From positions 1 through 64,000 of the forward strand of contig CAVTBV010000010.1 of NCBI GenBank assembly GCA_963733095.1: a stretch of 64,000 nucleotides of DNA. Reading direction: 5' to 3'. Within the stretch, counting starts at the first letter, position 1, and each line of letters opens with the position of its first letter. The notes under the pieces were generated by a model that ran no database searches, had not been told where the DNA came from, and saw only the letters and a program-made list of their open reading frames with translations. Source of the DNA: Candidatus Bathyarchaeota archaeon. GTDB lineage: Archaea > Thermoproteota > Bathyarchaeia > Bathyarchaeales > Bathycorpusculaceae. This document shows, in pieces, positions 1 to 64,000 of this stretch. A program made the translations under genes and the position numbers.

Positions 1-280
1 CAAGAACTTTCGTTATTTTCGAGAGGGTATTTTCTTCAGAAATAAAGGTAGCTGTAACTTCAGTATTCTTCTTTGATTTTGCCAAGTTAAAATCTGCATC
101 TTCCAACAACTTCGATGCTTTCTCAGGTTCTTCAGTAATCAATCGAACCAAACCAAACTCACCCTTATCTGCAATCGAGAGGGCAAAAACTCTAATCTTG
201 TTCTTATCCAACTGCGACATCGTTTCGAACAAAGAACCAGGATGATTATCAAGAAACACACTAACTTGCGTAATAGGCAA
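1..280 (-). CDS. ACT-domain amino acid-binding protein (partial, runs off window start)
   Basis: Manual translation from TTG at 280: MPITQVSVFLDNHPGSLFETMSQLDKNKIRVFALSIADKGEFGLVRLIT. This matches the ACT proteins usually found next to phenylacetate-CoA ligase genes. Not in the ORF track. Confidence 0.8.
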   Translation of the reverse strand, partial: MPITQVSVFLDNHPGSLFETMSQLDKNKIRVFALSIADKGEFGLVRLITEEPEKASKLLEDADFNLAKSKKNTEVTATFISEENTLSKITKVL

Positions 281-399
281 ACAGTACACCTACAGTCCAA
301 TAGTTTCAGTTAATATTTAACTTTAACCAAACTTTTGAGGAAAAACGTTTTCCACCAACATTTATATTTCAACATGAATAATTCCTTGCTATTCGGAGA

Positions 400-1149
400 A
401 TGCAGAGTTTGCTAAAATGCACCGAGGTTTCCAAGCGTTTTGGGGGACTTCAAGCATTAAAAAACGTCGACTTCACTATAGGCGACGGCGAGATAGCAGG
501 GCTTGTGGGACCCAACGGTTCAGGCAAATCGACGCTTCTAAACCTCATCAGCGGCGTGTACAAGCCTGACTCAGGACAAATCCTCTTCATGAACGAAGAC
601 ATCGCCAAGTTACCGCCCTACAAAATCTGCGCCAAAGGTATAACTAAAACAGCACAAACCGTCCAGTCCTTCCCAGAAATGACCGCAACCGAAAACGTCC
701 TGACAAGCGTGCTGTTCAACGAAAAAAAATACACGGGCAAAACAGATGCCTTACCGAGAGCCCAGGAGCTTTTGGGGTTCGTGGGGTTGAGCAAAGAAAA
801 ATTTGACTTGCCAGCAAAAAAATTAAACGTCGTGGAATTGCGCCGAATTCAGCTTGCAAAAGCGTTGGCAACAAACCCTAAATTTCTCTTGCTCGATGAG
901 ATGCTCACAGGCTTAACTCCAAAAGAATCTGACGAAGCCATAGAAATAATTAAGCAAATCAACAAGCAAGGAGTCACCGTACTAATGGTAGAGCACGTCA
1001 TGCGGGTAATTATGGGGTTATGTAGCCACGTGATAGTCCTGAATCATGGTGAAAAAATCTGTGAAGGAAGCCCCAAACAAGTGGTTTGTGACGAGAACGT
1101 TGTGAATGTTTACCTGGGCAAGCGGTTTACTTTTGGTGAGGAAGAGTAA
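400..1149 (+). CDS. livG: Branched-chain amino acid ABC transporter ATP-binding subunit (LivG-like)
   Basis: Walker A GPNGSGKST, LLLDE, VEH, C-terminal VYLG. Confidence 0.9.
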   Translation: MQSLLKCTEVSKRFGGLQALKNVDFTIGDGEIAGLVGPNGSGKSTLLNLISGVYKPDSGQILFMNEDIAKLPPYKICAKGITKTAQTVQSFPEMTATENVLTSVLFNEKKYTGKTDALPRAQELLGFVGLSKEKFDLPAKKLNVVELRRIQLAKALATNPKFLLLDEMLTGLTPKESDEAIEIIKQINKQGVTVLMVEHVMRVIMGLCSHVIVLNHGEKICEGSPKQVVCDENVVNVYLGKRFTFGEEE

Positions 1150-1853
1150 TGCTGGAAATCTCAAATTTATCTGCTGCATATGGAATGGTGCAGATTCTCT
1201 ATGACGTATACTTTAAGGTGGAACAAGGCGAAATCATAAGCATTATTGGTCCAAACGGGGCAGGAAAAACTACCCTTGTAAAGACCATAATGGGTTTTTT
1301 GCATCCAAAAACAGGTTCAATAAAGTTTAAGGACGAAAACATCGAAAAACTATCAACTTACGAGATAGTCAAAAAAGGATTAACCATGATTCCTGAAGGC
1401 AGAGAAATCTTTCCCCGCATGAGTGTTGAAGAAAACCTCCAACTGGGCGCCTACAGCATAAAAGACAAATCCAAAGTTAAAGAAACCAAAGAGAAAGCAT
1501 TCAACATTTTTCCAGTGCTAAAGAAGAAGGAAAAAGCTCTGGCTCAAACTCTAAGCGGCGGCGAGCAACAGATGCTTGTTATCTGCCGAAGCCTCATGTC
1601 AAACCCCCAACTGCTAATTCTTGATGAACCTTCGCTCGGGTTGGCACCAATAATCGTTGAGAAAGTTCTCGACACCGTACGCACCATAAACGAGGAAGGC
1701 GTAACTGTGCTTTTGGTCGAGCAGAACATTCATGATAGCCTTAATGTCGCCGACAGAGGATACGTTCTTGAGGAAGGCAAGATAATATTGGAAGGGAAGA
1801 GTAGGGAACTTTTATCTAATACCCATATAAAAGAAGTGTATCTAGGCCTTTAA
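1149..1853 (+). CDS. livF: Branched-chain amino acid ABC transporter ATP-binding subunit (LivF-like)
   Basis: GPNGAGKTT, LSGGEQQM, DEPSLGLAP, VEQN; 1-bp overlap with livG. Confidence 0.93.
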   Translation: MLEISNLSAAYGMVQILYDVYFKVEQGEIISIIGPNGAGKTTLVKTIMGFLHPKTGSIKFKDENIEKLSTYEIVKKGLTMIPEGREIFPRMSVEENLQLGAYSIKDKSKVKETKEKAFNIFPVLKKKEKALAQTLSGGEQQMLVICRSLMSNPQLLILDEPSLGLAPIIVEKVLDTVRTINEEGVTVLLVEQNIHDSLNVADRGYVLEEGKIILEGKSRELLSNTHIKEVYLGL

Positions 1854-1873
1854 AGCAGAGAGGGGCAAAGAAC

Positions 1874-3193
1874 TTGGCGGATGGCAAATACTGGAACGAA
1901 AAAATAGAAACGATGCCTGCTGAAGAAATAAAAAAGCATCAGCTCCAAAAGCTCAAAGCACAAGTCAAACATAGCTATGAGAACAGCGGTTTTTACAGAA
2001 AAAGATTTGATAGTGTGGGATTGAAACCCGAAGATATTCGTTCTCTTGATGATTTGCAAAAGATTCCTTTTACGGTTAAGAGTGATTTGAGGGATAATTA
2101 CCCGTTTGGGATGGTTGCCGCTAAATCAGATGAGATAGTTGAGATTCATGCTTCCAGCGGAACAACAGGAAACCCGATTATAGGCGCTTACACGAGAAGC
2201 GACATGGATATGTGGCAGGAACTTATGGCGCGTTCTATCTACGCTGTCGGCGGCAGACGCCAAGACGTCATCCACATCGCTTACGGCTACGGCTTGTTTA
2301 CGGGCGGTTTAGGCTTCCATTACGGCGCTCAAAAAGTTGGAGCTAAAATTGTTCCGGCAAGCGGCGGCATGACTCAACGGCAAATCAAACTCATGAAAGA
2401 CCTAGAGGTAACCATCTTAGCCTGTACGCCCAGCTTTGCAGTTTATTTAGCTGAGACAATGGCTCAGGAAGGTGTAGTTCCACAAAAAGACCTAAAACTC
2501 AGACTCGGCATGTTCGGCGCCGAACCATGGTCACATAAAATCCGCGAAAGAATCGAAAAAGAGATGAACATAGAAGCCTTTGACGTTTATGGGTTAACAG
2601 AACTTTGCGGTCCAGGCGTATCCATCGAGTGCTCCGAGCACAATGGTTTGCATATTTGGGAAGACCACTTCATCGTAGAAACAATAAACCCTGACACAGG
2701 CGAAGTGTTGCCGCAGGGAGAAGAAGGAGAACTTGTCTTCACAGCACTCAGCAAAACAGGTTTGCCCATTTTACGTTACAGGACAAGAGATATCTCAAAA
2801 ATCAACACAGAAAAATGTGCATGTGGAAGAACGCATGCAAGAATGGAAAGAGTAACGGGTAGATCCGACGATATGCTCATTATCCGCGGAGTAAACGTGT
2901 TCCCATCACAAATCGAGTACGCGGTGATGTGTTTCTCTGAACTTGCAACCCAGTACCTCATCGTTCTTGACCGTCCCGGCGCTTTGGATACTTTTGTCGT
3001 TAAGGTTGAGTTGTCTGAGCAAGCCTCCAAAAATCCACAGCTCGACAAGAAAGCCTTGATAAGTGACATCCAGAAGAGAATTCACATCGTAACCGGTATA
3101 TCGGCTGATGTGGAAATCGTGAAGCCAGGCGAACTTCCACGAACTGAGGGCAAAGCAAAAAGAGTATTGGATTTGCGTAAGGGCAAAATGTAA
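1874..3193 (+). CDS. paaK: Phenylacetate--CoA ligase
   Basis: SSGTTG, YGYGLFTGGLG, YGLTE, RYRTRD, GRSDDMLIIRGVNVFPSQIE, GKAKRV motifs. Confidence 0.92.
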   Translation: MADGKYWNEKIETMPAEEIKKHQLQKLKAQVKHSYENSGFYRKRFDSVGLKPEDIRSLDDLQKIPFTVKSDLRDNYPFGMVAAKSDEIVEIHASSGTTGNPIIGAYTRSDMDMWQELMARSIYAVGGRRQDVIHIAYGYGLFTGGLGFHYGAQKVGAKIVPASGGMTQRQIKLMKDLEVTILACTPSFAVYLAETMAQEGVVPQKDLKLRLGMFGAEPWSHKIRERIEKEMNIEAFDVYGLTELCGPGVSIECSEHNGLHIWEDHFIVETINPDTGEVLPQGEEGELVFTALSKTGLPILRYRTRDISKINTEKCACGRTHARMERVTGRSDDMLIIRGVNVFPSQIEYAVMCFSELATQYLIVLDRPGALDTFVVKVELSEQASKNPQLDKKALISDIQKRIHIVTGISADVEIVKPGELPRTEGKAKRVLDLRKGKM

Positions 3194-3203
3194 GGATAAA
3201 GTT

Positions 3204-5396
3204 ATGACTTCCAAGATTGCGGCAGGTAAGCCGGGCAGTTTTGCCTTGCTTAACGGTGATGAAGCGGTTGCACGTGGGGCAGTGGAAGCCACCGTTAAAG
3301 TTGCCGCTTCATATCCAGGGACACCTGCTACGGAAATATTGGAAACCATTGCTGATGTAGCCAAAGAATTTGGCATTTACGCTGAATGGAGCATTAACGA
3401 GATTGTCGCTGCTGAGGTTGCAGCGGGCGCTTCCATGACGGGAGTGCGATCCATTGTTTCTATGAAGCATGTTGGCTTGAACGTTGCTGCGGACGCAGTT
3501 ATGACGTTGGCTTACACAGGCGTCGAAGGCGGCATGGTAATCGCTGTCTGCGATGACCCCGCATTGCACAGTAGTCAAAACGAGCAAGACACACGTTATT
3601 TCGCAGTTCACTCAAAGCTGCCGCTGCTGGATGCAGGCAGCCCACAAGAAGCCCTCGACATGGCAAAAGAAGCGTTCGAAATAAGCGAAAAAATCCACCT
3701 GCCCGTAATCCTGAGACTAACAACTCGGGTTGCACACGGAAAAGCAAAAGTGAAACTCGGCGAATTTCAGAAAATTACCCGCAATTCCGAATTTGATAAG
3801 AACGGCTCCAAATGGGTTATGGTTCCCTCGAACGCTATTCGGCAGCACCGCGTTTTGGAGGGCAGACTGATGGATGCAAGAAAGATCGCGAACGATTCAA
3901 AGTTCAATTCGGTTGAGGATAATGGTAGTGAAATAGGCATTATAGGCAGTGGAGTAGGCTACTATTATGCACGGTCGGTTTTAGATACCAAAAGGTTTTC
4001 TTGGTTAAAACTGGGGTTTGTTCATCCTTTTCCAGCAGAAACAGTGAAGTCTTTTGCTTCCAAAGTGAAAAAGTTGATAGTTGTTGAAGAACTTAGACCT
4101 TACATCGAAGAGAACCTTCAACGTCTAAACCTTGAGGTTTCCGGAAAAGCCGAATTGGGTTTGGAAGAAATTGGCGAATTTACCCCTGACAACGTGCGCC
4201 AAGCCTTCGCCAAACTATGCTTAACTTCGATGGCGGAAACACCAGAACTTTATGCTTTACCGCCAAGACCGCCAGCCCTCTGCCCTGGATGTCCCCACCG
4301 CGCATTCTACTACGCCTTAAACATGCTCAACCAACACGTTGAATGCGACACCGAAAAATGTGTAGGCTGCGACATATGTGAGTATGCATGCTCGTTTGAG
4401 AAAGAACGAGTCTTCAATCCCCTCAAATCGAGAATCCGCTCGGTCAGGATTGGACAAACATTCAACACTGCAGTTACTTGCAAAGGCTGCCTCGACGCCC
4501 CCTGCATTCGCGCATGCTCTGAAAATGCGATAAGTCAAGCTAAAGAGAGCGGCTCAATAATCGTTGACGAAACCAAATGCAAGGGCTGCGACTGGTGCAT
4601 CGATGCCTGCAAATACGGCGCCATAACACTTCATCCCACAAGTCACAAAGCCATCATCTGCGACACATGTGGAGGCAACCCCAAATGCATTCCAGCCTGC
4701 CCTGAGAGCGCCCTAAGTTTAACAGGAAAATCAAACGACAAAATCGTCACCGGCGACATCGGTTGCTACACGCTGGGTGTTTTGCCTCCTGTTAATGCGG
4801 TTCAATCGTGCCTTTGCATGGGCGGCGGGATTTCTCAGGCTGCAGGAATGGTTCATGCGGGCGTAAAAGAAAAGGTGTTTGCGGTTATAGGCGATTCAAC
4901 CTTTTTCCACGGAGGCATGCCTGGGCTGCTTAACATTGTTTACAACAAGGCCAACGTATGTGTAATCGTAATGGATAACAGTGTAGTTGCCATGACGGGG
5001 CATCAACCTACTCCAGGTTCAGGAAAAACCGCCATGGGCACAGATGCTAAAGTCATCCGAATCCAAGACATCGCCAAAGCAGTCGGCATAGAAAAGGTCG
5101 ACGTTATCGACCCATACGACCTAAAAGCTGCAACCGCTACAGTCAGACAGACCTTAAACTACCATGGGCCTTCCGTCATCATCTCTCAAAGACCCTGTCC
5201 CCTGCTAATTGAACGCGGCAACCCTCGCGAAGTCAAAGAAGAATGCAACGCCTGCGGAGTCTGCGTAAAATCCTTCGGGTGCCCAGCCATCAGCCTAAAA
5301 AGCGAAAAAGCAGTAATAGATCCTGACTTATGCTACGGATGCGGCGTCTGCGAAACGGTCTGTCCCTTTGAAGCGATAGGGAGGAGACAAAGTTGA
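3204..5396 (+). CDS. iorA: Indolepyruvate:ferredoxin oxidoreductase alpha subunit with an internal 4x[4Fe-4S] ferredoxin insert
   Basis: YPGTP, MKHVGLNVAAD, SSQNEQD, CPGCPHR, GDIGCY, GDSTFFH, C-terminal 2x[4Fe-4S]; extra Cys-rich domain at about nt 4335-4725. Confidence 0.92.
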   Translation: MTSKIAAGKPGSFALLNGDEAVARGAVEATVKVAASYPGTPATEILETIADVAKEFGIYAEWSINEIVAAEVAAGASMTGVRSIVSMKHVGLNVAADAVMTLAYTGVEGGMVIAVCDDPALHSSQNEQDTRYFAVHSKLPLLDAGSPQEALDMAKEAFEISEKIHLPVILRLTTRVAHGKAKVKLGEFQKITRNSEFDKNGSKWVMVPSNAIRQHRVLEGRLMDARKIANDSKFNSVEDNGSEIGIIGSGVGYYYARSVLDTKRFSWLKLGFVHPFPAETVKSFASKVKKLIVVEELRPYIEENLQRLNLEVSGKAELGLEEIGEFTPDNVRQAFAKLCLTSMAETPELYALPPRPPALCPGCPHRAFYYALNMLNQHVECDTEKCVGCDICEYACSFEKERVFNPLKSRIRSVRIGQTFNTAVTCKGCLDAPCIRACSENAISQAKESGSIIVDETKCKGCDWCIDACKYGAITLHPTSHKAIICDTCGGNPKCIPACPESALSLTGKSNDKIVTGDIGCYTLGVLPPVNAVQSCLCMGGGISQAAGMVHAGVKEKVFAVIGDSTFFHGGMPGLLNIVYNKANVCVIVMDNSVVAMTGHQPTPGSGKTAMGTDAKVIRIQDIAKAVGIEKVDVIDPYDLKAATATVRQTLNYHGPSVIISQRPCPLLIERGNPREVKEECNACGVCVKSFGCPAISLKSEKAVIDPDLCYGCGVCETVCPFEAIGRRQS

Positions 5397-5974
5397 ACCT
5401 CGACATAGTCTTTAGTGGCGTGGGCGGACAAGGAGTCGTAGTTTTAAGTGACATTTATTGCGAAGCTGCCATGCTGGAGAGTTTCGACGTTGCGAAGGCT
5501 GAGATTCATGGGATGGCTCAACGCGGCGGCTCAATTGTTGCCTATGCAAGAATCGGCAGCAAAGTTGAATCCCCCCTGATTGAGACGGGAAAAGCCGATG
5601 CAATTGTGGGGTTTGAAATACTTGAAACAGCAAGAGCCTTGCCGATGCTCAAAAAAAATGGCACAGTAATAGTAAACATGAAGTACATTCCGCCCAACTG
5701 CACTGGCGCAGGAGTTAAACCCAAAAAGACTGAGGATTTAATGGATATGCTGAGGGCAAAGGCCTCGGTTCATGAAGTAGATGGTGTCGGCATAGCTGAA
5801 AAATTGGGCAACATGCTCGTCGTAAACACAATTCTTCTTGGAGCCTTATCTGCGCTTCCAGAGATACCAGTTAAAGTGGAGTCTTTCCAGCGTGCAATAG
5901 CGAGCAGACTTAAAGAAAAATACATCAATCTAAACCTTAAAGCCTTCCAACTAGGCCGAGATAGCGTATTATGA
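5393..5974 (+). CDS. iorB: Indolepyruvate:ferredoxin oxidoreductase beta subunit
   Basis: GVGGQG, EIHGMAQRGGS, NLKAFQLG; overlaps iorA. Confidence 0.92.
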   Translation: MNLDIVFSGVGGQGVVVLSDIYCEAAMLESFDVAKAEIHGMAQRGGSIVAYARIGSKVESPLIETGKADAIVGFEILETARALPMLKKNGTVIVNMKYIPPNCTGAGVKPKKTEDLMDMLRAKASVHEVDGVGIAEKLGNMLVVNTILLGALSALPEIPVKVESFQRAIASRLKEKYINLNLKAFQLGRDSVL

Positions 5975-6032
5975 GATAATTTTATTAAGCATTTACTTGG
6001 ATATAGCAAAGAAAAAACAGAGGATAATTAAA

Positions 6033-7400
6033 ATGCAAAAGAAAATACTCGCTATATTAGTTGTCATAATAATTGCTGTCTCAGCTGTCGCAGCTTTACA
6101 GTTATCACCAAAAACACCTTCAGCCGACGCTCGAAACATCAAAATAGGCTTAGTTGCGCCTGTATCGGGCTCACCAGTAGGCCAAGATATGGAACGCGCC
6201 GCAAGAATGGCTGTTGATGAAATAAACAACGCAGGCGGCATCTACGTTTCTGAATGGAACACCAAAGTCAACATCACATTAATAGTTGCTGACACAGTAA
6301 ATGACGCCCCGGGCAACGCAGTGACACCGGTAACTCAAGCAGTTGAGTCAAGCCAAGTTGACCTTCTCATAGGCGGATACGGAAGCGCAGGAACCTTAGC
6401 AGACCAAGTGGTCGCAATCAACGACAAAGTCCCATTCATAATCACTGGAGCATCAAACCAACTTGTTACCCGAAGAGGACCACAAGGCGATTATGGCGGC
6501 TTCGGCGCAAACGGAGCCAACAGTATATCTGACGCAGAAGGCATGAGTTACATGTTCCACTACTGCACCACAACCTACGACTACAGCAAAACAGTCGTTG
6601 ACTTCTTCGCATCAGAGATGAAACCTTTAGTTGCACCTGACCGAGACTTCAGCCTCGCCATACTTTACCGCAACGATGCTTTCGGACAAGGAGTTGAACA
6701 AGCAACAAAATATTGGATAGAGAACGAAAGCTTACCTATCAACATTGTAGCTGACAGAAACTATGACCCTGCGACAACAAACTACCAAACTGACCTAACA
6801 GCAGTCGCTGCTTCACATCCAGACGCAGTGTTCGTCGTTGATAACCCCGATAAAACACCACTCATAATAAAGCAAGGATGGGACGACGTTGGATTAAAAA
6901 CCGTTTACATAGCTGTTGAAAACAACCAAGACCCCACATTCTATTCGCTCCTCGGAAGCAGCGGTGATGGACAACTTCTCGAATCAAAACTAGACCCATT
7001 CATGGTTCCCTCGTATCTACCAGCAGTCCAGACATACTCAGAAAAATTCAACCAGCTCTACGGTGTAGTGCCAGGAATGATGGGTGCTGACACTTATGAC
7101 GCCTTCTACATCGCAAAGAACGCAATCGAAAGCGCTGGAACAGTAGATAAAGCAGCAGTACGACAGGCAATAGAAGACACCAACATGAACCAGATGCTCA
7201 TAATAACCCAGACGGGTAAAATACAATTCAGCACAGGAATCAACTACCATGAAATCAGCCCCGTAACCTTCGTCGAGCAACTCAAATGGGATGCAACAGC
7301 CAATAAGCTAACATCACAAATCGTTTGGGACCCAACAGGCCACAGCGACCTAGAACAAACCAGCTTTACACTACCAACAGGCTATCAACCCGGACAATAA
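6033..7400 (+). CDS. ABC transporter substrate-binding protein, Leu/Ile/Val family
   Basis: N-terminal hydrophobic anchor, IKIGLVAPVSG, AVDEINNAGG, YDAFY. Start moved to ATG 6033. Confidence 0.85.
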   Translation: MQKKILAILVVIIIAVSAVAALQLSPKTPSADARNIKIGLVAPVSGSPVGQDMERAARMAVDEINNAGGIYVSEWNTKVNITLIVADTVNDAPGNAVTPVTQAVESSQVDLLIGGYGSAGTLADQVVAINDKVPFIITGASNQLVTRRGPQGDYGGFGANGANSISDAEGMSYMFHYCTTTYDYSKTVVDFFASEMKPLVAPDRDFSLAILYRNDAFGQGVEQATKYWIENESLPINIVADRNYDPATTNYQTDLTAVAASHPDAVFVVDNPDKTPLIIKQGWDDVGLKTVYIAVENNQDPTFYSLLGSSGDGQLLESKLDPFMVPSYLPAVQTYSEKFNQLYGVVPGMMGADTYDAFYIAKNAIESAGTVDKAAVRQAIEDTNMNQMLIITQTGKIQFSTGINYHEISPVTFVEQLKWDATANKLTSQIVWDPTGHSDLEQTSFTLPTGYQPGQ

Positions 7401-7502
7401 AAACAATTCAAACCCTTCTTTTCTTTTGTTTCTCGCATATTTTAAATAGTTAACCTGAGAAATTATGTCAACCGCTTAATCTAAAAGAGGATAGAGTTCA
7501 CA

Positions 7503-8381
7503 ATGGATATAACGACACCAACAATCATTCTAACGCTAATATGGGGTGTCGCTGTTGGTTGCATATACATTCTTTTGGCAACAGGATTGAACATAATCTT
7601 TGGCGTTATGAAACTCGTGAACTTTGCACACGGACAATTACTCATGATAGGTGCTTTCTTAACTTGGACAATCTCAGTTTCAGTTGGCATAAATGCTTAC
7701 GTGGCAATCCTAATTTCTATGGTAGTGGTTGCCGTTTTAGGAGTGAGTGTTGAAAGACTTACTTTTCGCCGAGTTTTGGGCACAGACAAACTTAACGAGA
7801 TTTTTGTTAGCTTAGGTTTGATTTACATTTTTGAGAACGCAGCTATGCTTCTTTGGGGACCCAATTCAAAGCAGGTAACAAGTCCCTTCGCGGGGTTAAG
7901 TTTGAGTTTGCCAAGCATATCTATAACGTATGACCGGATAGTCGCCGTAATCGTGGTGATTGCTGCACTGGTAACTTTTGGTTTGTTGATTCAGAAAACA
8001 AAGCTCGGTTTAGCCATGCGGGCAACAAGCCAAAGAAGCACAACAGCGATGCTTATGGGCATAAATATAGAGAAAATTTACATGTTCACATTCGCCCTCG
8101 GCGCAGCTTTAGCCGCCTTAGCCGGGGGACTCTACGGTATTATTTTCTCTTTTGATTATCAAGTGGGCGCCATGCCTACAATCATTGCCTTCGCCATTAT
8201 AATCCTCGGAGGCTTAGGCAGCATAAAAGGCGCAATCATCGGCGGATTACTCTACGGCGTCGCAGAGCAACTTGCAACTCTGTTTTTAGGAGGAATCTGG
8301 GGAAGCGCTGTCGCATTCGCCATGCTAATAGTAGTCCTCATAATAAGACCCAGTGGGATATTCGGTGAAAAAGGAGAATAG
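7503..8381 (+). CDS. livH: Branched-chain amino acid ABC transporter permease (LivH-like)
   Basis: GLNIIFGVMKLVNFAHG, GLAMRA, LGGLGSI, RPSGIFG. Confidence 0.9.
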   Translation: MDITTPTIILTLIWGVAVGCIYILLATGLNIIFGVMKLVNFAHGQLLMIGAFLTWTISVSVGINAYVAILISMVVVAVLGVSVERLTFRRVLGTDKLNEIFVSLGLIYIFENAAMLLWGPNSKQVTSPFAGLSLSLPSISITYDRIVAVIVVIAALVTFGLLIQKTKLGLAMRATSQRSTTAMLMGINIEKIYMFTFALGAALAALAGGLYGIIFSFDYQVGAMPTIIAFAIIILGGLGSIKGAIIGGLLYGVAEQLATLFLGGIWGSAVAFAMLIVVLIIRPSGIFGEKGE

Positions 8382-8382
8382 A

Positions 8383-9477
8383 ATGAATATAAAACAAGCA
8401 ATCACCGCATTCCTGCATTCAAAAAACTTCCAACTTTTACTAGTCACCTTCGCAATCTTAGCGGTATTACCCATATTTGTGAACGACAGCTTTTTCCTCT
8501 ACATCCTGACACTCATCTTTGTCTTCGCAATTTATGCAGCGAGCTGGAATTTTCTGGCAAATTCAGGGCAAGGCTCCCTTGGACATGCGGTTTTCTTGGG
8601 CATCGGCGGGTTTTCGTCAGCAATAGTTGGGGGCAAAATCTCAGCGTCGTTGATTGGATTGATGGGTGTAACTCAAATGCCGATAGGCGCCGTTTCCATT
8701 TCGATTCAGGTTGTGGTGCTTCTTGTCGGCGGCTTGGTTTCAGCTGGAATCGGTCTTCTGATAGGTTTGGCGTGCGTTAGGTTGAAGGCCTGGTACTTGG
8801 CTATGGTGACGTTTGGCTTCTCTGTGATAGCAGCTACTCTCTCAAGCCAATTTGACTCATTCACTAACGGCATAAACGGATTCGCGCCAGTCACACTTGT
8901 CCCAAAAGGTTACCCATTCTACATCCTCGTAGTTTCTTTCGCTGTAGCATCCATCACGGTTATGTACTTGATTATGAAGTCGCGCATGGGATTAGCTTTC
9001 AAAGCCATCCATGGAAACGAAGCAGAAGCAAGAATGATTGGAATTAACACAGCCAAGTATAAACTGATAGCGTTTGTCATCAGCACATTCTTTGCCGGCA
9101 TTGCAGGCGGATTGTACTCGTACTTTTTGAGGTTCGTGGATAACTCCATTTTCTCCCCAGCAAACTCTTTCATGCCCCTTATAATGACCGTCATAGGAGG
9201 GTTGGGAACCGTTGCGGGACCAATCATCGGCGCCATCTTCCTTGTTTCTGTTCAGCAGACCCTTGCGCTTCCAGGAGTGGTCGATTACCTTCGCACATCC
9301 CTCGGCTCATATTTCCCATCAGTGAGCAACGTTGGACCACCCTTGAGTCTGTTGTTCATCGGCGTAATTCTGTTGTTGATTGTTATCTTTGCTCCCAAAG
9401 GGCTCTCATCGTTTTTTAGAAAGTTCTACGTTTACCTAAAAACTCCTGAAAAGAAAAAGGAAGAAAAAGTCAAATGA
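8383..9477 (+). CDS. livM: Branched-chain amino acid ABC transporter permease (LivM-like)
   Basis: GQGSLGHAVF, YLAMVT, AEARMIGIN, GGLGTVAGP, PKGL. Start at ATG 8383. Confidence 0.88.
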   Translation: MNIKQAITAFLHSKNFQLLLVTFAILAVLPIFVNDSFFLYILTLIFVFAIYAASWNFLANSGQGSLGHAVFLGIGGFSSAIVGGKISASLIGLMGVTQMPIGAVSISIQVVVLLVGGLVSAGIGLLIGLACVRLKAWYLAMVTFGFSVIAATLSSQFDSFTNGINGFAPVTLVPKGYPFYILVVSFAVASITVMYLIMKSRMGLAFKAIHGNEAEARMIGINTAKYKLIAFVISTFFAGIAGGLYSYFLRFVDNSIFSPANSFMPLIMTVIGGLGTVAGPIIGAIFLVSVQQTLALPGVVDYLRTSLGSYFPSVSNVGPPLSLLFIGVILLLIVIFAPKGLSSFFRKFYVYLKTPEKKKEEKVK

Positions 9478-9836
9478 AAGGAAAAGACCATTTTGCAGAA
9501 GCTTTAGGCATCAAGGTTCTTGAGGCAAAGGACGGTTACTCCAAAGTTACGATGAAAATTGAAAAGATCCATACTAACGCGTTGGGATTCACGCATGGGG
9601 GAGCAATTTTTTCGTTGGCAGATTATGCCTTTGCTCAAGCATGTAACTTCGGAGATAATGTGGCTGTGGCGGTTCAAGTTAGCATAAATTTCCTGAAACC
9701 CTCAGTTGAAACAGACACCTTAACTGCTGAAGCAACAAGGGTTTCCGATGGCAAAACTACAGGGTTATATCAGGTTACGGTTCGCAAAGAAGACAAAACC
9801 GTAGCTTTATTCAACGGGTTAGCGTTCAAAAAATAG
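9474..9836 (+). CDS. PaaI-family hotdog-fold thioesterase
   Basis: NALGFTHGGAIFSLADYAF motif; last gene of the operon. Confidence 0.9.
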   Translation: MKGKDHFAEALGIKVLEAKDGYSKVTMKIEKIHTNALGFTHGGAIFSLADYAFAQACNFGDNVAVAVQVSINFLKPSVETDTLTAEATRVSDGKTTGLYQVTVRKEDKTVALFNGLAFKK

Positions 9837-9889
9837 CCGCCCTCAACCAAGCGCTGTACAGACATAATAGAAAACCCAAGAAACCAACA

Positions 9890-9900
9890 ATATATTTATG
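9890..9900 (+). promoter_or_regulatory. Putative TATA box of tRNA-Cys
   Basis: ATATATTTATG about 25-35 nt upstream of the tRNA 5' end, preceded by a purine-rich stretch. Confidence 0.5.
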
Positions 9901-9924
9901 TCACACAAAGTTCTAGATTCTTGT

Positions 9925-9997
9925 GCTGGGGTGGCCGAACGGTTCAGGCGGTAGCCTGCAGAGCTGCTCTATATGGGTTCAACTCCCATCCCCAGCT
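9925..9997 (+). tRNA. tRNA-Cys(GCA), intron-less, CCA not encoded
   Basis: Acceptor GCTGGGG/CCCCAGC, D stem GCC/GGC, anticodon arm GTAGC-CT GCA GA-GCTGC, T arm ATGGG-TTCAACT-CCCAT, discriminator U. Confidence 0.95.
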
Positions 9998-10028
9998 CTT
10001 TGTCCTAACCTTATGCTCTCGTGTGGTT

Positions 10029-10080
10029 TTATTTGCGTTTTCTGAAAAGTTTTGTGTCCTCGATTGCGCAGATGTGCCAT
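10029..10080 (-). pseudogene. C-terminal remnant of a probable tyrosine integrase
   Basis: Ends HICAIEDTKLFRKRK* pointing into the tRNA 3' end. Resembles from memory the (Y/F)VCxxDxxKLFRKRK tail of bathyarchaeal integrases. No catalytic core is recoverable. Confidence 0.45.
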
Positions 10081-10147
10081 GCATGATAGTCGCGTGCGGT
10101 TTTTCCATCAAACATAACGGAGTTATAAGTCTGCCGCGGACGGAGAG

Positions 10148-10252
10148 GTATAGAGAGCGTCAGATTGATATTTTGTTGTTTTATATGTTCTGATGATAAG
10201 GTAAAATCAGGCAACCTTCCGCTATAGGGTCCAGATTTTGGAAGGCCTTGGT
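10148..10252. repeat. ~100-bp dispersed repeat, copy A
   Basis: GTATAGAGA..CAG.TTGA..T-rich..GTTCTGATGATAAG.TAAAA..TTCC.CTAT..CCAGATTTTGGAAGGCCTT; homologous to 10760-10873 and 14658-14731. Confidence 0.65.
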
Positions 10253-10486
10253 ACCGCCTTTTTGTTTTATAACAGCGTACATTGCAGAGTCCATGGACAT
10301 TTTATACACTTAAACACATACACTTATAAGCATGTATACACTTATATACTAATGTGAATAAGCGGGAACAAAACATGACAAACAGAAAAATCAAAAACAA
10401 AAATTGGCCACTCGCTTACTTCAACAACATCTAACCAGCAAAAACAAATGAAGAAAACTGGGCCGCAACAACATTGACACCCCAGA

Positions 10487-10580
10487 CAACTCAGAAAAAC
10501 CGCAGAACAATTCGGAGGCAAAAAAGGCGACTTACCCAAAGCGGCCCAACAAACAATAAAAACATGACTCAACAAAGACA
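10487..10580 (+). pseudogene. Small RHH/CopG-like DNA-binding protein remnant
   Basis: QLRKTAEQFGGKKGDLPKAAQQTIKT*LNK, with TGA where a Trp is expected. Resembles the small archaeal 'FGxKKGxLSKAxEEAIxxWL' family. Confidence 0.4.
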
Positions 10581-10759
10581 CGCCTCCAAAAACCCAATAA
10601 CTAAATTATAAGAAGCCTAGGTAAAAGGCCAGGGCAAACCAGCTAGCCTGGAACACCTCACATGAGGATTATGGGCAATCTAGCTGCAAAAACCCTTTTT
10701 AGAAAAGTTTTCCAAGCAAAAAACACTGTACTGGGCAAAGGTCTTCCGAAAAAAAGGCA

Positions 10760-10873
10760 GTATAGAGACAAACAGCTTGAATATTATTATTTATTTTTTT
10801 GTAGGTTCTATGATAAGATAAAACCTGAAAGACCTTATTCCCTCTATGCCCCCAAATTTTTGGAAGACATTAG
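10760..10873. repeat. ~100-bp dispersed repeat, copy B
   Basis: GTATAGAGACAAACAGCTTGAATATT..GGTTCTATGATAAGATAAAA..TTCCCTCTATGCCCCCAAATTTTTGGAAGACATTAG aligns to copy A. Confidence 0.6.
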
Positions 10874-11082
10874 ACCTACCTCCAATATAGTGTGCATTGC
10901 AGGGTGGATGGACCCATAGCGTGCAAGCAACAGTCCGAAAAGCGGAACAAATCCCAAAATACCGGTGCAAATCTGCAAACGAAAAAATGTTATTCCCGAA
11001 CCAGGTTTAGGCCAGTTTAGTCAGCTTTTTTGCTTTAGCACATTTTAAATATTCAACTCTCTTAACTATTATTGGGGAAGTA

Positions 11083-11286
11083 GTGTTGCAAGTACAACGT
11101 TCGTGCTTCAATGAGTTCCCCGATCAATGCGCAGGATGCCCAGATTACAGCGAAACAAAGGCAGAATCTTTAAGCCAATATACGTGGCTAGCTGGGATGG
11201 TTACGATGTACCCGCCGCGGCACGTGAGTAAAGTGGTTAAAGAATGCAAGCGGTACCACAAACGGAAAGTTGAATATCTAAAATAA
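11083..11286 (+). CDS. Small Cys-containing hypothetical protein
   Basis: 67-aa ORF with C..CAGC..C and an AT-rich upstream region; no recognisable family. Confidence 0.4.
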   Translation: MLQVQRSCFNEFPDQCAGCPDYSETKAESLSQYTWLAGMVTMYPPRHVSKVVKECKRYHKRKVEYLK

Positions 11287-11650
11287 CAACTAACCAACAT
11301 AACTTTACATGAGCACCAAAGCCAAGAAAAAGTTAACTGAGGAACTAAATTATCGGGGAAAACTATCGATTTATACGTGACTCCTTGGATTGTAAAAAGG
11401 AGGCAACACCTCGAATGACAAATGAAAATTCTTCCGATGGATGCAGAGCCACCGTCAGAAAAATCTAAAACCGTCCGAAAAAGGTCCATCAAGACAGAAA
11501 TGTTATCCCAAACCAAGAACTTGCTTAGCATATTGACGCTTTTAGAAATTGCCGAAAAAAAATATATAATGCTAGCAAAGAGTGCAATGAAACTGGATAA
11601 TTACAAATTTCTTAAGAAAATGGGGAAGTTGAGTATTTAGCGGAATATTT

Positions 11651-12634
11651 TTAGCATTGGAATCCAAAATTTCTTGAATCTATCCATTCGGCATTGTACA
11701 AAGTCCACCAATCGGCAGATAGCCCTGTTAGCACATAATCATAGGGCATCCACAGATACCCACTCATACCACCCCACGCCGTTCCCCAAGAGTTTCTTAT
11801 AAGCAAAGCACCCGTAGTTTTAGGGCTTCCAGTTCTTGTATTCTGGATCTGTATTGAATCATCGTAACCCACCGCACAGACGGCGTGGCCGCCTACAGCC
11901 CTGTCACCAGTAACGGGCAAAGGTATTTTTCCTGTTGAGTAAGCTTGAGACATCGAATCGTACACAGTAAATCCGAACATAGACGCCCAGCCAGCAGCTA
12001 ACCAAGCCTTAATGTTAGTCAACAAGTTGGCAGCAGTTACGCCCGCAACATCGTACCTGAAGTAGCTAAGAGCCTGATAATTCTGAGCATAAGAATATAC
12101 AAATGCTCCTGGCTCTTCATCAAACCAGTGAATTGGCGTTGAGACTGGACCAGGGCTTTTTGCATCCGTATAAGGCCAAAACTTTTCCGGCGGAGCGCCG
12201 AATAGAACCAGAGCTCCCATCGTAGTTCTGGGATAGGCACCAGTGTCACCCCACCAACCCAAAAGGTTACGCGTCGTCTTGTAGACAAAAAGGCGAGATG
12301 CATCAATCCATGTTCCTTTTGCTCTTTTCTCAAAGTACTCGAGTATTCCTACGGCAGCCTGTGCTGTACACGAACCTAGGCTTTTTTGGTCTTCGATCGG
12401 AGAACACCATGCTCTCAGATCAACTGAAACAGGCGGAGTGTCAATTGCCTTGGCGATGTTCAGATCCTCGGCAGCAGCCAATATGCCGACTTTGCCAGCT
12501 TCAACAGTCTTTCCTCGACTGAGCCTATCCACAGTCTGCTTGGCCGTTAGAGTGTCAGTTTTGATTGTAAAATCTCGGAAGTCCGGATAATCGGGTATCC
12601 AACCCATTCCATGAAAATTAGAATCTTCATCCAT
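11651..12634 (-). CDS. Papain-family (C1A) cysteine protease
   Basis: GWIPDYPDFRD pro-region, VDLR, EDQKSLGSCTA (oxyanion Gln and catalytic Cys), GGHAV (His), IRNSWG (Asn); GGAGGTGA RBS before ATG 12634. Confidence 0.93.
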   Translation of the reverse strand: MDEDSNFHGMGWIPDYPDFRDFTIKTDTLTAKQTVDRLSRGKTVEAGKVGILAAAEDLNIAKAIDTPPVSVDLRAWCSPIEDQKSLGSCTAQAAVGILEYFEKRAKGTWIDASRLFVYKTTRNLLGWWGDTGAYPRTTMGALVLFGAPPEKFWPYTDAKSPGPVSTPIHWFDEEPGAFVYSYAQNYQALSYFRYDVAGVTAANLLTNIKAWLAAGWASMFGFTVYDSMSQAYSTGKIPLPVTGDRAVGGHAVCAVGYDDSIQIQNTRTGSPKTTGALLIRNSWGTAWGGMSGYLWMPYDYVLTGLSADWWTLYNAEWIDSRNFGFQC

Positions 12635-13588
12635 CTTTTTCACCTCCTCTTCAATTCAAACAGACTATGACAATGAGGAGTTGTATGCCCTGAATTGCTT
12701 GCAGTAAATGTTAGTACTTAATACAAAATATAGTACGTGTTAATATTTAATACTATTTAGTCTCAAATTTGTCAAAATTTCAAAATTAAATATTGCCTTT
12801 TAATTTTAAGTTGACATTTTAAATAAAATAATAAAATCTCAAGACCGCGCATACAATGTCCATCCATTTTTGCACCATTGTTAAAGAAAATTTAACGACA
12901 GAATATTAAAAATTGCTACTTTGTTGCTTGGACGCTATCACGCCATAACAATTAGAAATATTACAAGCTTTTCTCGATTTTTAACGTTTGGCGATAACTC
13001 TCAATCCGATACCCTATTTTTGTTCAGATAATATTGGTTAGCGAATTGTTAAGAAACAGGAGTACGCTTTATCTACATCCTAACTTGAATAAGCAGAAAT
13101 TACCCAGAATAGACTGCGCAAAGATAAATCAACCCAAAAATTATTTTGTTGCATTTTATTAGTTGTGATGATTAGATTTTTCTGGAAACCTCTACCCTAC
13201 TAATTCCCAGTTCTTGGATGACTTAGAGTGCACATCCTACTCGACAAAGGTCTATAAGCCACATTGCTGGCAAATATAAGATCTCGCAGGGATGAACATG
13301 TTTGTTTTGACATTATACCCTTGCTTTCTTTAAGCACTTCCACTACAGCCGTCAACTCGTTTGCCCTAATCATTGAGTAATTCCTTTTTAGGCAGTTGGA
13401 ACAAGGTTAACGAACACTCATTTATCCTTTAAGCAAACTCGGTAGTTTATTGAATCCTAATGTTGAATCTCCTGTATATTTGCACTATTAATAAGCAATA
13501 TTGTGCATCAATTCATAATATTTAAATGATAGATTTTATCAATAGCCATTGTCACCCCCATTACATTCAATAATAAAAATAAAGGCAC

Positions 13589-14023
13589 TTGAAAATCATG
13601 GTAACACAAATAAAAGAATATGACTCAACTCAAGCAATAGCAGAGGGCTTAGATAGACAATTATCTGAAACTAAAAGCGTTCTAGGCGAAAACCTAAGGC
13701 GGCTCGATGAAATTCGAACTTTAGCAGAAAAATCCAGAAAAATCCGTGAAGTTGTTTTGAAACTTTCGGGCAAAAAGGCCACAACGGAAAACCAGAACGA
13801 AATCATGGTTGGCACATTAAACATAGTCTTGGATGCTAACCCATTCCACGAGTTGACAGCTATAGAAGCAGTGGTTCGCAGTCACCAAGAGCGACTAAAC
13901 GTCTTGCAAAAAGTGCGTGAATCTTTAAAATGGCTTGACCAACTCGGCGACACCGAAGGACTCAATTTTACAGTAGTGGAAAACGAAGGAATCCCAGAAA
14001 AAATCCTATTCAAACTATCCTAA
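13589..14023 (+). CDS. Hypothetical coiled-coil protein
   Basis: 144-aa ORF with heptad-rich helical segments and a TATA-like upstream region. Confidence 0.7.
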   Translation: MKIMVTQIKEYDSTQAIAEGLDRQLSETKSVLGENLRRLDEIRTLAEKSRKIREVVLKLSGKKATTENQNEIMVGTLNIVLDANPFHELTAIEAVVRSHQERLNVLQKVRESLKWLDQLGDTEGLNFTVVENEGIPEKILFKLS

Positions 14024-14563
14024 AACTTTCAGAAAAGAAGAAAAATCCCAAAAACATAACCTTACGCCGATCTTTCTAAACTAAAAGGTTTGGAATAGAC
14101 CACAAAATTAAGAATAGAGCAAACATCAACTTTTCTTTTTATTGTTTAAGCTTTTTTGTGAAATTGTTACAAAAGTCTGTTAGATTCCTTCTCTACAGAT
14201 TTGATTATAATTCTCCTTTATCCGTTGAGGGACAATGACAAAAAAAGATAAAAATGCAGCCACCCCTTCAATCTCTATTGAACTGCTTGTGCATTTGGCG
14301 CAGATTGTCTTTTTGTTTTCCATTTTAGACTATACCCGCGACATTTGGATCTTTGACATCGAATCTTAAGCGCACCAGAATATTTTATTTTAATTCTATC
14401 TTTTCGAATTACCTATTGATAAGTCGCAGGTGAGAACTCCTTTGAGATAATTTTGCCGAAGCGAGGATGATTTATGATTTTGGTGTGTTCCAGAAGTTTT
14501 CGCATTTCGATAACAAGCGCAAATAAAAAGATGTGTTTCGCGAGTGAAATCACGAGCCGAAAA

Positions 14564-14586
14564 GGGTTCAACTCTCAATCCCAGCT
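14564..14586 (+). repeat. Degenerate copy of the tRNA-Cys 3' end (att-like)
   Basis: GGGTTCAACTCTCAATCCCAGCT vs tRNA GGGTTCAACTCCCATCCCCAGCT (20/23). The downstream flank is also homologous to the tRNA downstream flank. Confidence 0.75.
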
Positions 14587-14615
14587 TATTTTCCGAACCC
14601 TATGCTTTCGAGATA

Positions 14616-14660
14616 TTATTTCCGTTTTCCGAATAACTTTGTGTCGTCAATTGCGCAGTA
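14616..14660 (-). pseudogene. Second integrase-like C-terminal remnant
   Basis: YCAIDDTKLFGKRK*, homologous to CAIEDTKLFRKRK* at 10029 and in the same position relative to the att copy. Confidence 0.45.
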
Positions 14661-14731
14661 TGTTCTGATGATTGAATATTTGACGGAAGGCGTCTTTCCT
14701 TCTATGGGACCCAAATTTTTGAAAGCCTTAG
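14658..14731. repeat. ~100-bp dispersed repeat, copy C (5'-truncated)
   Basis: GTATGTTCTGATGAT..TTTCCTTCTATGGGACCCAAATTTTTGAAAGCCTTAG aligns to copies A and B. Confidence 0.65.
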
Positions 14732-15293
14732 TGTGAATTGTACCACTGATCGATTATTCGCGCCAAACGTTCAGAGTACCCGGCATCAATTAACAACTGT
14801 TTGAATTCTTGTTCGCTCATACACAGTTCCCCAGCGGATATGAAGTATTAAATTATAATAAGCATGCTTTCGGTTTTGCGAGCATATCATAAAACGGAAT
14901 ATTCGTTGCGGGATTGATGTACAGGAACCGACAAATCGTTATGGCGATTGCATCTTCCGAAATCTGGGGCATCAGGTAAACCTCAATTCAGCCTGCAATG
15001 CCGGACGACCTTGACTTGAGTTTAACACCAGTACTTAACAAAAGAACAACAGCACGTCATTTTTTGCAACTGTTGTTGTTATATCATTTAATTGAAAGCC
15101 AGCTGGCTAAATGCCGAAGATGAACTTTTAGGTTAAGCTAACGCCTTTACGCTTGGCAATCTGACTTCTTGAAACAAGCTCAATGTTATGATCACCGTTA
15201 AATTTTTCTTTTTTGTGGCATTGCAAACAGTTGCTCAGATTGTTTTTTAGACTTTCCAAAAAAGTTATGTTCTAGCAAGATTGCACTCTAGAA

Positions 15294-15575
15294 TTGGTTA
15301 TTGACTTGTCAGGTCTGTCAACCAATCAACGGTTGAAAACCGCGTTAGGAGGATTCGTTTCTTTCACAGGATTCGTAGTTTTAGCTATCGTGATTTTGAC
15401 GGCCACGGGCACGGCAGACATGAACAGCGTGTTCCAAAGCGGAGTTATGGTTGGTGCGGTTGCTTTTCTGGGTTTTTTGGATGTGCTCTGCGGAGTTCTT
15501 TTGGTTTTTAGAGAAAAAAGACTAAAAGGTCTATTCGCGTCCCAGAAAAAGAAACCCCACAACGATGTTAAGTAA
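15294..15575 (+). CDS. Small 2-TM membrane protein
   Basis: Two hydrophobic helices and a basic C-terminal tail. Confidence 0.65.
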   Translation: MVIDLSGLSTNQRLKTALGGFVSFTGFVVLAIVILTATGTADMNSVFQSGVMVGAVAFLGFLDVLCGVLLVFREKRLKGLFASQKKKPHNDVK

Positions 15576-15866
15576 CGCCACAAACCCCCAAGCCACAAGA
15601 ATTAGCGAACCGCTTCCAGACGATAACAGTAACCCGCTTGTTTGCCCCGAAGCAGCCATGTAAACAAAAAGCAAAACAAGCAAAACACCCGTAGCGACCA
15701 CCGCCATTCCCATGTATCTGCTGATTTTTTTGGGAAATTCAAGCACGCTGAACCGTTCTTCCTCTAAAGCTTTTTGGGCTATTACTTCAGCTTTTTTCTC
15801 AGAAGAGTCGGCGGGTTTTGAAGGCGCTTTAACGGTTATTTCCTTATTCTCTTCGTCGGACGACAT
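15531..15866 (-). CDS. Small 2-TM membrane protein with a charged N-terminus
   Basis: ATG after GGAGAA; two hydrophobic helices; convergent overlap with the previous ORF. Confidence 0.65.
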   Translation of the reverse strand: MSSDEENKEITVKAPSKPADSSEKKAEVIAQKALEEERFSVLEFPKKISRYMGMAVVATGVLLVLLFVYMAASGQTSGLLLSSGSGSLILVAWGFVALLNIVVGFLFLGRE

Positions 15867-16008
15867 AGAAACGTTCTCCTTTGTGGTTCACCTAGAAGTA
15901 CTCGCTTTGTAGGTTAAAACTTTTGTTTAATCGTTCCAAATCGAAGAACAATAAACAGTAGCAAATCTTAAATGGTCTCTGCCCTCCAATATTCATTTAG
16001 CATGACGG

Positions 16009-17634
16009 TTGATTGATTTGCAAAAATCAGTTGAGAAAACCATTTTGCCCTTCGCAGTTTCTCAGGCGAACGGAGTTTTCAATGGGGATGCTGAAAAAGC
16101 AGCAGTTTTCTGTACCACAGAATTGAACAGGCAAAAAGGCGGAGGCTTCTTTAGGAAGCAGGACGCTGAGAGGATAGTTTTTTCTTCAAAGGTCCTCTAC
16201 CCGTTTTGGATAGTGCCTTTTGGGGAGTCAACTCTTCTTATAGATGGATTAAACTTGGCATCTCAAACAATAACGTATCCTGCCTTGCCAGACCTCAAAG
16301 CGGTTATAGAGAACCTAAGAGCGCGGGAAATGACGCGACAAGTACATTTTAACTTTCTTGCTGGTAATCAAAATTATTTCCAAACTCCAAGTAACGAACA
16401 AAAACTGGTCATAGAAGGCCTTTTAAACGATGCTGAATTTACCAAAGAATTCTTGGAATATGTTAAGCAGGCGACGACAACAGATTTACCGGTAATCGAA
16501 GCCGTCTTGGTTACGCCATCTCTGCATGGAGAAGGCGTTTTAAAACTGCTCCAAAACATTGAAAACACCAAACAAAAACTCTCAGAGGAGCGCACCGAAC
16601 TAAACGAAGTTATCAAACTCCTAAATTCTAAGAGCCTTGAATCTCAAGCTAGCTTGCGAGAAGAAATCAAAGCCACAGAAAAAGAATATAGCGTTAAAAT
16701 CCAAAAAGCCAAATCCATCTCGGATAGGAAAGTTTCTGAAATTAATAAGACATATTCTGATAAAGTGACTGAGGTCTCAAACAAGTTCGAACAAAAAATA
16801 ACAGGGCTGCAGAAAGATGCTGTAAAGTTCGAGAAGGAAAAAGAGGCTTTGGATACAGAAATCGAACACACAGAATCGGAAATAAAAACTTGTGCAATCA
16901 ACAAAGATGAATCCGCCGAGCAAAAATGGAAAGAGAAACGTAACCTGTTAAAGGAACAGCGCCCAGAAATCGCTTCGAAACTAAAGAAAAAGCAAAACCA
17001 GATTGATGAAGAGGAAGAAGGAAAAAAAACCAGTCTGTTTCAACTCAAACAAGATAATGAAGCTAAAATCAAGGAAGCCAGAAAGGATTTGTTAGAGCTT
17101 GAAGCTTCCCGAGATGCCAAAATCAAGGTTTTCAAGAATGAAATCGAGAAGATTGAAGGGTCAACGTCAAGCATTATCGAGAAAGTTAATGAATTAGCAA
17201 AGAATAGAGAAGAAAAAATTCATGAATTTGAACAGTTGGGCGTTAGGCAGAAAAGAACAGATCACGTGATGGTTTACATGCCTTTTTACTTGTCATGTTA
17301 CCAATCTAAATCTGCTAAACGCTACACATACTTGGCACCATCAGCTGTAAGCGACGGCGGCTTAAGCACTCGACTAAAATCTTTGGGAAAAACAAGAATC
17401 GGCCAGCTCTTACAACCAAGGTACAAGAAGATAACTTTAATCCTAAATGGCTTCATCGGTTTAATGGATGAGAACATAGCTTTCAACTGCGAAATAACCG
17501 AAGCCTGCTTAAAAGCTAGCATACTGCAGAAAGAGAAAGAGCAAGAGTCAGTTAAGAATGGGTTGAACAAATTAAAAGAGCAAGGTTGGTTATCAGACAG
17601 CGAGTTTGAAGAGTTTAATCAAGCACTCAAATAG
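16009..17634 (+). CDS. Long coiled-coil hypothetical protein
   Basis: About 230 aa of E/K-rich coiled coil between globular ends carrying YPFWIVP and YMPFYL motifs; no Walker motifs. Confidence 0.85.
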   Translation: MIDLQKSVEKTILPFAVSQANGVFNGDAEKAAVFCTTELNRQKGGGFFRKQDAERIVFSSKVLYPFWIVPFGESTLLIDGLNLASQTITYPALPDLKAVIENLRAREMTRQVHFNFLAGNQNYFQTPSNEQKLVIEGLLNDAEFTKEFLEYVKQATTTDLPVIEAVLVTPSLHGEGVLKLLQNIENTKQKLSEERTELNEVIKLLNSKSLESQASLREEIKATEKEYSVKIQKAKSISDRKVSEINKTYSDKVTEVSNKFEQKITGLQKDAVKFEKEKEALDTEIEHTESEIKTCAINKDESAEQKWKEKRNLLKEQRPEIASKLKKKQNQIDEEEEGKKTSLFQLKQDNEAKIKEARKDLLELEASRDAKIKVFKNEIEKIEGSTSSIIEKVNELAKNREEKIHEFEQLGVRQKRTDHVMVYMPFYLSCYQSKSAKRYTYLAPSAVSDGGLSTRLKSLGKTRIGQLLQPRYKKITLILNGFIGLMDENIAFNCEITEACLKASILQKEKEQESVKNGLNKLKEQGWLSDSEFEEFNQALK

Positions 17635-19219
17635 ACCCCTTCTGGTTAATTATCTGTTGCTCAGCTTCCGGTGGCGGAGGAGGCAGCTTTTTCTTGGCAC
17701 CTGCTCTGAGATTGAAGAAACCCGTCACTAAAAAGACGACACATATGAAAACCTGAATGTAGCTAGGAAGGAAAGGCAAGATGTCTATGCCTGACCCTGA
17801 CAGGGCGAGAAGTGAAGAGAACGCAATTGAGATGCCCACACCGACACCTATGCCGCCTAACGCTATCTGCGCTCTATAGCGACCTGCCATTCTGAGGTAG
17901 TAGCTTGCTAACACTATTCCAGTTATCCCGATACTTGAAGTTAAAGCGTCAATAGCGTTTCCATCGCCTATCAGCACGGGAATAAATAGCAGCGCCACTG
18001 AAAGAATGACGCCCAAAGCTGGTATGAACGGGTATAGAGGCGTTTTGAACGGTCGATTCATGTAGGGTTTTGTTTTCCTCAACCGCATAAGCGAGAGGTT
18101 AACGACGGCGAAGACCAAAAGTGAACCAAAGCTCGCCGCATAACCTAGAAAGGGTACAGCGCCCAAAGTGCTCAAAAGCATAATGAAGACTGTACCGACG
18201 ATGGCAGCGACATGGAAGGTTCCGTATTTGGAATAGGTTGAAAGCAGGATCTTGGGGAAGTAGCCGTCTCTGCTCATGCCACGGGATATGCTGGATTGAA
18301 TAGAGAGAGATGTGCCCAGTGCAGAGAGGCAAGCCGCCATACCCGCCAAGGAAAAAACAATACTGCCGTAGCTCCCGAAAACTCTGCCTGCTGCAAAACT
18401 TAGAAGCGGAAGCTGCTCCAATGCTTCTGTAGAAGTTACTGTACCGACGGCAACAAACGCGAGGAGAACGTATACGGGAATTATTATCAACGCGGATATT
18501 ATCAGCCCACGAGAGATATCTTTGTCTGGTCTTTTAGATTCAGAGGCGGCAGCCACTATTGCTCTGGTTCCGATGAACATTGGAAACACGTAAACTACAG
18601 CTGCAAAAATGCCGGAAACTCCTGTGGAGAGAGTGGGTGGTCTCAGATTTACTGGACCAATGCCGTGGATGAAGCCGCCGACGATAAAGCCTATGAACAG
18701 CAAGATGAATGCTATTACAACCATGTTTCCAACTTGCCTAACTCCTCGAACCTCAATTATGCCCATGACAAGGACCAAAACAAGAGCTATTAACCACCCT
18801 AAATTTAGAACGCCATTTTGGATTTCGGGAGAAATTCCCGAGAAGAGATAAGAAAACTGCAAAACAAAAGCAACCGCTGCTAATGCGGCAGCGAAAATAC
18901 TGGAGAGCCATCGGAAGACCCCGAATATAAAGCTGATGTAGCCTCCATAAGCTGTTTTTATGTAGGTGTATTCGCCTCCGACTTTAGGCATGGATGTGGC
19001 TAATTCACTGTAGCTGAGCATTATCATGAAGTTGATGGCGCCACCAAGAACCAGCGCAATAAGCATGTCGGGTCCTGCTAAGTGAAAGTAAGCGTAGTTG
19101 AGGAGCACAAAGATTTCAAAACCGATAGCTCCGCTAAGCCCAGCCATCACGATGTCGAATAGGCCGAACCCCTTGGATTTTTTGGGTGAATTCAAAAAAT
19201 TCAACGGTTTTCCCACCAC
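17627..19219 (-). CDS. APC-family amino acid permease
   Basis: GAIGFEIF TM1, YSELATSMPKVGGEYTY, MSRDGYFP, RPFKTPLYP; two extra C-terminal TMs. Confidence 0.88.
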   Translation of the reverse strand: MVGKPLNFLNSPKKSKGFGLFDIVMAGLSGAIGFEIFVLLNYAYFHLAGPDMLIALVLGGAINFMIMLSYSELATSMPKVGGEYTYIKTAYGGYISFIFGVFRWLSSIFAAALAAVAFVLQFSYLFSGISPEIQNGVLNLGWLIALVLVLVMGIIEVRGVRQVGNMVVIAFILLFIGFIVGGFIHGIGPVNLRPPTLSTGVSGIFAAVVYVFPMFIGTRAIVAAASESKRPDKDISRGLIISALIIIPVYVLLAFVAVGTVTSTEALEQLPLLSFAAGRVFGSYGSIVFSLAGMAACLSALGTSLSIQSSISRGMSRDGYFPKILLSTYSKYGTFHVAAIVGTVFIMLLSTLGAVPFLGYAASFGSLLVFAVVNLSLMRLRKTKPYMNRPFKTPLYPFIPALGVILSVALLFIPVLIGDGNAIDALTSSIGITGIVLASYYLRMAGRYRAQIALGGIGVGVGISIAFSSLLALSGSGIDILPFLPSYIQVFICVVFLVTGFFNLRAGAKKKLPPPPPEAEQQIINQKGSI

Positions 19220-19431
19220 TCGTATACAAGAAAAAGCCCGCTCATCAGGAAAGTGACGCCGAATATTAAGAGCATGACGACGTAGAAGTTGAGGGCAGCA
19301 TCAGGTATGTTCAGGGTTGATTGTGTGTTGAGGAATTTGAAGTTTAATAGCGCTGCCAGAATCAGTGCTGAAATAGCAAGTAGACTTTGGGTTGCTGCGA
19401 ACAGGAATTTAACAGTGATTTTCCCTATCAC
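19201..19431 (-). CDS. Small 2-TM membrane protein
   Basis: Hydrophobic 76-aa ORF overlapping the start of the permease. Confidence 0.6.
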   Translation of the reverse strand: MIGKITVKFLFAATQSLLAISALILAALLNFKFLNTQSTLNIPDAALNFYVVMLLIFGVTFLMSGLFLVYEWWENR

Positions 19432-19589
19432 AATCTTCCCTACTAATTCTGGGAAATTGAGTATTTAATTGATTCGGCGGTTGGTATCTACTGACTATTT
19501 GAGACTTTATAGTCGAAGCTTATCTATCGAGGTCAACGTCCATCTCCAGTCAATTCACAAATTCAGTACTAGATAAACATCTAAAAAAG

Positions 19590-20114
19590 ATGCACACAAA
19601 CCAAAACACACATAGGCAAAACCTGCAACTGATTTATGCAAAGGAAGAAATTGCCTTGTCAGATCTAGCCAATAGTTGTGAATACATAACAAGTGAGAAG
19701 TTATGTCTAGCCGTTTCTGAAAGCCTAAAAGCAAAGGCAGCCAGACAAGTTCGATGCAAAAACGAGGAAAAAATGACGTGTTGCTACCTGTGCATGTTTG
19801 TAATGGATTGTGCGACACCCTGCCAATTTTTAGGGAGCACTGAAAAAGGTTCCCCCTCACTTGAGGTCAAAAAAACAAGTGTCGAAAACACCTCGGTCGA
19901 TGACAACAAAACTGAAGACCAAATGAAAAGCAACCCAGTTCCTTGTTGCTCTTTTTGCAATGTGGAGATGTCCCAAACTCGAACTAAGCTTAGAATTGAC
20001 GGGTGGAAAGGAACCCAAAAACCCGCTGATGACAAATCAGAGGAAGCGCTGCCTGTAATTGTTTATCTTTGTCCAAAATGTGGCAAAATCGAATTTAAAG
20101 CTGATAAAAATTAA
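19590..20114 (+). CDS. Cys-rich Zn-finger hypothetical protein
   Basis: N-terminal C..C..C..CCYLC..C..C cluster plus a C-terminal CSFC...CPKCGKIEF zinc ribbon; start uncertain. Confidence 0.7.
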   Translation: MHTNQNTHRQNLQLIYAKEEIALSDLANSCEYITSEKLCLAVSESLKAKAARQVRCKNEEKMTCCYLCMFVMDCATPCQFLGSTEKGSPSLEVKKTSVENTSVDDNKTEDQMKSNPVPCCSFCNVEMSQTRTKLRIDGWKGTQKPADDKSEEALPVIVYLCPKCGKIEFKADKN

Positions 20115-20144
20115 ACAAAACCTAAAAATTTTTTAATGTTGAGG

Positions 20145-20288
20145 TTAAGGTTTTTCTTTGGTTACAGACAGAACTTTACCACACTCGGTGCATTCCCAAC
20201 AAGTTAGCGTCTTGGTTTTGTCATATACAGGATTCATTTCTTCTTCGCATTCAGGGCATATTTTTTCTAGTTGATTACTTTTTGACAT
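20145..20288 (-). CDS. 47-aa zinc-ribbon protein (below ORF-track cutoff)
   Basis: MSKSNQLEKICPECEEEMNPVYDKTKTLTCWECTECGKVLSVTKEKP, with two CxxC pairs. Confidence 0.65.
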   Translation of the reverse strand: MSKSNQLEKICPECEEEMNPVYDKTKTLTCWECTECGKVLSVTKEKP

Positions 20289-20686
20289 CTAATTTCAGGC
20301 GTGAATGCCCGTTATGAAATAAAAACCTGCTGGTATTACTTGACTGCTTTAGCCAAGGACTTGGATAAACAGTCATTAGGCATCAATAAGCGTCTTTTAG
20401 TGCAACTTGGATAAAATTGCCCCTTATATGTGACGCCAAAGTTGATTTATAATTCGTAAGCTTCGTAATTGAGAACTGCAGTTTTGCATTATTAAAAAAT
20501 GCAGGGTAAAGGCAGTATCACCAACTTACTTCAACACGTAATTTAGGGACAAAGCGGCGCCCCGATTGCACAAGGCACTCCAAAATTTTACCCCTTTGGC
20601 TCCTACAACAGGGGTAAGTTACCGTTTTCCGTTTTAGCTCTCCAAAGCATGTCCATTTGTTTATTGCTTCTCTGAGGTATTGAAAA

Positions 20687-21376
20687 TCAGGGAATCATGA
20701 AAAGGACAAAGGCTAATTCGTCAAAAATAATGTGTGAGACCATGACTGGAAAAAGATTTTTACCAATCTTGTTAAACGTGAAGCTCCAAGCTAAGCCGAC
20801 AATAAATGCCACTAACATAAGTGACGGGTTAAACGTTGGCAAATGTATCATTGTATACAGAAAGCTGGTCAGAACAGCCGCAGCCCAGGGCTTAAACCGC
20901 ATGTCAAGGTGCTTAAGGATGAAGCCCTGCCAATACGTCGCCTCACCAAGACCTATCGGGAACAACAAAAGCCCTGCGATTGCCCAGAGAGGGAAATTTC
21001 CGCGAAAGGAGTAAACCGATGACACTTGAGAGGGAAACCCGGGTATAGAGTTAGCGATTTGGGCACCAAAATAGAAGAGCGCAAAAAGGGCAAGACCCAA
21101 AGCGGCTCCGATGACAAAACCACGTATTGTCGGTTGGAACTTGATTTTACGAATTCTAGGCACAGAGACGACTAAGAGTATTCCAGTTGAGAGGGCTAGC
21201 GTTGGCCAAAAACCGAAAGGCGGCTCAGTAAAAGTGATTACCCACAATATGAATGGCAGAGGAAGAGTCAACAGTTCGTAGTTGTGCCTTATTCTGTCGA
21301 AAGTTGAAGTTGCATGATTTTCAGGTGAGACATTGCATTTCGTTGGTTTTTCGGTCGTCGTCATTGTTTCCATCAC
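20687..21376 (-). CDS. CPBP/Abi (CAAX-like) intramembrane protein
   Basis: GEATYWQG (degenerate EExxFRG), YTMIH, SHIIFD; multi-TM; 22 bp downstream of menA. Confidence 0.75.
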   Translation of the reverse strand: MMETMTTTEKPTKCNVSPENHATSTFDRIRHNYELLTLPLPFILWVITFTEPPFGFWPTLALSTGILLVVSVPRIRKIKFQPTIRGFVIGAALGLALFALFYFGAQIANSIPGFPSQVSSVYSFRGNFPLWAIAGLLLFPIGLGEATYWQGFILKHLDMRFKPWAAAVLTSFLYTMIHLPTFNPSLMLVAFIVGLAWSFTFNKIGKNLFPVMVSHIIFDELAFVLFMIP

Positions 21377-21398
21377 GTGAAAGAAGCTTAACCTAGGT

Positions 21399-22415
21399 TT
21401 AATGAGGTTTCTTACCGTAAGCGATTTTCTTGAATAGTAAGAAAGTCAAAACTGTGCAGATGACCACTGAGGATAGAACCCCGATGAACCCGATAGTTAA
21501 GGGAGCAAAAACGCTCAACACGTACCCCAGCACCAGCAAGATGCCTGTAAATAGATGCACAACTATTGTAAGGGCGTTGGAGAGAGCAAGCTGTAAAGAA
21601 CTTGAATGGAACTGCCTTGCGTTCGAGATCGATTTCACTGACAAAGGTAACGTTACCAAGGCAATCAGGGTGTAAGCAGGAATAATCTGCAACAAGACAG
21701 CTACCAAGATAGCGATGTAAGTGGCATACATCATGCCTGCATAAACAACAGAAGCTTTTTCTCTACCGAGCCTGACAACCCACGTATTCTTTCCCACAGC
21801 TTTATCAGAACTGTAGTCCTGAAAAGCGTTTATGTACAGAATAGCGGTTATCAGAAGAGCAACTGGAACTGCTGCGACCAAAGGTTCGATTGATAAAGTT
21901 CCAGTTTGAACATAAAAAGCTCCAAGGGTCATGAGTAACCCAAAGTTTAATCCGACGATCGGTTCCCCTACGCCTCTCCCTGCAAGATTGAAGGGGCGAC
22001 CAGTGTAGAAATAGGCTGAAAATAAACCAATAGCAGCCAGAACCAGCATAAAGTATCCGACTACCAACGTAAAGTACAAACCTATCATGCCTGCTAGAGT
22101 GAAAAGGACCATCGCGCCCAAGAAAACTTCTCTTGGAGTGAGCAAACCTGAGGGAATAGCTCGACTTCCACCTGTGAACGGGCGTACAAACTCCTTATTT
22201 AAGGTGTCATTGCCACTCTTGTAATCGAAGTAATCGTTAACTACGTTAGCGCCTAGGTGGACAAATATACCGCCCATTAGGGCAAGGACAAAAAAGATCG
22301 GATTGAAAGCGCTGTTTCTCACCCACGAGATGACTGTACCCAAAACAATGGGAGTAATGGATCCAGTTAGAAAGGGAGCCCGCAACTCGCTAAGCCAGAC
22401 TTTCACTTTGTTCAT
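21399..22415 (-). CDS. menA: 1,4-dihydroxy-2-naphthoate prenyltransferase (UbiA family)
   Basis: RAPFLT, NVVNDYFDYKSGND, YTGRP..GVGE, INAFQDYSSDKAVGKNTWVVRLG. Confidence 0.85.
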   Translation of the reverse strand: MNKVKVWLSELRAPFLTGSITPIVLGTVISWVRNSAFNPIFFVLALMGGIFVHLGANVVNDYFDYKSGNDTLNKEFVRPFTGGSRAIPSGLLTPREVFLGAMVLFTLAGMIGLYFTLVVGYFMLVLAAIGLFSAYFYTGRPFNLAGRGVGEPIVGLNFGLLMTLGAFYVQTGTLSIEPLVAAVPVALLITAILYINAFQDYSSDKAVGKNTWVVRLGREKASVVYAGMMYATYIAILVAVLLQIIPAYTLIALVTLPLSVKSISNARQFHSSSLQLALSNALTIVVHLFTGILLVLGYVLSVFAPLTIGFIGVLSSVVICTVLTFLLFKKIAYGKKPH

Positions 22416-22997
22416 ACCATTTTTAAGGATGTACAGCTAAAATTAAGCCTTTTGCCAAATTTTTATTTAAATTCTCGGATTAAATTAAAAAGATACAGCG
22501 TATGACATGTTTAAACGAGAAAAATTTGCGCATATGCTTTTGAAGATCTGTTTGACGCCAAAGCGTCCAATTGAAGCTGAACTGTTTCCTTTGCTCACGT
22601 GAGAGTAAAATCTTCCAAAGCTTCATTAGGAATTGGCTTTCTTCCGAGCGTCGACACTTTTTTCTATTATTTCTTTCACAGAAGAGATCCGTTGACCAAT
22701 TTTGGGAACAGTTAGAAAACTACTATGGTTTATTCAAAAAAGCACACAACTCAATTGGATGAAAATTTAAAACAAAATCAATCTCGCAACAAAATTCTAA
22801 ACGGAGAAAAGCACGTTGGAAAAAAGAGAGGCGTACCAAGGATTAAGCATTTGAAAAAGTCTACATACTATCATAAAAATAGTATTTATAACGACAATGT
22901 TTTTAAAGAGTTGGAATACTTTATTGCTCTCCGCGCCCCTAACGTCTTTAAGTCGGTTAAGATGCTATTAATGATGAAAAGTAAGAGGAAAGGCAAG

Positions 22998-23999
22998 ATG
23001 AAACAACAATACTATGCCGAAACCGGCGTAGAAAGTTCATTTGTGAAATATTTTTCTAAAATAAAAAAAGAAGTTGAATCTGAACTATCGAAATTTGTCT
23101 TTTCTATACCACAAAAGAGCCTCAAGTCAAAAATAGAGTATACCGTTTTGTCTGGGGGCAAACGGTTCCGCCCATTTCTCGTTATTTTATCGGCAAAGAG
23201 CGTCGGCGGAAACCCAAGAACTGTAATGCCTCTTGCAATAGCCTTCGAGCTAATGCATACATCCACCTTAATCCATGATGATATAATCGACCAAGACGAA
23301 ATGCGCAGGGGTCAACCCTCACTGTACAAAAAAACGTCCATCAGCGAAGCTATACTCGCCGGAGATGCTCTAATAGCCCTTTCAGTAAGTCTAGCATCAT
23401 CATTCGGCGAGACTATACTGAAAGACGTAGCGCAAAGTGCCCTCGACCTCTGCGATGGAGAACACATGGACTTAGTAGACTCCTTAAAAACTACAACCGA
23501 ACAAGTTTATTTTGAAAAAATCAGGAAAAAATCAGCTTCTCTTTGTAAATCTGCAACATATTGTGGAGCGATAGCTGGGAAGGGATCACTTGCCGAGCAA
23601 TTGGCACTCGCTAGTTTTGGAGAGAGCTTAGGAATAGCTTATCAACTCAGAGATGACATGCTGGATTTTTCTGTAAATCACGACCTAAACTTGAAAGATC
23701 TTAGTAATGGAAGAGTCACTTTACCCCTCATCTATTGTTATGAACACAGCACTCCAGATGAGAGAAAGAAAATTGAAAAACTTCAAGCCCTCATAGGAAA
23801 AGATCCATCAAGCGCTAGCGAGAAATCAAGTGAGATAGTGCAGATTGCGCACAACAAGGGTGCATTTGAGTACTGTGAAAAGAAGGTAGATGAATATCTA
23901 ACCCAAGCTATCACAAGCGTTTCGGTACTGAAAGATACACGGTACAAAGCTTATTTAATGGAAATTGCTAGAACGCTAAGAACCTGGGAAACTGCGTAA
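22998..23999 (+). CDS. trans-polyprenyl diphosphate synthase
   Basis: GGKRFRP, FARM HDDIIDQDEMRRG, AILAGD, KSA, SARM YQLRDDMLD. Start probably near ATG 22998, not 22725. Confidence 0.9.
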   Translation: MKQQYYAETGVESSFVKYFSKIKKEVESELSKFVFSIPQKSLKSKIEYTVLSGGKRFRPFLVILSAKSVGGNPRTVMPLAIAFELMHTSTLIHDDIIDQDEMRRGQPSLYKKTSISEAILAGDALIALSVSLASSFGETILKDVAQSALDLCDGEHMDLVDSLKTTTEQVYFEKIRKKSASLCKSATYCGAIAGKGSLAEQLALASFGESLGIAYQLRDDMLDFSVNHDLNLKDLSNGRVTLPLIYCYEHSTPDERKKIEKLQALIGKDPSSASEKSSEIVQIAHNKGAFEYCEKKVDEYLTQAITSVSVLKDTRYKAYLMEIARTLRTWETA

Positions 24000-24170
24000 A
24001 AAGCAAACATAAGGGCTTTCTTATTGCTATAGGAGCACCAGTCCCGACTGCAATAATTGTTTCTGTTTGTTTAGGGACGGCAATCGCATGAACTAGAGCC
24101 AATTCTTGCACATAGTGGTTGTTTTATCCTTGCCTTGGCTGAAAGTGGGTTTCTCCACATAGGTGAAAAT
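24000..24170 (+). pseudogene. 5' remnant of a second menA-like gene
   Basis: GAPVPTAIIVSVCLGTAIA*TRANS..(frameshift)FILALAESGFLHIGEN aligns to the N-terminus of intact MenA (RAPFLTGSITPIVLGTVISWVRNS..FVLALMGGIFVHLGAN). Confidence 0.55.
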
Positions 24171-24458
24171 TTTTTTTATTTTCTTACCATCAGTTTGATT
24201 TTCTGCAGGATATCTACTCTACAAATTTTAAGGAACGTCTATTGTATATTTTCCTTTAATTGCTATCGTCATCGTATTCACTTTCCTGACAATTTAGTTT
24301 TTATATAAAACTAAAAAGCCGCCAACGCTAAATAATGCTGAACACCAAGGATTAAAATAAAATTTTAAAGTTGTGGTTTTAAACACAATATTTGGGAGAT
24401 TTATACTATAACTTTATAAGAAATATACTATTTTAACCAAAGATGTGGGTGATGCTTA

Positions 24459-25199
24459 TTGCCAAAAATAGAGGTCCTTCGGGCACTTTCTAACGACGTT
24501 AGGCTCGAGATCCTGAAACTCCTGTATCAAAAACCTAGGGACGTTGAAGATCTCGCAAAAAATTATTTAAAATTGCAGCCTATAACGGTACGTCATCACA
24601 TTCAATGTTTGCAAGAAGCAGGTCTTTTGGAATCTTATCAGGGAAGAACTGGTTCGGCAGGCAGACCTAAAACATATTACAAATTAGCTAAAAGCCTACC
24701 CATGATTACTTTTCCAGAAAGGCGCTACTTTGACTTATCCAAAGCAATGCTTAATAGCATTTTAATTAATGTAGGAGAAAAGAAAACTGTTAAGATACTA
24801 AGCGACGTCGGCATCAAGATGGGGAAAGAAACAGTAAAGTATCTTGCAGAAATGAACAATATAAAGCGATGGACACCTAAGGAATTTGCAGAAATTTTTG
24901 TTGGAAAATACCTCGAAGAAATCGGCACTGAACCTGAAATTATCGAAAAAAGTAGCAACTCAGTAGTCTATAAAACGCATAACTGTCTTTTCTTTGAATT
25001 GGCTCAGGAAAACCCAAGTTTGATGTGTGATGTACTCCATAACAGCTTCCACCACGCTCTTATAAAAGCTATGAGTGATAATCTTGAAGATACTCAGACA
25101 AGTTGCATGGGGCACGGCAACAATTGTTGTGAACATACCGTTGAATGGGTTCTAATAAATAAAAAACCGATAGAAAATGATAATAAAGTAAAATCTTAG
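24459..25199 (+). CDS. ArsR-type HTH regulator with a C-terminal V4R-like Cys-containing domain
   Basis: ALSNDVRLEIL, TVRHH..L.EAGL, GRPKTYY; HNCLF..MCD..CMGHG..CCEH. Confidence 0.85.
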   Translation: MPKIEVLRALSNDVRLEILKLLYQKPRDVEDLAKNYLKLQPITVRHHIQCLQEAGLLESYQGRTGSAGRPKTYYKLAKSLPMITFPERRYFDLSKAMLNSILINVGEKKTVKILSDVGIKMGKETVKYLAEMNNIKRWTPKEFAEIFVGKYLEEIGTEPEIIEKSSNSVVYKTHNCLFFELAQENPSLMCDVLHNSFHHALIKAMSDNLEDTQTSCMGHGNNCCEHTVEWVLINKKPIENDNKVKS

Positions 25200-25439
25200 T
25201 TGCGTAAATATTCATAAGTCTGACTGCATTCAGGAGCTTCATTAAAGAAATGGCTCTTTCCAAAGATGCCTCCTTCAGTTTGTATCTTGAGCTACATAGC
25301 TCAAAAAATGTTGATATATTTTTTTCTAATTACCTAAATTATATCAGTTATAACCTTTTTTTGGTCTTGACTCATTATTGGCAACGCATATATGATCGCT
25401 AACTCAAAAATTGGGGAAGACCACAATTTTATTTTGAGA

Positions 25440-25855
25440 TGCTTCTGTTTACGCGCGCTTATGAAAGCATCAGCATACGTAAAACCACGCAAGCTCTTGA
25501 CGGATTCGCAGTATAGCGCAGCAAATATAAGGGAAACCCCATTGAAGGGTGGAATGTTAGCTTATTCCTTATCGAAGAATCAAAGTAAAGGAGTCAGGGC
25601 ATTCTTAGAATTTATAGGAAATTTTGTAGTCATTGCCTTCAAAAATTCAAGAGAGCGTATAGGAAACATGCTGCTGTGGAGCGGGATTTCAGCAAGCTCA
25701 AGAATCTGGCAGACCTCACGCAGCGTAATTTGAGAGGATTAGCTAAAGTAACATTTCATTCTCAGCTCTGCGTTCTAATTATGCTTTTGACAGCCCAAGC
25801 AGCCGTTAACACGCACAAATTAAGCAACTAGAAACATCAGATATTTTGCGAACTG
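25440..25855 (+). pseudogene. IS4/IS5-superfamily DDE transposase remnant (3' part)
   Basis: KLLTDSQYSAANIR (second Asp region), then after a frameshift YRKHAAVERDFSKLK..LRGLAKVTFH (degenerate Y-2-R-3-E-6-K signature). Confidence 0.65.
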
Positions 25856-25972
25856 ATTTGGGAACAACCACGCATTCTAGCAAATAATAAGTTTATTATC
25901 GTTTTTATCAAATAAACACAAATTATAAATATTCAAAGCATAATTAGTCAACAATAGAGGAGATAAAAAAAC

Positions 25973-26599
25973 ATGGTAGTACCATATGACAATTTAGACA
26001 GTATGATGTGGACTGTTGGATTAAGCGCTGCAATAATTGGGATTTTGCTGTTGAAAATTCGCTATGACTCAAAAACACAAACAATCGAAGACTCTACTGT
26101 TAGGGACCGAATAGGCTACATACTGACCTTAGGCGGAGGCGGACTATATCTCTTAGTGTCTGGGCTTTACATATATTTCACATGGCCTTTTGGAAGCCCG
26201 TATGGGTCGCAGTTTACAACTGGTTACGTTGGAGGCTACAACAACGTGCTCTTTGGAGGAGTTGCAACAATGGGCGGTCTGCTGCTTATCATGGTTGCTT
26301 TGGCATTGTACTTCAATGGAGGCTTCAAGATGATATCTTACTTCGGTGTCGGTGTGGGGTTCTACGCATTAGCTGGAGCTGCTGCAATCTTGGTTAACAT
26401 GTATGGAAAAACACCCATACCATCTGCATTAGGCTACATCGGTTTAGCTGCTGCCGCGTTCTTCATTGTACCCGTTGCCCACTCGAATAACAAAAATTTC
26501 CGTTACCTCGCTGCACTCTTCGCATTCCTGTTTGCTGCTGTCTGGTTATTCGAAGGATTCAATACCACAATGTCACATCTGGGCGCACCAGTAATGTAA
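25973..26599 (+). CDS. DUF981-like membrane protein
   Basis: GLY..FTWP....YNNVLFG motif, about 6 TMs, terminal His; GAGG RBS. Confidence 0.7.
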   Translation: MVVPYDNLDSMMWTVGLSAAIIGILLLKIRYDSKTQTIEDSTVRDRIGYILTLGGGGLYLLVSGLYIYFTWPFGSPYGSQFTTGYVGGYNNVLFGGVATMGGLLLIMVALALYFNGGFKMISYFGVGVGFYALAGAAAILVNMYGKTPIPSALGYIGLAAAAFFIVPVAHSNNKNFRYLAALFAFLFAAVWLFEGFNTTMSHLGAPVM

Positions 26600-26788
26600 T
26601 AAAAGGCAAATAAAGAAACTGAATATCGACTCCGCCTAATTAGCGGAACACCTATCTTTTTATTTTTTGTATACAAATTAAGAAGTTTCAACTCGTAAGT
26701 TGCCGCCCAAATTCATTTTAAAGCCGCAATATATACGAACATATTTACAGATTGAAATACCAGATCGCTTCCGTTAGAAAGGTAGATC

Positions 26789-27480
26789 GTGGAAGAAAAG
26801 AATTCGTATCAAACTCTGTCAAGTAAATCACATCTCGATATTCTGAAGCTCTTTTACAAGAAAGATCAGAGTATTGAGCAGATTGCAGAAACACTTAATC
26901 TACAACCGATTAATATTAGTCATCACTTGAAGTCCTTGGAAGAAGCTGGGCTCATCGAAAAAAAGATGAACATCAAGTTTAGCTGGAAGACCAAAAACTC
27001 TTTACTGAATAGTTAAAAGGAAAAAGATAGTAGGGTTCCCAAAGAAACGCTATCTTACCCTACTAAGCTTCTTAATTAGCACTTTAGAATTTACCGCTGG
27101 AGCAAAAAACGCAAAAAAGTTGCTTAGCCGCGTTGGAAAAGTTATAGGAAAAGACGTCATAAAAGATCTAGAAACGAGAAATGAAATCAAACAATGGGCA
27201 TAAGAATACGTACAGTTTTTCATCAAAAACTATCTGGAGGAATCTGTAGCCGAGCCAGAGATTATCGAAGTCGCAGACAAAAAATTGTTTACCGGCTACA
27301 CAATTGCTTATTCTTCGAGTTAGCACTCAAAATGCCTGACATGATGTGCGACGTAATACATGACACATTCCACAACTGAGTCCAAGATGCCATGTCAAAA
27401 AATATCAAAACCACGAGAATTACCTGCATGAGGAAGGCGACGATTATTGCGAATATGTCTGGAGTGGGTCAATCCAGAGT
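26789..27480 (+). pseudogene. Frameshifted paralog of the ArsR-V4R regulator
   Basis: Fragments LSSKSHLDILKLFY..LQPINISHHL, FPKKRY, EPEIIE, YRLHNCLFFELALKMPDMMCDVIH match 24459-25199 across several frames and stops. Confidence 0.8.
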
Positions 27481-27636
27481 CTTCAACTTAATTTCAATCT
27501 AACAACCATTTTAGTGCGTGCCAAAAATTGTCTAAATAACTCAAAAAGACCCTTTCCATTCCTTAATAAGGAAAAACGACAAACAAACAATAAAGCAAAT
27601 TTAAATCCGTTTTCTAAAGAGCAATAGCAATGAATC

Positions 27637-28722
27637 CTATCGTTTTTTCTCAGCGAAGACTTTTTCACCGCGAATTTTTTTTCTCATAGCCATTTCAATT
27701 ACTTTTTTCAAAGCATCTTCGGTGTCAGTTTCTTCTAAGTAACCTTGGCGGATGGCCAGATTTATCAGTCTTTGAGCTACTTGACTTCGAACCAGCATGG
27801 TTGTGTAGCCTTCAGGGGAACCTATGCCGCCAACAGATATGTCTGCACTGTAATTGGAGAAGTCAGTGCACGCTAAGCATGAAGGACGTACGATGGGACC
27901 AAGGGCATCTAAATCTACATGTTCAACTTTCCCATTCGTCAGTTTAACGATAAAGTCTTCCTTAAGGTTGATTTTTTCAATCTGATCCAAGCTTGCCCCG
28001 ATCTTCCTCGCCAGAAACTTTGCCCCATCTTCATTCATAAAGAAATTCTCAAAACAAAACAGTCCCATTGTAAAGGCGACAATGTGACTTGGGACAATGT
28101 GAAGCAGCTGCATCTTCCGTATAGTGGATATTTGACAAGGAGTCCCCACCACGGCAAGCTTCGTGACATCTAATTCGTCGGATTTTTTGAGGGCGCGGAA
28201 CACTGAAGCGTACGTTGTCAAATCGCCTAGGTCTCTGATACTTTTAGACTGAGCAAGACTTGAGCCAGCGCACTTGAGTAGGTCGCCGAAGTCCATTGCT
28301 ATCATAGGTTCGTTGTTCCACGAGCTCTCCTTTTTCGAGAGAACTGCACCGTCGATTTTGCGGGAATCCAGCATGAATTCAAGAAGACCTGTAACTGCAC
28401 CGCCATCGCAGCAGACTTGGGCAATTTCGCTGTTTGTCGTGCGGAGGCTTCGGATAGCGACATAGGAGCCAATGGGTTCTTCATACTGGTATTTTGTTTT
28501 CAGCGCCTTGTCTAAGTCAGATGTTCGGGGGCAGATAAGATAGCAGATACCGTCATCTAGGCAGTTTCCTTCGTCACAGTAGACGGGCTTTTCATTTTCA
28601 ATCGAGAGAACGTTTAGCTCGTTTGCTGTGCAGAAGCTTACGCATCCGTAGCATGCGGCGCAGATGCCTGGTTCAATCACTTCTTTTCGAAGGGTACGAA
28701 AGGACAGCCTTTCATGGGTCAT
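27637..28722 (-). CDS. Coenzyme F420 hydrogenase/dehydrogenase beta subunit (FrhB/FpoF family) with an N-terminal ferredoxin
   Basis: CAACYGCVSFC..CLDDGICYLICP, DGGAVT, VGTPCQI, GLFCFENF, CLACTDF..ADISVGGIGS. Confidence 0.88.
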   Translation of the reverse strand: MTHERLSFRTLRKEVIEPGICAACYGCVSFCTANELNVLSIENEKPVYCDEGNCLDDGICYLICPRTSDLDKALKTKYQYEEPIGSYVAIRSLRTTNSEIAQVCCDGGAVTGLLEFMLDSRKIDGAVLSKKESSWNNEPMIAMDFGDLLKCAGSSLAQSKSIRDLGDLTTYASVFRALKKSDELDVTKLAVVGTPCQISTIRKMQLLHIVPSHIVAFTMGLFCFENFFMNEDGAKFLARKIGASLDQIEKINLKEDFIVKLTNGKVEHVDLDALGPIVRPSCLACTDFSNYSADISVGGIGSPEGYTTMLVRSQVAQRLINLAIRQGYLEETDTEDALKKVIEMAMRKKIRGEKVFAEKKR

Positions 28723-29612
28723 TTACTAACAATCTCTTTAGCCTGCGGTAAGATAGCCACAGGAGAAACAATATTTCTCTCTATCCCCAGCTCCTTATTA
28801 TCTATTCCGAAAGCTAAACCGATCAACTGAGTAAAGTACAGTATTGGCAACCCGATCCTCATACTGAAGGCGGCTTCTATGTCTACCTGCTTCGCATCAA
28901 GGTTAAACTGGCAAAGCGGGCAAGCAGTCACCATAACGTTAGCACCAGCATTCTTTGCGTCCAACAGGATTTTCTTTGAAAGCTCCAGCATTACTTTTTC
29001 GTCAGTTACCGCCATTGAAGCGCCGCAGCATTTGGTTTTGCTGTAATAGTCTACTCTTGAGGCCCCAAGGGCTTCAGCTAGCTCATCCATCTTGTTGGGG
29101 TGCTCTGGGTTATCGAAGTTTGTTAGGTCAACAGGTCTGACAAGAAGGCAGCCATAATAGGATGCGACATTCAGTGCTTTCAGGGGGTATTTGACTTGTG
29201 CTTTTATTTTTTCCAAGCCAACGTCTGTAAGAACAACTTCGAGAAGGTGTCTAACCCTAACGTTGCCACTATAGCTTAATCCGACTGCTTTGAGGGCTTC
29301 AGTTATTTTGCTTCGGACTTCGTCGTTCTCTTTTAGAATCTTATTAGTTCGTGCAAGCGTAAAGTAGCATGCACTGCATACCGTTACGATGTCAGTTTGC
29401 ATCTTTTCGGCTAACGCGAGGTTTCGGGCTGCAAGTGCAACCGAATAATCGGGTTCAACAGAAGAGACTGCGTCGATGGCACCGCAGCAGTTCCAGTCGG
29501 GAATTTCAACAAGCTCTATGCCTAAGGCTTGGCAAACTGCTTTTGCCGAGGAACCGTATTCTTTTGCGGATGCCGAGTGAGCGGCACATCCGGGGTAGTA
29601 GGCATATTTCAT
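28719..29612 (-). CDS. hdrB: Heterodisulfide reductase subunit B
   Basis: Two complete CCG domains: YYPGC..NCCG..CSAC and YYGC..KCCG..CPLC. Confidence 0.92.
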   Translation of the reverse strand: MKYAYYPGCAAHSASAKEYGSSAKAVCQALGIELVEIPDWNCCGAIDAVSSVEPDYSVALAARNLALAEKMQTDIVTVCSACYFTLARTNKILKENDEVRSKITEALKAVGLSYSGNVRVRHLLEVVLTDVGLEKIKAQVKYPLKALNVASYYGCLLVRPVDLTNFDNPEHPNKMDELAEALGASRVDYYSKTKCCGASMAVTDEKVMLELSKKILLDAKNAGANVMVTACPLCQFNLDAKQVDIEAAFSMRIGLPILYFTQLIGLAFGIDNKELGIERNIVSPVAILPQAKEIVSK

Positions 29613-30223
29613 TGTTTTTTGTCCCCTTTCATTTTTTCATGAATAGTTTGTAAGTCTGAAGCTGCCTTGCTGACTTTCTCGGGTCTTAGGGCGATTTTGT
29701 GTTTCTTTGCCAGTCGCATGCCTAAGGAGGCGGTGTGTCTGAGTGCTTTGAAGTCTGTCTTCTTCATCGTTCTTGCAAGCAGTGCAGCTTCGCTTAACCT
29801 TCCGTTTTTCGTCACTATATCGGCGAATCCGTTGTGGAATTTCACTTTCATCTCGCTTTTCGCCTTGCCTTCTTTCAAGGAGAGGCTTTTGAGCGACTGC
29901 ATAAGAGTTGTAATCTCGATACCTCTTGGGCACCGGGTTGCACAGGTGTAGCAACTGCTGCATTTCCAAATGGTGTAGCCATGAAGAACTTCGTCTCGCA
30001 TACCCAAGGTTATCATCTTGATAATTTGGGTGGGTGAGTAATCCATAGAGTCCCTTGTTGGGCAGCCGCCAGAGCAGACTCCACATTGTATGCATTCGAG
30101 GATTTTATCCCCTCCCGGCAGTTTCTCGACTTCATGAACAAAGTCAAGTCTGCTCCGTTTGGGAGTTTCAGTTTCTGGTACAGTTTTTCTCTCGTTACAT
30201 TCAGTCGTTTGGTTACTTTGCAA
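29609..30223 (-). CDS. hdrC: Heterodisulfide reductase subunit C
   Basis: CIQCGVCSGGCP and WKCSSCYTCATRCP. Confidence 0.92.
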   Translation of the reverse strand: MQSNQTTECNERKTVPETETPKRSRLDFVHEVEKLPGGDKILECIQCGVCSGGCPTRDSMDYSPTQIIKMITLGMRDEVLHGYTIWKCSSCYTCATRCPRGIEITTLMQSLKSLSLKEGKAKSEMKVKFHNGFADIVTKNGRLSEAALLARTMKKTDFKALRHTASLGMRLAKKHKIALRPEKVSKAASDLQTIHEKMKGDKKQ

Positions 30224-32600
30224 TTATTTCACCTGCTATTTGTTTTTTGAGTGCTTCTCGCTTTTCTGGTTTTATAGGTCCCATCTTTTTGATGCGTTCA
30301 ACAAAGGAGTCGAACAGGGCAAAAATTTTCTCATACTGTGGGAGAGTGGTGGTGATTGACTGTATCCTAAGAGATTCAACTCCAGCTTTGGTGAGTTCCT
30401 TTTTCATCTGGATGACACGTTCTCGCAATTTGTCTTCTTTGAATAGGCTGTCGTCGCCCTCTATGAGGAGCACACCGTCCGCGCCATTGGCAAAAGCATG
30501 AAGCAGATGTTTCGAGCCTAAACGCCCTGCACTTGGAACGCCTATAAGTCGCATTTCAGTGGGGTAAGGTCGCCTGTTTTGTCCACCTAAGTCTGCAGCA
30601 CCATAAGCTGTCTTTTTCTCGATAAATGCAACAATCTTTGGAGAAGATTCACCTTCAGAGCTAACCGCATCTATTTGAGCTATCAGTTGGGATTCAGTGG
30701 TATTCTTAAGGTCTATAGCGCCCTTCGGGCAGCCGGGAACGCAGACACCGCATCCTACACAGGATATCGGGTCAATAACCAGTTTGTCCTTTTCAATTTT
30801 TATAGCTTTAATCGGACACTGGTCTACGCAAACTCCGCAGAGATCGCATTTTTCGGGAATCACATAAGCAACTTCAGGAGAAACTGAAATTTCACCTCTT
30901 CCCAAGAATGTGGCGATTTTGGATGCTGTAGCCATAGATTCCATTGTAGTTTCTCGAATGTCTTTTGGACCCTGAGCTGTACCAGCGATAAAGATTCCTT
31001 CACGCTTGGTTTCAACACCTCTTAGTTTATGGTGAACTTCCAAGAAGAAGTTGTCAGGTCCAAGGTCAATACCAAGCATCTCACTTAGCTCTTTTGTTCC
31101 AGTGGGTGGAATTAATGCTGGACTTAGAACTACTAAGTCGAAGTTTTCTTCGATTTGTTTTCCGAGAATTGTGTCTTCTGCTCTAACTGTTAGTTGATTG
31201 CCGTTTGGGATTACTTCAGCTACTCGTCCTCTGACGAAAACCACGTTGTGCTCTCGGGCTTTGGCGTAGAATTCTTCGTAGCCTTTGCCATGCGCTCGCA
31301 AATCTGTGTAGAAAATCCATGATTCTGCGCCTGGAATTGACTTGTCAACCAGCAAAGAATGCTTTACGGCGTTCATGCATCCTATCTTACAGCAGTAGGG
31401 GACTCCGTTTTCGGTTGTTTGGCGGCTTCCAACACATAGTAGGAAAGCCACTTTCTTTGGCACTTCGCCGTTTGACGGCTTGTGGAGACCTTGCAGCATG
31501 AGCCTTTCAAACTGGATGCTCGTTACAACATCTGGATGGAGACCGTAGCTGTAGTTGCTGAATACTTTGGGGTCAACCATGTTGTAACCCGTGCTGACAA
31601 CCATGCTGCCGACTTTGAGGTCTATGAATTCATCTTTTTGATTAAAGTCGATTGCGTTGCCTTTACAGAATTTTTCGCAAATACGGCATACTCCGCGGGT
31701 ATGGTAGAGGCAGTATTCTTTGTCGATGACGTATGCGTTGGGGATAGCTTGCTTGAATGGGATGTAAATGGCTTTCTCCTGCAGCAACCCTTCTTCGTAT
31801 TTGCTTGGTTTCTTAACTGGACATTTATTAGCACATTCTCCGCAAGCTGTGCATTTTCCAAGAATTACGTTCCGCGGGGCGATCTTGATTTTTACTTCAT
31901 AATTTCCAGGTGTACCCTTTAAACCGACAACTTGAGCGTTAGTGTACACTTTGATGTTAGGATGTTGAGCTACGGACACCATTTTCGGCGTCAAAATACA
32001 TGCGGAACAGTCGAATGTTGGAAAAGTCTTGCTAAGTTGAGACATTCGACCACCGATACTTGGGTTTCTCTCTACAAGGTAAACTTTATAGCCTTTATCC
32101 GCGAGTTCCAACGCAGAGTAGATTCCAGCGATGCCGCCGCCGATTACCAGAGCGCTTTCATTAACCTTCATACTTTTAGGAGTTAGGGGCTCTAGGTGTT
32201 TTGCTCGAGCCACGGCACCCTCTACGAGGGCTATGGCTTTGCTTGTAGCTTTTTCTTTATCGTTGTGAACCCAACTGCAGTGCTCCCTGAGGTTTACCAT
32301 GTCAAGGAGATATGGGTTGAGTCCAACTGACTTTACCGCCTGTCTAAAAGTGTCCAAATGCATTCTTGGGGAACAAGAAGCCACGATTACGCGGTTAAGT
32401 TTATGTTCCTTTATCGCGTTTTTTATGGTGTCTTGGCCAGGATTACTGCAAACGTACTCTAATGTCTCAGCAACTTGAGTGTCATCAAGAGACTTTACGG
32501 CTTGTTTGACACGAGCAACATCAACGGTATCGCTGATGTTTCCTCCACAATGACAAATGAATACGCCAATTCGAGGCTTTTCTGACATTTCTGCACCCAT
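30213..32600 (-). CDS. hdrA: Heterodisulfide reductase subunit A fused to a degenerate MvhD domain
   Basis: VFICHCGGNI, CSPR, REHCSWVH, GGGIAG, TFPTFDCSAC, inserted and C-terminal ferredoxins, GPKDI; C-terminal AYGAADLGG..AFANGADGVL is MvhD-like. Confidence 0.92.
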   Translation of the reverse strand: MGAEMSEKPRIGVFICHCGGNISDTVDVARVKQAVKSLDDTQVAETLEYVCSNPGQDTIKNAIKEHKLNRVIVASCSPRMHLDTFRQAVKSVGLNPYLLDMVNLREHCSWVHNDKEKATSKAIALVEGAVARAKHLEPLTPKSMKVNESALVIGGGIAGIYSALELADKGYKVYLVERNPSIGGRMSQLSKTFPTFDCSACILTPKMVSVAQHPNIKVYTNAQVVGLKGTPGNYEVKIKIAPRNVILGKCTACGECANKCPVKKPSKYEEGLLQEKAIYIPFKQAIPNAYVIDKEYCLYHTRGVCRICEKFCKGNAIDFNQKDEFIDLKVGSMVVSTGYNMVDPKVFSNYSYGLHPDVVTSIQFERLMLQGLHKPSNGEVPKKVAFLLCVGSRQTTENGVPYCCKIGCMNAVKHSLLVDKSIPGAESWIFYTDLRAHGKGYEEFYAKAREHNVVFVRGRVAEVIPNGNQLTVRAEDTILGKQIEENFDLVVLSPALIPPTGTKELSEMLGIDLGPDNFFLEVHHKLRGVETKREGIFIAGTAQGPKDIRETTMESMATASKIATFLGRGEISVSPEVAYVIPEKCDLCGVCVDQCPIKAIKIEKDKLVIDPISCVGCGVCVPGCPKGAIDLKNTTESQLIAQIDAVSSEGESSPKIVAFIEKKTAYGAADLGGQNRRPYPTEMRLIGVPSAGRLGSKHLLHAFANGADGVLLIEGDDSLFKEDKLRERVIQMKKELTKAGVESLRIQSITTTLPQYEKIFALFDSFVERIKKMGPIKPEKREALKKQIAGEIIAK

Positions 32601-32867
32601 GAATTGATTTATTTTGGAGAATCACTGATTGGTCAAAATACATTTAGCTACTTAAAAAGATTACTTGGATAATTATCATTTTTAACATATTTATTGGAGC
32701 ATCATAAACACTAAAGATAGACGCGCGCACTAAATGCACGGAGTGAATTCTTTTGTCATACAGTTAGGTATACTAAGATGTGGCGATGTTTCTTAATTTG
32801 GCGGAAGTTCAAGAAATAGAGCCAAAACTTTTTCTGCAACAAAGGCAATTCTTCTCTGGCGTCTTGA

Positions 32868-34088
32868 ATGGCTAAATGGGCACATGAAATAATTCTTGAA
32901 AACATACCCCCATTTAGTTGGTTACCCAGAGGTTATAATGTTCTCCTGCAACTGATTCTGATGGAGATAGGGGGCACTTTACTAGCGCTCTTTCTGAATT
33001 TGCCTACACAATCCATTATTTTCGGTTCATTGGCTATATTTATAGTATCCATCTGGAGTTTTCTGATTTACCACATAGGCGTAACCATACACAAAATGGA
33101 ACCACCTTCCGCGCCTTTAGAAAAGAAAGTGGTCAAAAACTACCAAGAGACTCTTTTTAACCCCCGTCACTATGAATTGTATCTTGGATTTGCCGTTTTT
33201 GGTTTTCTTATCTTCTACCTTGTCTTCTTTGGTCAGCACCTTGTTAGTTATTGGCTAGGTGGAAAAGTTTCGCCAGCGCCCCTATTACTGATAGGCCTTG
33301 TCCTTTGGGATTTGTCATATCGTTTGGGTGTGGGCTTGTGGTCTGCCGCAATCGCTTTTAGACGCTCAATAAATTTTTTATTTGTTTATGAAACTCGCCC
33401 GAAAATGCGTTACACAGCCTATAGAGAACTGAACATTCTCAAAAAAATGGATAAAATAAATTTTGTCTTCGGACTTGTTACTCTATTACTGTATCCTTTA
33501 TTCAGTTTCGACTTACTCCTCTTCACAATACTCTTAATCTATTCAGGGGGGATCCTGTTTTTTTCAGCCGCGTCCCTGACGGCGATGGAACGTATTCACG
33601 GATTTCCACGAGAAGCCATTTGGCTTTTGGAGGAAGGTAAAGTGGCTTATATTGGAACATCCGATAAGAAGATGCAACCTCAATTAACGCCAGTAATCTT
33701 CGTTTTCGTTGGCAACTCACTATTCTTCATAACATCAAAAATTTCAAAGAAACTAAAAAATATACATGAAAACGACAAAATCGCGTTCCTCGTTGATTTC
33801 CGCGACGAGAAGAATTTATACAATAACCGTGCAGTCTTGTTTACGGGAAAAGCAAAAGTCTACGGGATTTTCGACGCGGTGGTAAATGTCATTAAGTTAG
33901 TAAGGACTAGAAGGGCTTTTTTTGACAAATATCCCGAGTATATGAATGAATACAAGAAGGAGGAGCGCAATCTACCTCTTGCTTGGAGAACTACCTTATT
34001 TGTAAGCCGAATACTCGTAGAGATGCAAACGGAAAAAATCGTGTATTGGCGGGAAGCAAGAGCAATGAAGCTTCCTTTGGGTGAATGA
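32868..34088 (+). CDS. Membrane protein (~6 TM) fused to a C-terminal PPOX/FDOR split-barrel domain
   Basis: Hydrophobic N-terminal ~240 aa, then VAYIGT..PQLTPVIF..SKKLKNI.EN.KIAFLVD..AVLFTGKA..FFDKYP. Confidence 0.8.
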   Translation: MAKWAHEIILENIPPFSWLPRGYNVLLQLILMEIGGTLLALFLNLPTQSIIFGSLAIFIVSIWSFLIYHIGVTIHKMEPPSAPLEKKVVKNYQETLFNPRHYELYLGFAVFGFLIFYLVFFGQHLVSYWLGGKVSPAPLLLIGLVLWDLSYRLGVGLWSAAIAFRRSINFLFVYETRPKMRYTAYRELNILKKMDKINFVFGLVTLLLYPLFSFDLLLFTILLIYSGGILFFSAASLTAMERIHGFPREAIWLLEEGKVAYIGTSDKKMQPQLTPVIFVFVGNSLFFITSKISKKLKNIHENDKIAFLVDFRDEKNLYNNRAVLFTGKAKVYGIFDAVVNVIKLVRTRRAFFDKYPEYMNEYKKEERNLPLAWRTTLFVSRILVEMQTEKIVYWREARAMKLPLGE

Positions 34089-34668
34089 CATGGAAAAATC
34101 AAAGCTCCCCCCTGAAATGATTGATGTCCTTACAACCAGTCAATTTGCTTATATATGCACAACCGACCAAGAAAACCAACCGCATATTACCCCGATGTTC
34201 TTTGTTTTCGACAACAAAACCAACGATATCTTTATCACGGCTTCATCTAACTCGAAGAAAATGCGCAACATCAGGTTTAATCCAAAAATCGCCCTGACGA
34301 TAGATATCAGAGACCCAGTGAACCCCTTCAACAACCAGGGAGTGATGGTTCAGGGCGAAGCTATTATTGAAAAAACTGAGGTAGCAACTGATAAAGAAAT
34401 ACCTTATGTCTCCATGTACTTTGGGTACAAACCGTTTGTTGAAACTGAGCTTAGAACTGAAGACGAGAAATTTTCTCAAGCATCTAAAGCCTTCTTGGAG
34501 AAATACCCTGTTCTCCAAGAAGCCCAATCTCCTGTGATTGTTGAAGCAAAAAAGTTTTCCGAGAACCTGATAAGAATTGTGCCGAAAAAGATTGTATTCT
34601 GGAGGGGCCCAAACTTCGTAACGGTCAATTTCAATAAACAGAAAAAACCTCCGCCTAGTTTTACTTAA
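34081..34668 (+). CDS. Pyridoxamine 5'-phosphate oxidase-like (FDOR, F420/FMN-binding) protein
   Basis: AYICT..PHITPMFF..SKKMRNI..NPKIAL.ID..GVMVQGEA..FLEKYP..IRIVPKK..W. Confidence 0.82.
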   Translation: MNDMEKSKLPPEMIDVLTTSQFAYICTTDQENQPHITPMFFVFDNKTNDIFITASSNSKKMRNIRFNPKIALTIDIRDPVNPFNNQGVMVQGEAIIEKTEVATDKEIPYVSMYFGYKPFVETELRTEDEKFSQASKAFLEKYPVLQEAQSPVIVEAKKFSENLIRIVPKKIVFWRGPNFVTVNFNKQKKPPPSFT

Positions 34669-34732
34669 CAAATGACCTCTGTATTTACGCCTAAATAAAA
34701 AAAGGTTTTCGAACAGTTGATTAATACATTTT

Positions 34733-36178
34733 TTAAACCGTCAATGCTTGAGCGATAATAGGAGCAACACCAAGACCGAGAATTATTGTTAATGAAACTG
34801 CGATTATTATAGCGATTATTTCTAGGTCTTTAATGCTTTCTTTCGCGGGTATGTTCTCATTTTGAGTCCCAGTAAGGAATATTGATCTTATTATTTGACC
34901 ATAGTAGCCAACTGATATTCCAGTGTTGATAATTGCTATGAGCGTGAGCCAAGGTGCAATTTGTATTGTGGAAATAAAGAGGTAGAGGAACTTGCTCCAG
35001 AAACCCAGCAATGGAGGCATACCGATCAAGCTGAGAAGAAGAATAGTTATGCCAATGGATAAAACTGGCATTTTTCTCCAAAGTCCGCCAATACTATTCA
35101 GGTCTGTTTGCATTCCTTTTCCCGATATATAAGCTAATGCAATGAAAATTCCGGAAGTAGCTAAAACATACATAGTGAGGTGGAGAGCTATTCCTTGAAC
35201 ACCGATTGCTGCTCCCGCCCCGCTTGTTGCTGCTGTGAAGCCAACTAAAATGTAGCCAATTTGTGCTATACTACTGTAAGCCATTATTCTTTGAACGTTT
35301 CGTTGGATTAGCGCTGCTATATTGCCAAATGTCATAGTAACTATTGAGAGAATAGAAAAGAGAATGAGCCATTTATCGCCTAAGGCTAATGCGAAGGGAT
35401 AAAGAATACGGAAAAGCGCCAGTACGCCAGCCACTTTTAATACAGTTGAAACAAAAGAAATAGTGATAGAGTTTACGCCGCCGTAGACATCAGGCAGCCA
35501 GCCGTGGAAGGGCACGATCCCAATTTTGAAGCCTATACCCACTATTATCATAATAATAGCAATTATGGTTAAGGGTAAGTTTGCAGAAGTAGCTACTTGA
35601 GCCATGGTAGCAAGGTCGGTTGTGGTACCTGTTAACCCGATTAGGAGGAAGACACCGAACATCAGAAAAACTGAAGCTGTTACCCCCATAAGCGCATATT
35701 TGCTCGCTCCTTCAAGCGCTGCTTCATCCTTCTTTATTGCGACAAGTGCATAAGCACCAACAGAGATGAGAGCCCAGCCTGCCAAAAGGAGGACCAAGTC
35801 GTTTACTGAGATTATATAGTAAACGCCCGCCGTTATTATTAGCAGTAATGAGAAGAAGCTGGGAGCTGTCGTCCAACCTTTGGTTTGCGTAAAAGAAGCG
35901 AGATTAACTATGAAGGATACAACACTTACTACAAGGAAGAGGAAGGCGCCGTAACTGTCAATTTTGAGTGCGCCGTTATAGATGAGTGATGAGCCTTGGT
36001 TTAGAGTTAAATACAGCAAGATAGCAGAAAGAATAATAGCTACCAGTGTTGCTGCTATGCTAGCATATTTGCTGAGTTTTACTTTTAATCCATAGTCTAT
36101 GGTTGGAACTACTAATCCAACTCCGATTAACGTAACTCCAAGAAAATCGACAATAGCTTCGATGGCAGTCATTGGCAT
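34733..36178 (-). CDS. nuoN: Complex I subunit N (antiporter-like)
   Basis: EGASKY, GFKIGIVPFHGWLPDVY, RIMAYSSIAQIGY, GMPPLLGFWSK. Confidence 0.9.
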   Translation of the reverse strand: MPMTAIEAIVDFLGVTLIGVGLVVPTIDYGLKVKLSKYASIAATLVAIILSAILLYLTLNQGSSLIYNGALKIDSYGAFLFLVVSVVSFIVNLASFTQTKGWTTAPSFFSLLLIITAGVYYIISVNDLVLLLAGWALISVGAYALVAIKKDEAALEGASKYALMGVTASVFLMFGVFLLIGLTGTTTDLATMAQVATSANLPLTIIAIIMIIVGIGFKIGIVPFHGWLPDVYGGVNSITISFVSTVLKVAGVLALFRILYPFALALGDKWLILFSILSIVTMTFGNIAALIQRNVQRIMAYSSIAQIGYILVGFTAATSGAGAAIGVQGIALHLTMYVLATSGIFIALAYISGKGMQTDLNSIGGLWRKMPVLSIGITILLLSLIGMPPLLGFWSKFLYLFISTIQIAPWLTLIAIINTGISVGYYGQIIRSIFLTGTQNENIPAKESIKDLEIIAIIIAVSLTIILGLGVAPIIAQALTV

Positions 36179-38236
36179 CTAAAGTATCCCCCACAAAAAT
36201 ATAATTAGTAATATCACGAAACCGATTACCAAAGACAGAAGGTAATGGTTGATTTTTCCTGACTGGATTTTTCTGAAAGAGTTAGAAAGTTTTAGTGCCA
36301 CTGTTACTGTAGCTTGGTTGTAGAAGCGGTCTATTCCGCCTGTTTCGAAGAATTTGAAGGTTCCTTGATATAGCTTACTTCCGCCGTTGACAAATATTTT
36401 GTAGTAGATCGCTTGGATATACCAACGGTCGTATAAGAAGCCATGAATCGCCTTGAATCCTTTGTTGACTGATAGCTGTTTTGCTATGACGGTTTGATAG
36501 TTTGGTTTGCCGTATAGTAGATAAGCTAATCCCAAGCCCAGCGCAAGGAGTGATAAGGATAAGCCGGTGCTTAACGGGTCAAGGGTTACCGTGAACGATG
36601 ACGATATATTCGTCAAGCCGAGTACGCTTCTGGTTAGTGCTGAGTAGAAGTCGCCTCCAATAAATACCCAAAAGAGGCCTAAAACTACGGTAGCTATTGT
36701 TAGAATGAAGTATGGAGCAAGCATCCTCATGGTTGTCTTATGTAACTTATGGTTTCCTGCCAATTCGGTTACATTCGCAGAGGGCTGGGTTTGGAAAGTT
36801 CGAAATACCATTCGAGCTGAATAGAAAGCTGTTATTGCTACAGTAGACACTGCGAGAGCTATTGGAATGACAAGGCCAGTCTGGAAAACACTTACAATCA
36901 CACTGTCTTTAGTCCAGAAACCCAGTAGGGGTGGTAAACCAGCCAAGCTAAGAGCTGAGATTAACATGGCAATAAACGTGTACTTCATGTATTTTGACAA
37001 GCCACCCATGTCAGTTATGAATCTTGAGCCTACACCATGAATAACTGCTCCAGCGGCGAGAAAGAGAGCTGCCTTAAAGATTGCATGGCTCATAAGTTGG
37101 TTAAAACTCGCTATGAAGCCAGTTGTAAAGTTAGGGATAAGCCCTGCAGCGCCAATTGCCACGAACATGTATCCAAGCTGGGAGGCTGTTGAAAAAGCCA
37201 GAATCAGCTTTAACTCTTTTGCCACGATTGCTTGTGTTGCCATCAAGAAGGCAGTGAAAGCACCAATGTAAACAACTATTGTGAAGAATATGATAACGCT
37301 TGAAGCTGAGAGAGGCATGGTGGCATTTAATATTTGAAAGACGATGAAGAAGATAGGCATGAATCTAAGCATAAAGAAAACCCCTGCTTTGACCATTGTC
37401 GCTGCATGAATTAAAGCACTAACAGGTGTTGGACCAGTCATGGCTGTTACAAGCCACTCATGGAATGGAAACTGTGCACTCTTAGCAAAAGCTCCTAAAC
37501 TAAAGAACATTAAAAATGGTAGCAGAAAACCACGCAAAGCCATAGTTGTGCCCCATGCAGCTGCGTTAGTGGCCATATCTGGAATGCTCAGGGAGTGCGT
37601 AAGAGCATATATTAGGGCTATTCCAGCAATGAACCCGACATCGCCTATGCGAGTAAAGATTAACGCTCGAACACCGCTGTGGCTTGGTGCGAACTCCATT
37701 GAAGTGCCCATTGCTTTTCGGCCCGGGTCACCTACCCAATCTTTCTTTTTGTCGGTAAACCAGTGTCCAATTAGCGCATAAGAAGCAAAACCAGTGCCTT
37801 CCCAGCCGATGAATGTTAGCAATAAGTTGCTTGACATTACGATAAGTAACATGCTGCCTGTGAAGAAAGTGAAGAAGAGCCAATACCTGCTTAATCCTGA
37901 ATCATCTTGCATGTATTTGGTGCTGTAAACGGAAATCAAGAAGCACAGCCAACTTACAAGGACTGCCATGAAGGCAGCCAGACTGTCAATATACAATCCG
38001 AAGTTAACACCTATCGCAGGAATCCAAGGAACGGAGAACTGGACAATACCGCTACTGCTCTGCAAGACAAGTACTAGTAGAACCGTTGAGGCAATCGCTG
38101 ATACAAAAAGCGAACCAACGGATACCAGATTTCTTAGCTTATTTTTGTTCAGTATTAGTGACAGGAAAAGTATGATGGCGGTCCCTACGAAAGGTGCTGC
38201 CCACGTTGCGTTAGCCGCTATTTCGTTTAAGCTCAT
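36179..38236 (-). CDS. nuoL: Complex I subunit L
   Basis: GWEGTG, RIGDVG, KSAQFPFHEWL..AMTGPTPVSALIHAATMVKAG, SHAIFKAALF, C-terminal QSG..HY. Confidence 0.93.
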   Translation of the reverse strand: MSLNEIAANATWAAPFVGTAIILFLSLILNKNKLRNLVSVGSLFVSAIASTVLLVLVLQSSSGIVQFSVPWIPAIGVNFGLYIDSLAAFMAVLVSWLCFLISVYSTKYMQDDSGLSRYWLFFTFFTGSMLLIVMSSNLLLTFIGWEGTGFASYALIGHWFTDKKKDWVGDPGRKAMGTSMEFAPSHSGVRALIFTRIGDVGFIAGIALIYALTHSLSIPDMATNAAAWGTTMALRGFLLPFLMFFSLGAFAKSAQFPFHEWLVTAMTGPTPVSALIHAATMVKAGVFFMLRFMPIFFIVFQILNATMPLSASSVIIFFTIVVYIGAFTAFLMATQAIVAKELKLILAFSTASQLGYMFVAIGAAGLIPNFTTGFIASFNQLMSHAIFKAALFLAAGAVIHGVGSRFITDMGGLSKYMKYTFIAMLISALSLAGLPPLLGFWTKDSVIVSVFQTGLVIPIALAVSTVAITAFYSARMVFRTFQTQPSANVTELAGNHKLHKTTMRMLAPYFILTIATVVLGLFWVFIGGDFYSALTRSVLGLTNISSSFTVTLDPLSTGLSLSLLALGLGLAYLLYGKPNYQTVIAKQLSVNKGFKAIHGFLYDRWYIQAIYYKIFVNGGSKLYQGTFKFFETGGIDRFYNQATVTVALKLSNSFRKIQSGKINHYLLSLVIGFVILLIIFLWGIL

Positions 38237-38237
38237 T

Positions 38238-39791
38238 TTAGATCAATCCTTGAAAGTTGCTGAAGAACTTTGTTAGAGGGTCGATGAAGATGCCTGGGAA
38301 GAAGAACAGCAAGACACCGACCACAGCAATTATTACGATCGGTATCAAGATTGCCTTATCAATTTTAAAATTATGAATTTCTGGTTGATCAGGTGATGGT
38401 TGACCGAAGAAGATGCGTCTCATTGTGACAAAGGCATATCCAGTTGATAGCCCGATAGCAACTATCAAGCCAATAACCAGAAGTATGAAACTGACTGACC
38501 CCAGGGCTTGGGCTCTGTTTACCGCACCGAAGACAATCATGACTTCACTCCAAAATCCAAGCGACGGAGGAATACCCGTTATCTGCATGAAGCCTAGAAG
38601 CGCCAAAGCCCCTGCTATGGGTAGTTTGACTGCCAAACCCCCCATCTTGCTGATGCTTCGCAAGCCGTTGAACTTGATAATGAGAAGCCCAGCTACGGAG
38701 AATAAAATTGCCTTGCCTACTGCATGGGTTACGTACTGAAGCATGGCTCCGGACATGCCAATGGTAGTCATGCTGGCAACGCCTAAAAGTAGGTAACCCA
38801 TTTGAGAGATGCTGGAGTATGCGAGCATTCTCTTAAAGTCATCCTGAGCTAGAGACATAAGACCGCCATAGATCATGGTGATTAAAGCAAGAACCATGAG
38901 ATAAACGGAAGCATCTGAGAGAACACTTGGAAACATGATAAAGACGACTCTGACAAGTGCGTATCCTCCGATTCCTATTAGACAAGGGGACAGAAGGGCT
39001 GAAACAGGTGTCGGAGATTCAGCATGGGCATAAGGTAGCCAGATGTGAACTCCAAAGACAGCCATCTTGATGAACAGCCCAATCATTATGGCTAGAGCTG
39101 CAAAGATTAGAATGGAGCTTGGCAACATAGTCCACAGAGACGTGTTAAACGTTAAGGTTTGTACGTTAAATATGTCAAAAGTCCCTGTATAGTAACCGAA
39201 AGTTAAAGATCCAATTAGGAAGAGCAGAGCACCGACGTGAGTCCAAATGAAGTACATGAAGGCAATTCTTTCGCGTTTTCCATACCCATAAAACATGATT
39301 AACAAAAAACTTGGAACCAAAGTTAGCTCCAAGAAGATGTAGAATTCAAGCAGATTTGTGGATAGTGTTATGCCTAGCATCGCCGCTGAGAACATTACAT
39401 ACAGCATGTAGTAGGTACCCCAGGAGGGTTCCTTGGAATTTTCCTTTTCCATTTCTTCAAAGCGATGCTTCATGTAAGGTACCGAGTAAAGAGAGATCAT
39501 AGTAGTTACCAGAGCGATTGAAAAAGCGATAGGACCACTTAGAGCATCAAGTAACATCGAAAATGAGCCAATGCGAGCGCTACTGAAGTAGACGGGATCT
39601 ATTACGCCCACACCTAATCCTGGAGCGAATAGAGAAATGGTAACTATAACTAGCGGATAAGCAAGCAGAAGAGTGCTTATAGTTGCCAGTGTTTTCGGCG
39701 CAACTTTTCGCCCAATTACAGGTAAGAGAAAAGCCGCTACAAGAGGAATGATAACAGCTGAAAGCAAGATTGGCTGACTTAACTCAATCAT
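38238..39791 (-). CDS. nuoM: Complex I subunit M
   Basis: FYIFLE, KMAVFGVHIWLPYAHAESPTPVS, KRMLAYSSISQMG, GFWSE. Confidence 0.92.
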   Translation of the reverse strand: MIELSQPILLSAVIIPLVAAFLLPVIGRKVAPKTLATISTLLLAYPLVIVTISLFAPGLGVGVIDPVYFSSARIGSFSMLLDALSGPIAFSIALVTTMISLYSVPYMKHRFEEMEKENSKEPSWGTYYMLYVMFSAAMLGITLSTNLLEFYIFLELTLVPSFLLIMFYGYGKRERIAFMYFIWTHVGALLFLIGSLTFGYYTGTFDIFNVQTLTFNTSLWTMLPSSILIFAALAIMIGLFIKMAVFGVHIWLPYAHAESPTPVSALLSPCLIGIGGYALVRVVFIMFPSVLSDASVYLMVLALITMIYGGLMSLAQDDFKRMLAYSSISQMGYLLLGVASMTTIGMSGAMLQYVTHAVGKAILFSVAGLLIIKFNGLRSISKMGGLAVKLPIAGALALLGFMQITGIPPSLGFWSEVMIVFGAVNRAQALGSVSFILLVIGLIVAIGLSTGYAFVTMRRIFFGQPSPDQPEIHNFKIDKAILIPIVIIAVVGVLLFFFPGIFIDPLTKFFSNFQGLI

Positions 39792-39792
39792 T

Positions 39793-40098
39793 TTAGCCTT
39801 TAGACTCCTTTAGTTCATAAACATCTGAACGTCTCTTGATACGATACATCAGCAGTGCAATGGAAACTAGAATTCCTACGTCAGCAACTGCGATTCCTGT
39901 AGCGATAACGGCAACAACTTCACCAGTAGCTGGCGAAGTTGATTGAGAAGCAAGTGCAACTAGTGCTAACATTGCAGCGTTGAAGTTGATCTCTGCGGCT
40001 AGCAACATTCGCAGCATGGTTCTTTTTGATATAATCCCGTACATGCCGATAGCGAATAAGATTGCAGATAATGTTAAGAAAAGAACAATTATGTCCAT
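39793..40098 (-). CDS. nuoK: Complex I subunit K
   Basis: LFAIGMYG, AEINFNA; 3 TMs. Confidence 0.9.
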   Translation of the reverse strand: MDIIVLFLTLSAILFAIGMYGIISKRTMLRMLLAAEINFNAAMLALVALASQSTSPATGEVVAVIATGIAVADVGILVSIALLMYRIKRRSDVYELKESKG

Positions 40099-40607
40099 TA
40101 TTGGTCCTCCTCCTTGCGGGCTATTGTTATAGCTTCAATCAAAGTTGTAATTAGAGCCAAAGCGGCTATTAGCAGGGCGAAACCATATTTTTGAGTCAAC
40201 AAGCTAGCGAGGTCCCTGAAACTAGTATACGAAAGCTGAAGCCCACTAGAAAAATGTAAGCCAAACCCTAGGGCGAGCAAGACTGCAACAAGTATTACAG
40301 AAACTAACGCAACTATGCGGACAGGAGTTTCAACTTTGGGAGCTTCCTCAAACATTGTCACTGAAAAGAGTATGAAAGTTACAGCTGCCCCGATGTAAAC
40401 TGAGACAAAAAATAGTGCGATGAAGGTAAAACCAAGTAACACGAAAAGCGCTGCATTTGCCATGCCCAATATGGCTAAGAAAACGACTGAGTATGTGAGT
40501 GATTTGTGCTCAACGACTAATATTGCGGAAATGACAGCAACAGCTGCAAGGAGAAGAAATAGTACGGTACCTGCATTAATGACAAGGGCAATATCAAGTG
40601 CTATCAT
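40098..40607 (-). CDS. nuoJ: Complex I subunit J
   Basis: VYIGA motif, about 5 TMs, operon position. Confidence 0.85.
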   Translation of the reverse strand: MIALDIALVINAGTVLFLLLAAVAVISAILVVEHKSLTYSVVFLAILGMANAALFVLLGFTFIALFFVSVYIGAAVTFILFSVTMFEEAPKVETPVRIVALVSVILVAVLLALGFGLHFSSGLQLSYTSFRDLASLLTQKYGFALLIAALALITTLIEAITIARKEEDQ

Positions 40608-41073
40608 ATTTTAACCCTCTCTTTTCATCAAACACAGGCTTCACCTTTCTTGGTTCTTCCTCAACAGGCGGGCCTTTTACGAATTCCTGCGGCTTCTGCA
40701 GTTGTTCATTAAGGCTATAGTAAGCTTTGTCGTGAATTGGGCTGAGTTCCAAGGCATTAACAGGGCAAATGTCTCGGCAGAAACCGCAGAAAATACACCT
40801 TTGATAATTTATTCCAGGATATTTTTTAGAATCAGATTTATACATTTTTATGGCTCCAGACGGGCAAATGCGGGCGCACATAGTGCAGCTTATGCATCGG
40901 TCATCATACCATTTGAGCATTCCACGGTAGTTGCAACCCAAGTCTTGGGATACTTCTGGAAACATCAGGGTTGCCCGAGGAAAGAATAGGTACTTTATTC
41001 CCATCCACGTGGCTTCAAGGTAACCAATAACGTCCATTCCTAACAGTTTCCGACGGTTTTTAGGTTTGGCCAT
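40594..41073 (-). CDS. nuoI: Complex I subunit I (2x[4Fe-4S])
   Basis: YRG..CISCTMCARICP..CIFCGFCRDICP. Confidence 0.92.
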   Translation of the reverse strand: MAKPKNRRKLLGMDVIGYLEATWMGIKYLFFPRATLMFPEVSQDLGCNYRGMLKWYDDRCISCTMCARICPSGAIKMYKSDSKKYPGINYQRCIFCGFCRDICPVNALELSPIHDKAYYSLNEQLQKPQEFVKGPPVEEEPRKVKPVFDEKRGLKYDST

Positions 41074-42111
41074 TTAGAGCACCCCCAGTCCGACTAAGAC
41101 AAGAGAAAGAATCACTGATAGTATAGACAGCACAAAAAGTCTATGCCATCCAAGTTTCAATGCCTGGTCAATGCGGAACCTGCCAAAAACAGTTCTCATG
41201 AAAACAGCTAAAGCCATAACTACCCCAGCTTTAATCAACACAACGAGTCCGGACAATATCGGGCTAGCATTTATTGGCCAAATTAGAGGGTTCCAACCGC
41301 CTAAAAACACTTCAGAGAAGAATAAGCTATACACATAGAGTTTGATGTAAGGTGCACCTAAACAGAATATGAAGAATATTCCGCTATATTCAGTGTAGGG
41401 ACCAACTACAATTTCGCTTTCTGCTTCAGAAATATCAAAAGGAAAACGTGACGAAGTCATGAGCAAAGCGCCAAAGAATACAACTGCCGCCAAGGGATTT
41501 ATAATGAACCCCCACTCAATGCCGGTCTGCTGTTGCACAATTTGAATCAAGCTTAAGCTATTATACGCAACAGCCATAGCAAGAACAGATAGGAACATTG
41601 GAATTTCATAGCTCATAACCAAGTATCCTTCTCGCAGACTGCCTATGAATGAATACTTGTTGTTACTTGACCAACCGATAATAATGACCACAAGGGGAGC
41701 CAGCGTTGCTAACGTAGGTACCAAGAGCATTGTTAGGTCGCTATGAACTGCCGCGTAGGTGCTGCTGATAGGTATAGCCACAACGGGCAACAATGTTAAA
41801 GTAAAGAGCATAATTGGAGCAATAACGAAGACTTTCTTGTCAGAAGCTCTTGGAATGATGAACTCTTGAAAGAGATACCTAATCAGATCAGCCATCAGCT
41901 GTATGACCCCGCCTAAAGGTTTCAAGATATAGTAGGGACCATAACGCATCTGGACTTTCGCTGTAAGTTTCCTTTCAAACCATATCAACCCTAGAAGAAC
42001 TATCAATACCGTTATCAAACCAGGGAAAATAAGTGGAATAAAAAATGCCGGTGAAATAATGAAATGCCATATAGTTAGAATTATTTGCCAAATAGTTGCA
42101 ATTGGATCCAT
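41074..42111 (-). CDS. nuoH: Complex I subunit H
   Basis: ERKLTAKVQMRYGP, SNNKYSFIG..SYE, RFPFDISEAESE, RFRIDQ. Confidence 0.93.
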   Translation of the reverse strand: MDPIATIWQIILTIWHFIISPAFFIPLIFPGLITVLIVLLGLIWFERKLTAKVQMRYGPYYILKPLGGVIQLMADLIRYLFQEFIIPRASDKKVFVIAPIMLFTLTLLPVVAIPISSTYAAVHSDLTMLLVPTLATLAPLVVIIIGWSSNNKYSFIGSLREGYLVMSYEIPMFLSVLAMAVAYNSLSLIQIVQQQTGIEWGFIINPLAAVVFFGALLMTSSRFPFDISEAESEIVVGPYTEYSGIFFIFCLGAPYIKLYVYSLFFSEVFLGGWNPLIWPINASPILSGLVVLIKAGVVMALAVFMRTVFGRFRIDQALKLGWHRLFVLSILSVILSLVLVGLGVL

Positions 42112-43278
42112 TTACCTGTCAGCCTCCGGTGGGAAATAGTCCAGACTACCATAGACCGCAGGTGCGTCAGCCAGTCTTTGACCTATGAGCGCCGCCTTGT
42201 AACCCGCGACATTTTTAAATGAAGGGGTGATCATACGCAACCGGTAAGGTTGAGGGCTTCCATCACTGACAATGTAATAGAAAAGCTCGCCGCGGCTTGC
42301 TTCAACTCGGGAAATTGCTGTTCCTTTTGCAGGTTTTAAAGCCGTAAACAATGCAGGGAATCTGAGAATACCTGTTTGGTCAACAAGTTCCTTCATCTTT
42401 GGATTAATAGTTTTCATGTATTTATCAGCGAAGTATGGACCATCAGGAATTTTGTCAAGGATTTGCCTTACAATTCTGATGCTTTGTTTCATTTCTTCTC
42501 GTCTAACAAGAAGCCGAGCGTAACAGTCTCCTGCCTCTTCGGTAATAAGATCAAAGTCTATTTCGTTGTAGGCGCAGTAAGGCTCTATTTTTCTGACATC
42601 ATAAGGAACGCCTGAACCTCTCAGGTTGGGACCTACAATACCGATTTTTGCTGCTTCAGTTTTGGAGATAACTCCTACTCCTTTTAGACGGGCAATGGTA
42701 ACTGGATTATTAACAAAGAGTTTATCGTAGTCTATCAGGCGCTTTTCGAAGTAACTGAAAACTTTAAGCACGTTGTTTTTAAAATCAGCAGGGAAATTTC
42801 GCCTTACACCTCCTGGAACAATGTAAGCATATGTTAATCTGGCACCTGTCAATTGCTGTGACAGTTCCAAAAAGGGCTCTCTATCCTGAAAAGCCCATTC
42901 AAACATGGTTGAAGAGCCGATCATGTTTCCGAAAATGCCAAGACCGTAAAGGTGACTATGGATTCTATTAAGTTCACACAATAACATCCGCAGGTATTGA
43001 GCTCTAGGAGGAACTTCAACATCCAACAATTTCTCCAAAGCTAAAATATAACCTAAGTTATGGTTTGACGAATCTGCCAGTGCAGGCCTTTCTACAAGCG
43101 GAATTATTTGCAGGTAAGTTTTTGTTTCAGCTATTTTTTCAACTGCGCGATGAACATAACCTATGTTAGGTTCAAACCTTATGATAATGTCGCCGTCCAC
43201 TTCAGCAATGAGCCTCATGTGACCCGAGCCAGGGTGCTGCGGACCAATTAAGAGTTCAACTGTTTCGCCACCACTCAA
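42112..43278 (-). CDS. nuoD: Complex I subunit D (no NiFe ligands)
   Basis: GPQHP, GYVHR, ELNRIHSHL, GPNLRGSG, C-terminal SLDYFPPEADR; no CxxC. Confidence 0.92.
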   Translation of the reverse strand: MSGGETVELLIGPQHPGSGHMRLIAEVDGDIIIRFEPNIGYVHRAVEKIAETKTYLQIIPLVERPALADSSNHNLGYILALEKLLDVEVPPRAQYLRMLLCELNRIHSHLYGLGIFGNMIGSSTMFEWAFQDREPFLELSQQLTGARLTYAYIVPGGVRRNFPADFKNNVLKVFSYFEKRLIDYDKLFVNNPVTIARLKGVGVISKTEAAKIGIVGPNLRGSGVPYDVRKIEPYCAYNEIDFDLITEEAGDCYARLLVRREEMKQSIRIVRQILDKIPDGPYFADKYMKTINPKMKELVDQTGILRFPALFTALKPAKGTAISRVEASRGELFYYIVSDGSPQPYRLRMITPSFKNVAGYKAALIGQRLADAPAVYGSLDYFPPEADR

Positions 43279-43724
43279 GCGTCGATCCCCTCTGTTTTTA
43301 GTTTAAAGTCTTTCCTTAGCGGAGGGCCCCCTTCGAAGTTGTCCATAAGAAAAAGCCGTCCTTTTAGAGGCAATCCCTCGAACGTAACCCCCATTAGATC
43401 TAATGTTTCTCGCTCAGGGTATTCAGCGCTAGGCCAGATGTCAATCACTGACGCTATTTTTGGGTCTTGGCGATCAATAGATGCCCTTAGCTCAAAAATA
43501 AACGTGACTAGTTCAGCGTTCAAAAATGACGAAATGTGGTAAACGATATCTATCTTCTTTTCTTGTGGTAGGTCGATAGCAGTTACTGACTTAACATGAT
43601 CAAACCCTATAGAATCCAATTTATTTGCAACTTCCAGAATTTTTAAACGATCTACAGTTGCCGATAGACAGGTTGGAGACAATACGTTTATTTCGCTAAC
43701 AAGGCCGTTAAGCTCAACAGACAT
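43275..43724 (-). CDS. nuoC: Complex I subunit C
   Basis: VTAID, ERETLDLMGVTFEG, PLRKDF. Confidence 0.9.
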   Translation of the reverse strand: MSVELNGLVSEINVLSPTCLSATVDRLKILEVANKLDSIGFDHVKSVTAIDLPQEKKIDIVYHISSFLNAELVTFIFELRASIDRQDPKIASVIDIWPSAEYPERETLDLMGVTFEGLPLKGRLFLMDNFEGGPPLRKDFKLKTEGIDA

Positions 43725-43740
43725 CTTAGTTACTAATTCA

Positions 43741-44262
43741 TCAATTTCCAGGATAAGGTGTCCCTCTTTTCCGTATTTTACGCTGGGTCATAATTATTCC
43801 CCGCAGAACACCTTCAGGTCTTGGGGGGCAACCTATAATGAAAGTATCTACTGGTAAAATTTCATGGGATCTAACTATATTGTAGCTGTTCCAGAAGATA
43901 CCGCCGTCAATAGCACATGCGCCCATGGCAATAACGAACTTTGGCTCTGGCATCTGTTGATAGACAACTTTGGCTGCTTCACCCATCTTCTTTGTTAATG
44001 TTCCTTCTATGAATATTACGTTACATTGTCGTGTGCCAACAAACGGAAGAGCCCCGAATCTTTCAGCGTCGTATCTAGGTGCGAAGGCTGCTGCGAATTC
44101 CGCTCCACAACATGCAGTCGTGAAATGAACTGGCCAAAGAGAGTAAGATATACCCCAGTTTCGAATGGAGCTAAATGGCTTTCGCTCCATAAGCTTCCGC
44201 AAGGCTTTTTCGAAGGACAGTATAGGTGTTTTTATTTTTTGGTTTCTCTCCTCATTGTCCAT
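43741..44262 (-). CDS. nuoB: Complex I subunit B
   Basis: ACCGAE, DAERFG, PKFVIAMGAC..GG, GCPPRPE. Confidence 0.93.
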   Translation of the reverse strand: MDNEERNQKIKTPILSFEKALRKLMERKPFSSIRNWGISYSLWPVHFTTACCGAEFAAAFAPRYDAERFGALPFVGTRQCNVIFIEGTLTKKMGEAAKVVYQQMPEPKFVIAMGACAIDGGIFWNSYNIVRSHEILPVDTFIIGCPPRPEGVLRGIIMTQRKIRKRGTPYPGN

Positions 44263-44636
44263 AATCCAACCTTCCTCGCTGAGTCGAGGCCAAAGATAAT
44301 TGGCGGAACAAGCATCGCTAAAATGGCGCCGAACAACTCTACTGTTGGCGCGAACGCTTGATGAGCATCCATGAGCAGCAGAAACCAGTAGATAAAAATT
44401 GGCTCTACGGTTAAAAAGACAACTAGGTAAGCATAATACTGCATAGCAAGGTGGCCTCTTTCATAGGAAGTAGAAGGCTTGTTACCACAGTCAAACTGCT
44501 CATTTTTGAGGGGCAACGATTTAGGCGGTGCCACAGTGCGGCTTATAGCGAAGCCGATAGCACCGAAGCCGATACCCCCAGCCAGCGCCAAAATAAAGGC
44601 GATTAGAGTACTCGGATCAACTACAAGTGTTGACAT
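44232..44636 (-). CDS. nuoA: Complex I subunit A
   Basis: K..QFDCGN, QYY, FLTVE; GGAGGT RBS before ATG 44636. Confidence 0.88.
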   Translation of the reverse strand: MSTLVVDPSTLIAFILALAGGIGFGAIGFAISRTVAPPKSLPLKNEQFDCGNKPSTSYERGHLAMQYYAYLVVFLTVEPIFIYWFLLLMDAHQAFAPTVELFGAILAMLVPPIIFGLDSARKVGLWTMRRETKK

Positions 44637-45021
44637 TGTTAATACCTCCACATATTAAGCTACATGCTAAACCTATCGAAAGCACGATGAATACATAGTC
44701 ATTAAAGGCTTTGACCCCAGTCAACCCTTCTCATCCCCTTATCTGAAACTTAATTAGCTATTAAATTTCGCCCTACCAGCCTAATATGTATTTTGGATTA
44801 TTATTATGAATATTTTAGTAAAAAACATAGTTATTTTTAACGCATTAATTTTAATTTCTGTCTTTAAACGAGACTTAAAAGTGCCGATGACCCCAAAAAA
44901 AATGTTATTTCCCAAAATTATGCCAAAATGCTTTCATTTCTGAGCCCGAAACCTTTTTTGTCACCTCATTGTCATATTTTAAAGAAATGCAAATTTCCCA
45001 CCATTCGGTGAACAACACAAG

Positions 45022-46203
45022 ATGACCGCAGTCGAAAATCAGCAAGCTATTTCTCGTTACCGTTGGACAGTGTTGTTAGCTTCTCTGTTTGCTTTTATAA
45101 TGTATGCGTATTCTCTTCAATCTGTGCCGCCTCTGCTACAGCAATTTCAAGGTATTTTCGGTATAAATGCTGCGACGGCTGGGCTCTTGATGTCTATGGC
45201 CGTTATTCCAGGGATTGTTTTAGCATTGCCAGCAGGAATACTAATTGGCAAGTACAGCTTCCGAAAAATAGGATTCTTGTCAACTTTGACGATTGGCATT
45301 GGCAGCTTGATCATGGCGCTTTCATCAAGCTTTCCAGTGGCCCTGTTGGGACGATTCACAATAGGCTTAGGAGGCGGCTTGCTTTCGGTTGGGACGCCGT
45401 CGATTGTTCCGCAATGGTTTGAGCACAAGGAAATGGGAAGAGCTATGAGTGTTTATGCAGTAGGAATGCCTGTAGGAACGGTAGCGGCATTTTTCACCAC
45501 GCCAATCATAGCTCAAAGTTTTGGTTGGCAATCTCTGTTCTATGTGGGAGCTTTAGTTTCAACACTATCTGCCATATTTTTCTGGGCAATTGTGAGAGAT
45601 GGCCCACTAAAAGGCGATTCAACAGCTAAACTTTCAGATGCTTGGCAAACGCTGACCAAACGTGAAGTCTGGAAAGCGAGCCTCATTTGGATGTTCTTTA
45701 ACATGGTTGCAATTGGGTTTCTAACATGGGCACCTGATCTTTTCGTTACGTTCAAGAGCCTCACACTGGTGAACGCAAGCATTTTTTCGAGTCTAATAAT
45801 GATTTCAATCTTCTTTTTTATTCCCATTTTCGGGTACGCTTCAGATAGGTCGGGAAGACGTAAACCCTTCATAGTCGCCAGTATGACGCTTATGGCGCTA
45901 AGTCTCTACGCTACCACTTATTTGAATGGCGTATCTCTGGCGGCTTCTATCATAATTCTTGGCGCAGTAGCCGCAGGTGTACCACCTCTTGTTATGGCAG
46001 TAACAGCTCAGACTCTACCTCCAAGATTGGCTGGTATGGGCTTTGGTACCGTAACGTTCTGGCAAAACGTAGGAATAGCGCTGATAGCTCCGATAGTGGG
46101 ATACCTTCTAGAAATCACGCGTTCTTTGTCATTGACTTTTCTGGGACTGTCTATTTTTGCGTTGATTGGTGCTATAGTAGCTTTAACGCTTCGCTCGAGA
46201 TAA
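45022..46203 (+). CDS. MFS transporter
   Basis: About 12 TMs, GRFTIGLG, WF..KEMGRA, GYASDRSGRRK. Confidence 0.88.
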   Translation: MTAVENQQAISRYRWTVLLASLFAFIMYAYSLQSVPPLLQQFQGIFGINAATAGLLMSMAVIPGIVLALPAGILIGKYSFRKIGFLSTLTIGIGSLIMALSSSFPVALLGRFTIGLGGGLLSVGTPSIVPQWFEHKEMGRAMSVYAVGMPVGTVAAFFTTPIIAQSFGWQSLFYVGALVSTLSAIFFWAIVRDGPLKGDSTAKLSDAWQTLTKREVWKASLIWMFFNMVAIGFLTWAPDLFVTFKSLTLVNASIFSSLIMISIFFFIPIFGYASDRSGRRKPFIVASMTLMALSLYATTYLNGVSLAASIIILGAVAAGVPPLVMAVTAQTLPPRLAGMGFGTVTFWQNVGIALIAPIVGYLLEITRSLSLTFLGLSIFALIGAIVALTLRSR

Positions 46204-46353
46204 AATGCTCTTTGTTTGAAGTTCCTTACTGTATCTTTGCATAGCTGGCCTTGAGGTTCGTTTGAAAGGCAGACAAAAAATTATTTCAAAAGATAAAATT
46301 TTTGGAGGTTTCTGTAATGCTTAGGGTCAAAATATTGTTGTAAAGTTCTGCTG

Positions 46354-47061
46354 CTATTTTGTAGCCATGTATAATCCAACAATTCCAAAAGAAAGCGGTT
46401 TAAAAGCCTCATCAGTAAAACCTGCGCTCTTGAACATCGACAAAATGTCTTTGGGGACGGGAAAGTTAGCTGCCGATTTTCCAAGATATTTGTAGGCTGG
46501 CTTCCCTCCAGATACCCATCCTCCAACAAGAGGAACGATTCTTAAGCAATAGAAACGGAATAAGCTTCTAATAAGACGGTTTTTTGGCTGACTAGTTTCA
46601 ACGCACGTGAACTTTCCATGCCTTTTAAGCGTTCTCGTTACCTCTTTCAAGTATGCGATAGCCTTAGGATTCCTGTAAATGAGGTTCCGAAAAGAAAAGG
46701 AAATTTTTACGGTATCTACAGATTCATTTTTCAATGGCAAATAAGCGGCATCCGCAATGACAAACGCAAAATTATCCCTGCCTGCCCATTTGCTCTTGGA
46801 TTTCTTAGCGATTGCTTTTGACAACATTTCTTTGCTAAAGTCAAGACCTAATAAGAATGAATCATCATCGAGGTTCTGCATAAGGCTGAAAGAGAGATCG
46901 CCCGTCCCACAGCAAAGGTCAACTACAAAATGTCCATCGGCAGATTCTTTGGCGCAAGCTTTGCGCCAACGCTTATCTAAACCGAATGTCAAAACCTTAT
47001 TGGATAAATCGTAAGTTTCTGCCACTGTGGAGAACATGGGTTTAAGCATAACACTATGCAT
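46354..47061 (-). CDS. ubiE: Demethylmenaquinone/ubiquinone methyltransferase (UbiE/MenG)
   Basis: F..VA..YD.SN..L.FG.D..WR, VDLCCGTGD, DFS..ML, DA..LP, F.FRN, Y.YL..S...FP. Confidence 0.88.
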   Translation of the reverse strand: MHSVMLKPMFSTVAETYDLSNKVLTFGLDKRWRKACAKESADGHFVVDLCCGTGDLSFSLMQNLDDDSFLLGLDFSKEMLSKAIAKKSKSKWAGRDNFAFVIADAAYLPLKNESVDTVKISFSFRNLIYRNPKAIAYLKEVTRTLKRHGKFTCVETSQPKNRLIRSLFRFYCLRIVPLVGGWVSGGKPAYKYLGKSAANFPVPKDILSMFKSAGFTDEAFKPLSFGIVGLYMATK

Positions 47062-47246
47062 CTCGGACTTTCTTGTGAAACAGTTGGTTTTCCGATAATT
47101 TTAGCTAATTCAAGGATATAAATTGTAAGGCTTTTTTATGATAAAATTCATGTAAATTTTTCCTAGAAGTAGACGACAAATCGCCAACGGTTCAACAAAA
47201 TACAGAGGTAAAAAAAAGTACACAAGTATTTTAATAGCGGCAAACA

Positions 47247-48458
47247 CTAAAAACTTACAAAGTTGAATTTAATTATCGAAACCACGCCCCACAGATTAAC
47301 TAGCAAGCTTAGAATTATCAGGCTCTTTTCTTCCCAGCCCAAGTTTTCTCTCATGCCCTTGGCTGCCAGCAACATAAGAAAGGGTGTGAAGTCGAGGCTG
47401 AATCGGTAGCCGAACTGGGTGAAACCTACGGTGCCGTGGGTAATGAGGATGGGCAGGATGCAGACGACGGCTAATGCGGCGTATTTGCTGAGTCTGTTCC
47501 AGGGTCCTTTGAAGATGTAGATGAAGGCTGGAGTGGTAAAGAATAAGCCTAGTCCCATCCAATTGGGTTCGAAGTACGGGAAGTTGCTCAGGAGGATTGG
47601 TCCTTGGAAGAGGATGGCGTAGATGTGGCGTGGGATATAGCTGATGTTAAAGATGCCCTGTTGGAAATATGGGTCTTGCTGGATGCCCGGGATAAGGGTG
47701 TAGCCCAAGTCCGAGAAGACACCCCAGCGACCAAAATTGTAAAGCTCATAGACGCCTAAAAGTAGGCCTAAGCCTACAAGAAAAAAAGCAACTCGCTTTA
47801 ACCTGGGTTTCCAAGTGCTGTTTTGCTCGTAGATTATAAGCAGAAAAAAGGGAAAGGAGAGAACCACGGGGAGCCGTGACAGAAAAGCGAAGCCTAAGAG
47901 CAAGCCAGATAGGAAGGGGCTTTTTTTGTAGAGAGTAAGAATTAAGGCTAAAGTAAGAAAGAGAACAGCGGATACGTGCTCGATGTACCATGAAGAACCC
48001 ACTGACGCCGTGAACCAGAAACATGTTCCAAAACCAAACAACGCCGTCAGCCACAACGCTTTGCTTCCGTTAGCACCAGTCTTCTTGAGCATGAACCATG
48101 TTGCGGCGACGCAAAGAGATGCGAGAAATATGGACATTAAACCTTGGTCAAAGCTGGTGCCGAAGAGTGCCACGAAGGGCAAGAGCAAAACCGCAGGCAT
48201 CGGCGGATAAACCACAAAGTAGTTGCCGTCAAAAGGCACGATTTCGGCAAGTCCTGTTCCTCCACCTGAAACACCTAATCTGCCATGGAGGAAAGCGTCA
48301 GCTAAATAGATAAAGTGGTTCTGCCCAGGAGGCGGACCCTTCGAGAGGGCAAAAACAAGCAAGGCAACAAGCGCAATGATGAGGAGTTTCCAGCGAAGCC
48401 GGAAAGAACTTAATCGAGCCCAAATCTGCGAGATTGCCAGATTAATCTTAGCCATCAT
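47247..48458 (-). CDS. Multi-pass membrane protein, possible GT-C glycosyltransferase
   Basis: About 10 TMs with periplasmic-type loops, YPPMPA, LSRLP, QFGYRF; family call is inference. Confidence 0.6.
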   Translation of the reverse strand: MMAKINLAISQIWARLSSFRLRWKLLIIALVALLVFALSKGPPPGQNHFIYLADAFLHGRLGVSGGGTGLAEIVPFDGNYFVVYPPMPAVLLLPFVALFGTSFDQGLMSIFLASLCVAATWFMLKKTGANGSKALWLTALFGFGTCFWFTASVGSSWYIEHVSAVLFLTLALILTLYKKSPFLSGLLLGFAFLSRLPVVLSFPFFLLIIYEQNSTWKPRLKRVAFFLVGLGLLLGVYELYNFGRWGVFSDLGYTLIPGIQQDPYFQQGIFNISYIPRHIYAILFQGPILLSNFPYFEPNWMGLGLFFTTPAFIYIFKGPWNRLSKYAALAVVCILPILITHGTVGFTQFGYRFSLDFTPFLMLLAAKGMRENLGWEEKSLIILSLLVNLWGVVSIIKFNFVSF

Positions 48459-48574
48459 TGAAACTGTTACCTTTAGAATTTGGAATCTCAGAAACTAATT
48501 AAAGTTTGCAGTTTCCAAATTGTATGGCAAGTTTTTTAAAACACACTGCCTATTATTAATTAGAGGATATCTTG

Positions 48575-48784
48575 ATGGCAACTCTTGAATGCCCATTTTG
48601 TAATGAAATCCTCGAAGTGGAACCGCCCGACCGACTTCATACAGCATTTTCTATTTCTAAACCGCTACCGAAAAGTCTTCATGAGAAAGTCGTTAAAAAA
48701 AACTACAAGTGCCAAAAACCCAACTGCAAAAAACCAATCACTATCTTCTGGTATGCACCGCTTGAATACTTCAACAGACTATAA
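48575..48784 (+). CDS. Small Zn-finger protein
   Basis: CPFC...CQKPNC. Confidence 0.65.
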   Translation: MATLECPFCNEILEVEPPDRLHTAFSISKPLPKSLHEKVVKKNYKCQKPNCKKPITIFWYAPLEYFNRL

Positions 48785-48849
48785 ATTTCATGCGGAAGCA
48801 AGAAGCTTAAAAAGTGAATCGCCCAATAATGCTTTGAGGCTGGTTGCAT

Positions 48850-49062
48850 ATGGATGAAAACGTTCTCGTTACGATTACAGTTAGCCGAAAAAAAGATGAA
48901 ATCGTCTACAAAGTCGACTGCGCTAAAGAAGTTAAGAGCGAAGAATTAGCACACTATTTAGATGAGATAATCGAGGGCATCTGCACTTGGAAACCGGAAG
49001 TCTGTGAAGAAACCATGCAGACAATCGTTGGAACCATCAGAGAAGCGCCCAAGAAAAAATAA
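48850..49062 (+). CDS. Small hypothetical protein
   Basis: About 70 aa, normal composition, TATA-like upstream region. Confidence 0.55.
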   Translation: MDENVLVTITVSRKKDEIVYKVDCAKEVKSEELAHYLDEIIEGICTWKPEVCEETMQTIVGTIREAPKKK

Positions 49063-49147
49063 TTCCATTCAAATAAGCCTGCGCCGACTTGACTTTGGGA
49101 AAATAATTTAACGCTAACTCTTACATTTCAGATTTGCAAGAATTAAA

Positions 49148-50016
49148 ATGTCCAGCAAATCCATAGTAATAATCGGGGCAGGGCTCGCAGGTTTAGCCAT
49201 GGGTTGCTACTCTCAAATGAGCGGGAGAGTTTGCTTTTCGTTCAAAAGTTGGGAAGATAACTAATAAAGATGGTACTACTGTTGGCGTTGTGCTTGAGGA
49301 TGGCAGTGAGCATTTGGGGGATGTAGTTATTTCTGCAGCGGATGGTTATTCCACGATTTTTGGAATGCTGGAAGGAAAATACGTCCACAACAAAATCAAT
49401 GCATACTACAATGATTAACCGAAAAATCAACCTTTCGGACTTGAAGTCTGGTACGGACTTAACATGAAACTCTCAGGTGAACCTCATGCGATAGTGCGTT
49501 TCCTCGACAAACCCGTAACCATAGAAGGAACCGAACGGGATAGGCTCGACATAGAAGTTTTCAACTTTGACCAATCACTTGCGCCCAAGGCAAAACAGTA
49601 ATAAAAGTCGTGATGGATTCAAACAATGAATATTGGAAACCGTTATCTCTTGATGCTGAAAAATACCGTGCTGAAAAACAGAAAGTTGCCGACCAAATCG
49701 CGGAACGGCTGGAAGAGAGGTTTCCAGGATTCCAAAGTCTAATAGAAACCACAGACGTAGCTACGCCAATCTCTGCTGAGCATTGGACCCAGCGTACCGC
49801 GGTTGCCAAGCCTACGGTGCCCCAAAAGAATACCTAAAAGAAGTAACCAAAAACGGCGTGAGCAAAACATTGCCGGGGCTACAGAATTTCTACATGGTTG
49901 GGCAGTGGGCTGGCGGCATAATCGGATTGAACACCGTGTGTTTGATGGGTCGCAATCTCGTTAGGGATCTTTGCAAAAAAGAAGGAAAGAAATTTAAAAC
50001 GAGCACCACGGAATAA
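49148..50016 (+). pseudogene. Phytoene dehydrogenase-like FAD oxidoreductase, deleted and frameshifted
   Basis: MSSKSIVIIGAGLAGLAMGCYSQM start; a large internal deletion; then fragments DVVISAADG, DVATP, LPGLQNFYMVGQW..G in different frames. Confidence 0.8.
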
Positions 50017-50023
50017 ATCAGCG

Positions 50024-50455
50024 TTACTTCGGGGCTCTCTTGAAGTATTCCTTTAAGGGTTCCCAGTAGAATTCAGTCCAACCCTCAGCAGTCTCAGCTT
50101 CTCGGTCCTTAGGAACATTCGAATGCACCATCACGATTTCCGTTCCCTTGGGCACTGCACAGAAATTCAACTCCAGCCTTGAAGGAGAAGCGCCCTCTGG
50201 AAAATCCGTCGATGTCCACTCCTGAACCACCTTTTTTCCTTCTTCAAGCTCTAGAAACTTTCCCGATATGTATCCGTCCCATGCAGTGAATTTGCCGCCG
50301 ACGACTGGTTCGCCAGTGGCTGGACTGTCTGTGAATTCGCTTTGTTTTTCAGGATCTACGTAGGCTTCGTAGACTTCTTTGGGAGTAACTTTTGGTATGA
50401 TAACTTTTTGTTTTATTGTCGCTAATTCGGACTTGTTCAAACCTTCCACGACCAC
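50024..50455 (-). CDS. SRPBCC/AHSA1-domain protein
   Basis: EVYEAY.D, VGGKF.AWDG.I.G...EL......Q.W, GW..FYW.PLK. Confidence 0.85.
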   Translation of the reverse strand: MVVEGLNKSELATIKQKVIIPKVTPKEVYEAYVDPEKQSEFTDSPATGEPVVGGKFTAWDGYISGKFLELEEGKKVVQEWTSTDFPEGASPSRLELNFCAVPKGTEIVMVHSNVPKDREAETAEGWTEFYWEPLKEYFKRAPK

Positions 50456-50535
50456 TAGACTTTAGGTTGGAAGAGCTTTTAACTCTGATGCTACTATTTG
50501 CCATAGCCAGCAACCGATAAAAGAAGGCACTTAAG

Positions 50536-51237
50536 ATGGCAACTGTTGATATAACTAAAAAATACTCGAATTTCTTTGCCCCAAGAACACAAATCTATGT
50601 AAACCAAGAAGACATACAAGAGAAATACGGGATAACAGCGTCTTTTGTAACCGTTGAAGAAGAGGCGGGTTCTAAAAGCAAATTTTCATTTTTCATAAAT
50701 GACCCACAATGTGCGTGGATAAAAACTGGTTTGTTTGAACTAAAAAAGACGGTTCAAGTAAGAATGGGTTATGGAAACACACTCGAAACAGTTGCAACAG
50801 GAGAAATTACTTCTGTCAAATCGATTTTTCCAGCGAACGGTTCTCCGCAAATTGAAATTGCGGGTGAAGCAAACGACACCATTGACAGCCCATTACCCGC
50901 AAGCAATTCACCTATGTACCCACTCTCTTACGGCGGGACATTGTACAGTTTTACTGCCCTAACTACAGCAACAGAACAAAACGGCACTGGAAAAATCTCA
51001 GCCACACAAGCGTCTACAGGCAAAATACAATGTACCGCTGAATGTATCGGATTGCCAGACATTAAAGTTGGAGGAATCGTTGCTTTAACTGGGCTAGCTA
51101 CCAAGTTCAACCAGACCTACATCGTTGAAAAAGCACGTCATTCAATTGATAACTCGCTGGGGTTTAGAACCAAGTTTGAGGCGCGCTTGCAGCTGGAAAA
51201 AGTGTTGTTTCAACCGAAAATCGGAAGAGTTTTTTAA
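50536..51237 (+). CDS. Phage late control D (GpD)/eCIS hub-like protein, shortened
   Basis: FFAP..I.VN, V.V.MGY.....V.TGEI......FP..G.P.I.I.G, L.YG..L.SF, GLPDIKVG..V.L.GL..KF...Y.V....H......GF.T.F pattern of GpD-type proteins. Confidence 0.65.
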   Translation: MATVDITKKYSNFFAPRTQIYVNQEDIQEKYGITASFVTVEEEAGSKSKFSFFINDPQCAWIKTGLFELKKTVQVRMGYGNTLETVATGEITSVKSIFPANGSPQIEIAGEANDTIDSPLPASNSPMYPLSYGGTLYSFTALTTATEQNGTGKISATQASTGKIQCTAECIGLPDIKVGGIVALTGLATKFNQTYIVEKARHSIDNSLGFRTKFEARLQLEKVLFQPKIGRVF

Positions 51238-51651
51238 CTTTAACGTTCAGTATTTGGTGAGCAAAAATGGGAAGATGCACCGCTACAAGAGGAGAACGCA
51301 GGATTGGTAGAACCATCTACAAACTTGGAAACAGCGTTGAGTTAAGCAACAAAGAATGCAAAGCAAAGTTGTCGGAGCAGAAGTACAAGCAAAAAACACA
51401 GGCATCTAAGAGCATTGCGGATGACTCGCCAATCCAGAACTTACGTGATGCTTCAAAATGGAAAAAAGAATAGGCAAAACTTAATGCGGCATATTTGGAA
51501 TCCTATTAGAAATCATAGCAGAAAACTACAGAGGGTAGGTCGCGATTGGCATTTTGCGACCAAACATGATGAGGGCGTGCGTTGTGGTTGTTTGAAGGTA
51601 ACCACACAGGCTTAATTGCTTAATCGCTCAGATTAGTATTGGTGAATATTT

Positions 51652-51960
51652 TTGTTGACTGAAAACACGTTTGACCCCTTAGAGGTTGCAGGCAACGTTT
51701 ACAAGTTAAAAATGGAGAACGACCGAGTTCGAGTGTTTGATGTTACCTTCAATATCGGTGAAAAAGCCGCAAGCCACAATCATCCTGACCACGTTGTTTA
51801 CGTTCTTGAGGGTGGAAAAATGAAGCTGACTTCTGAGGGTAAAACCGAGGTTTTAGATCTCATAGATGGCGACGTAATCTTTCTAAAGGCGCAGTCCCAT
51901 GAAGCAGAAAACATTGGGCAATCAACCATCGAACTGTTGGTAGTTGAGCTAAAAAAATAG
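51652..51960 (+). CDS. Cupin-domain protein
   Basis: ENDRVRV, H.HP, H.AEN.G, VELK. Confidence 0.85.
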   Translation: MLTENTFDPLEVAGNVYKLKMENDRVRVFDVTFNIGEKAASHNHPDHVVYVLEGGKMKLTSEGKTEVLDLIDGDVIFLKAQSHEAENIGQSTIELLVVELKK

Positions 51961-52003
51961 CATAAAATAGCCAGTAAACTAATTATTTTTTTAGGGATTT
52001 TAT

Positions 52004-52363
52004 TTGGCAGCACCATTGAATCAGGAAAACGATTGGAACTATCGAAAAATAGACCAACGATTAATTGTGATTAAGACAAAAAACGTGAACATCCGCAAGA
52101 CGGCAGTTCTCGATGTTTTAACTAACTTATCATTCGGCGTGGAGGTGCCCGAAGACATTTCCATGGATGAGTTGCAGCCTGAAAAAGAATATTTAGCGCA
52201 TCTAAAAGTTTACACATCAAAGAGCCTTGCAGGAGTCGATAAAGATTTCGCTAATTTCTTCGACTCCATAGACGTGGACCAAGCTACGGAAGATTTCATT
52301 AAGGCTTACTGGGTATACCCAAGCAAAATACGCTTCGAACTATCCGACCTCGAAGAGCCCTAA
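52004..52363 (+). CDS. Hypothetical protein
   Basis: Open frame with normal composition; may start at GTG 52067. Confidence 0.55.
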   Translation: MAAPLNQENDWNYRKIDQRLIVIKTKNVNIRKTAVLDVLTNLSFGVEVPEDISMDELQPEKEYLAHLKVYTSKSLAGVDKDFANFFDSIDVDQATEDFIKAYWVYPSKIRFELSDLEEP

Positions 52364-52893
52364 GCAACGTTTGGAGGATTAGCTGTAAACGTTACAGTTC
52401 CAGTAATGCCAGCCAATGCTCCGGCAGATAACTCATAAACCATTACATATTGGTCTGGAATCGCAGGCACATGTTTAACTCCAAAGAGTACAGATGACAT
52501 AAAACCGAATCTGCCATAAAATTCGGGGTCTCCGACCACAAAGACATTTGTATACCCCAAACTTTTTGCTAACTCAAAACTTGCCCTAACTAATTCAGAT
52601 CCAATTCCTCGTTTACGATGATCTAATGCGACAGAAAGAGGCGCCAACAAAAGAGATTCAACTTTTAAGTTATTATCCGTTGTAATGTAGGTTTTAGTCA
52701 GCATAATATGGCCGATAATTTTTGAGTCTTCCTCCGTTACCAATGCAAGTTCAGGAAGATAGTTAACGGTGGCACGAAGTTTGCCTACATATTCTTGCTC
52801 ATTTCCATCAGCCACTTTGGCCGTTTGAAAAGCAACTTTAACCAAATTATAGATGCTTTGAAAATCGGAGAGCTTTTCTTGTCTAATAATCAA
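52360..52893 (-). CDS. GNAT N-acetyltransferase (YhbS-like)
   Basis: IRQE, IIGHI, LAPLSV...RKRGIG, VGDP.FY.RFGF. Confidence 0.9.
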   Translation of the reverse strand: MIIRQEKLSDFQSIYNLVKVAFQTAKVADGNEQEYVGKLRATVNYLPELALVTEEDSKIIGHIMLTKTYITTDNNLKVESLLLAPLSVALDHRKRGIGSELVRASFELAKSLGYTNVFVVGDPEFYGRFGFMSSVLFGVKHVPAIPDQYVMVYELSAGALAGITGTVTFTANPPNVA

Positions 52894-52931
52894 ATCTTAA
52901 ACCTCGCAAAAGAAAAAAAGAAATGGCTGAT

Positions 52932-53837
52932 TTATCTCAGCACCATGTTGACGAATTTTTCTGGGTTAAACAGCTCTAGGTCCTTGTAGGTTTGTCCGAC
53001 ACCGATGAACAGGATTGGTTTTTGCGTCACGAAGGTTACGCTTAGGGCTGAGCCACCTTTTACGTCGGCATCCACTTTGGTGAGTATTGTTGCGTCGACA
53101 CCGATGGCTTTGTTGAATTCTTCCGCCTGCATAACCGCGTCGTTTCCAATTAGTGAATCCACCACAAAAACCGTCAAGTCAGGACGCACCACCCGTTTAA
53201 CCTTGACGAGTTCATTCATCAGGTTCTGGTTAGTCTGCATTCTACCCGCCGTATCGATTAAAACTATGTTGGTTCCGTGTGCTTTTGCGTGGCTCACAGC
53301 GTCGAAAGCGACTGCTGCAGGGTCACCGCCATAAATGCTTCTAACCACACGCATACCTAACCGTTTACCATGTTCCTCTAACTGTTCAATGGAGCCAGCA
53401 CGGTAAGTGTCTGCGGCAGCGAGCAAAACCGAGTAGCTCTTGTCCCGCAGAAACTGCGCCACTTTGGCAATGGTTGTGGTTTTTCCTGTACCGTTAATGC
53501 CTACAAACATTAGAACGAATGGCTCTTTCTTTTTGCGTTTCTCATCTGCCAACTTTAGCAAATCGATTCTAGCATTCGTTAACATGACATCCAAAAGAAC
53601 CTGCCGAAGGTTATCTTCAACAATTTTTTTTCGGTCATCGAGACGTTTAACTTGAACACCTGCCAAACGCTTTTCCAATTCATCACAGATTTTATCCGCC
53701 ACAGGAAAAGCAACATCGTTCTCGGCAAGACTCATCTTAAAATCAGATAAAATAGGAGATAGATTTTCGGTTTTAAGCTCAGTTGTGGTTACCTTATTTA
53801 CTAAACCTTTGAACCCAGACTTGAGCTTGTCAAACAT
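52932..53837 (-). CDS. ftsY: Signal recognition particle receptor FtsY
   Basis: GINGTGKTT, DTYRAG, DTAGR, TKVD..KGG, GVGQ..DL. Confidence 0.95.
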   Translation of the reverse strand: MFDKLKSGFKGLVNKVTTTELKTENLSPILSDFKMSLAENDVAFPVADKICDELEKRLAGVQVKRLDDRKKIVEDNLRQVLLDVMLTNARIDLLKLADEKRKKKEPFVLMFVGINGTGKTTTIAKVAQFLRDKSYSVLLAAADTYRAGSIEQLEEHGKRLGMRVVRSIYGGDPAAVAFDAVSHAKAHGTNIVLIDTAGRMQTNQNLMNELVKVKRVVRPDLTVFVVDSLIGNDAVMQAEEFNKAIGVDATILTKVDADVKGGSALSVTFVTQKPILFIGVGQTYKDLELFNPEKFVNMVLR

Positions 53838-53841
53838 CTAG

Positions 53842-54282
53842 TTACTGATTCCCTTGTCGTGCGCTTGCAAGCAGGTTTTCAAGTCTGCTTCTGCCAGTGT
53901 TGATGCGTTCGGCTACTTGACTAAACTGCTGCTGTGCGGCGTGCATGGTTTTCTCGAGTTCGTCTAAGCGTTCTTTGAGGGTTGCCTTTGCTTCTGGAAG
54001 GGTTTTCTCGACTGACACACCTGAACCCATACCTATGATTACTTTGTTTGTGTCTGCAAGCTTAACTTTAACGTAAGAGCTTCCGCCGATTGGTATGAGC
54101 ATCTCAGAGTTTTCTTGTTCTTTTTCCATACCGTCTAAGGTCATGTTCGCATAGTTTATGTCTGTTAGTGCAGCGTTTACCATGCTGATGCGTTGCTGTA
54201 GAGCTTCAGCGGTTTGTTCTAGATAACGCATTTCCATGCTGAGTCTTCGAAGTTCCTCTTCAGCTTGAGCTCTTTGCGCCAA
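53842..54282 (-). CDS. pfdA: Prefoldin alpha subunit
   Basis: Coiled coil with LIPIGGSSYV..KVIIGMGSGVSVE hairpins; conserved context. Confidence 0.93.
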   Translation of the reverse strand: MAQRAQAEEELRRLSMEMRYLEQTAEALQQRISMVNAALTDINYANMTLDGMEKEQENSEMLIPIGGSSYVKVKLADTNKVIIGMGSGVSVEKTLPEAKATLKERLDELEKTMHAAQQQFSQVAERINTGRSRLENLLASARQGNQ

Positions 54283-54285
54283 GTA

Positions 54286-54513
54286 CTATGCCTCGCTTAC
54301 AATTTTTTTCAAGATTGGATTTTGGATTTCATCCACTGAAATTTCAGTTGAGCTTATGATTTTGATATGGTGCCTTTTTACGCGGTGTCTGCTGCCTATT
54401 TCAGCATAGACTTTTTCGACGGCGTGTTCGCTTTTGTCGGCTAAGAGTTCTTTAACGAACGGAGTGGATAGTCGTGGCTTGTTGATTTGGCCAGTTACTT
54501 TGAAAGCTTTCAT
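54286..54513 (-). CDS. rpl18a: 50S ribosomal protein L18Ae/LX (eL20)
   Basis: MKAFKVTG..F.KE..A....A.EKVY...GSRH.VKR..IKI; start at ATG 54513. Confidence 0.88.
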   Translation of the reverse strand: MKAFKVTGQINKPRLSTPFVKELLADKSEHAVEKVYAEIGSRHRVKRHHIKIISSTEISVDEIQNPILKKIVSEA

Positions 54514-54841
54514 TTTTCTTCGTCCTGCACAACATCCAGTGCGTTCCCAATTATAAACGTATTCACCCAAAAAAGCACTCTGTTTTGGTGTTATATAATT
54601 TTAGCAAACTATTCTTCTCTTTATGTGAAAAGTGAAAATATGAAAAACAATTAACTACTACTGCACCAGTTGACGGTTCGTAATTGCTTAATTTTTTTCC
54701 GTCATTATTTACAAACAGAAAAACGGTAGGTCTGGCTAAGAGCGTAACCTTAAAGAACAAAGCAATGGGGAGAATCTAAAATGGCACAGAAGCATTAAAT
54801 TAACCTTTAGAAAAATAAACTCTACAAGTTAGCGGTGGTTA

Positions 54842-56740
54842 ATGCCGAAAAAAGCTTTAAATAAAATACAAATTACAACGCTTTCTCTGGCTGTTCTCTT
54901 GATTCTCAGTTGTTTTGTTGGCCCCAACTTTGCAGGGTCACAAACAACTAATTTTTCAAGTCAATCAACTGGTTCTGCATCTATCATTGAGGCTTTAATA
55001 AACAGCGTTAATGCCCATGGCGGTTGGAACAGTAGCCTCCAAACGATTTATGATGGAATTACGTTAGGTCAAACTACGGTTACCCAGCTTCAAAATGCTG
55101 TAGACTCAATTAACATAACATCTACGTCGGCGGCTGAAACAGTGTTTTACTGGTATCTTCAGCTAAACAAACTCGGCGTTAGCATCAATGAGACAACAAT
55201 AGAGACTGCGTTAGATAAGGTAACGATGCTACCAGATGTCGGCGGATTACTCTTCGATTACTCTAACTCTGGAATAGCCTCTTTTCTGGTCTACAACCGC
55301 TACGATTTATATGCATACGAATGGGCTCACCAACTTGGCTTTGAAATAGCTAAGTGGAACTTGTCATTAGCATATTCAGTGTTTAACAATAGTGTGGCTG
55401 CTTATGGTAAACCGGTTCTTTGCGTTGGGTCTAACCAAGTTGGCTGGGGCATAGGGTATGGACCCAGATACTACGATGAGACCGCCGAGACGATTGATAT
55501 GTACCTGACCTTTTGGTTACTGGGCATAGATGATGGGTTGACGCAAGCCGAGTACTGGTGGAATTGGGAGAACGCCAATCTTTGGGTGAACTCGGACAAT
55601 TCAAGTGGAGGATACTACAAATATGCTATTAATTGGACCACCTTTGAATGTGAGGCGGGTGGATTTGACCAGATTGTTTGGAAACTCCATTATTTCGACC
55701 CATCAATAACCAACGTGACCAATTTGCTTACTGATGTGGAAACCAGAGCCCTCAGCCAAGGCTGGGATAGCCCACAATGGGCTGACTACGTTGTTGTGCA
55801 TGCAACAGAAAACTCGCAACAGCGGCTCGAGAACACTATAATGTCGTGGGGCGCCATGCTTGGACTCTACAGTAACATGAACAGCACGATGCAAAGTCAA
55901 GTACAGGCCTTTTTAGATGGCTCAGCGGGTTCAGCTCCAGCTTGGAATTTAACGTTACAGAGTAAATTGTATGATAATTCCACAGGAATGTTCAGGATAC
56001 ATTCTGATGGTTCAGATAGTACAGAAGCCACTGCGGACGGTGCTGTCTTGTTAATGATGCTATCCACTGTTCCTGTGACGGGTTCCTTAGCTGTGCCCCT
56101 AGGAGACTGCGTTTATCAAGATATTAACAACGTAATCGACGGCGATATCAGCCACATAAACTTGACAAATAAAACAGTAACAATAAGCGTTGCTGTACCA
56201 GGAACATTCCTCTCGATGTTTGGAACCAACATTTTCGAGTACACTTTAGACAGCCCAGGGGTTTGGCAGATAATATTTGATGGTGACTGGAACAGCATCA
56301 CTTCTAAAACTCTTATCTCTGAATTGCCTAGTTCAAGAATTTATCTTGGGATGGTAAATTCAACAGAACTTAACCCTACCCCGACGCCAACTTTGACAGC
56401 TTCTCCCACACCTACATCATCGCCTTCACCAACTCCAAGCCCAACACCAACATCTACTCCATCACCCACACCCACTCTTGATCCGATCATTAACCAAATA
56501 CCAAGAATCCCAACACCACCAATAAGTTATACAGAACCATCCCCAACGCCCAAACTTATCTCAACAACAACACCCACAAGCACAATAACAACCACCCCAA
56601 CGCAACCAACAACTCCAACCGCCACAAGCGCACCCACTCATAACCCCGTAGCTTTTCCTTCAACCACTATTGCATTAGCAACAATTTTAGTAGTTACAAT
56701 ATTAGCAGTATCGGCATACATTAAGAAACGCATTAAATAG
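54842..56740 (+). CDS. Secreted/cell-surface protein with a Pro/Thr linker and C-terminal membrane anchor
   Basis: Signal peptide, ~480-aa Trp/Tyr/Asn-rich domain, PT-rich linker, terminal TM followed by KKRIK. Confidence 0.85.
   Translation: MPKKALNKIQITTLSLAVLLILSCFVGPNFAGSQTTNFSSQSTGSASIIEALINSVNAHGGWNSSLQTIYDGITLGQTTVTQLQNAVDSINITSTSAAETVFYWYLQLNKLGVSINETTIETALDKVTMLPDVGGLLFDYSNSGIASFLVYNRYDLYAYEWAHQLGFEIAKWNLSLAYSVFNNSVAAYGKPVLCVGSNQVGWGIGYGPRYYDETAETIDMYLTFWLLGIDDGLTQAEYWWNWENANLWVNSDNSSGGYYKYAINWTTFECEAGGFDQIVWKLHYFDPSITNVTNLLTDVETRALSQGWDSPQWADYVVVHATENSQQRLENTIMSWGAMLGLYSNMNSTMQSQVQAFLDGSAGSAPAWNLTLQSKLYDNSTGMFRIHSDGSDSTEATADGAVLLMMLSTVPVTGSLAVPLGDCVYQDINNVIDGDISHINLTNKTVTISVAVPGTFLSMFGTNIFEYTLDSPGVWQIIFDGDWNSITSKTLISELPSSRIYLGMVNSTELNPTPTPTLTASPTPTSSPSPTPSPTPTSTPSPTPTLDPIINQIPRIPTPPISYTEPSPTPKLISTTTPTSTITTTPTQPTTPTATSAPTHNPVAFPSTTIALATILVVTILAVSAYIKKRIK
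56372..56645 (+). repeat. Low-complexity Pro/Thr/Ser linker-encoding repeat
   Basis: C/A-rich imperfect repeats encoding PTPTPT..SPSPTP..TTPT. Confidence 0.8.
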
Positions 56741-56812
56741 AAAACAAAGTTTGACGTGTGGGCAACAAGGAAAAAACACTTTAGTTTCTTGTTGTCCGCA
56801 GCGGCATCTAAC

Positions 56813-57481
56813 TTATTGAGTGCCTAAAGCATTCTCAATTATGAACATCTCAGGTCCAGTTGTCATAGAACCTGCAACGGCTGCATGACTATTCGCTAAC
56901 AGGCCTGTGCCAACATATGGAACTCCACAGTTTACGGTTCCTACGTCAACGGGGACTTTGAACATGTTTTCCAAGATTTTTCGCTCCTCATCCTTCAGCA
57001 ACGGGTGAGCAAGTACGCCTTTGTTTGTGGCTACAGCTAAAGAGCCAACGTAGGGCAACCCAGCGATTTCGGCAGGCACTACTTCTACGCCTAAGGCCGC
57101 TGAGATTTTTTTGATTTCGGTTTCTTTGAACCGTGGGTCAACAACTGCACCTTTGTCGTTTGTTAAAATTAGGTTGCCGTAAGCTGTTTTCTTGGAATCC
57201 ATAATGGTGATGTTGCCTTCGAAAACCAATCGTAGCGCTGCCAATTCTTCCTCCCGAATTGCATGCGAAACTAACATACCGTGGGAGTTTGCACACACTA
57301 ATGATCCAGCCAAAACTGAGCCCGAAATAGAGGTGTAGGCAAGCTTCACTTTTAGCCAATCTGCGAACTCTTGGGCTTTATCTAGGGGCACCATCCGAGG
57401 AATCAAGACTAAGTTCTCGGTTGCCAGCGAATACACGCCTATGCTTGCGCTTCCAACTATGCTTGATAAGTAAACGGTCAA
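56813..57481 (-). CDS. eif6: Translation initiation factor 6 (aIF-6)
   Basis: GN.IL.ND.GA, VGS..V.TNKG.L.HP, GTVN.G.PYVG.G..AN, TTGPE. Confidence 0.95.
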   Translation of the reverse strand: MTVYLSSIVGSASIGVYSLATENLVLIPRMVPLDKAQEFADWLKVKLAYTSISGSVLAGSLVCANSHGMLVSHAIREEELAALRLVFEGNITIMDSKKTAYGNLILTNDKGAVVDPRFKETEIKKISAALGVEVVPAEIAGLPYVGSLAVATNKGVLAHPLLKDEERKILENMFKVPVDVGTVNCGVPYVGTGLLANSHAAVAGSMTTGPEMFIIENALGTQ

Positions 57482-57718
57482 GAATTAAATCTCCTGATGA
57501 ATGTTGTGTTAGCGAAAGTTTCATGCGATACTCCTTTTTTTAGATTGCGGTTAATAAAGCATTAAAATGTTTTAGAAGGATCAGGGAAGAGCCTCTTGAA
57601 ATTCTTATGGGGAATCCCGTATTGACGGTTTTCTGAGACATTAATTTGTTGAGAATTAGTGCGTAAGCAGAGAATTCTCTTTGCATAGAATAAAACAAAA
57701 TAAAAGATAAAGAAACAG

Positions 57719-58198
57719 CTATTGTGTTTCTGCGAGGTAGACGGTTACGTTGCCGTCTTTGTCTTTGGTCACGCGGGTTTTGATCTTGCGTGGAGGCTTC
57801 TCGATTCCTCTGTCCCAAACCTTCTCGTTTACTTCTTTGCTGATGATCAGTTGAGGCAGTTCTTCTTCTTCCTCTTCTTCAGAAACCTTCATGGCAAGTT
57901 TCATGTGTTTGGTTACAAAGATTTTTATGAGTTGCATAGCGCGTGGGGCACGTTTCTTTGGTGGACGCACCAAAGCTCTTGATAGGGGGATGGTGTAGAA
58001 TCTTTCTTCGACGATTTCTTCTTCTTTCTTCTTTTTCTTGGGCTTTTCTTCTGCTACAGCCTCTTCTTCTGCTGGCACAGCTTCAGGTTGAGCCTGCTCT
58101 TTTGTAACGACTTCAGTGCCAGGTTCCTCTTCTGGTAGAGCTAACTCTTCTAATTCTTCTTCTTTTGGTACTTGCTTAACTTTAGTTTCATTCGCCAT
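57719..58198 (-). CDS. rpl31e: 50S ribosomal protein L31e with an acidic N-terminal extension
   Basis: ER.YTIPL, KRAPRA, KHMK, NE.VW.RGIEKPPRKI. Confidence 0.9.
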   Translation of the reverse strand: MANETKVKQVPKEEELEELALPEEEPGTEVVTKEQAQPEAVPAEEEAVAEEKPKKKKKEEEIVEERFYTIPLSRALVRPPKKRAPRAMQLIKIFVTKHMKLAMKVSEEEEEEELPQLIISKEVNEKVWDRGIEKPPRKIKTRVTKDKDGNVTVYLAETQ

Positions 58199-58213
58199 GG
58201 CTTCCTAATTCTC

Positions 58214-58372
58214 CTATGCTCTTATCTTTCTGGTTCTCCAGTTGCGTCTCTGCTTAGGGTTATTCCTAACTTTACCGTCAGTTCTGGCGATTACCCATGT
58301 TGGAACAGACTGTGATTCTTTGCCAGCTTTGGCTAATCTGAGTTTTTTTGCTGTTGGTTTAACTCTTGCCAT
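58214..58372 (-). CDS. rpl39e: 50S ribosomal protein L39e (not in ORF track)
   Basis: [52 protein letters not shown]. Confidence 0.93.
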
Positions 58373-58375
58373 CTT

Positions 58376-58714
58376 CTATATCCTTCTGATTTTTGTCTCT
58401 CGCTTCCGTGATTGAAGCTGAACTAGGATTTGTTTGAGCTGTGCATCTGACAGTGGAATGGGCAACTTTCCTGTCTGCGCCATCTCAATCAGTTGCATCT
58501 CAATGTTCTCAGCAAATTCTTTTTTAACCATTTTCAGGTTATTTAGCCTTTGCCGAGCTTCAGGCGCTAATATCTTAGCCATTAACGCCTGTTTTTGATC
58601 TTCCATCTGTTGTTCTGCTTGAGCTTGTCTTTGCTCGTCGCTCATGCGACGGTTCTGCATCGACAAAAGTTTTCGTTTACGGATCTGGTCAAGCTCGTCA
58701 TCTGACATTGTCAC
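58376..58714 (-). CDS. PDCD5-like DNA-binding protein
   Basis: DDEL..IR....L, IL.PEARQRL, E.QLI, LK.IL; conserved position. Confidence 0.9.
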   Translation of the reverse strand: MTMSDDELDQIRKRKLLSMQNRRMSDEQRQAQAEQQMEDQKQALMAKILAPEARQRLNNLKMVKKEFAENIEMQLIEMAQTGKLPIPLSDAQLKQILVQLQSRKRETKIRRI

Positions 58715-59178
58715 TATTCGCCTTGATACTTCTTGAGCTCAGGGACAGTTTTAATTATTTCCTTTGACAGGTCTCCAGCTACTTCTTGGAGAAGCTTGCG
58801 TCCTTTTGGAGTCATGACTCTTCCTTTGGGCTTTGAAATCTGGATTAAACCTGCAGTTTCAAGCTGTTGGAGTGTCTTACGGATGCCGCTTCCACCTGCT
58901 TTTTTGACGCGGTCTGGTTTGCTGCCTCTGTTCTTTCTACCGCCGTATTCAGCGCGTAGTTTTTCGAGTCCGACTGGACCGTAAATGTATACTTTTCGGA
59001 GAATCGATGCGCTTCTGGTGTACCACCAGTCAGGGTTCTGTGGTGGCTTCTCAACCTGCATGCCTGTTTTAGCGAAGGCTGCCCATGGAAGAGGCTGAAC
59101 TTCGTCAACGTTTTCCCTAAGGTACTTTGCTAAACGATCGATAAATTTTGAAGCTGGAACGTCATGAGGAGTTGTCAA
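58714..59178 (-). CDS. rps19e: 30S ribosomal protein S19e
   Basis: PW..F.KTG...E.PP...DWWY.R.AS.LRK, YGG, IR..LQQLE; start TTG 59178. Confidence 0.95.
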   Translation of the reverse strand: MTTPHDVPASKFIDRLAKYLRENVDEVQPLPWAAFAKTGMQVEKPPQNPDWWYTRSASILRKVYIYGPVGLEKLRAEYGGRKNRGSKPDRVKKAGGSGIRKTLQQLETAGLIQISKPKGRVMTPKGRKLLQEVAGDLSKEIIKTVPELKKYQGE

Positions 59179-59343
59179 AGAGTCTCTATCCTTTGGTTTT
59201 TCCTTGCAGTTAAACAATGAAGCCTAATATAAATATTCTCTGAACAACTAGTGCTCGCAAAGACAATATTCCCGCGTATTTGCAGCCTTGAAGTCTGTAG
59301 AGAGCCAGCTTTTTTTCCATTGTAACGCTGACCGAAAGCAAAG

Positions 59344-59608
59344 TTAACAGAGGTTTGGACGCATATTAATTGTTTTTCTATGCTTCTCGACTGGAATGAC
59401 TTCAAAATATTTCTTCATCATATCCACCTTAGGCTTTGCCGTTTCTCTGCCTTCTCGTTTGAGCGCAAGTCTATAAATTTCATGGATTACTATGGCCGAG
59501 GTAAATCGTTTCCTGGACTTTTGCCCAAGTATCCTCTTATGCAAGGATTAATCCGTAGAGTAGAACAGGTCTGCAAAAAACCGCTTATCAATAAATTGCC
59601 TTATTCAT
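59344..59608 (-). pseudogene. VapC/PIN toxin pseudogene
   Basis: MNKAIY(fs)DKRFFADLFYSTD*..TSAIVIHEIY..FEVIPV: PIN start, with a frameshift, a stop and a truncated C-terminus. Confidence 0.7.
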
Positions 59609-59826
59609 CTTCATGCCTTAGTTGGGCTATCTCTTTTTTTACTTCTTCAGGAGTCCAAACTGCGAATATGCCCCAGCATATCCCATATCGATTTTATAGG
59701 CTTCAACAATATGCCCTCAGCTGTTACCTTGACCTCAAGCTGTGTTCCTTCTTCTATTTTGAGCTTCTTGCGAATTCCGACTTTATAGTAGTCTGACCTT
59801 TCTTTTACGATTATTTCATTTTCCAT
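59601..59826 (-). pseudogene. AbrB/MazE-type antitoxin, frameshifted near the C-terminus
   Basis: IRKKLKIEEGTQL.V.....GILLKP. Removing one G restores ..TPEEVKKEIAQLRHEDE*, which overlaps the toxin ATG. Confidence 0.7.
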
Positions 59827-60026
59827 CTTTATCTCAAGTACCACTATTTGGAAGAATTTTCATTTAAGCATGCCATCGATTCATTAAATCTTAGATCTGG
59901 AAGATGCATTATGAAAACAAAGTTCCACATATTCCAAACCTACGCAAAACAAAAAGTAAAACCAAAACAACTGCCAATTAATCTTTTTTTTCTTTGCGGG
60001 TGCGAAGGTTGCAGCGGCGTCTTTTT

Positions 60027-61611
60027 TTATAGTCTCAGAAAAGTCATTAATTTTTCGATGATGCTCAATACCTTATTAACTATTCTCCCAAGGACACCTA
60101 ACCCGCCAACCATAAACCGCAAATTAGCCACATCAGGCCTTGTGATTGCCCGCGTAAACAGCAACGCTGGAACCAGAACCACAAAGAAGATTGAGGCTCC
60201 AATCAAAAGCCGAATCCAACTAGCAAACCCTAACTCGAAAATCAAGCCGTACGTTACTGCGGCGCTAACAGCGGATGAGAGAAGAATCCTAGCTGAAGAA
60301 CCCCAATCGACCGTCACATCAAAAGTTCTCCGAACAAAACGTAACCCCAAAATCAAGCTCGGTACACTCGCCACCAAAGTTGTTGCAATAAGGCCTAAGA
60401 CACCAAAGTTCATAACCAAAATATACCCCAAAGGAAAACCAATGAAACCAGTCAACACAGCCATTCTTAAGACGAAGTTTGTTTGACCTTGCCCGTTCAA
60501 GAGTGCAGACAAACTTAGGTTTCCAAACGCCGTATACAAGTATTGGATTACAAAAAGGGCAAGAAAGAGCGCAGCGGTGTTGTAGGTGCTTCCGAAAAGG
60601 GTTTCTACTGCTGGCTCCGATAAGCATATTACCAAAGCGGTTATGGGCACGACAAGGAGGGATCCATATTTTACTGAGAACTGGAAAATGTTTCTGAGGG
60701 AATTTTTGTCTTTTTGAGGGTCTAATTTGGAGAAAGCGGGAAACATCATTGTGGAGATCGGCATTACAAAGAAGGCGACAAGAACAGATAAAATTCACAG
60801 CCACGCCATAGTTGCCAATCGGGATATTGTCGCTGATGTAGTGGATGGGCAACAGGAAAGCGTAGAACTGGGGCAGAAGGCTCGTAATAATTGTTGCGAA
60901 AGATAATGGTAGACAATAAGTCAGCATAGTTTTCAAATATGCCTTGAGTTCACGCTTATGCGAGACGGGCTTAGGAAGCTGCCTATAGATAACGCCGATT
61001 AATGCTACGCCGATTAAGCCTGCGATGAACGTACCAACCGTAAAGCCTATTGTGGCTCCAGCTGTACCTAAACCTATGACAACCAGTGCGATTATGATTC
61101 CGGTTTTAAAGAAGCTTTGGCAGATGAGCATTACGCTGTTTAGTTCTAGCCGTTCATATCCCGTGAAGGCGGCTGTTGCTGCAGAGACCAGCCCTCCGGC
61201 GAAGATAGATAAAGATATAATTTGAATCAGAGGAGCTATTTCCGGTCGGTTGAAGACGCTGGTTGCTAGAAAACCTGCGAAGAAAAATGAGAAAATGGAA
61301 AGCGCCAAGCCAACTATAACTTCGAACAATAAACCGGTTAAGTATACACTTCGGATTTCATCGATTCTGCCTTCTGCACGGTATTGCGCGGTAAACTTTA
61401 TCATGGCAAAGTTTATGCCCCAGTCTCGGAAGATTTGAATTATAGCTGGAACCGTCAAGACTACTGTGTATAATCCGTAGAGGTCTGAGCCCAAAAGCCT
61501 AGCAATGAATATTGTGCCGACTGAAGCAATGATTGTTGAGACAACCAAGCCCCAGAGTACGTGAAAGCTACCCTTCGCTGAAACCTTTGCAATGTCGCCA
61601 GCTTTACTCAT
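60027..61611 (-). pseudogene. Polysaccharide flippase (Wzx/MOP family), split by a single frameshift
   Basis: ARLLG...YGLY N-terminal half and FPAFSKL..LNGQG C-terminal half. One extra base near 60789 breaks AVNF/SVLVAFFVMP. Confidence 0.8.
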
Positions 61612-61950
61612 TAGCAATTCCCAAGTTGTAAGCTAAGTGATTGTTAATGAGCGGTTTATCGTTTATGGTATGCGGTAATAGTGCAGACTATTTTCGATTT
61701 TCAAGGTAAAGAAACAATGATATCAAAAAACCAGAATTAACCTGTAAAAAACTTGCAGTTTAGGGTTAAATCTGATTGTTGTTGCAACCGGTGTGCAGAA
61801 TGCAGTTGCAGCAACAACAACAACTTCTCTGGGTTCAATCGTGGATTCTGCTGGGGTTGAAGAAGAAATTTTGGATATCGCAGCACATTATGCTGATAGC
61901 TTAGGACAAAAATAAAAAGGGGTTAGTTAGAACGGAAGAGGTTGGCTATT

Positions 61951-62292
61951 TTACCAGCCCATGCAGGAGCCATAACCATAGCCGTATCCGTTGCCGTAGT
62001 AGCCGCCTTGATAGGGTTCATAGGACTGGTAGGGTGCTGGCGCTGGAACAGAACTGTTAGCTACTGCCGGCGGAGCCACATATGGACTGCCATAATAGGG
62101 TTGGGCCGTTCTTAAGCCAAAGCAACTGCCTATCCAGCCCCAGAAACCAGGATTAGGAACACCAGTGCTCGGGTCTGTGCTGGTTCCTGTGTAGGTTTGG
62201 TTAGCGGCTATCTGGGCTGAAGCCAACCCAACGGCAACCAAGGTCAACGCCGCAACAGCGACCAAGGCAATTACGGTTTTTGTCGTGTTCAT
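61951..62292 (-). CDS. Secreted small Gly/Tyr-rich protein
   Basis: Signal peptide, GFWGWIGSCFG, GYGYGYGSCMGW; GGTGA RBS. Confidence 0.75.
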   Translation of the reverse strand: MNTTKTVIALVAVAALTLVAVGLASAQIAANQTYTGTSTDPSTGVPNPGFWGWIGSCFGLRTAQPYYGSPYVAPPAVANSSVPAPAPYQSYEPYQGGYYGNGYGYGYGSCMGW

Positions 62293-62335
62293 TTGTCTAT
62301 CACCATATCATAATATGTGCATGGAGGCTTATGAT

Positions 62336-62376
62336 AGTTGACTGAAACAAACCCTGAAACAGTTTGAAACAGTTTT
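62336..62376 (-). promoter_or_regulatory. Upstream TGAAAC triple direct repeat, copy 1
   Basis: AGTTGAC-TGAAACA-AACCC-TGAAACA-GTT-TGAAACA, 51 nt from the ATG of 61951-62292. Confidence 0.65.
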
Positions 62377-62491
62377 AGTTCCCATCAATGATGTTCTTCG
62401 ACTAATTTTTTCAAGGAACTGCAGAAACAAATTAATTTAAAAACTAACACCCCACCATCTCTACGAATGGTCTGGATTAAGAAATTATTTA

Positions 62492-62812
62492 TCAGACAAA
62501 TAAAGAAACAAAATCTATTGAATGGCAGAACTGAATGGGATAGTCTACCATCCCCCCCATCATTCCACCATATCCGCCGCCATAGCCATAGCCTCCGCCC
62601 ATCATACCGCCTCCATAACCGCCATAACCGTTAGGGGCTTGACCGTATGAATTTTGTCCACCATAACCACTGTATGGTGCATAGCCGCCAGAGGTTCCAG
62701 TGTTGTAGTTTGATCTTGATGCTGCATAAGCTGCGGATGCCAGTGCAACAGCCGCCAACACGATAACCATCACCACTAACGCTGCCATTGCGACTTTTAT
62801 TTTAGATTCCAT
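62492..62812 (-). CDS. Secreted small Gly/Tyr/Met-rich protein
   Basis: Signal peptide, GGYGGGMMGGGYGYGGGYGGMMGG; GAGGTGA RBS; C-terminus possibly truncated. Confidence 0.7.
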   Translation of the reverse strand: MESKIKVAMAALVVMVIVLAAVALASAAYAASRSNYNTGTSGGYAPYSGYGGQNSYGQAPNGYGGYGGGMMGGGYGYGGGYGGMMGGMVDYPIQFCHSIDFVSLFV

Positions 62813-62856
62813 TCATTTCACCTCTACAATGCTATAACAGCTGAGAATGGTATAGA

Positions 62857-62898
62857 AGTTGAGTGAAACAACCTTGAAACAGATTTAAACAATCATTT
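62857..62898 (-). promoter_or_regulatory. Upstream TGAAAC triple direct repeat, copy 2
   Basis: AGTTGAG-TGAAACA-ACCT-TGAAACA-GAT-TTAAACA, 52 nt from the ATG of 62492-62812. Confidence 0.65.
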
Positions 62899-63034
62899 TG
62901 TCGTCCCACCAAAAGAAAAAACGTAAAATTTGACTGCATTATGGTTTATCAGTCTGATGATTCGACAAAAGGCACTATTTAAAAAATCAACTGTTCAATT
63001 TACGTTATTAGAATTACTGCGGTGAACGGTTCGG

Positions 63035-63175
63035 CCGTTTGGTTTGGCGTCAGGAGGGCTCAACAATGCCGACTGCGCCGTTGGGGTGAGTTACCGCATA
63101 CCAAAGCAGAAGAGCGCTTATGAAGTAGGTTCTGCCACTTTGCTGACACCAACGTGCAGCAGTAAACTGGTTATT
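63035..63175 (-). pseudogene. Terminase large subunit N-terminal remnant
   Basis: NQFTAARWCQQSGRTYFISALLLWYAVTHPNGAVGIVEPS*RQTKR: degenerate Walker A (R..RQ.GK[ST]) and the following strand-PS.RQ motif. Confidence 0.6.
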
Positions 63176-63186
63176 GTAGATGTTGT

Positions 63187-64000
63187 CTATGTTTTTTTGA
63201 TGCGTTCCAGTATTGGATAGAGCTCGTTTAAATCGTTTGAGATTTCATTTACAAGCCCTTTGGTGATGTAGGTGAAGTCTTCGGGTCTTCGGTTAATCAC
63301 TTTTCCAACTAGATACTTGTTTGCTGTCAGGGGGGTTGTTTCAAGTTGCTTTGTCTCCTCAATGGCTCTTTCTATAGCAATCTTGGTGCCGCCATACAGA
63401 GTAAGACACCATTGAAGAGATTGAACATTCCTTATATGATAGTACCAAAAAGTATCACAGAGACAGTACCCTTTGTCCTTACGATTGAGTAAGTCAAACT
63501 CGTCTGTCAATTCGCCATTCAAAAGCAATTCATAATACCTTATTCTATCACTGTGAGCCCGATTTCCAAAATTCAAGCCTATCCTAATATCGATGGGCGT
63601 GAAAGTTACTCCAATGCTTGCCCCATCAACATGGCCCATGTTACCAGGTGTCTCATGTGTCACAAAAGGCAGCCATATTCCACCAGTATTAGGGGTGAAA
63701 CCGGATATTGGCGCTCGCTTAATTGGTGTTGTTAATTTCTTTTCTATTTCCTGCTGGATGGAGGGACATTTCTTGTGGAGTTTGTCGAGATCATCAAAAT
63801 CAGATTCAACAATCTCGCAGTTCGTCTCTTCTTCAGCACAATGGCTTGTTTTTAGAGTTGCAATTTCCTCGAATGTTCTATTTTTGAGTTCTTCGTTTTG
63901 ATCTATGCCCGCTTCTGTGCAGAGGAACTGCAGGATTTCTTGAGCTTTAGAATCAGCCTTTTCAGGGGTCGTTTGAGGTCCGACTCGCATTAGGGAGTCA
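63187..64000 (-). CDS. Hypothetical protein (5' end likely beyond the window)
   Basis: Frame of at least 267 aa, open to the window edge; no family recognised. Confidence 0.7.
   Translation of the reverse strand, partial: DSLMRVGPQTTPEKADSKAQEILQFLCTEAGIDQNEELKNRTFEEIATLKTSHCAEEETNCEIVESDFDDLDKLHKKCPSIQQEIEKKLTTPIKRAPISGFTPNTGGIWLPFVTHETPGNMGHVDGASIGVTFTPIDIRIGLNFGNRAHSDRIRYYELLLNGELTDEFDLLNRKDKGYCLCDTFWYYHIRNVQSLQWCLTLYGGTKIAIERAIEETKQLETTPLTANKYLVGKVINRRPEDFTYITKGLVNEISNDLNELYPILERIKKT

Follow-up and report, generated by a model that had tools for sequence, protein, structure and literature searches.

An accessory island in a bathyarchaeon combines a Nuo-like complex, an Hdr-FrhB operon and genes for the final steps of prenyl-quinone synthesis

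The closest described systems each resemble the locus analyzed here in part. The F420H2:quinone and F420H2:methanophenazine oxidoreductases (Fqo/Fpo) of Archaeoglobus and Methanosarcina share with it an 11-subunit core without NuoEFG, an FrhB/FpoF-family gene nearby and a membrane carrier made by the same organism. In contrast to Fqo/Fpo, frhB here sits in an hdr operon, the subunits score below the cut-offs of the Fpo models and lower than with Nuo models, NuoD falls in a TACK clade without the quinone-site Tyr, and a head-group pathway is missing from the genome. QmoABC and FixABCX are flavoprotein complexes that link HdrA-like or ETF bifurcation with the quinone pool. Their likeness to the present locus lies in a bifurcating flavoprotein with membrane quinone as high-potential partner, and in one relative (G220) EtfAB-FixX-FixC lies beside DUF981-nuo-PPS-MenA genes (PPS, polyprenyl diphosphate synthase); unlike these complexes, the hdr operon here includes no cytochrome b or recognized membrane subunit, and its coupling to quinone is putative.

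HdrA2B2C2 of Methanosarcina acetivorans is described as an F420H2- and ferredoxin-dependent bifurcating heterodisulfide reductase (excerpted text of PMC5296606). The locus shares its HdrA-MvhD fusion, with HdrA2 as the top family (NF040770, 869.5 bits), complete HdrB and HdrC, and a link to F420. However, this score does not reach the cut-off of 1100, the operon contains an additional, separate FrhB module, the genome holds no detectable McrA or coenzyme M (CoM) marker, and linkage of the operon with PPS-MenA is conserved. HdrA-FrhB/FdhB clusters of ANME and Korarchaeia, for which ferredoxin/F420 coupling has been proposed, likewise co-locate an FrhB-family gene with hdrA and mvhD, and the excerpted texts report no menA or polyprenyl synthase neighbor (PMC9012536, PMC10667645). 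Hfo, an Fpo-like [NiFe] hydrogenase of 11 subunits described from Bathy-6 (excerpts of PMC7886697, PMC10477458), comes from the same class and has the same 11-subunit architecture, but it retains both NiFe motifs, L1 and L2, and its CD subunit is fused, whereas neither motif is found in the NuoD described here. Finally, head-group salvage with only MenA and MenG is described for DHNA-using bacteria (excerpts of 10.1101/2023.03.13.532228, PMC4746308), which like the present genome pair a prenyltransferase and a methyltransferase without head-group synthesis.

Genomic setting of the island

The analyzed window is a stretch of 64,000 nucleotides from a genome (G000) that is 95% complete. A preliminary description had assigned it to a probable bathyarchaeon, which agrees with the nearest named records, all of them Bathyarchaeota/Bathyarchaeia MAGs (HdrA 95, 94 and 86% identical), and all genes it had listed were recovered where it had placed them, with strong Pfam/NCBIfam family matches. 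A variable region (10009..50056), of which the respiratory block occupies 20687-47166, is missing as one block from a closed genome of the same genus (G003). G003 matches window positions 9869-10008 and then 50057 onward, with 2.9 kb in the gap versus ~40 kb here, and tRNA-Cys(GCA) (9925..9998, + strand; ARAGORN, Rfam) marks the left edge of the missing segment. Pfam searches of the variable region returned no integrase or transposase, and att-like repeats of 13 bp or longer were not found at it either. Further cargo in the region consists of a protease, a permease and ORFs without assigned role.

Of 60 further species sampled from the genus, only 2 have orthologues of the island. Their absence from the remaining 58, together with the ~40-kb segment beside tRNA-Cys that G003 lacks, upholds the view that the block is an accessory island. 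In G016 the block lies at a different genomic location, and homology between G016 and G000 stops at window position 47166, just beyond UbiE/MenG.

The quinone-finishing genes and their recurrent partners

The preliminary description had opened the block with menA, and a MenA-family gene (UbiA superfamily) is indeed present, at 21399-22415 (- strand; PF01040; TIGR00751, 111.9 bits versus a cut-off of 102.15). The first gene of the block (20687-21376, - strand) was rejected as menA, as it encodes an Rce1-like CAAX/CPBP intramembrane protease (PF02517, 48.6 bits) that adjoins MenA in G000, G016 and G137. MenA is present in one copy in the genome and scores below the cut-offs of the narrower MenA equivalogs (NCBIfam). 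Its best solved relative (79.8 bits) is UBIAD1, a menaquinone-4 synthase that acts on a supplied head group. PPS is encoded at 22725-23999 (+ strand; PF00348, 183 bits over residues 131-367), and because the median length of its homologues is 337 aa, the ~100 N-terminal residues of the annotated protein are probably not translated. The UbiE/MenG C-methyltransferase (46354-47061, - strand; PF01209, 157.7 bits; TIGR01934, 195.4 bits versus 158.35) forms the right end of the block common to G000 and G016.

Two membrane proteins accompany these enzymes. A cysteine-free DUF981 protein of ~5 transmembrane (TM) segments (25973-26599, + strand; PF06168, 77 bits), missing from the preliminary gene list, co-travels with the PPS-MenA pair. 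An MFS transporter (45022-46203, + strand; PF07690, 159 bits) is divergent from nuoA and is retained beside nuoA and UbiE in G016; its top subfamily matches include aromatic-acid symporters, all below cut-off.

The regulators proposed for the block come down to one intact ArsR-family HTH protein with a Cys-rich C-terminal domain (24459-25199, + strand; PF01022, PF14196), a type found in 13 of 37 compared loci, since a second paralogue (~26786-27500, + strand; tblastn, stop-to-stop ORFs) is split over at least four frames and may represent either a pseudogene or assembly errors. Similarly, the two supposed FDOR genes do encode PNPOx-like split-barrel proteins, but their best scores against F420-PPOX families are below the cut-offs (for example TIGR04023, 52 versus 85.6). 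One is membrane-anchored, with DUF7530 (~5 TM) joined to the split barrel, and is divergent from hdrA (32868-34088, + strand); the other, which gave that score, is soluble (34081-34668, + strand; PF01243, 51 bits) and has only weak PDB matches.

The association of these genes recurs across the class. PPS-MenA directly adjoins the same Nuo type (K-M-L-N order) in three families, represented by G000, G220 (NuoD 68% identical; DUF981-nuoN..A-PPS-MenA) and G342 (NuoD 58% identical; MenA-ArsA-B12 radical SAM-geranylgeranyl reductase-PPS-nuoA..N). Full-length NuoD matches were found in 4 of 301 sampled class genomes (58-100% identity), the fourth on a 4.4-kb contig. MenA is present in 22/27 NuoD-positive genomes versus 60/274 others, a comparison that is not phylogenetically independent as 23 of the 27 come from one family. 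MenA or PPS also lies in 19/36 loci with an HdrA at least 57% identical to that of the island, as opposed to 1/35 loci with other HdrA types, and for loci of at least 15 kb the corresponding counts are 15/19 and 0/20. Gene order and orientation vary among these Hdr-PPS/MenA loci, and further quinone-type neighbors in relatives include UbiE, DoxX, Pro_dh, DUF420 with a multiheme cytochrome, and ETF-QO. The linkage exceeds chance, and its occurrence with both the Nuo type and this HdrACB type identifies the quinone-finishing pair as the hub. Comparison across genomes, as the preliminary description had suggested, thus finds the pairings in different orders and families, and its view that the island brings its own quinone-finishing genes stands.

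The origin of the head group and of F420 is less straightforward. No Men or Mqn head-group genes were found in the 95%-complete genome, and PF02621 was absent from all 301 genomes of the class. Some Bathyarchaeia, however, carry a complete classical men operon that ends in a MenA homologue, which indicates that this family makes menaquinone in the class. The genome lacks FO synthase (CofG exceeded its cut-off in 0/31 genomes), so F420 use would depend on uptake, while both CofD (351 bits) and CofE (303 bits) were detected. The genome thus goes part of the way towards a host that lacks F420 and quinones, which would have refuted the original proposal.

Taking these observations together, we consider it somewhat probable that the block serves membrane electron transport as an accessory module, with a prenyl-quinone finishing cassette at its center and the head group salvaged or obtained by another route.

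The Hdr-FrhB operon and the Nuo-like complex

The hdr operon (- strand) encodes HdrA fused to MvhD (HdrA2 type; 30213-32600, PF02662 at residues 656-774), HdrC (29609-30223; Fer4 families; TIGR03290, 80.5 bits), HdrB with two complete CCG domains and 10 Cys (28719-29612; PF02754 twice) and an F420-type module of the FrhB/FpoF family that carries a 2x[4Fe-4S] domain at its N-terminus (27637-28722; PF04432, PF04422). Successive genes overlap by 4-11 nt. HdrC scores 60 bits with the QmoC model as well, and HdrB favors the CoB-CoM HdrB model (TIGR03288, 257 bits versus a cut-off of 345) over the SdhE-type anchor model (207 bits); TM segments were found in neither protein. The FrhB-like protein has invariant Cys residues, matches NF006807 (177 bits), and has its best PDB match, over its full length, in 8rja_E (163 bits), with 8riu_B also among the closest solved relatives; both are chains of the FrhB type. 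Both entry codes appear in a paper on an ethane oxidizer in which F420 reduction is coupled to CO2 generation (excerpted text of PMC11493965).

The preliminary description had this protein acting as FpoF on a headless complex I. In that arrangement, the FrhB-like protein and the Nuo-like complex would form an F420H2:menaquinone oxidoreductase comparable to Archaeoglobus Fqo, and HdrABC would work apart from it as a soluble bifurcase, reducing ferredoxin and a heterodisulfide. The FpoF-like architecture (N-terminal clusters plus an FrhB core; the FpoF model aligns with residues 14-345), the presence of CofD and CofE, and the adjacency of nuo and hdr-frhB in G000, L004 and L005 are consistent with this, and in Methanosarcina, too, fpoF is unlinked to fpo. 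Nevertheless, we regard it as unlikely. The FpoF model gives 109 bits versus a cut-off of 475, and frhB closes the hdr operon with a 4-nt overlap that couples it translationally to hdrB, not to nuo. Moreover, frhB follows hdrB in 10 other loci without nuo (fetched flanks up to 10 kb), whereas G220 and G342 have nuo and PPS-MenA without adjoining frhB, and G016 combines men, FDOR, nuo, MFS and UbiE genes without hdr or frhB. FpoF feeding headless complex I is thus not supported by the anatomy of the locus, the missing FO synthase argues in the same direction, and since neither a CoM marker nor McrA was found in the genome, a search for CoM genes having been suggested, a classical heterodisulfide is improbable.

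The Nuo-like complex is the sole complex of its kind in the genome and is encoded by an operon running from 44651 down to 34733 (- strand; Pfam): nuoA (44232-44651), nuoB (43741-44262), nuoC (43275-43724), nuoD (42112-43278), nuoH (41074-42111), nuoI (40594-41073), nuoJ (40098-40607), nuoK (39793-40098), nuoM (38238-39791), nuoL (36179-38236) and nuoN (34733-36178). NuoD (475 bits versus 360) and NuoH (352 versus 305) exceed their Nuo equivalog cut-offs (NCBIfam). Within its TACK clade, NuoD is 61-65% identical to Korarchaeota sequences. Since NuoD lacks NiFe motifs, the complex differs from the Hfo hydrogenase typical of the genus, which in G003 retains L1 (CGICNSIH) and L2 (DPCFSCTDR). Hfo is missing from G000, while 53 of 60 genus genomes have it, as judged by a ~42%-identical match of ~527 aa; in G000 the island Nuo takes the place that Hfo usually has in the genus.

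The absence of nuoEFG from the 11-subunit cluster agrees with the earlier reading of a headless complex I, but any reduction of quinone by a complex of this type would be putative, as the quinone-site Tyr is replaced by Leu (L/I/V in 121/121 aligned clade members) and the His loop is one residue shorter. The complex may alternatively work without quinone, passing ferredoxin electrons to an Hdr- or sulfur-type acceptor while pumping ions, by analogy with the complex of Fpo-like type proposed for Methanomassiliicoccales and with MBS of Pyrococcus, and the MenA product would then have a different function, for instance as an antioxidant or lipid. Besides the lost Tyr, this would fit the closest named relatives being anaerobes (e.g., Korarchaeum and Thermofilum), the match to the non-quinone MBS (258 bits) nearly equal to that for complex I (272-298 bits), and hdr adjoining nuo in three loci. 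It would also fit the lack of a terminal quinol oxidase: neither cytochrome bd, heme-copper oxidase, molybdopterin enzyme, NarI/HdrE-type cytochrome b nor an ORF with at least two CxxCH motifs was found in the genome. The search for terminal reductases yielded as sole quinol-linked candidate SdhAB, which has no adjoining anchor gene and occurs in 26 of the 61 genomes of the genus, island-less ones included. We consider the quinone-free alternative improbable nonetheless: hdr is not near the nuo-PPS-MenA clusters of G220 and G342, G016, too, keeps nuo and men but has no hdr with them, the cluster in G220 is adjoined by an ETF:quinone oxidoreductase that contains a quinone-binding domain, and nuoA is flanked by UbiE and the MFS transporter. 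That the genes are unrelated neighbors which merely gathered beside a tRNA and work independently is very improbable, as the same pairings recur in varied orders, families and contexts far above the control rate, even though the hot spot carries other cargo, its content varies among G000, G016 and G137, and the intergenic regions yielded no shared operator motif.

A proposed electron-transport module

In the favored reading of an accessory module around a quinone-finishing cassette, the cassette would comprise PPS, MenA, UbiE/MenG and DUF981, and possibly the MFS transporter. With head-group synthesis by either known route missing, the head group would be imported, as for UBIAD1 and DHNA-salvaging bacteria, or made by a novel route. 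Two kinds of redox machine would have joined this cassette independently. The first, the TACK-archaeal 11-subunit Nuo-like complex without NADH module or NiFe site, would most likely oxidize reduced ferredoxin and pass the electrons to a membrane carrier while pumping ions. The second, HdrA2(MvhD)-HdrC-HdrB-FrhB, would oxidize or reduce F420 at FrhB and bifurcate electrons at HdrA, the high-potential leg at HdrB most likely leading to the quinone pool or to a thiol that equilibrates with it. The two PNPOx-like proteins are candidates for quinone reductases that depend on flavin or deazaflavin, and the electrons may finally be delivered to fumarate via SdhAB or to external acceptors.

Overall, this rare block brings together genes for proton pumping, for electron splitting and for completing a membrane quinone in a presumed fermenter, which suggests that some members of the abundant Bathyarchaeia can respire in a way that has not been described.

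Gene content and genomic setting of the block

Open reading frame (ORF) listing and searches with Pfam and NCBIfam models confirmed, with corrections, the gene list of the preliminary description. The first gene (20687-21376), previously read as menA, encodes an Rce1-like CPBP protease instead and is followed by the MenA-family UbiA prenyltransferase itself (21399-22415; TIGR00751, 111.9 bits vs. a cut-off of 102.15; PF01040, 125.7 bits), a polyprenyl synthase divergent from it (PPS, 22725-23999), an ArsR-type regulator whose C-terminal domain is Cys-rich (24459-25199) and a DUF981 membrane protein (25973-26599), for which a family look-up returned other DUF981 clusters only. A second ArsR paralogue (~26786-27500; 29% identical to the first) is broken over at least four reading frames and is intact in two related loci (L004 and L005), indicating either a pseudogene or an assembly error. 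The hdrA(mvhD)-hdrC-hdrB-frhB operon occupies the minus strand from 32600 down to 27637, with a 4-11 nt overlap between each gene and the next. Divergent from hdrA are genes for two PNPOx proteins, one membrane-anchored and fused to DUF7530, the other soluble (32868-34668), and a nuoA-B-C-D-H-I-J-K-M-L-N operon runs from 44651 down to 34733. An MFS transporter gene (45022-46203) is divergent from the nuo operon, and a UbiE/MenG C-methyltransferase gene (46354-47061; TIGR01934, 195.4 bits vs. 158.35; PF01209, 157.7 bits) closes the set. The two genes formerly called FDOR do encode PNPOx proteins, but their assignment to F420-PPOX families did not hold, with NCBIfam scores under the cut-offs (52 vs. 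85.6 for 34081-34668; 28 vs. 125 for 32868-34088).

The PPS ORF carries a basic N-terminal extension of ~100 residues (22725-23030) that is not found in homologues (median 337 aa), and its true start codon probably lies near residue 81-92. A PNPOx-MenA fusion that would tie the FDOR genes to MenA was rejected as only a weak lead: two MenA homologues (P0118 and P0116) have N-terminal extensions in which PNPOx_N scored 26.4 and 22.5 (Pfam cut-off 28.1), and the window FDOR had no BLASTP similarity to either (E 23 and 0.28). A search for an operator motif common to seven intergenic regions gave no signal, with two 9-mers occurring in three regions each (four when both strands were counted); shuffles averaged 0.95 and reached 8 at most. 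The bathyarchaeal host (2.84 Mb in 16 contigs, 95% complete, 2% contamination) was confirmed, as the nearest named HdrA records all belong to Bathyarchaeota/Bathyarchaeia MAGs (95, 94, 86% identity and downward). A wetland metagenome (X1, DNA) contains 0.52 of the sampled words and two other DNA runs small shares, from which no habitat is inferred; RNA runs were absent among the sequencing-run matches listed.

Comparison with a closed genome of the same genus that lacks the block (G003) delimited the variable segment. Window positions 329-9835 and the following tRNA (9869-10008) match G003 466717-476889, and the next match begins at window 50057 (G003 479789) and continues colinearly to 485008. 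Thus ~40 kb in the host corresponds to 2.9 kb in G003, an interval holding two unrelated ORFs. The ~40-kb segment starts directly after tRNA-Cys(GCA). Of 60 further species in the genus, only G016 and G137 have a MenA orthologue (88% identical) and only G016 has one of NuoD (93%); together with the flanks, conserved and adjacent in G003, this distribution supports an accessory island. In G016, 121 kb separate the block from the sequence homologous to the window's left flank, homology to the window stops ~100 bp past UbiE, and the order is MenA-CPBP-PPS-ArsR-DoxX-DUF7530/PNPOx-PNPOx-nuoN..A-MFS-UbiE, with neither hdr nor frhB. No integrase or transposase was matched by Pfam in the variable region, no stretch of the tRNA region recurred as an att-type direct repeat of 13 bp or longer, tandem repeats were absent from 9800-21000, and GC content was unremarkable with no anomaly. 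The region is a variable hot spot and not a demonstrable integrative element.

Several other features surround the block. Between the tRNA and the block (10009-20600), a papain-like protease is encoded at 11651-12643 and an amino-acid permease at 17627-19219, alongside several ORFs without family, and short stretches within 10169-10875 match many G016 sites (contigs 4, 5 and 6) in the manner of a dispersed repeat. A second small insertion specific to the host (54558-56829), holding a 632-aa ORF without Pfam match (54842-56740), separates prefoldin from eIF6; the two genes adjoin each other in G003. Upstream of the tRNA, a conserved amino-acid catabolism block (400-9836) encodes a branched-chain amino-acid ABC transporter, an AMP-forming ligase, a 4HBT thioesterase and indolepyruvate/2-oxoacid:ferredoxin oxidoreductase subunits, and is a plausible source of reduced ferredoxin.

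Quinone-type enzymes, Nuo-like complex and Hdr-FrhB

In the preliminary description, an FpoF-like FrhB fed F420H2 electrons into headless complex I and on to menaquinone, with HdrABC bifurcating alongside. We consider this Fqo-like reading unlikely, although its quinone side has support. MenA enzymes carry Asp-rich motifs of NDxxDxxxD-like and DxxxD forms. Both are intact in the window MenA (NDYFDYKSGND and QDYSSD) and align with the motifs of UBIAD1, its closest solved relative (79.8 bits) and an enzyme that makes menaquinone-4 by prenylating a head group supplied to it. On the narrower MenA equivalogs (NF004749 and others) the window protein scored under the cut-offs. Of the 301 class genomes sampled, 82 carry MenA-family genes, and MenA homologues were found in 9 of 101 genomes of the order. 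In genus g118, from another Bathyarchaeia family, a complete classical men operon was found (L105, G330:C1:50000-69999, 2785-11382; MenC, MenF, MenD, MenH, CoA-transferase, MenB, MenA) with every Men model above cut-off; a known quinone pathway therefore exists in the class. Neighbours of the PPS-MenA cassette in relatives include ETF-QO, proline dehydrogenase, DoxX, DUF420 with a multihaem cytochrome, and geranylgeranyl reductase. At the level of sequence, the UBIAD1 likeness, intact Asp motifs, UbiE score, g118 operon and quinone-type neighbours support quinone chemistry for the cassette.

The proposed supply of DHNA to MenA fared less well, and this counts against a simple menaquinone/F420 chain. 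Family searches found no MqnA or MqnD in the host, 31 relatives or 301 class genomes, and no MenD or MenB in the host; tblastn with bathyarchaeal men operon queries likewise found no MenC, MenD, MenH or MenB there, and the sole match to MenF was a 33%-identical chorismate-family sequence.

The complex I side yielded further evidence against such a chain. All eleven subunits (NuoA, B, C, D, H, I, J, K, L, M and N) are encoded in a single operon, with no NuoEFG in the operon or in the 64-kb window. Subunits D, H, L, M, B and K pass their Nuo model cut-offs, while A, C, I, J and N have Nuo top hits under cut-off, and scores on the Fpo models fell short of the cut-offs (FpoD 325 vs. 600, FpoH 222 vs. 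475, FpoL 278 vs. 1050, FpoF 109 vs. 475). When NuoD was aligned to solved complex I, DRLDY was replaced by ERPAL, placing Leu at the position of the quinone-ligand Tyr, and the His loop was one residue shorter; the Tyr is present in 0 of 121 aligned clade members, and the Tyr/His quinone ligands of the 49-kDa/NuoD subunit were not found. The replaced Tyr would fit a Nuo that does without quinone and works with Hdr or sulfur acceptors, a reading that we regard as rather improbable beside the quinone-type genes that share the block.

The island complex also differs from the Fpo-like [NiFe] hydrogenase (Hfo) of the class. Using the L1/L2 NiFe motif definitions of PMC7886697, with G003 as positive control (both motifs present), neither motif was found in the island NuoD, whose only Cys residues are 101, 235 and 252, whereas Hfo has both. 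The nearest named homologues of the island NuoD are from Bathyarchaeia (80%), Korarchaeota (61-65%), Nitrososphaerota MAGs (63-65%), Methanomethylicota (59%), and Thermofilum and Infirmifilum (55%). A different NuoD-like gene (~42% identical, ~527-aa frames) occurs in 53 of 60 genus genomes; in G003 it is a fused NuoCD with L1 CGICNSIH and L2 DPCFSCTDR inside an 11-subunit cluster, which is the Hfo hydrogenase described for Bathy-6 in the consulted portions of PMC7886697 and PMC10477458. No second complex was found in the host besides the island Nuo, which replaces the genus-typical Hfo complex there, and G016 carries both types.

FrhB was assigned to Hdr by operon structure and synteny and not, as previously proposed, to complex I as its input module, a further point against a simple menaquinone/F420 chain. 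The Hdr proteins have HdrA2-type features (HdrA with fused MvhD, HdrC with 2x[4Fe-4S], HdrB with two CCG motifs and 10 Cys), and all missed the curated equivalog cut-offs (HdrA 869.5 vs. 1100, HdrC 80.5 vs. 160, HdrB 257 vs. 345). FrhB has an N-terminal 2x[4Fe-4S] domain with Cys invariant in 10 orthologues. Among solved structures, FrhB is closest to two chains of FrhB type, 8rja_E and 8riu_B, whose entry codes appear in an excerpt of PMC11493965 on an ethane oxidiser that couples F420 reduction to CO2 generation. FrhB genes within HdrA clusters of ANME and Korarchaeia, and a characterised HdrA2B2C2, are described in passages of PMC9012536 and PMC10667645, and of PMC5296606, respectively. A complex prediction for FrhB and HdrA residues 560-795, run without controls, scored 0.01 and 0.19, where the mark is 0.32, and speaks neither for nor against their association. 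HdrB scored 207 bits on the SdhE-type CCG anchor model, compared to 167 for the genome's second, Mvh-linked HdrB, and HdrC also matched the QmoC model; as sequence similarities these are weak hints of quinone chemistry. The host also carries a canonical hdrC-hdrB pair followed by VhuG- and VhuA-like [NiFe] hydrogenase subunits (G000:C6:24369-28252), and a polyferredoxin gene followed by an HdrA2-like gene (1064 bits vs. 1100; G000:C6:87284-90684).

The substrates are a further point against a simple menaquinone/F420 chain. No McrA or ComD was found in the host (ComD was above cut-off in 1 of 31 relatives), which argues against CoM-S-S-CoB, the classical heterodisulfide, as the HdrABC substrate. 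The expected F420 genes were found in part: the host has CofD (351 bits), CofE (303 bits) and another FrhB-like gene, and across 31 genomes CofD passed its cut-off in 22, among them 16 of the 18 others sampled from the genus (the remaining two having partial or split matches). FO synthase was not found, either as CofH in the host or as CofG above cut-off in any of the 31 genomes, two closed ones included, so F420 in the host would need imported FO; this combination points to FO salvage or an unrecognised FO route. F420H2:menaquinone reduction by FDOR-A is described for mycobacteria in part of PMC8498797.

The simple chain is also short of a recognised terminal reductase. Searches of the host for quinol-oxidising enzymes returned no cytochrome bd, haem-copper oxidase, molybdopterin oxidoreductase or NarI/HdrE-type cytochrome b, no ORF with at least two CxxCH motifs, no tblastn match to Etf/FixABCX, and no match to the multihaem cytochromes, DUF2231 or DUF420 of related loci. 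Only an SdhA (769 bits vs. 727) and SdhB were found, together with aspartate ammonia-lyase and no anchor gene, on contig 7. SdhAB was rejected as an island-specific reductase, as SdhA is above cut-off in 26 of 61 genus genomes, including the island-less G003 as well as G014 and G148.

Recurrent linkage across Bathyarchaeia

Linkage among genes of the block recurs beyond the genus. ORFs were clustered across 36 loci around HdrA orthologues plus the window, and after HdrA, HdrC and HdrB the commonest neighbours were PPS and MenA (16/37 each), followed by ArsR (13), FrhB, a DUF2231 membrane protein and a 112-aa protein without family (11 each) and DUF981 (6). MenA or PPS was detected by tblastn in 19 of 36 loci with HdrA at least 57% identical (15/19 among those of at least 15 kb), compared to 1 of 35 with more distant HdrA (0/20). 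Gene order and orientation vary among these loci, so proximity has been kept through rearrangements. Full-length matches to the window NuoD occur in 4 of 301 class genomes, namely the host and then genomes at 68, 62 and 58% identity. In G220 the order is EtfA-EtfB-FixX-FixC (with an ETF-QO quinone-binding domain)-DUF981-nuoN..A-PPS-MenA and in G342 MenA-ArsA-B12 radical SAM-geranylgeranyl reductase-PPS-nuoA..N, while the G391 match lies on a contig of merely 4.4 kb. MenA was found in 22 of 27 NuoD-positive genomes vs. 60 of 274 others; these counts lack independence, as a single family supplies 23 of the 27. PPS-MenA thus stands repeatedly beside a non-hydrogenase Nuo and a particular Hdr, and chance co-location of the genes is very improbable. 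Since PPS-MenA occurs beside Nuo without hdr (G016) and also beside Hdr loci, the PPS-MenA(-UbiE-DUF981) cassette is the hub that Nuo and Hdr-FrhB join independently; both are attached to it in the host, L004 and L005.

Related loci add variants of this arrangement. In G220 the EtfA, EtfB, FixX and FixC/ETF-QO genes directly adjoin DUF981-nuo-PPS-MenA (L096, G220:C13, 5235-9422) and encode another bifurcating-type enzyme joined to this cassette. At L009 (15-22 kb), L012 and L014 (HdrA 74-75% identical), the hdr-frhB(-PPS-ArsR) cluster, without a PPS match in L012, runs on into genes for DUF420, DUF2231 and a PKD protein that has a single CxxCH, as well as a multihaem cytochrome c anchored in the membrane and a CcmF-like gene. 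In those lineages this hints at extracellular electron transfer; the host carries none of the genes in this extension. Locus L055, filed as bacterial (Acidiferrales), shares gene order (HdrA, DUF2096, Pro_dh, HdrACB, ArsR, PPS, MenA, DUF981, UbiE) and similar identities with the Bathyarchaeia locus L026 and is probably a mis-binned archaeal contig. The sole distant-HdrA locus (43% identical) with PPS and a MenA-like gene is from a Treponema MAG (L061, hdrB-hdrA-PPS-MenA).

A candidate electron-transport module and its bearing on Bathyarchaeia

We lean towards reading the block as an accessory membrane electron-transport module. A salvaged or unrecognised head group would be prenylated and methylated by the cassette enzymes, a ferredoxin-driven Nuo-like pump would take the place of the Hfo hydrogenase, and an F420-linked Hdr bifurcase would be tied, on its high-potential side, to the same carrier pool, with fumarate or external acceptors as candidate electron sinks. 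A more specific proposal, which we regard as doubtful, is that HdrA2(MvhD)-HdrC-HdrB-FrhB is a new quinone-reducing bifurcase, the Hdr counterpart of FixABCX. Its acceptor would be the PPS-MenA-UbiE prenylquinone and not a CoM-CoB-type disulfide (2 F420H2 + ferredoxin(ox) + quinone -> 2 F420 + ferredoxin(red) + quinol), the head group would be scavenged from the environment, and the reduced ferredoxin would drive the Nuo-like pump.

Bathyarchaeia are among the most abundant archaea of anoxic sediments and soils and are modelled as fermenters and acetogens. According to sections of PMC11697101, its Bathyarchaeia are without a known quinone pathway and their terminal acceptor was not identified; part of PMC10477458 describes the cultivated Bathyarchaeum tardum as without evident quinones, cytochromes or terminal reductases, and the class's 11-subunit complex is presented as a hydrogenase (Hfo) in an excerpt of PMC7886697. 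Within the library searched, nothing on topic was returned for Bathyarchaeia with menaquinone, menA or ubiE, and either gene may be listed in the supplementary tables that accompany PMC7886697 and PMC11697101. Against this background, MenA in 82 of 301 genomes, the g118 men operon and the Nuo/Hdr wiring provide concrete handles on whether and how some Bathyarchaeia respire. The block points to a possible quinone-coupled Hdr, and the trait moves as an accessory block within the genus.
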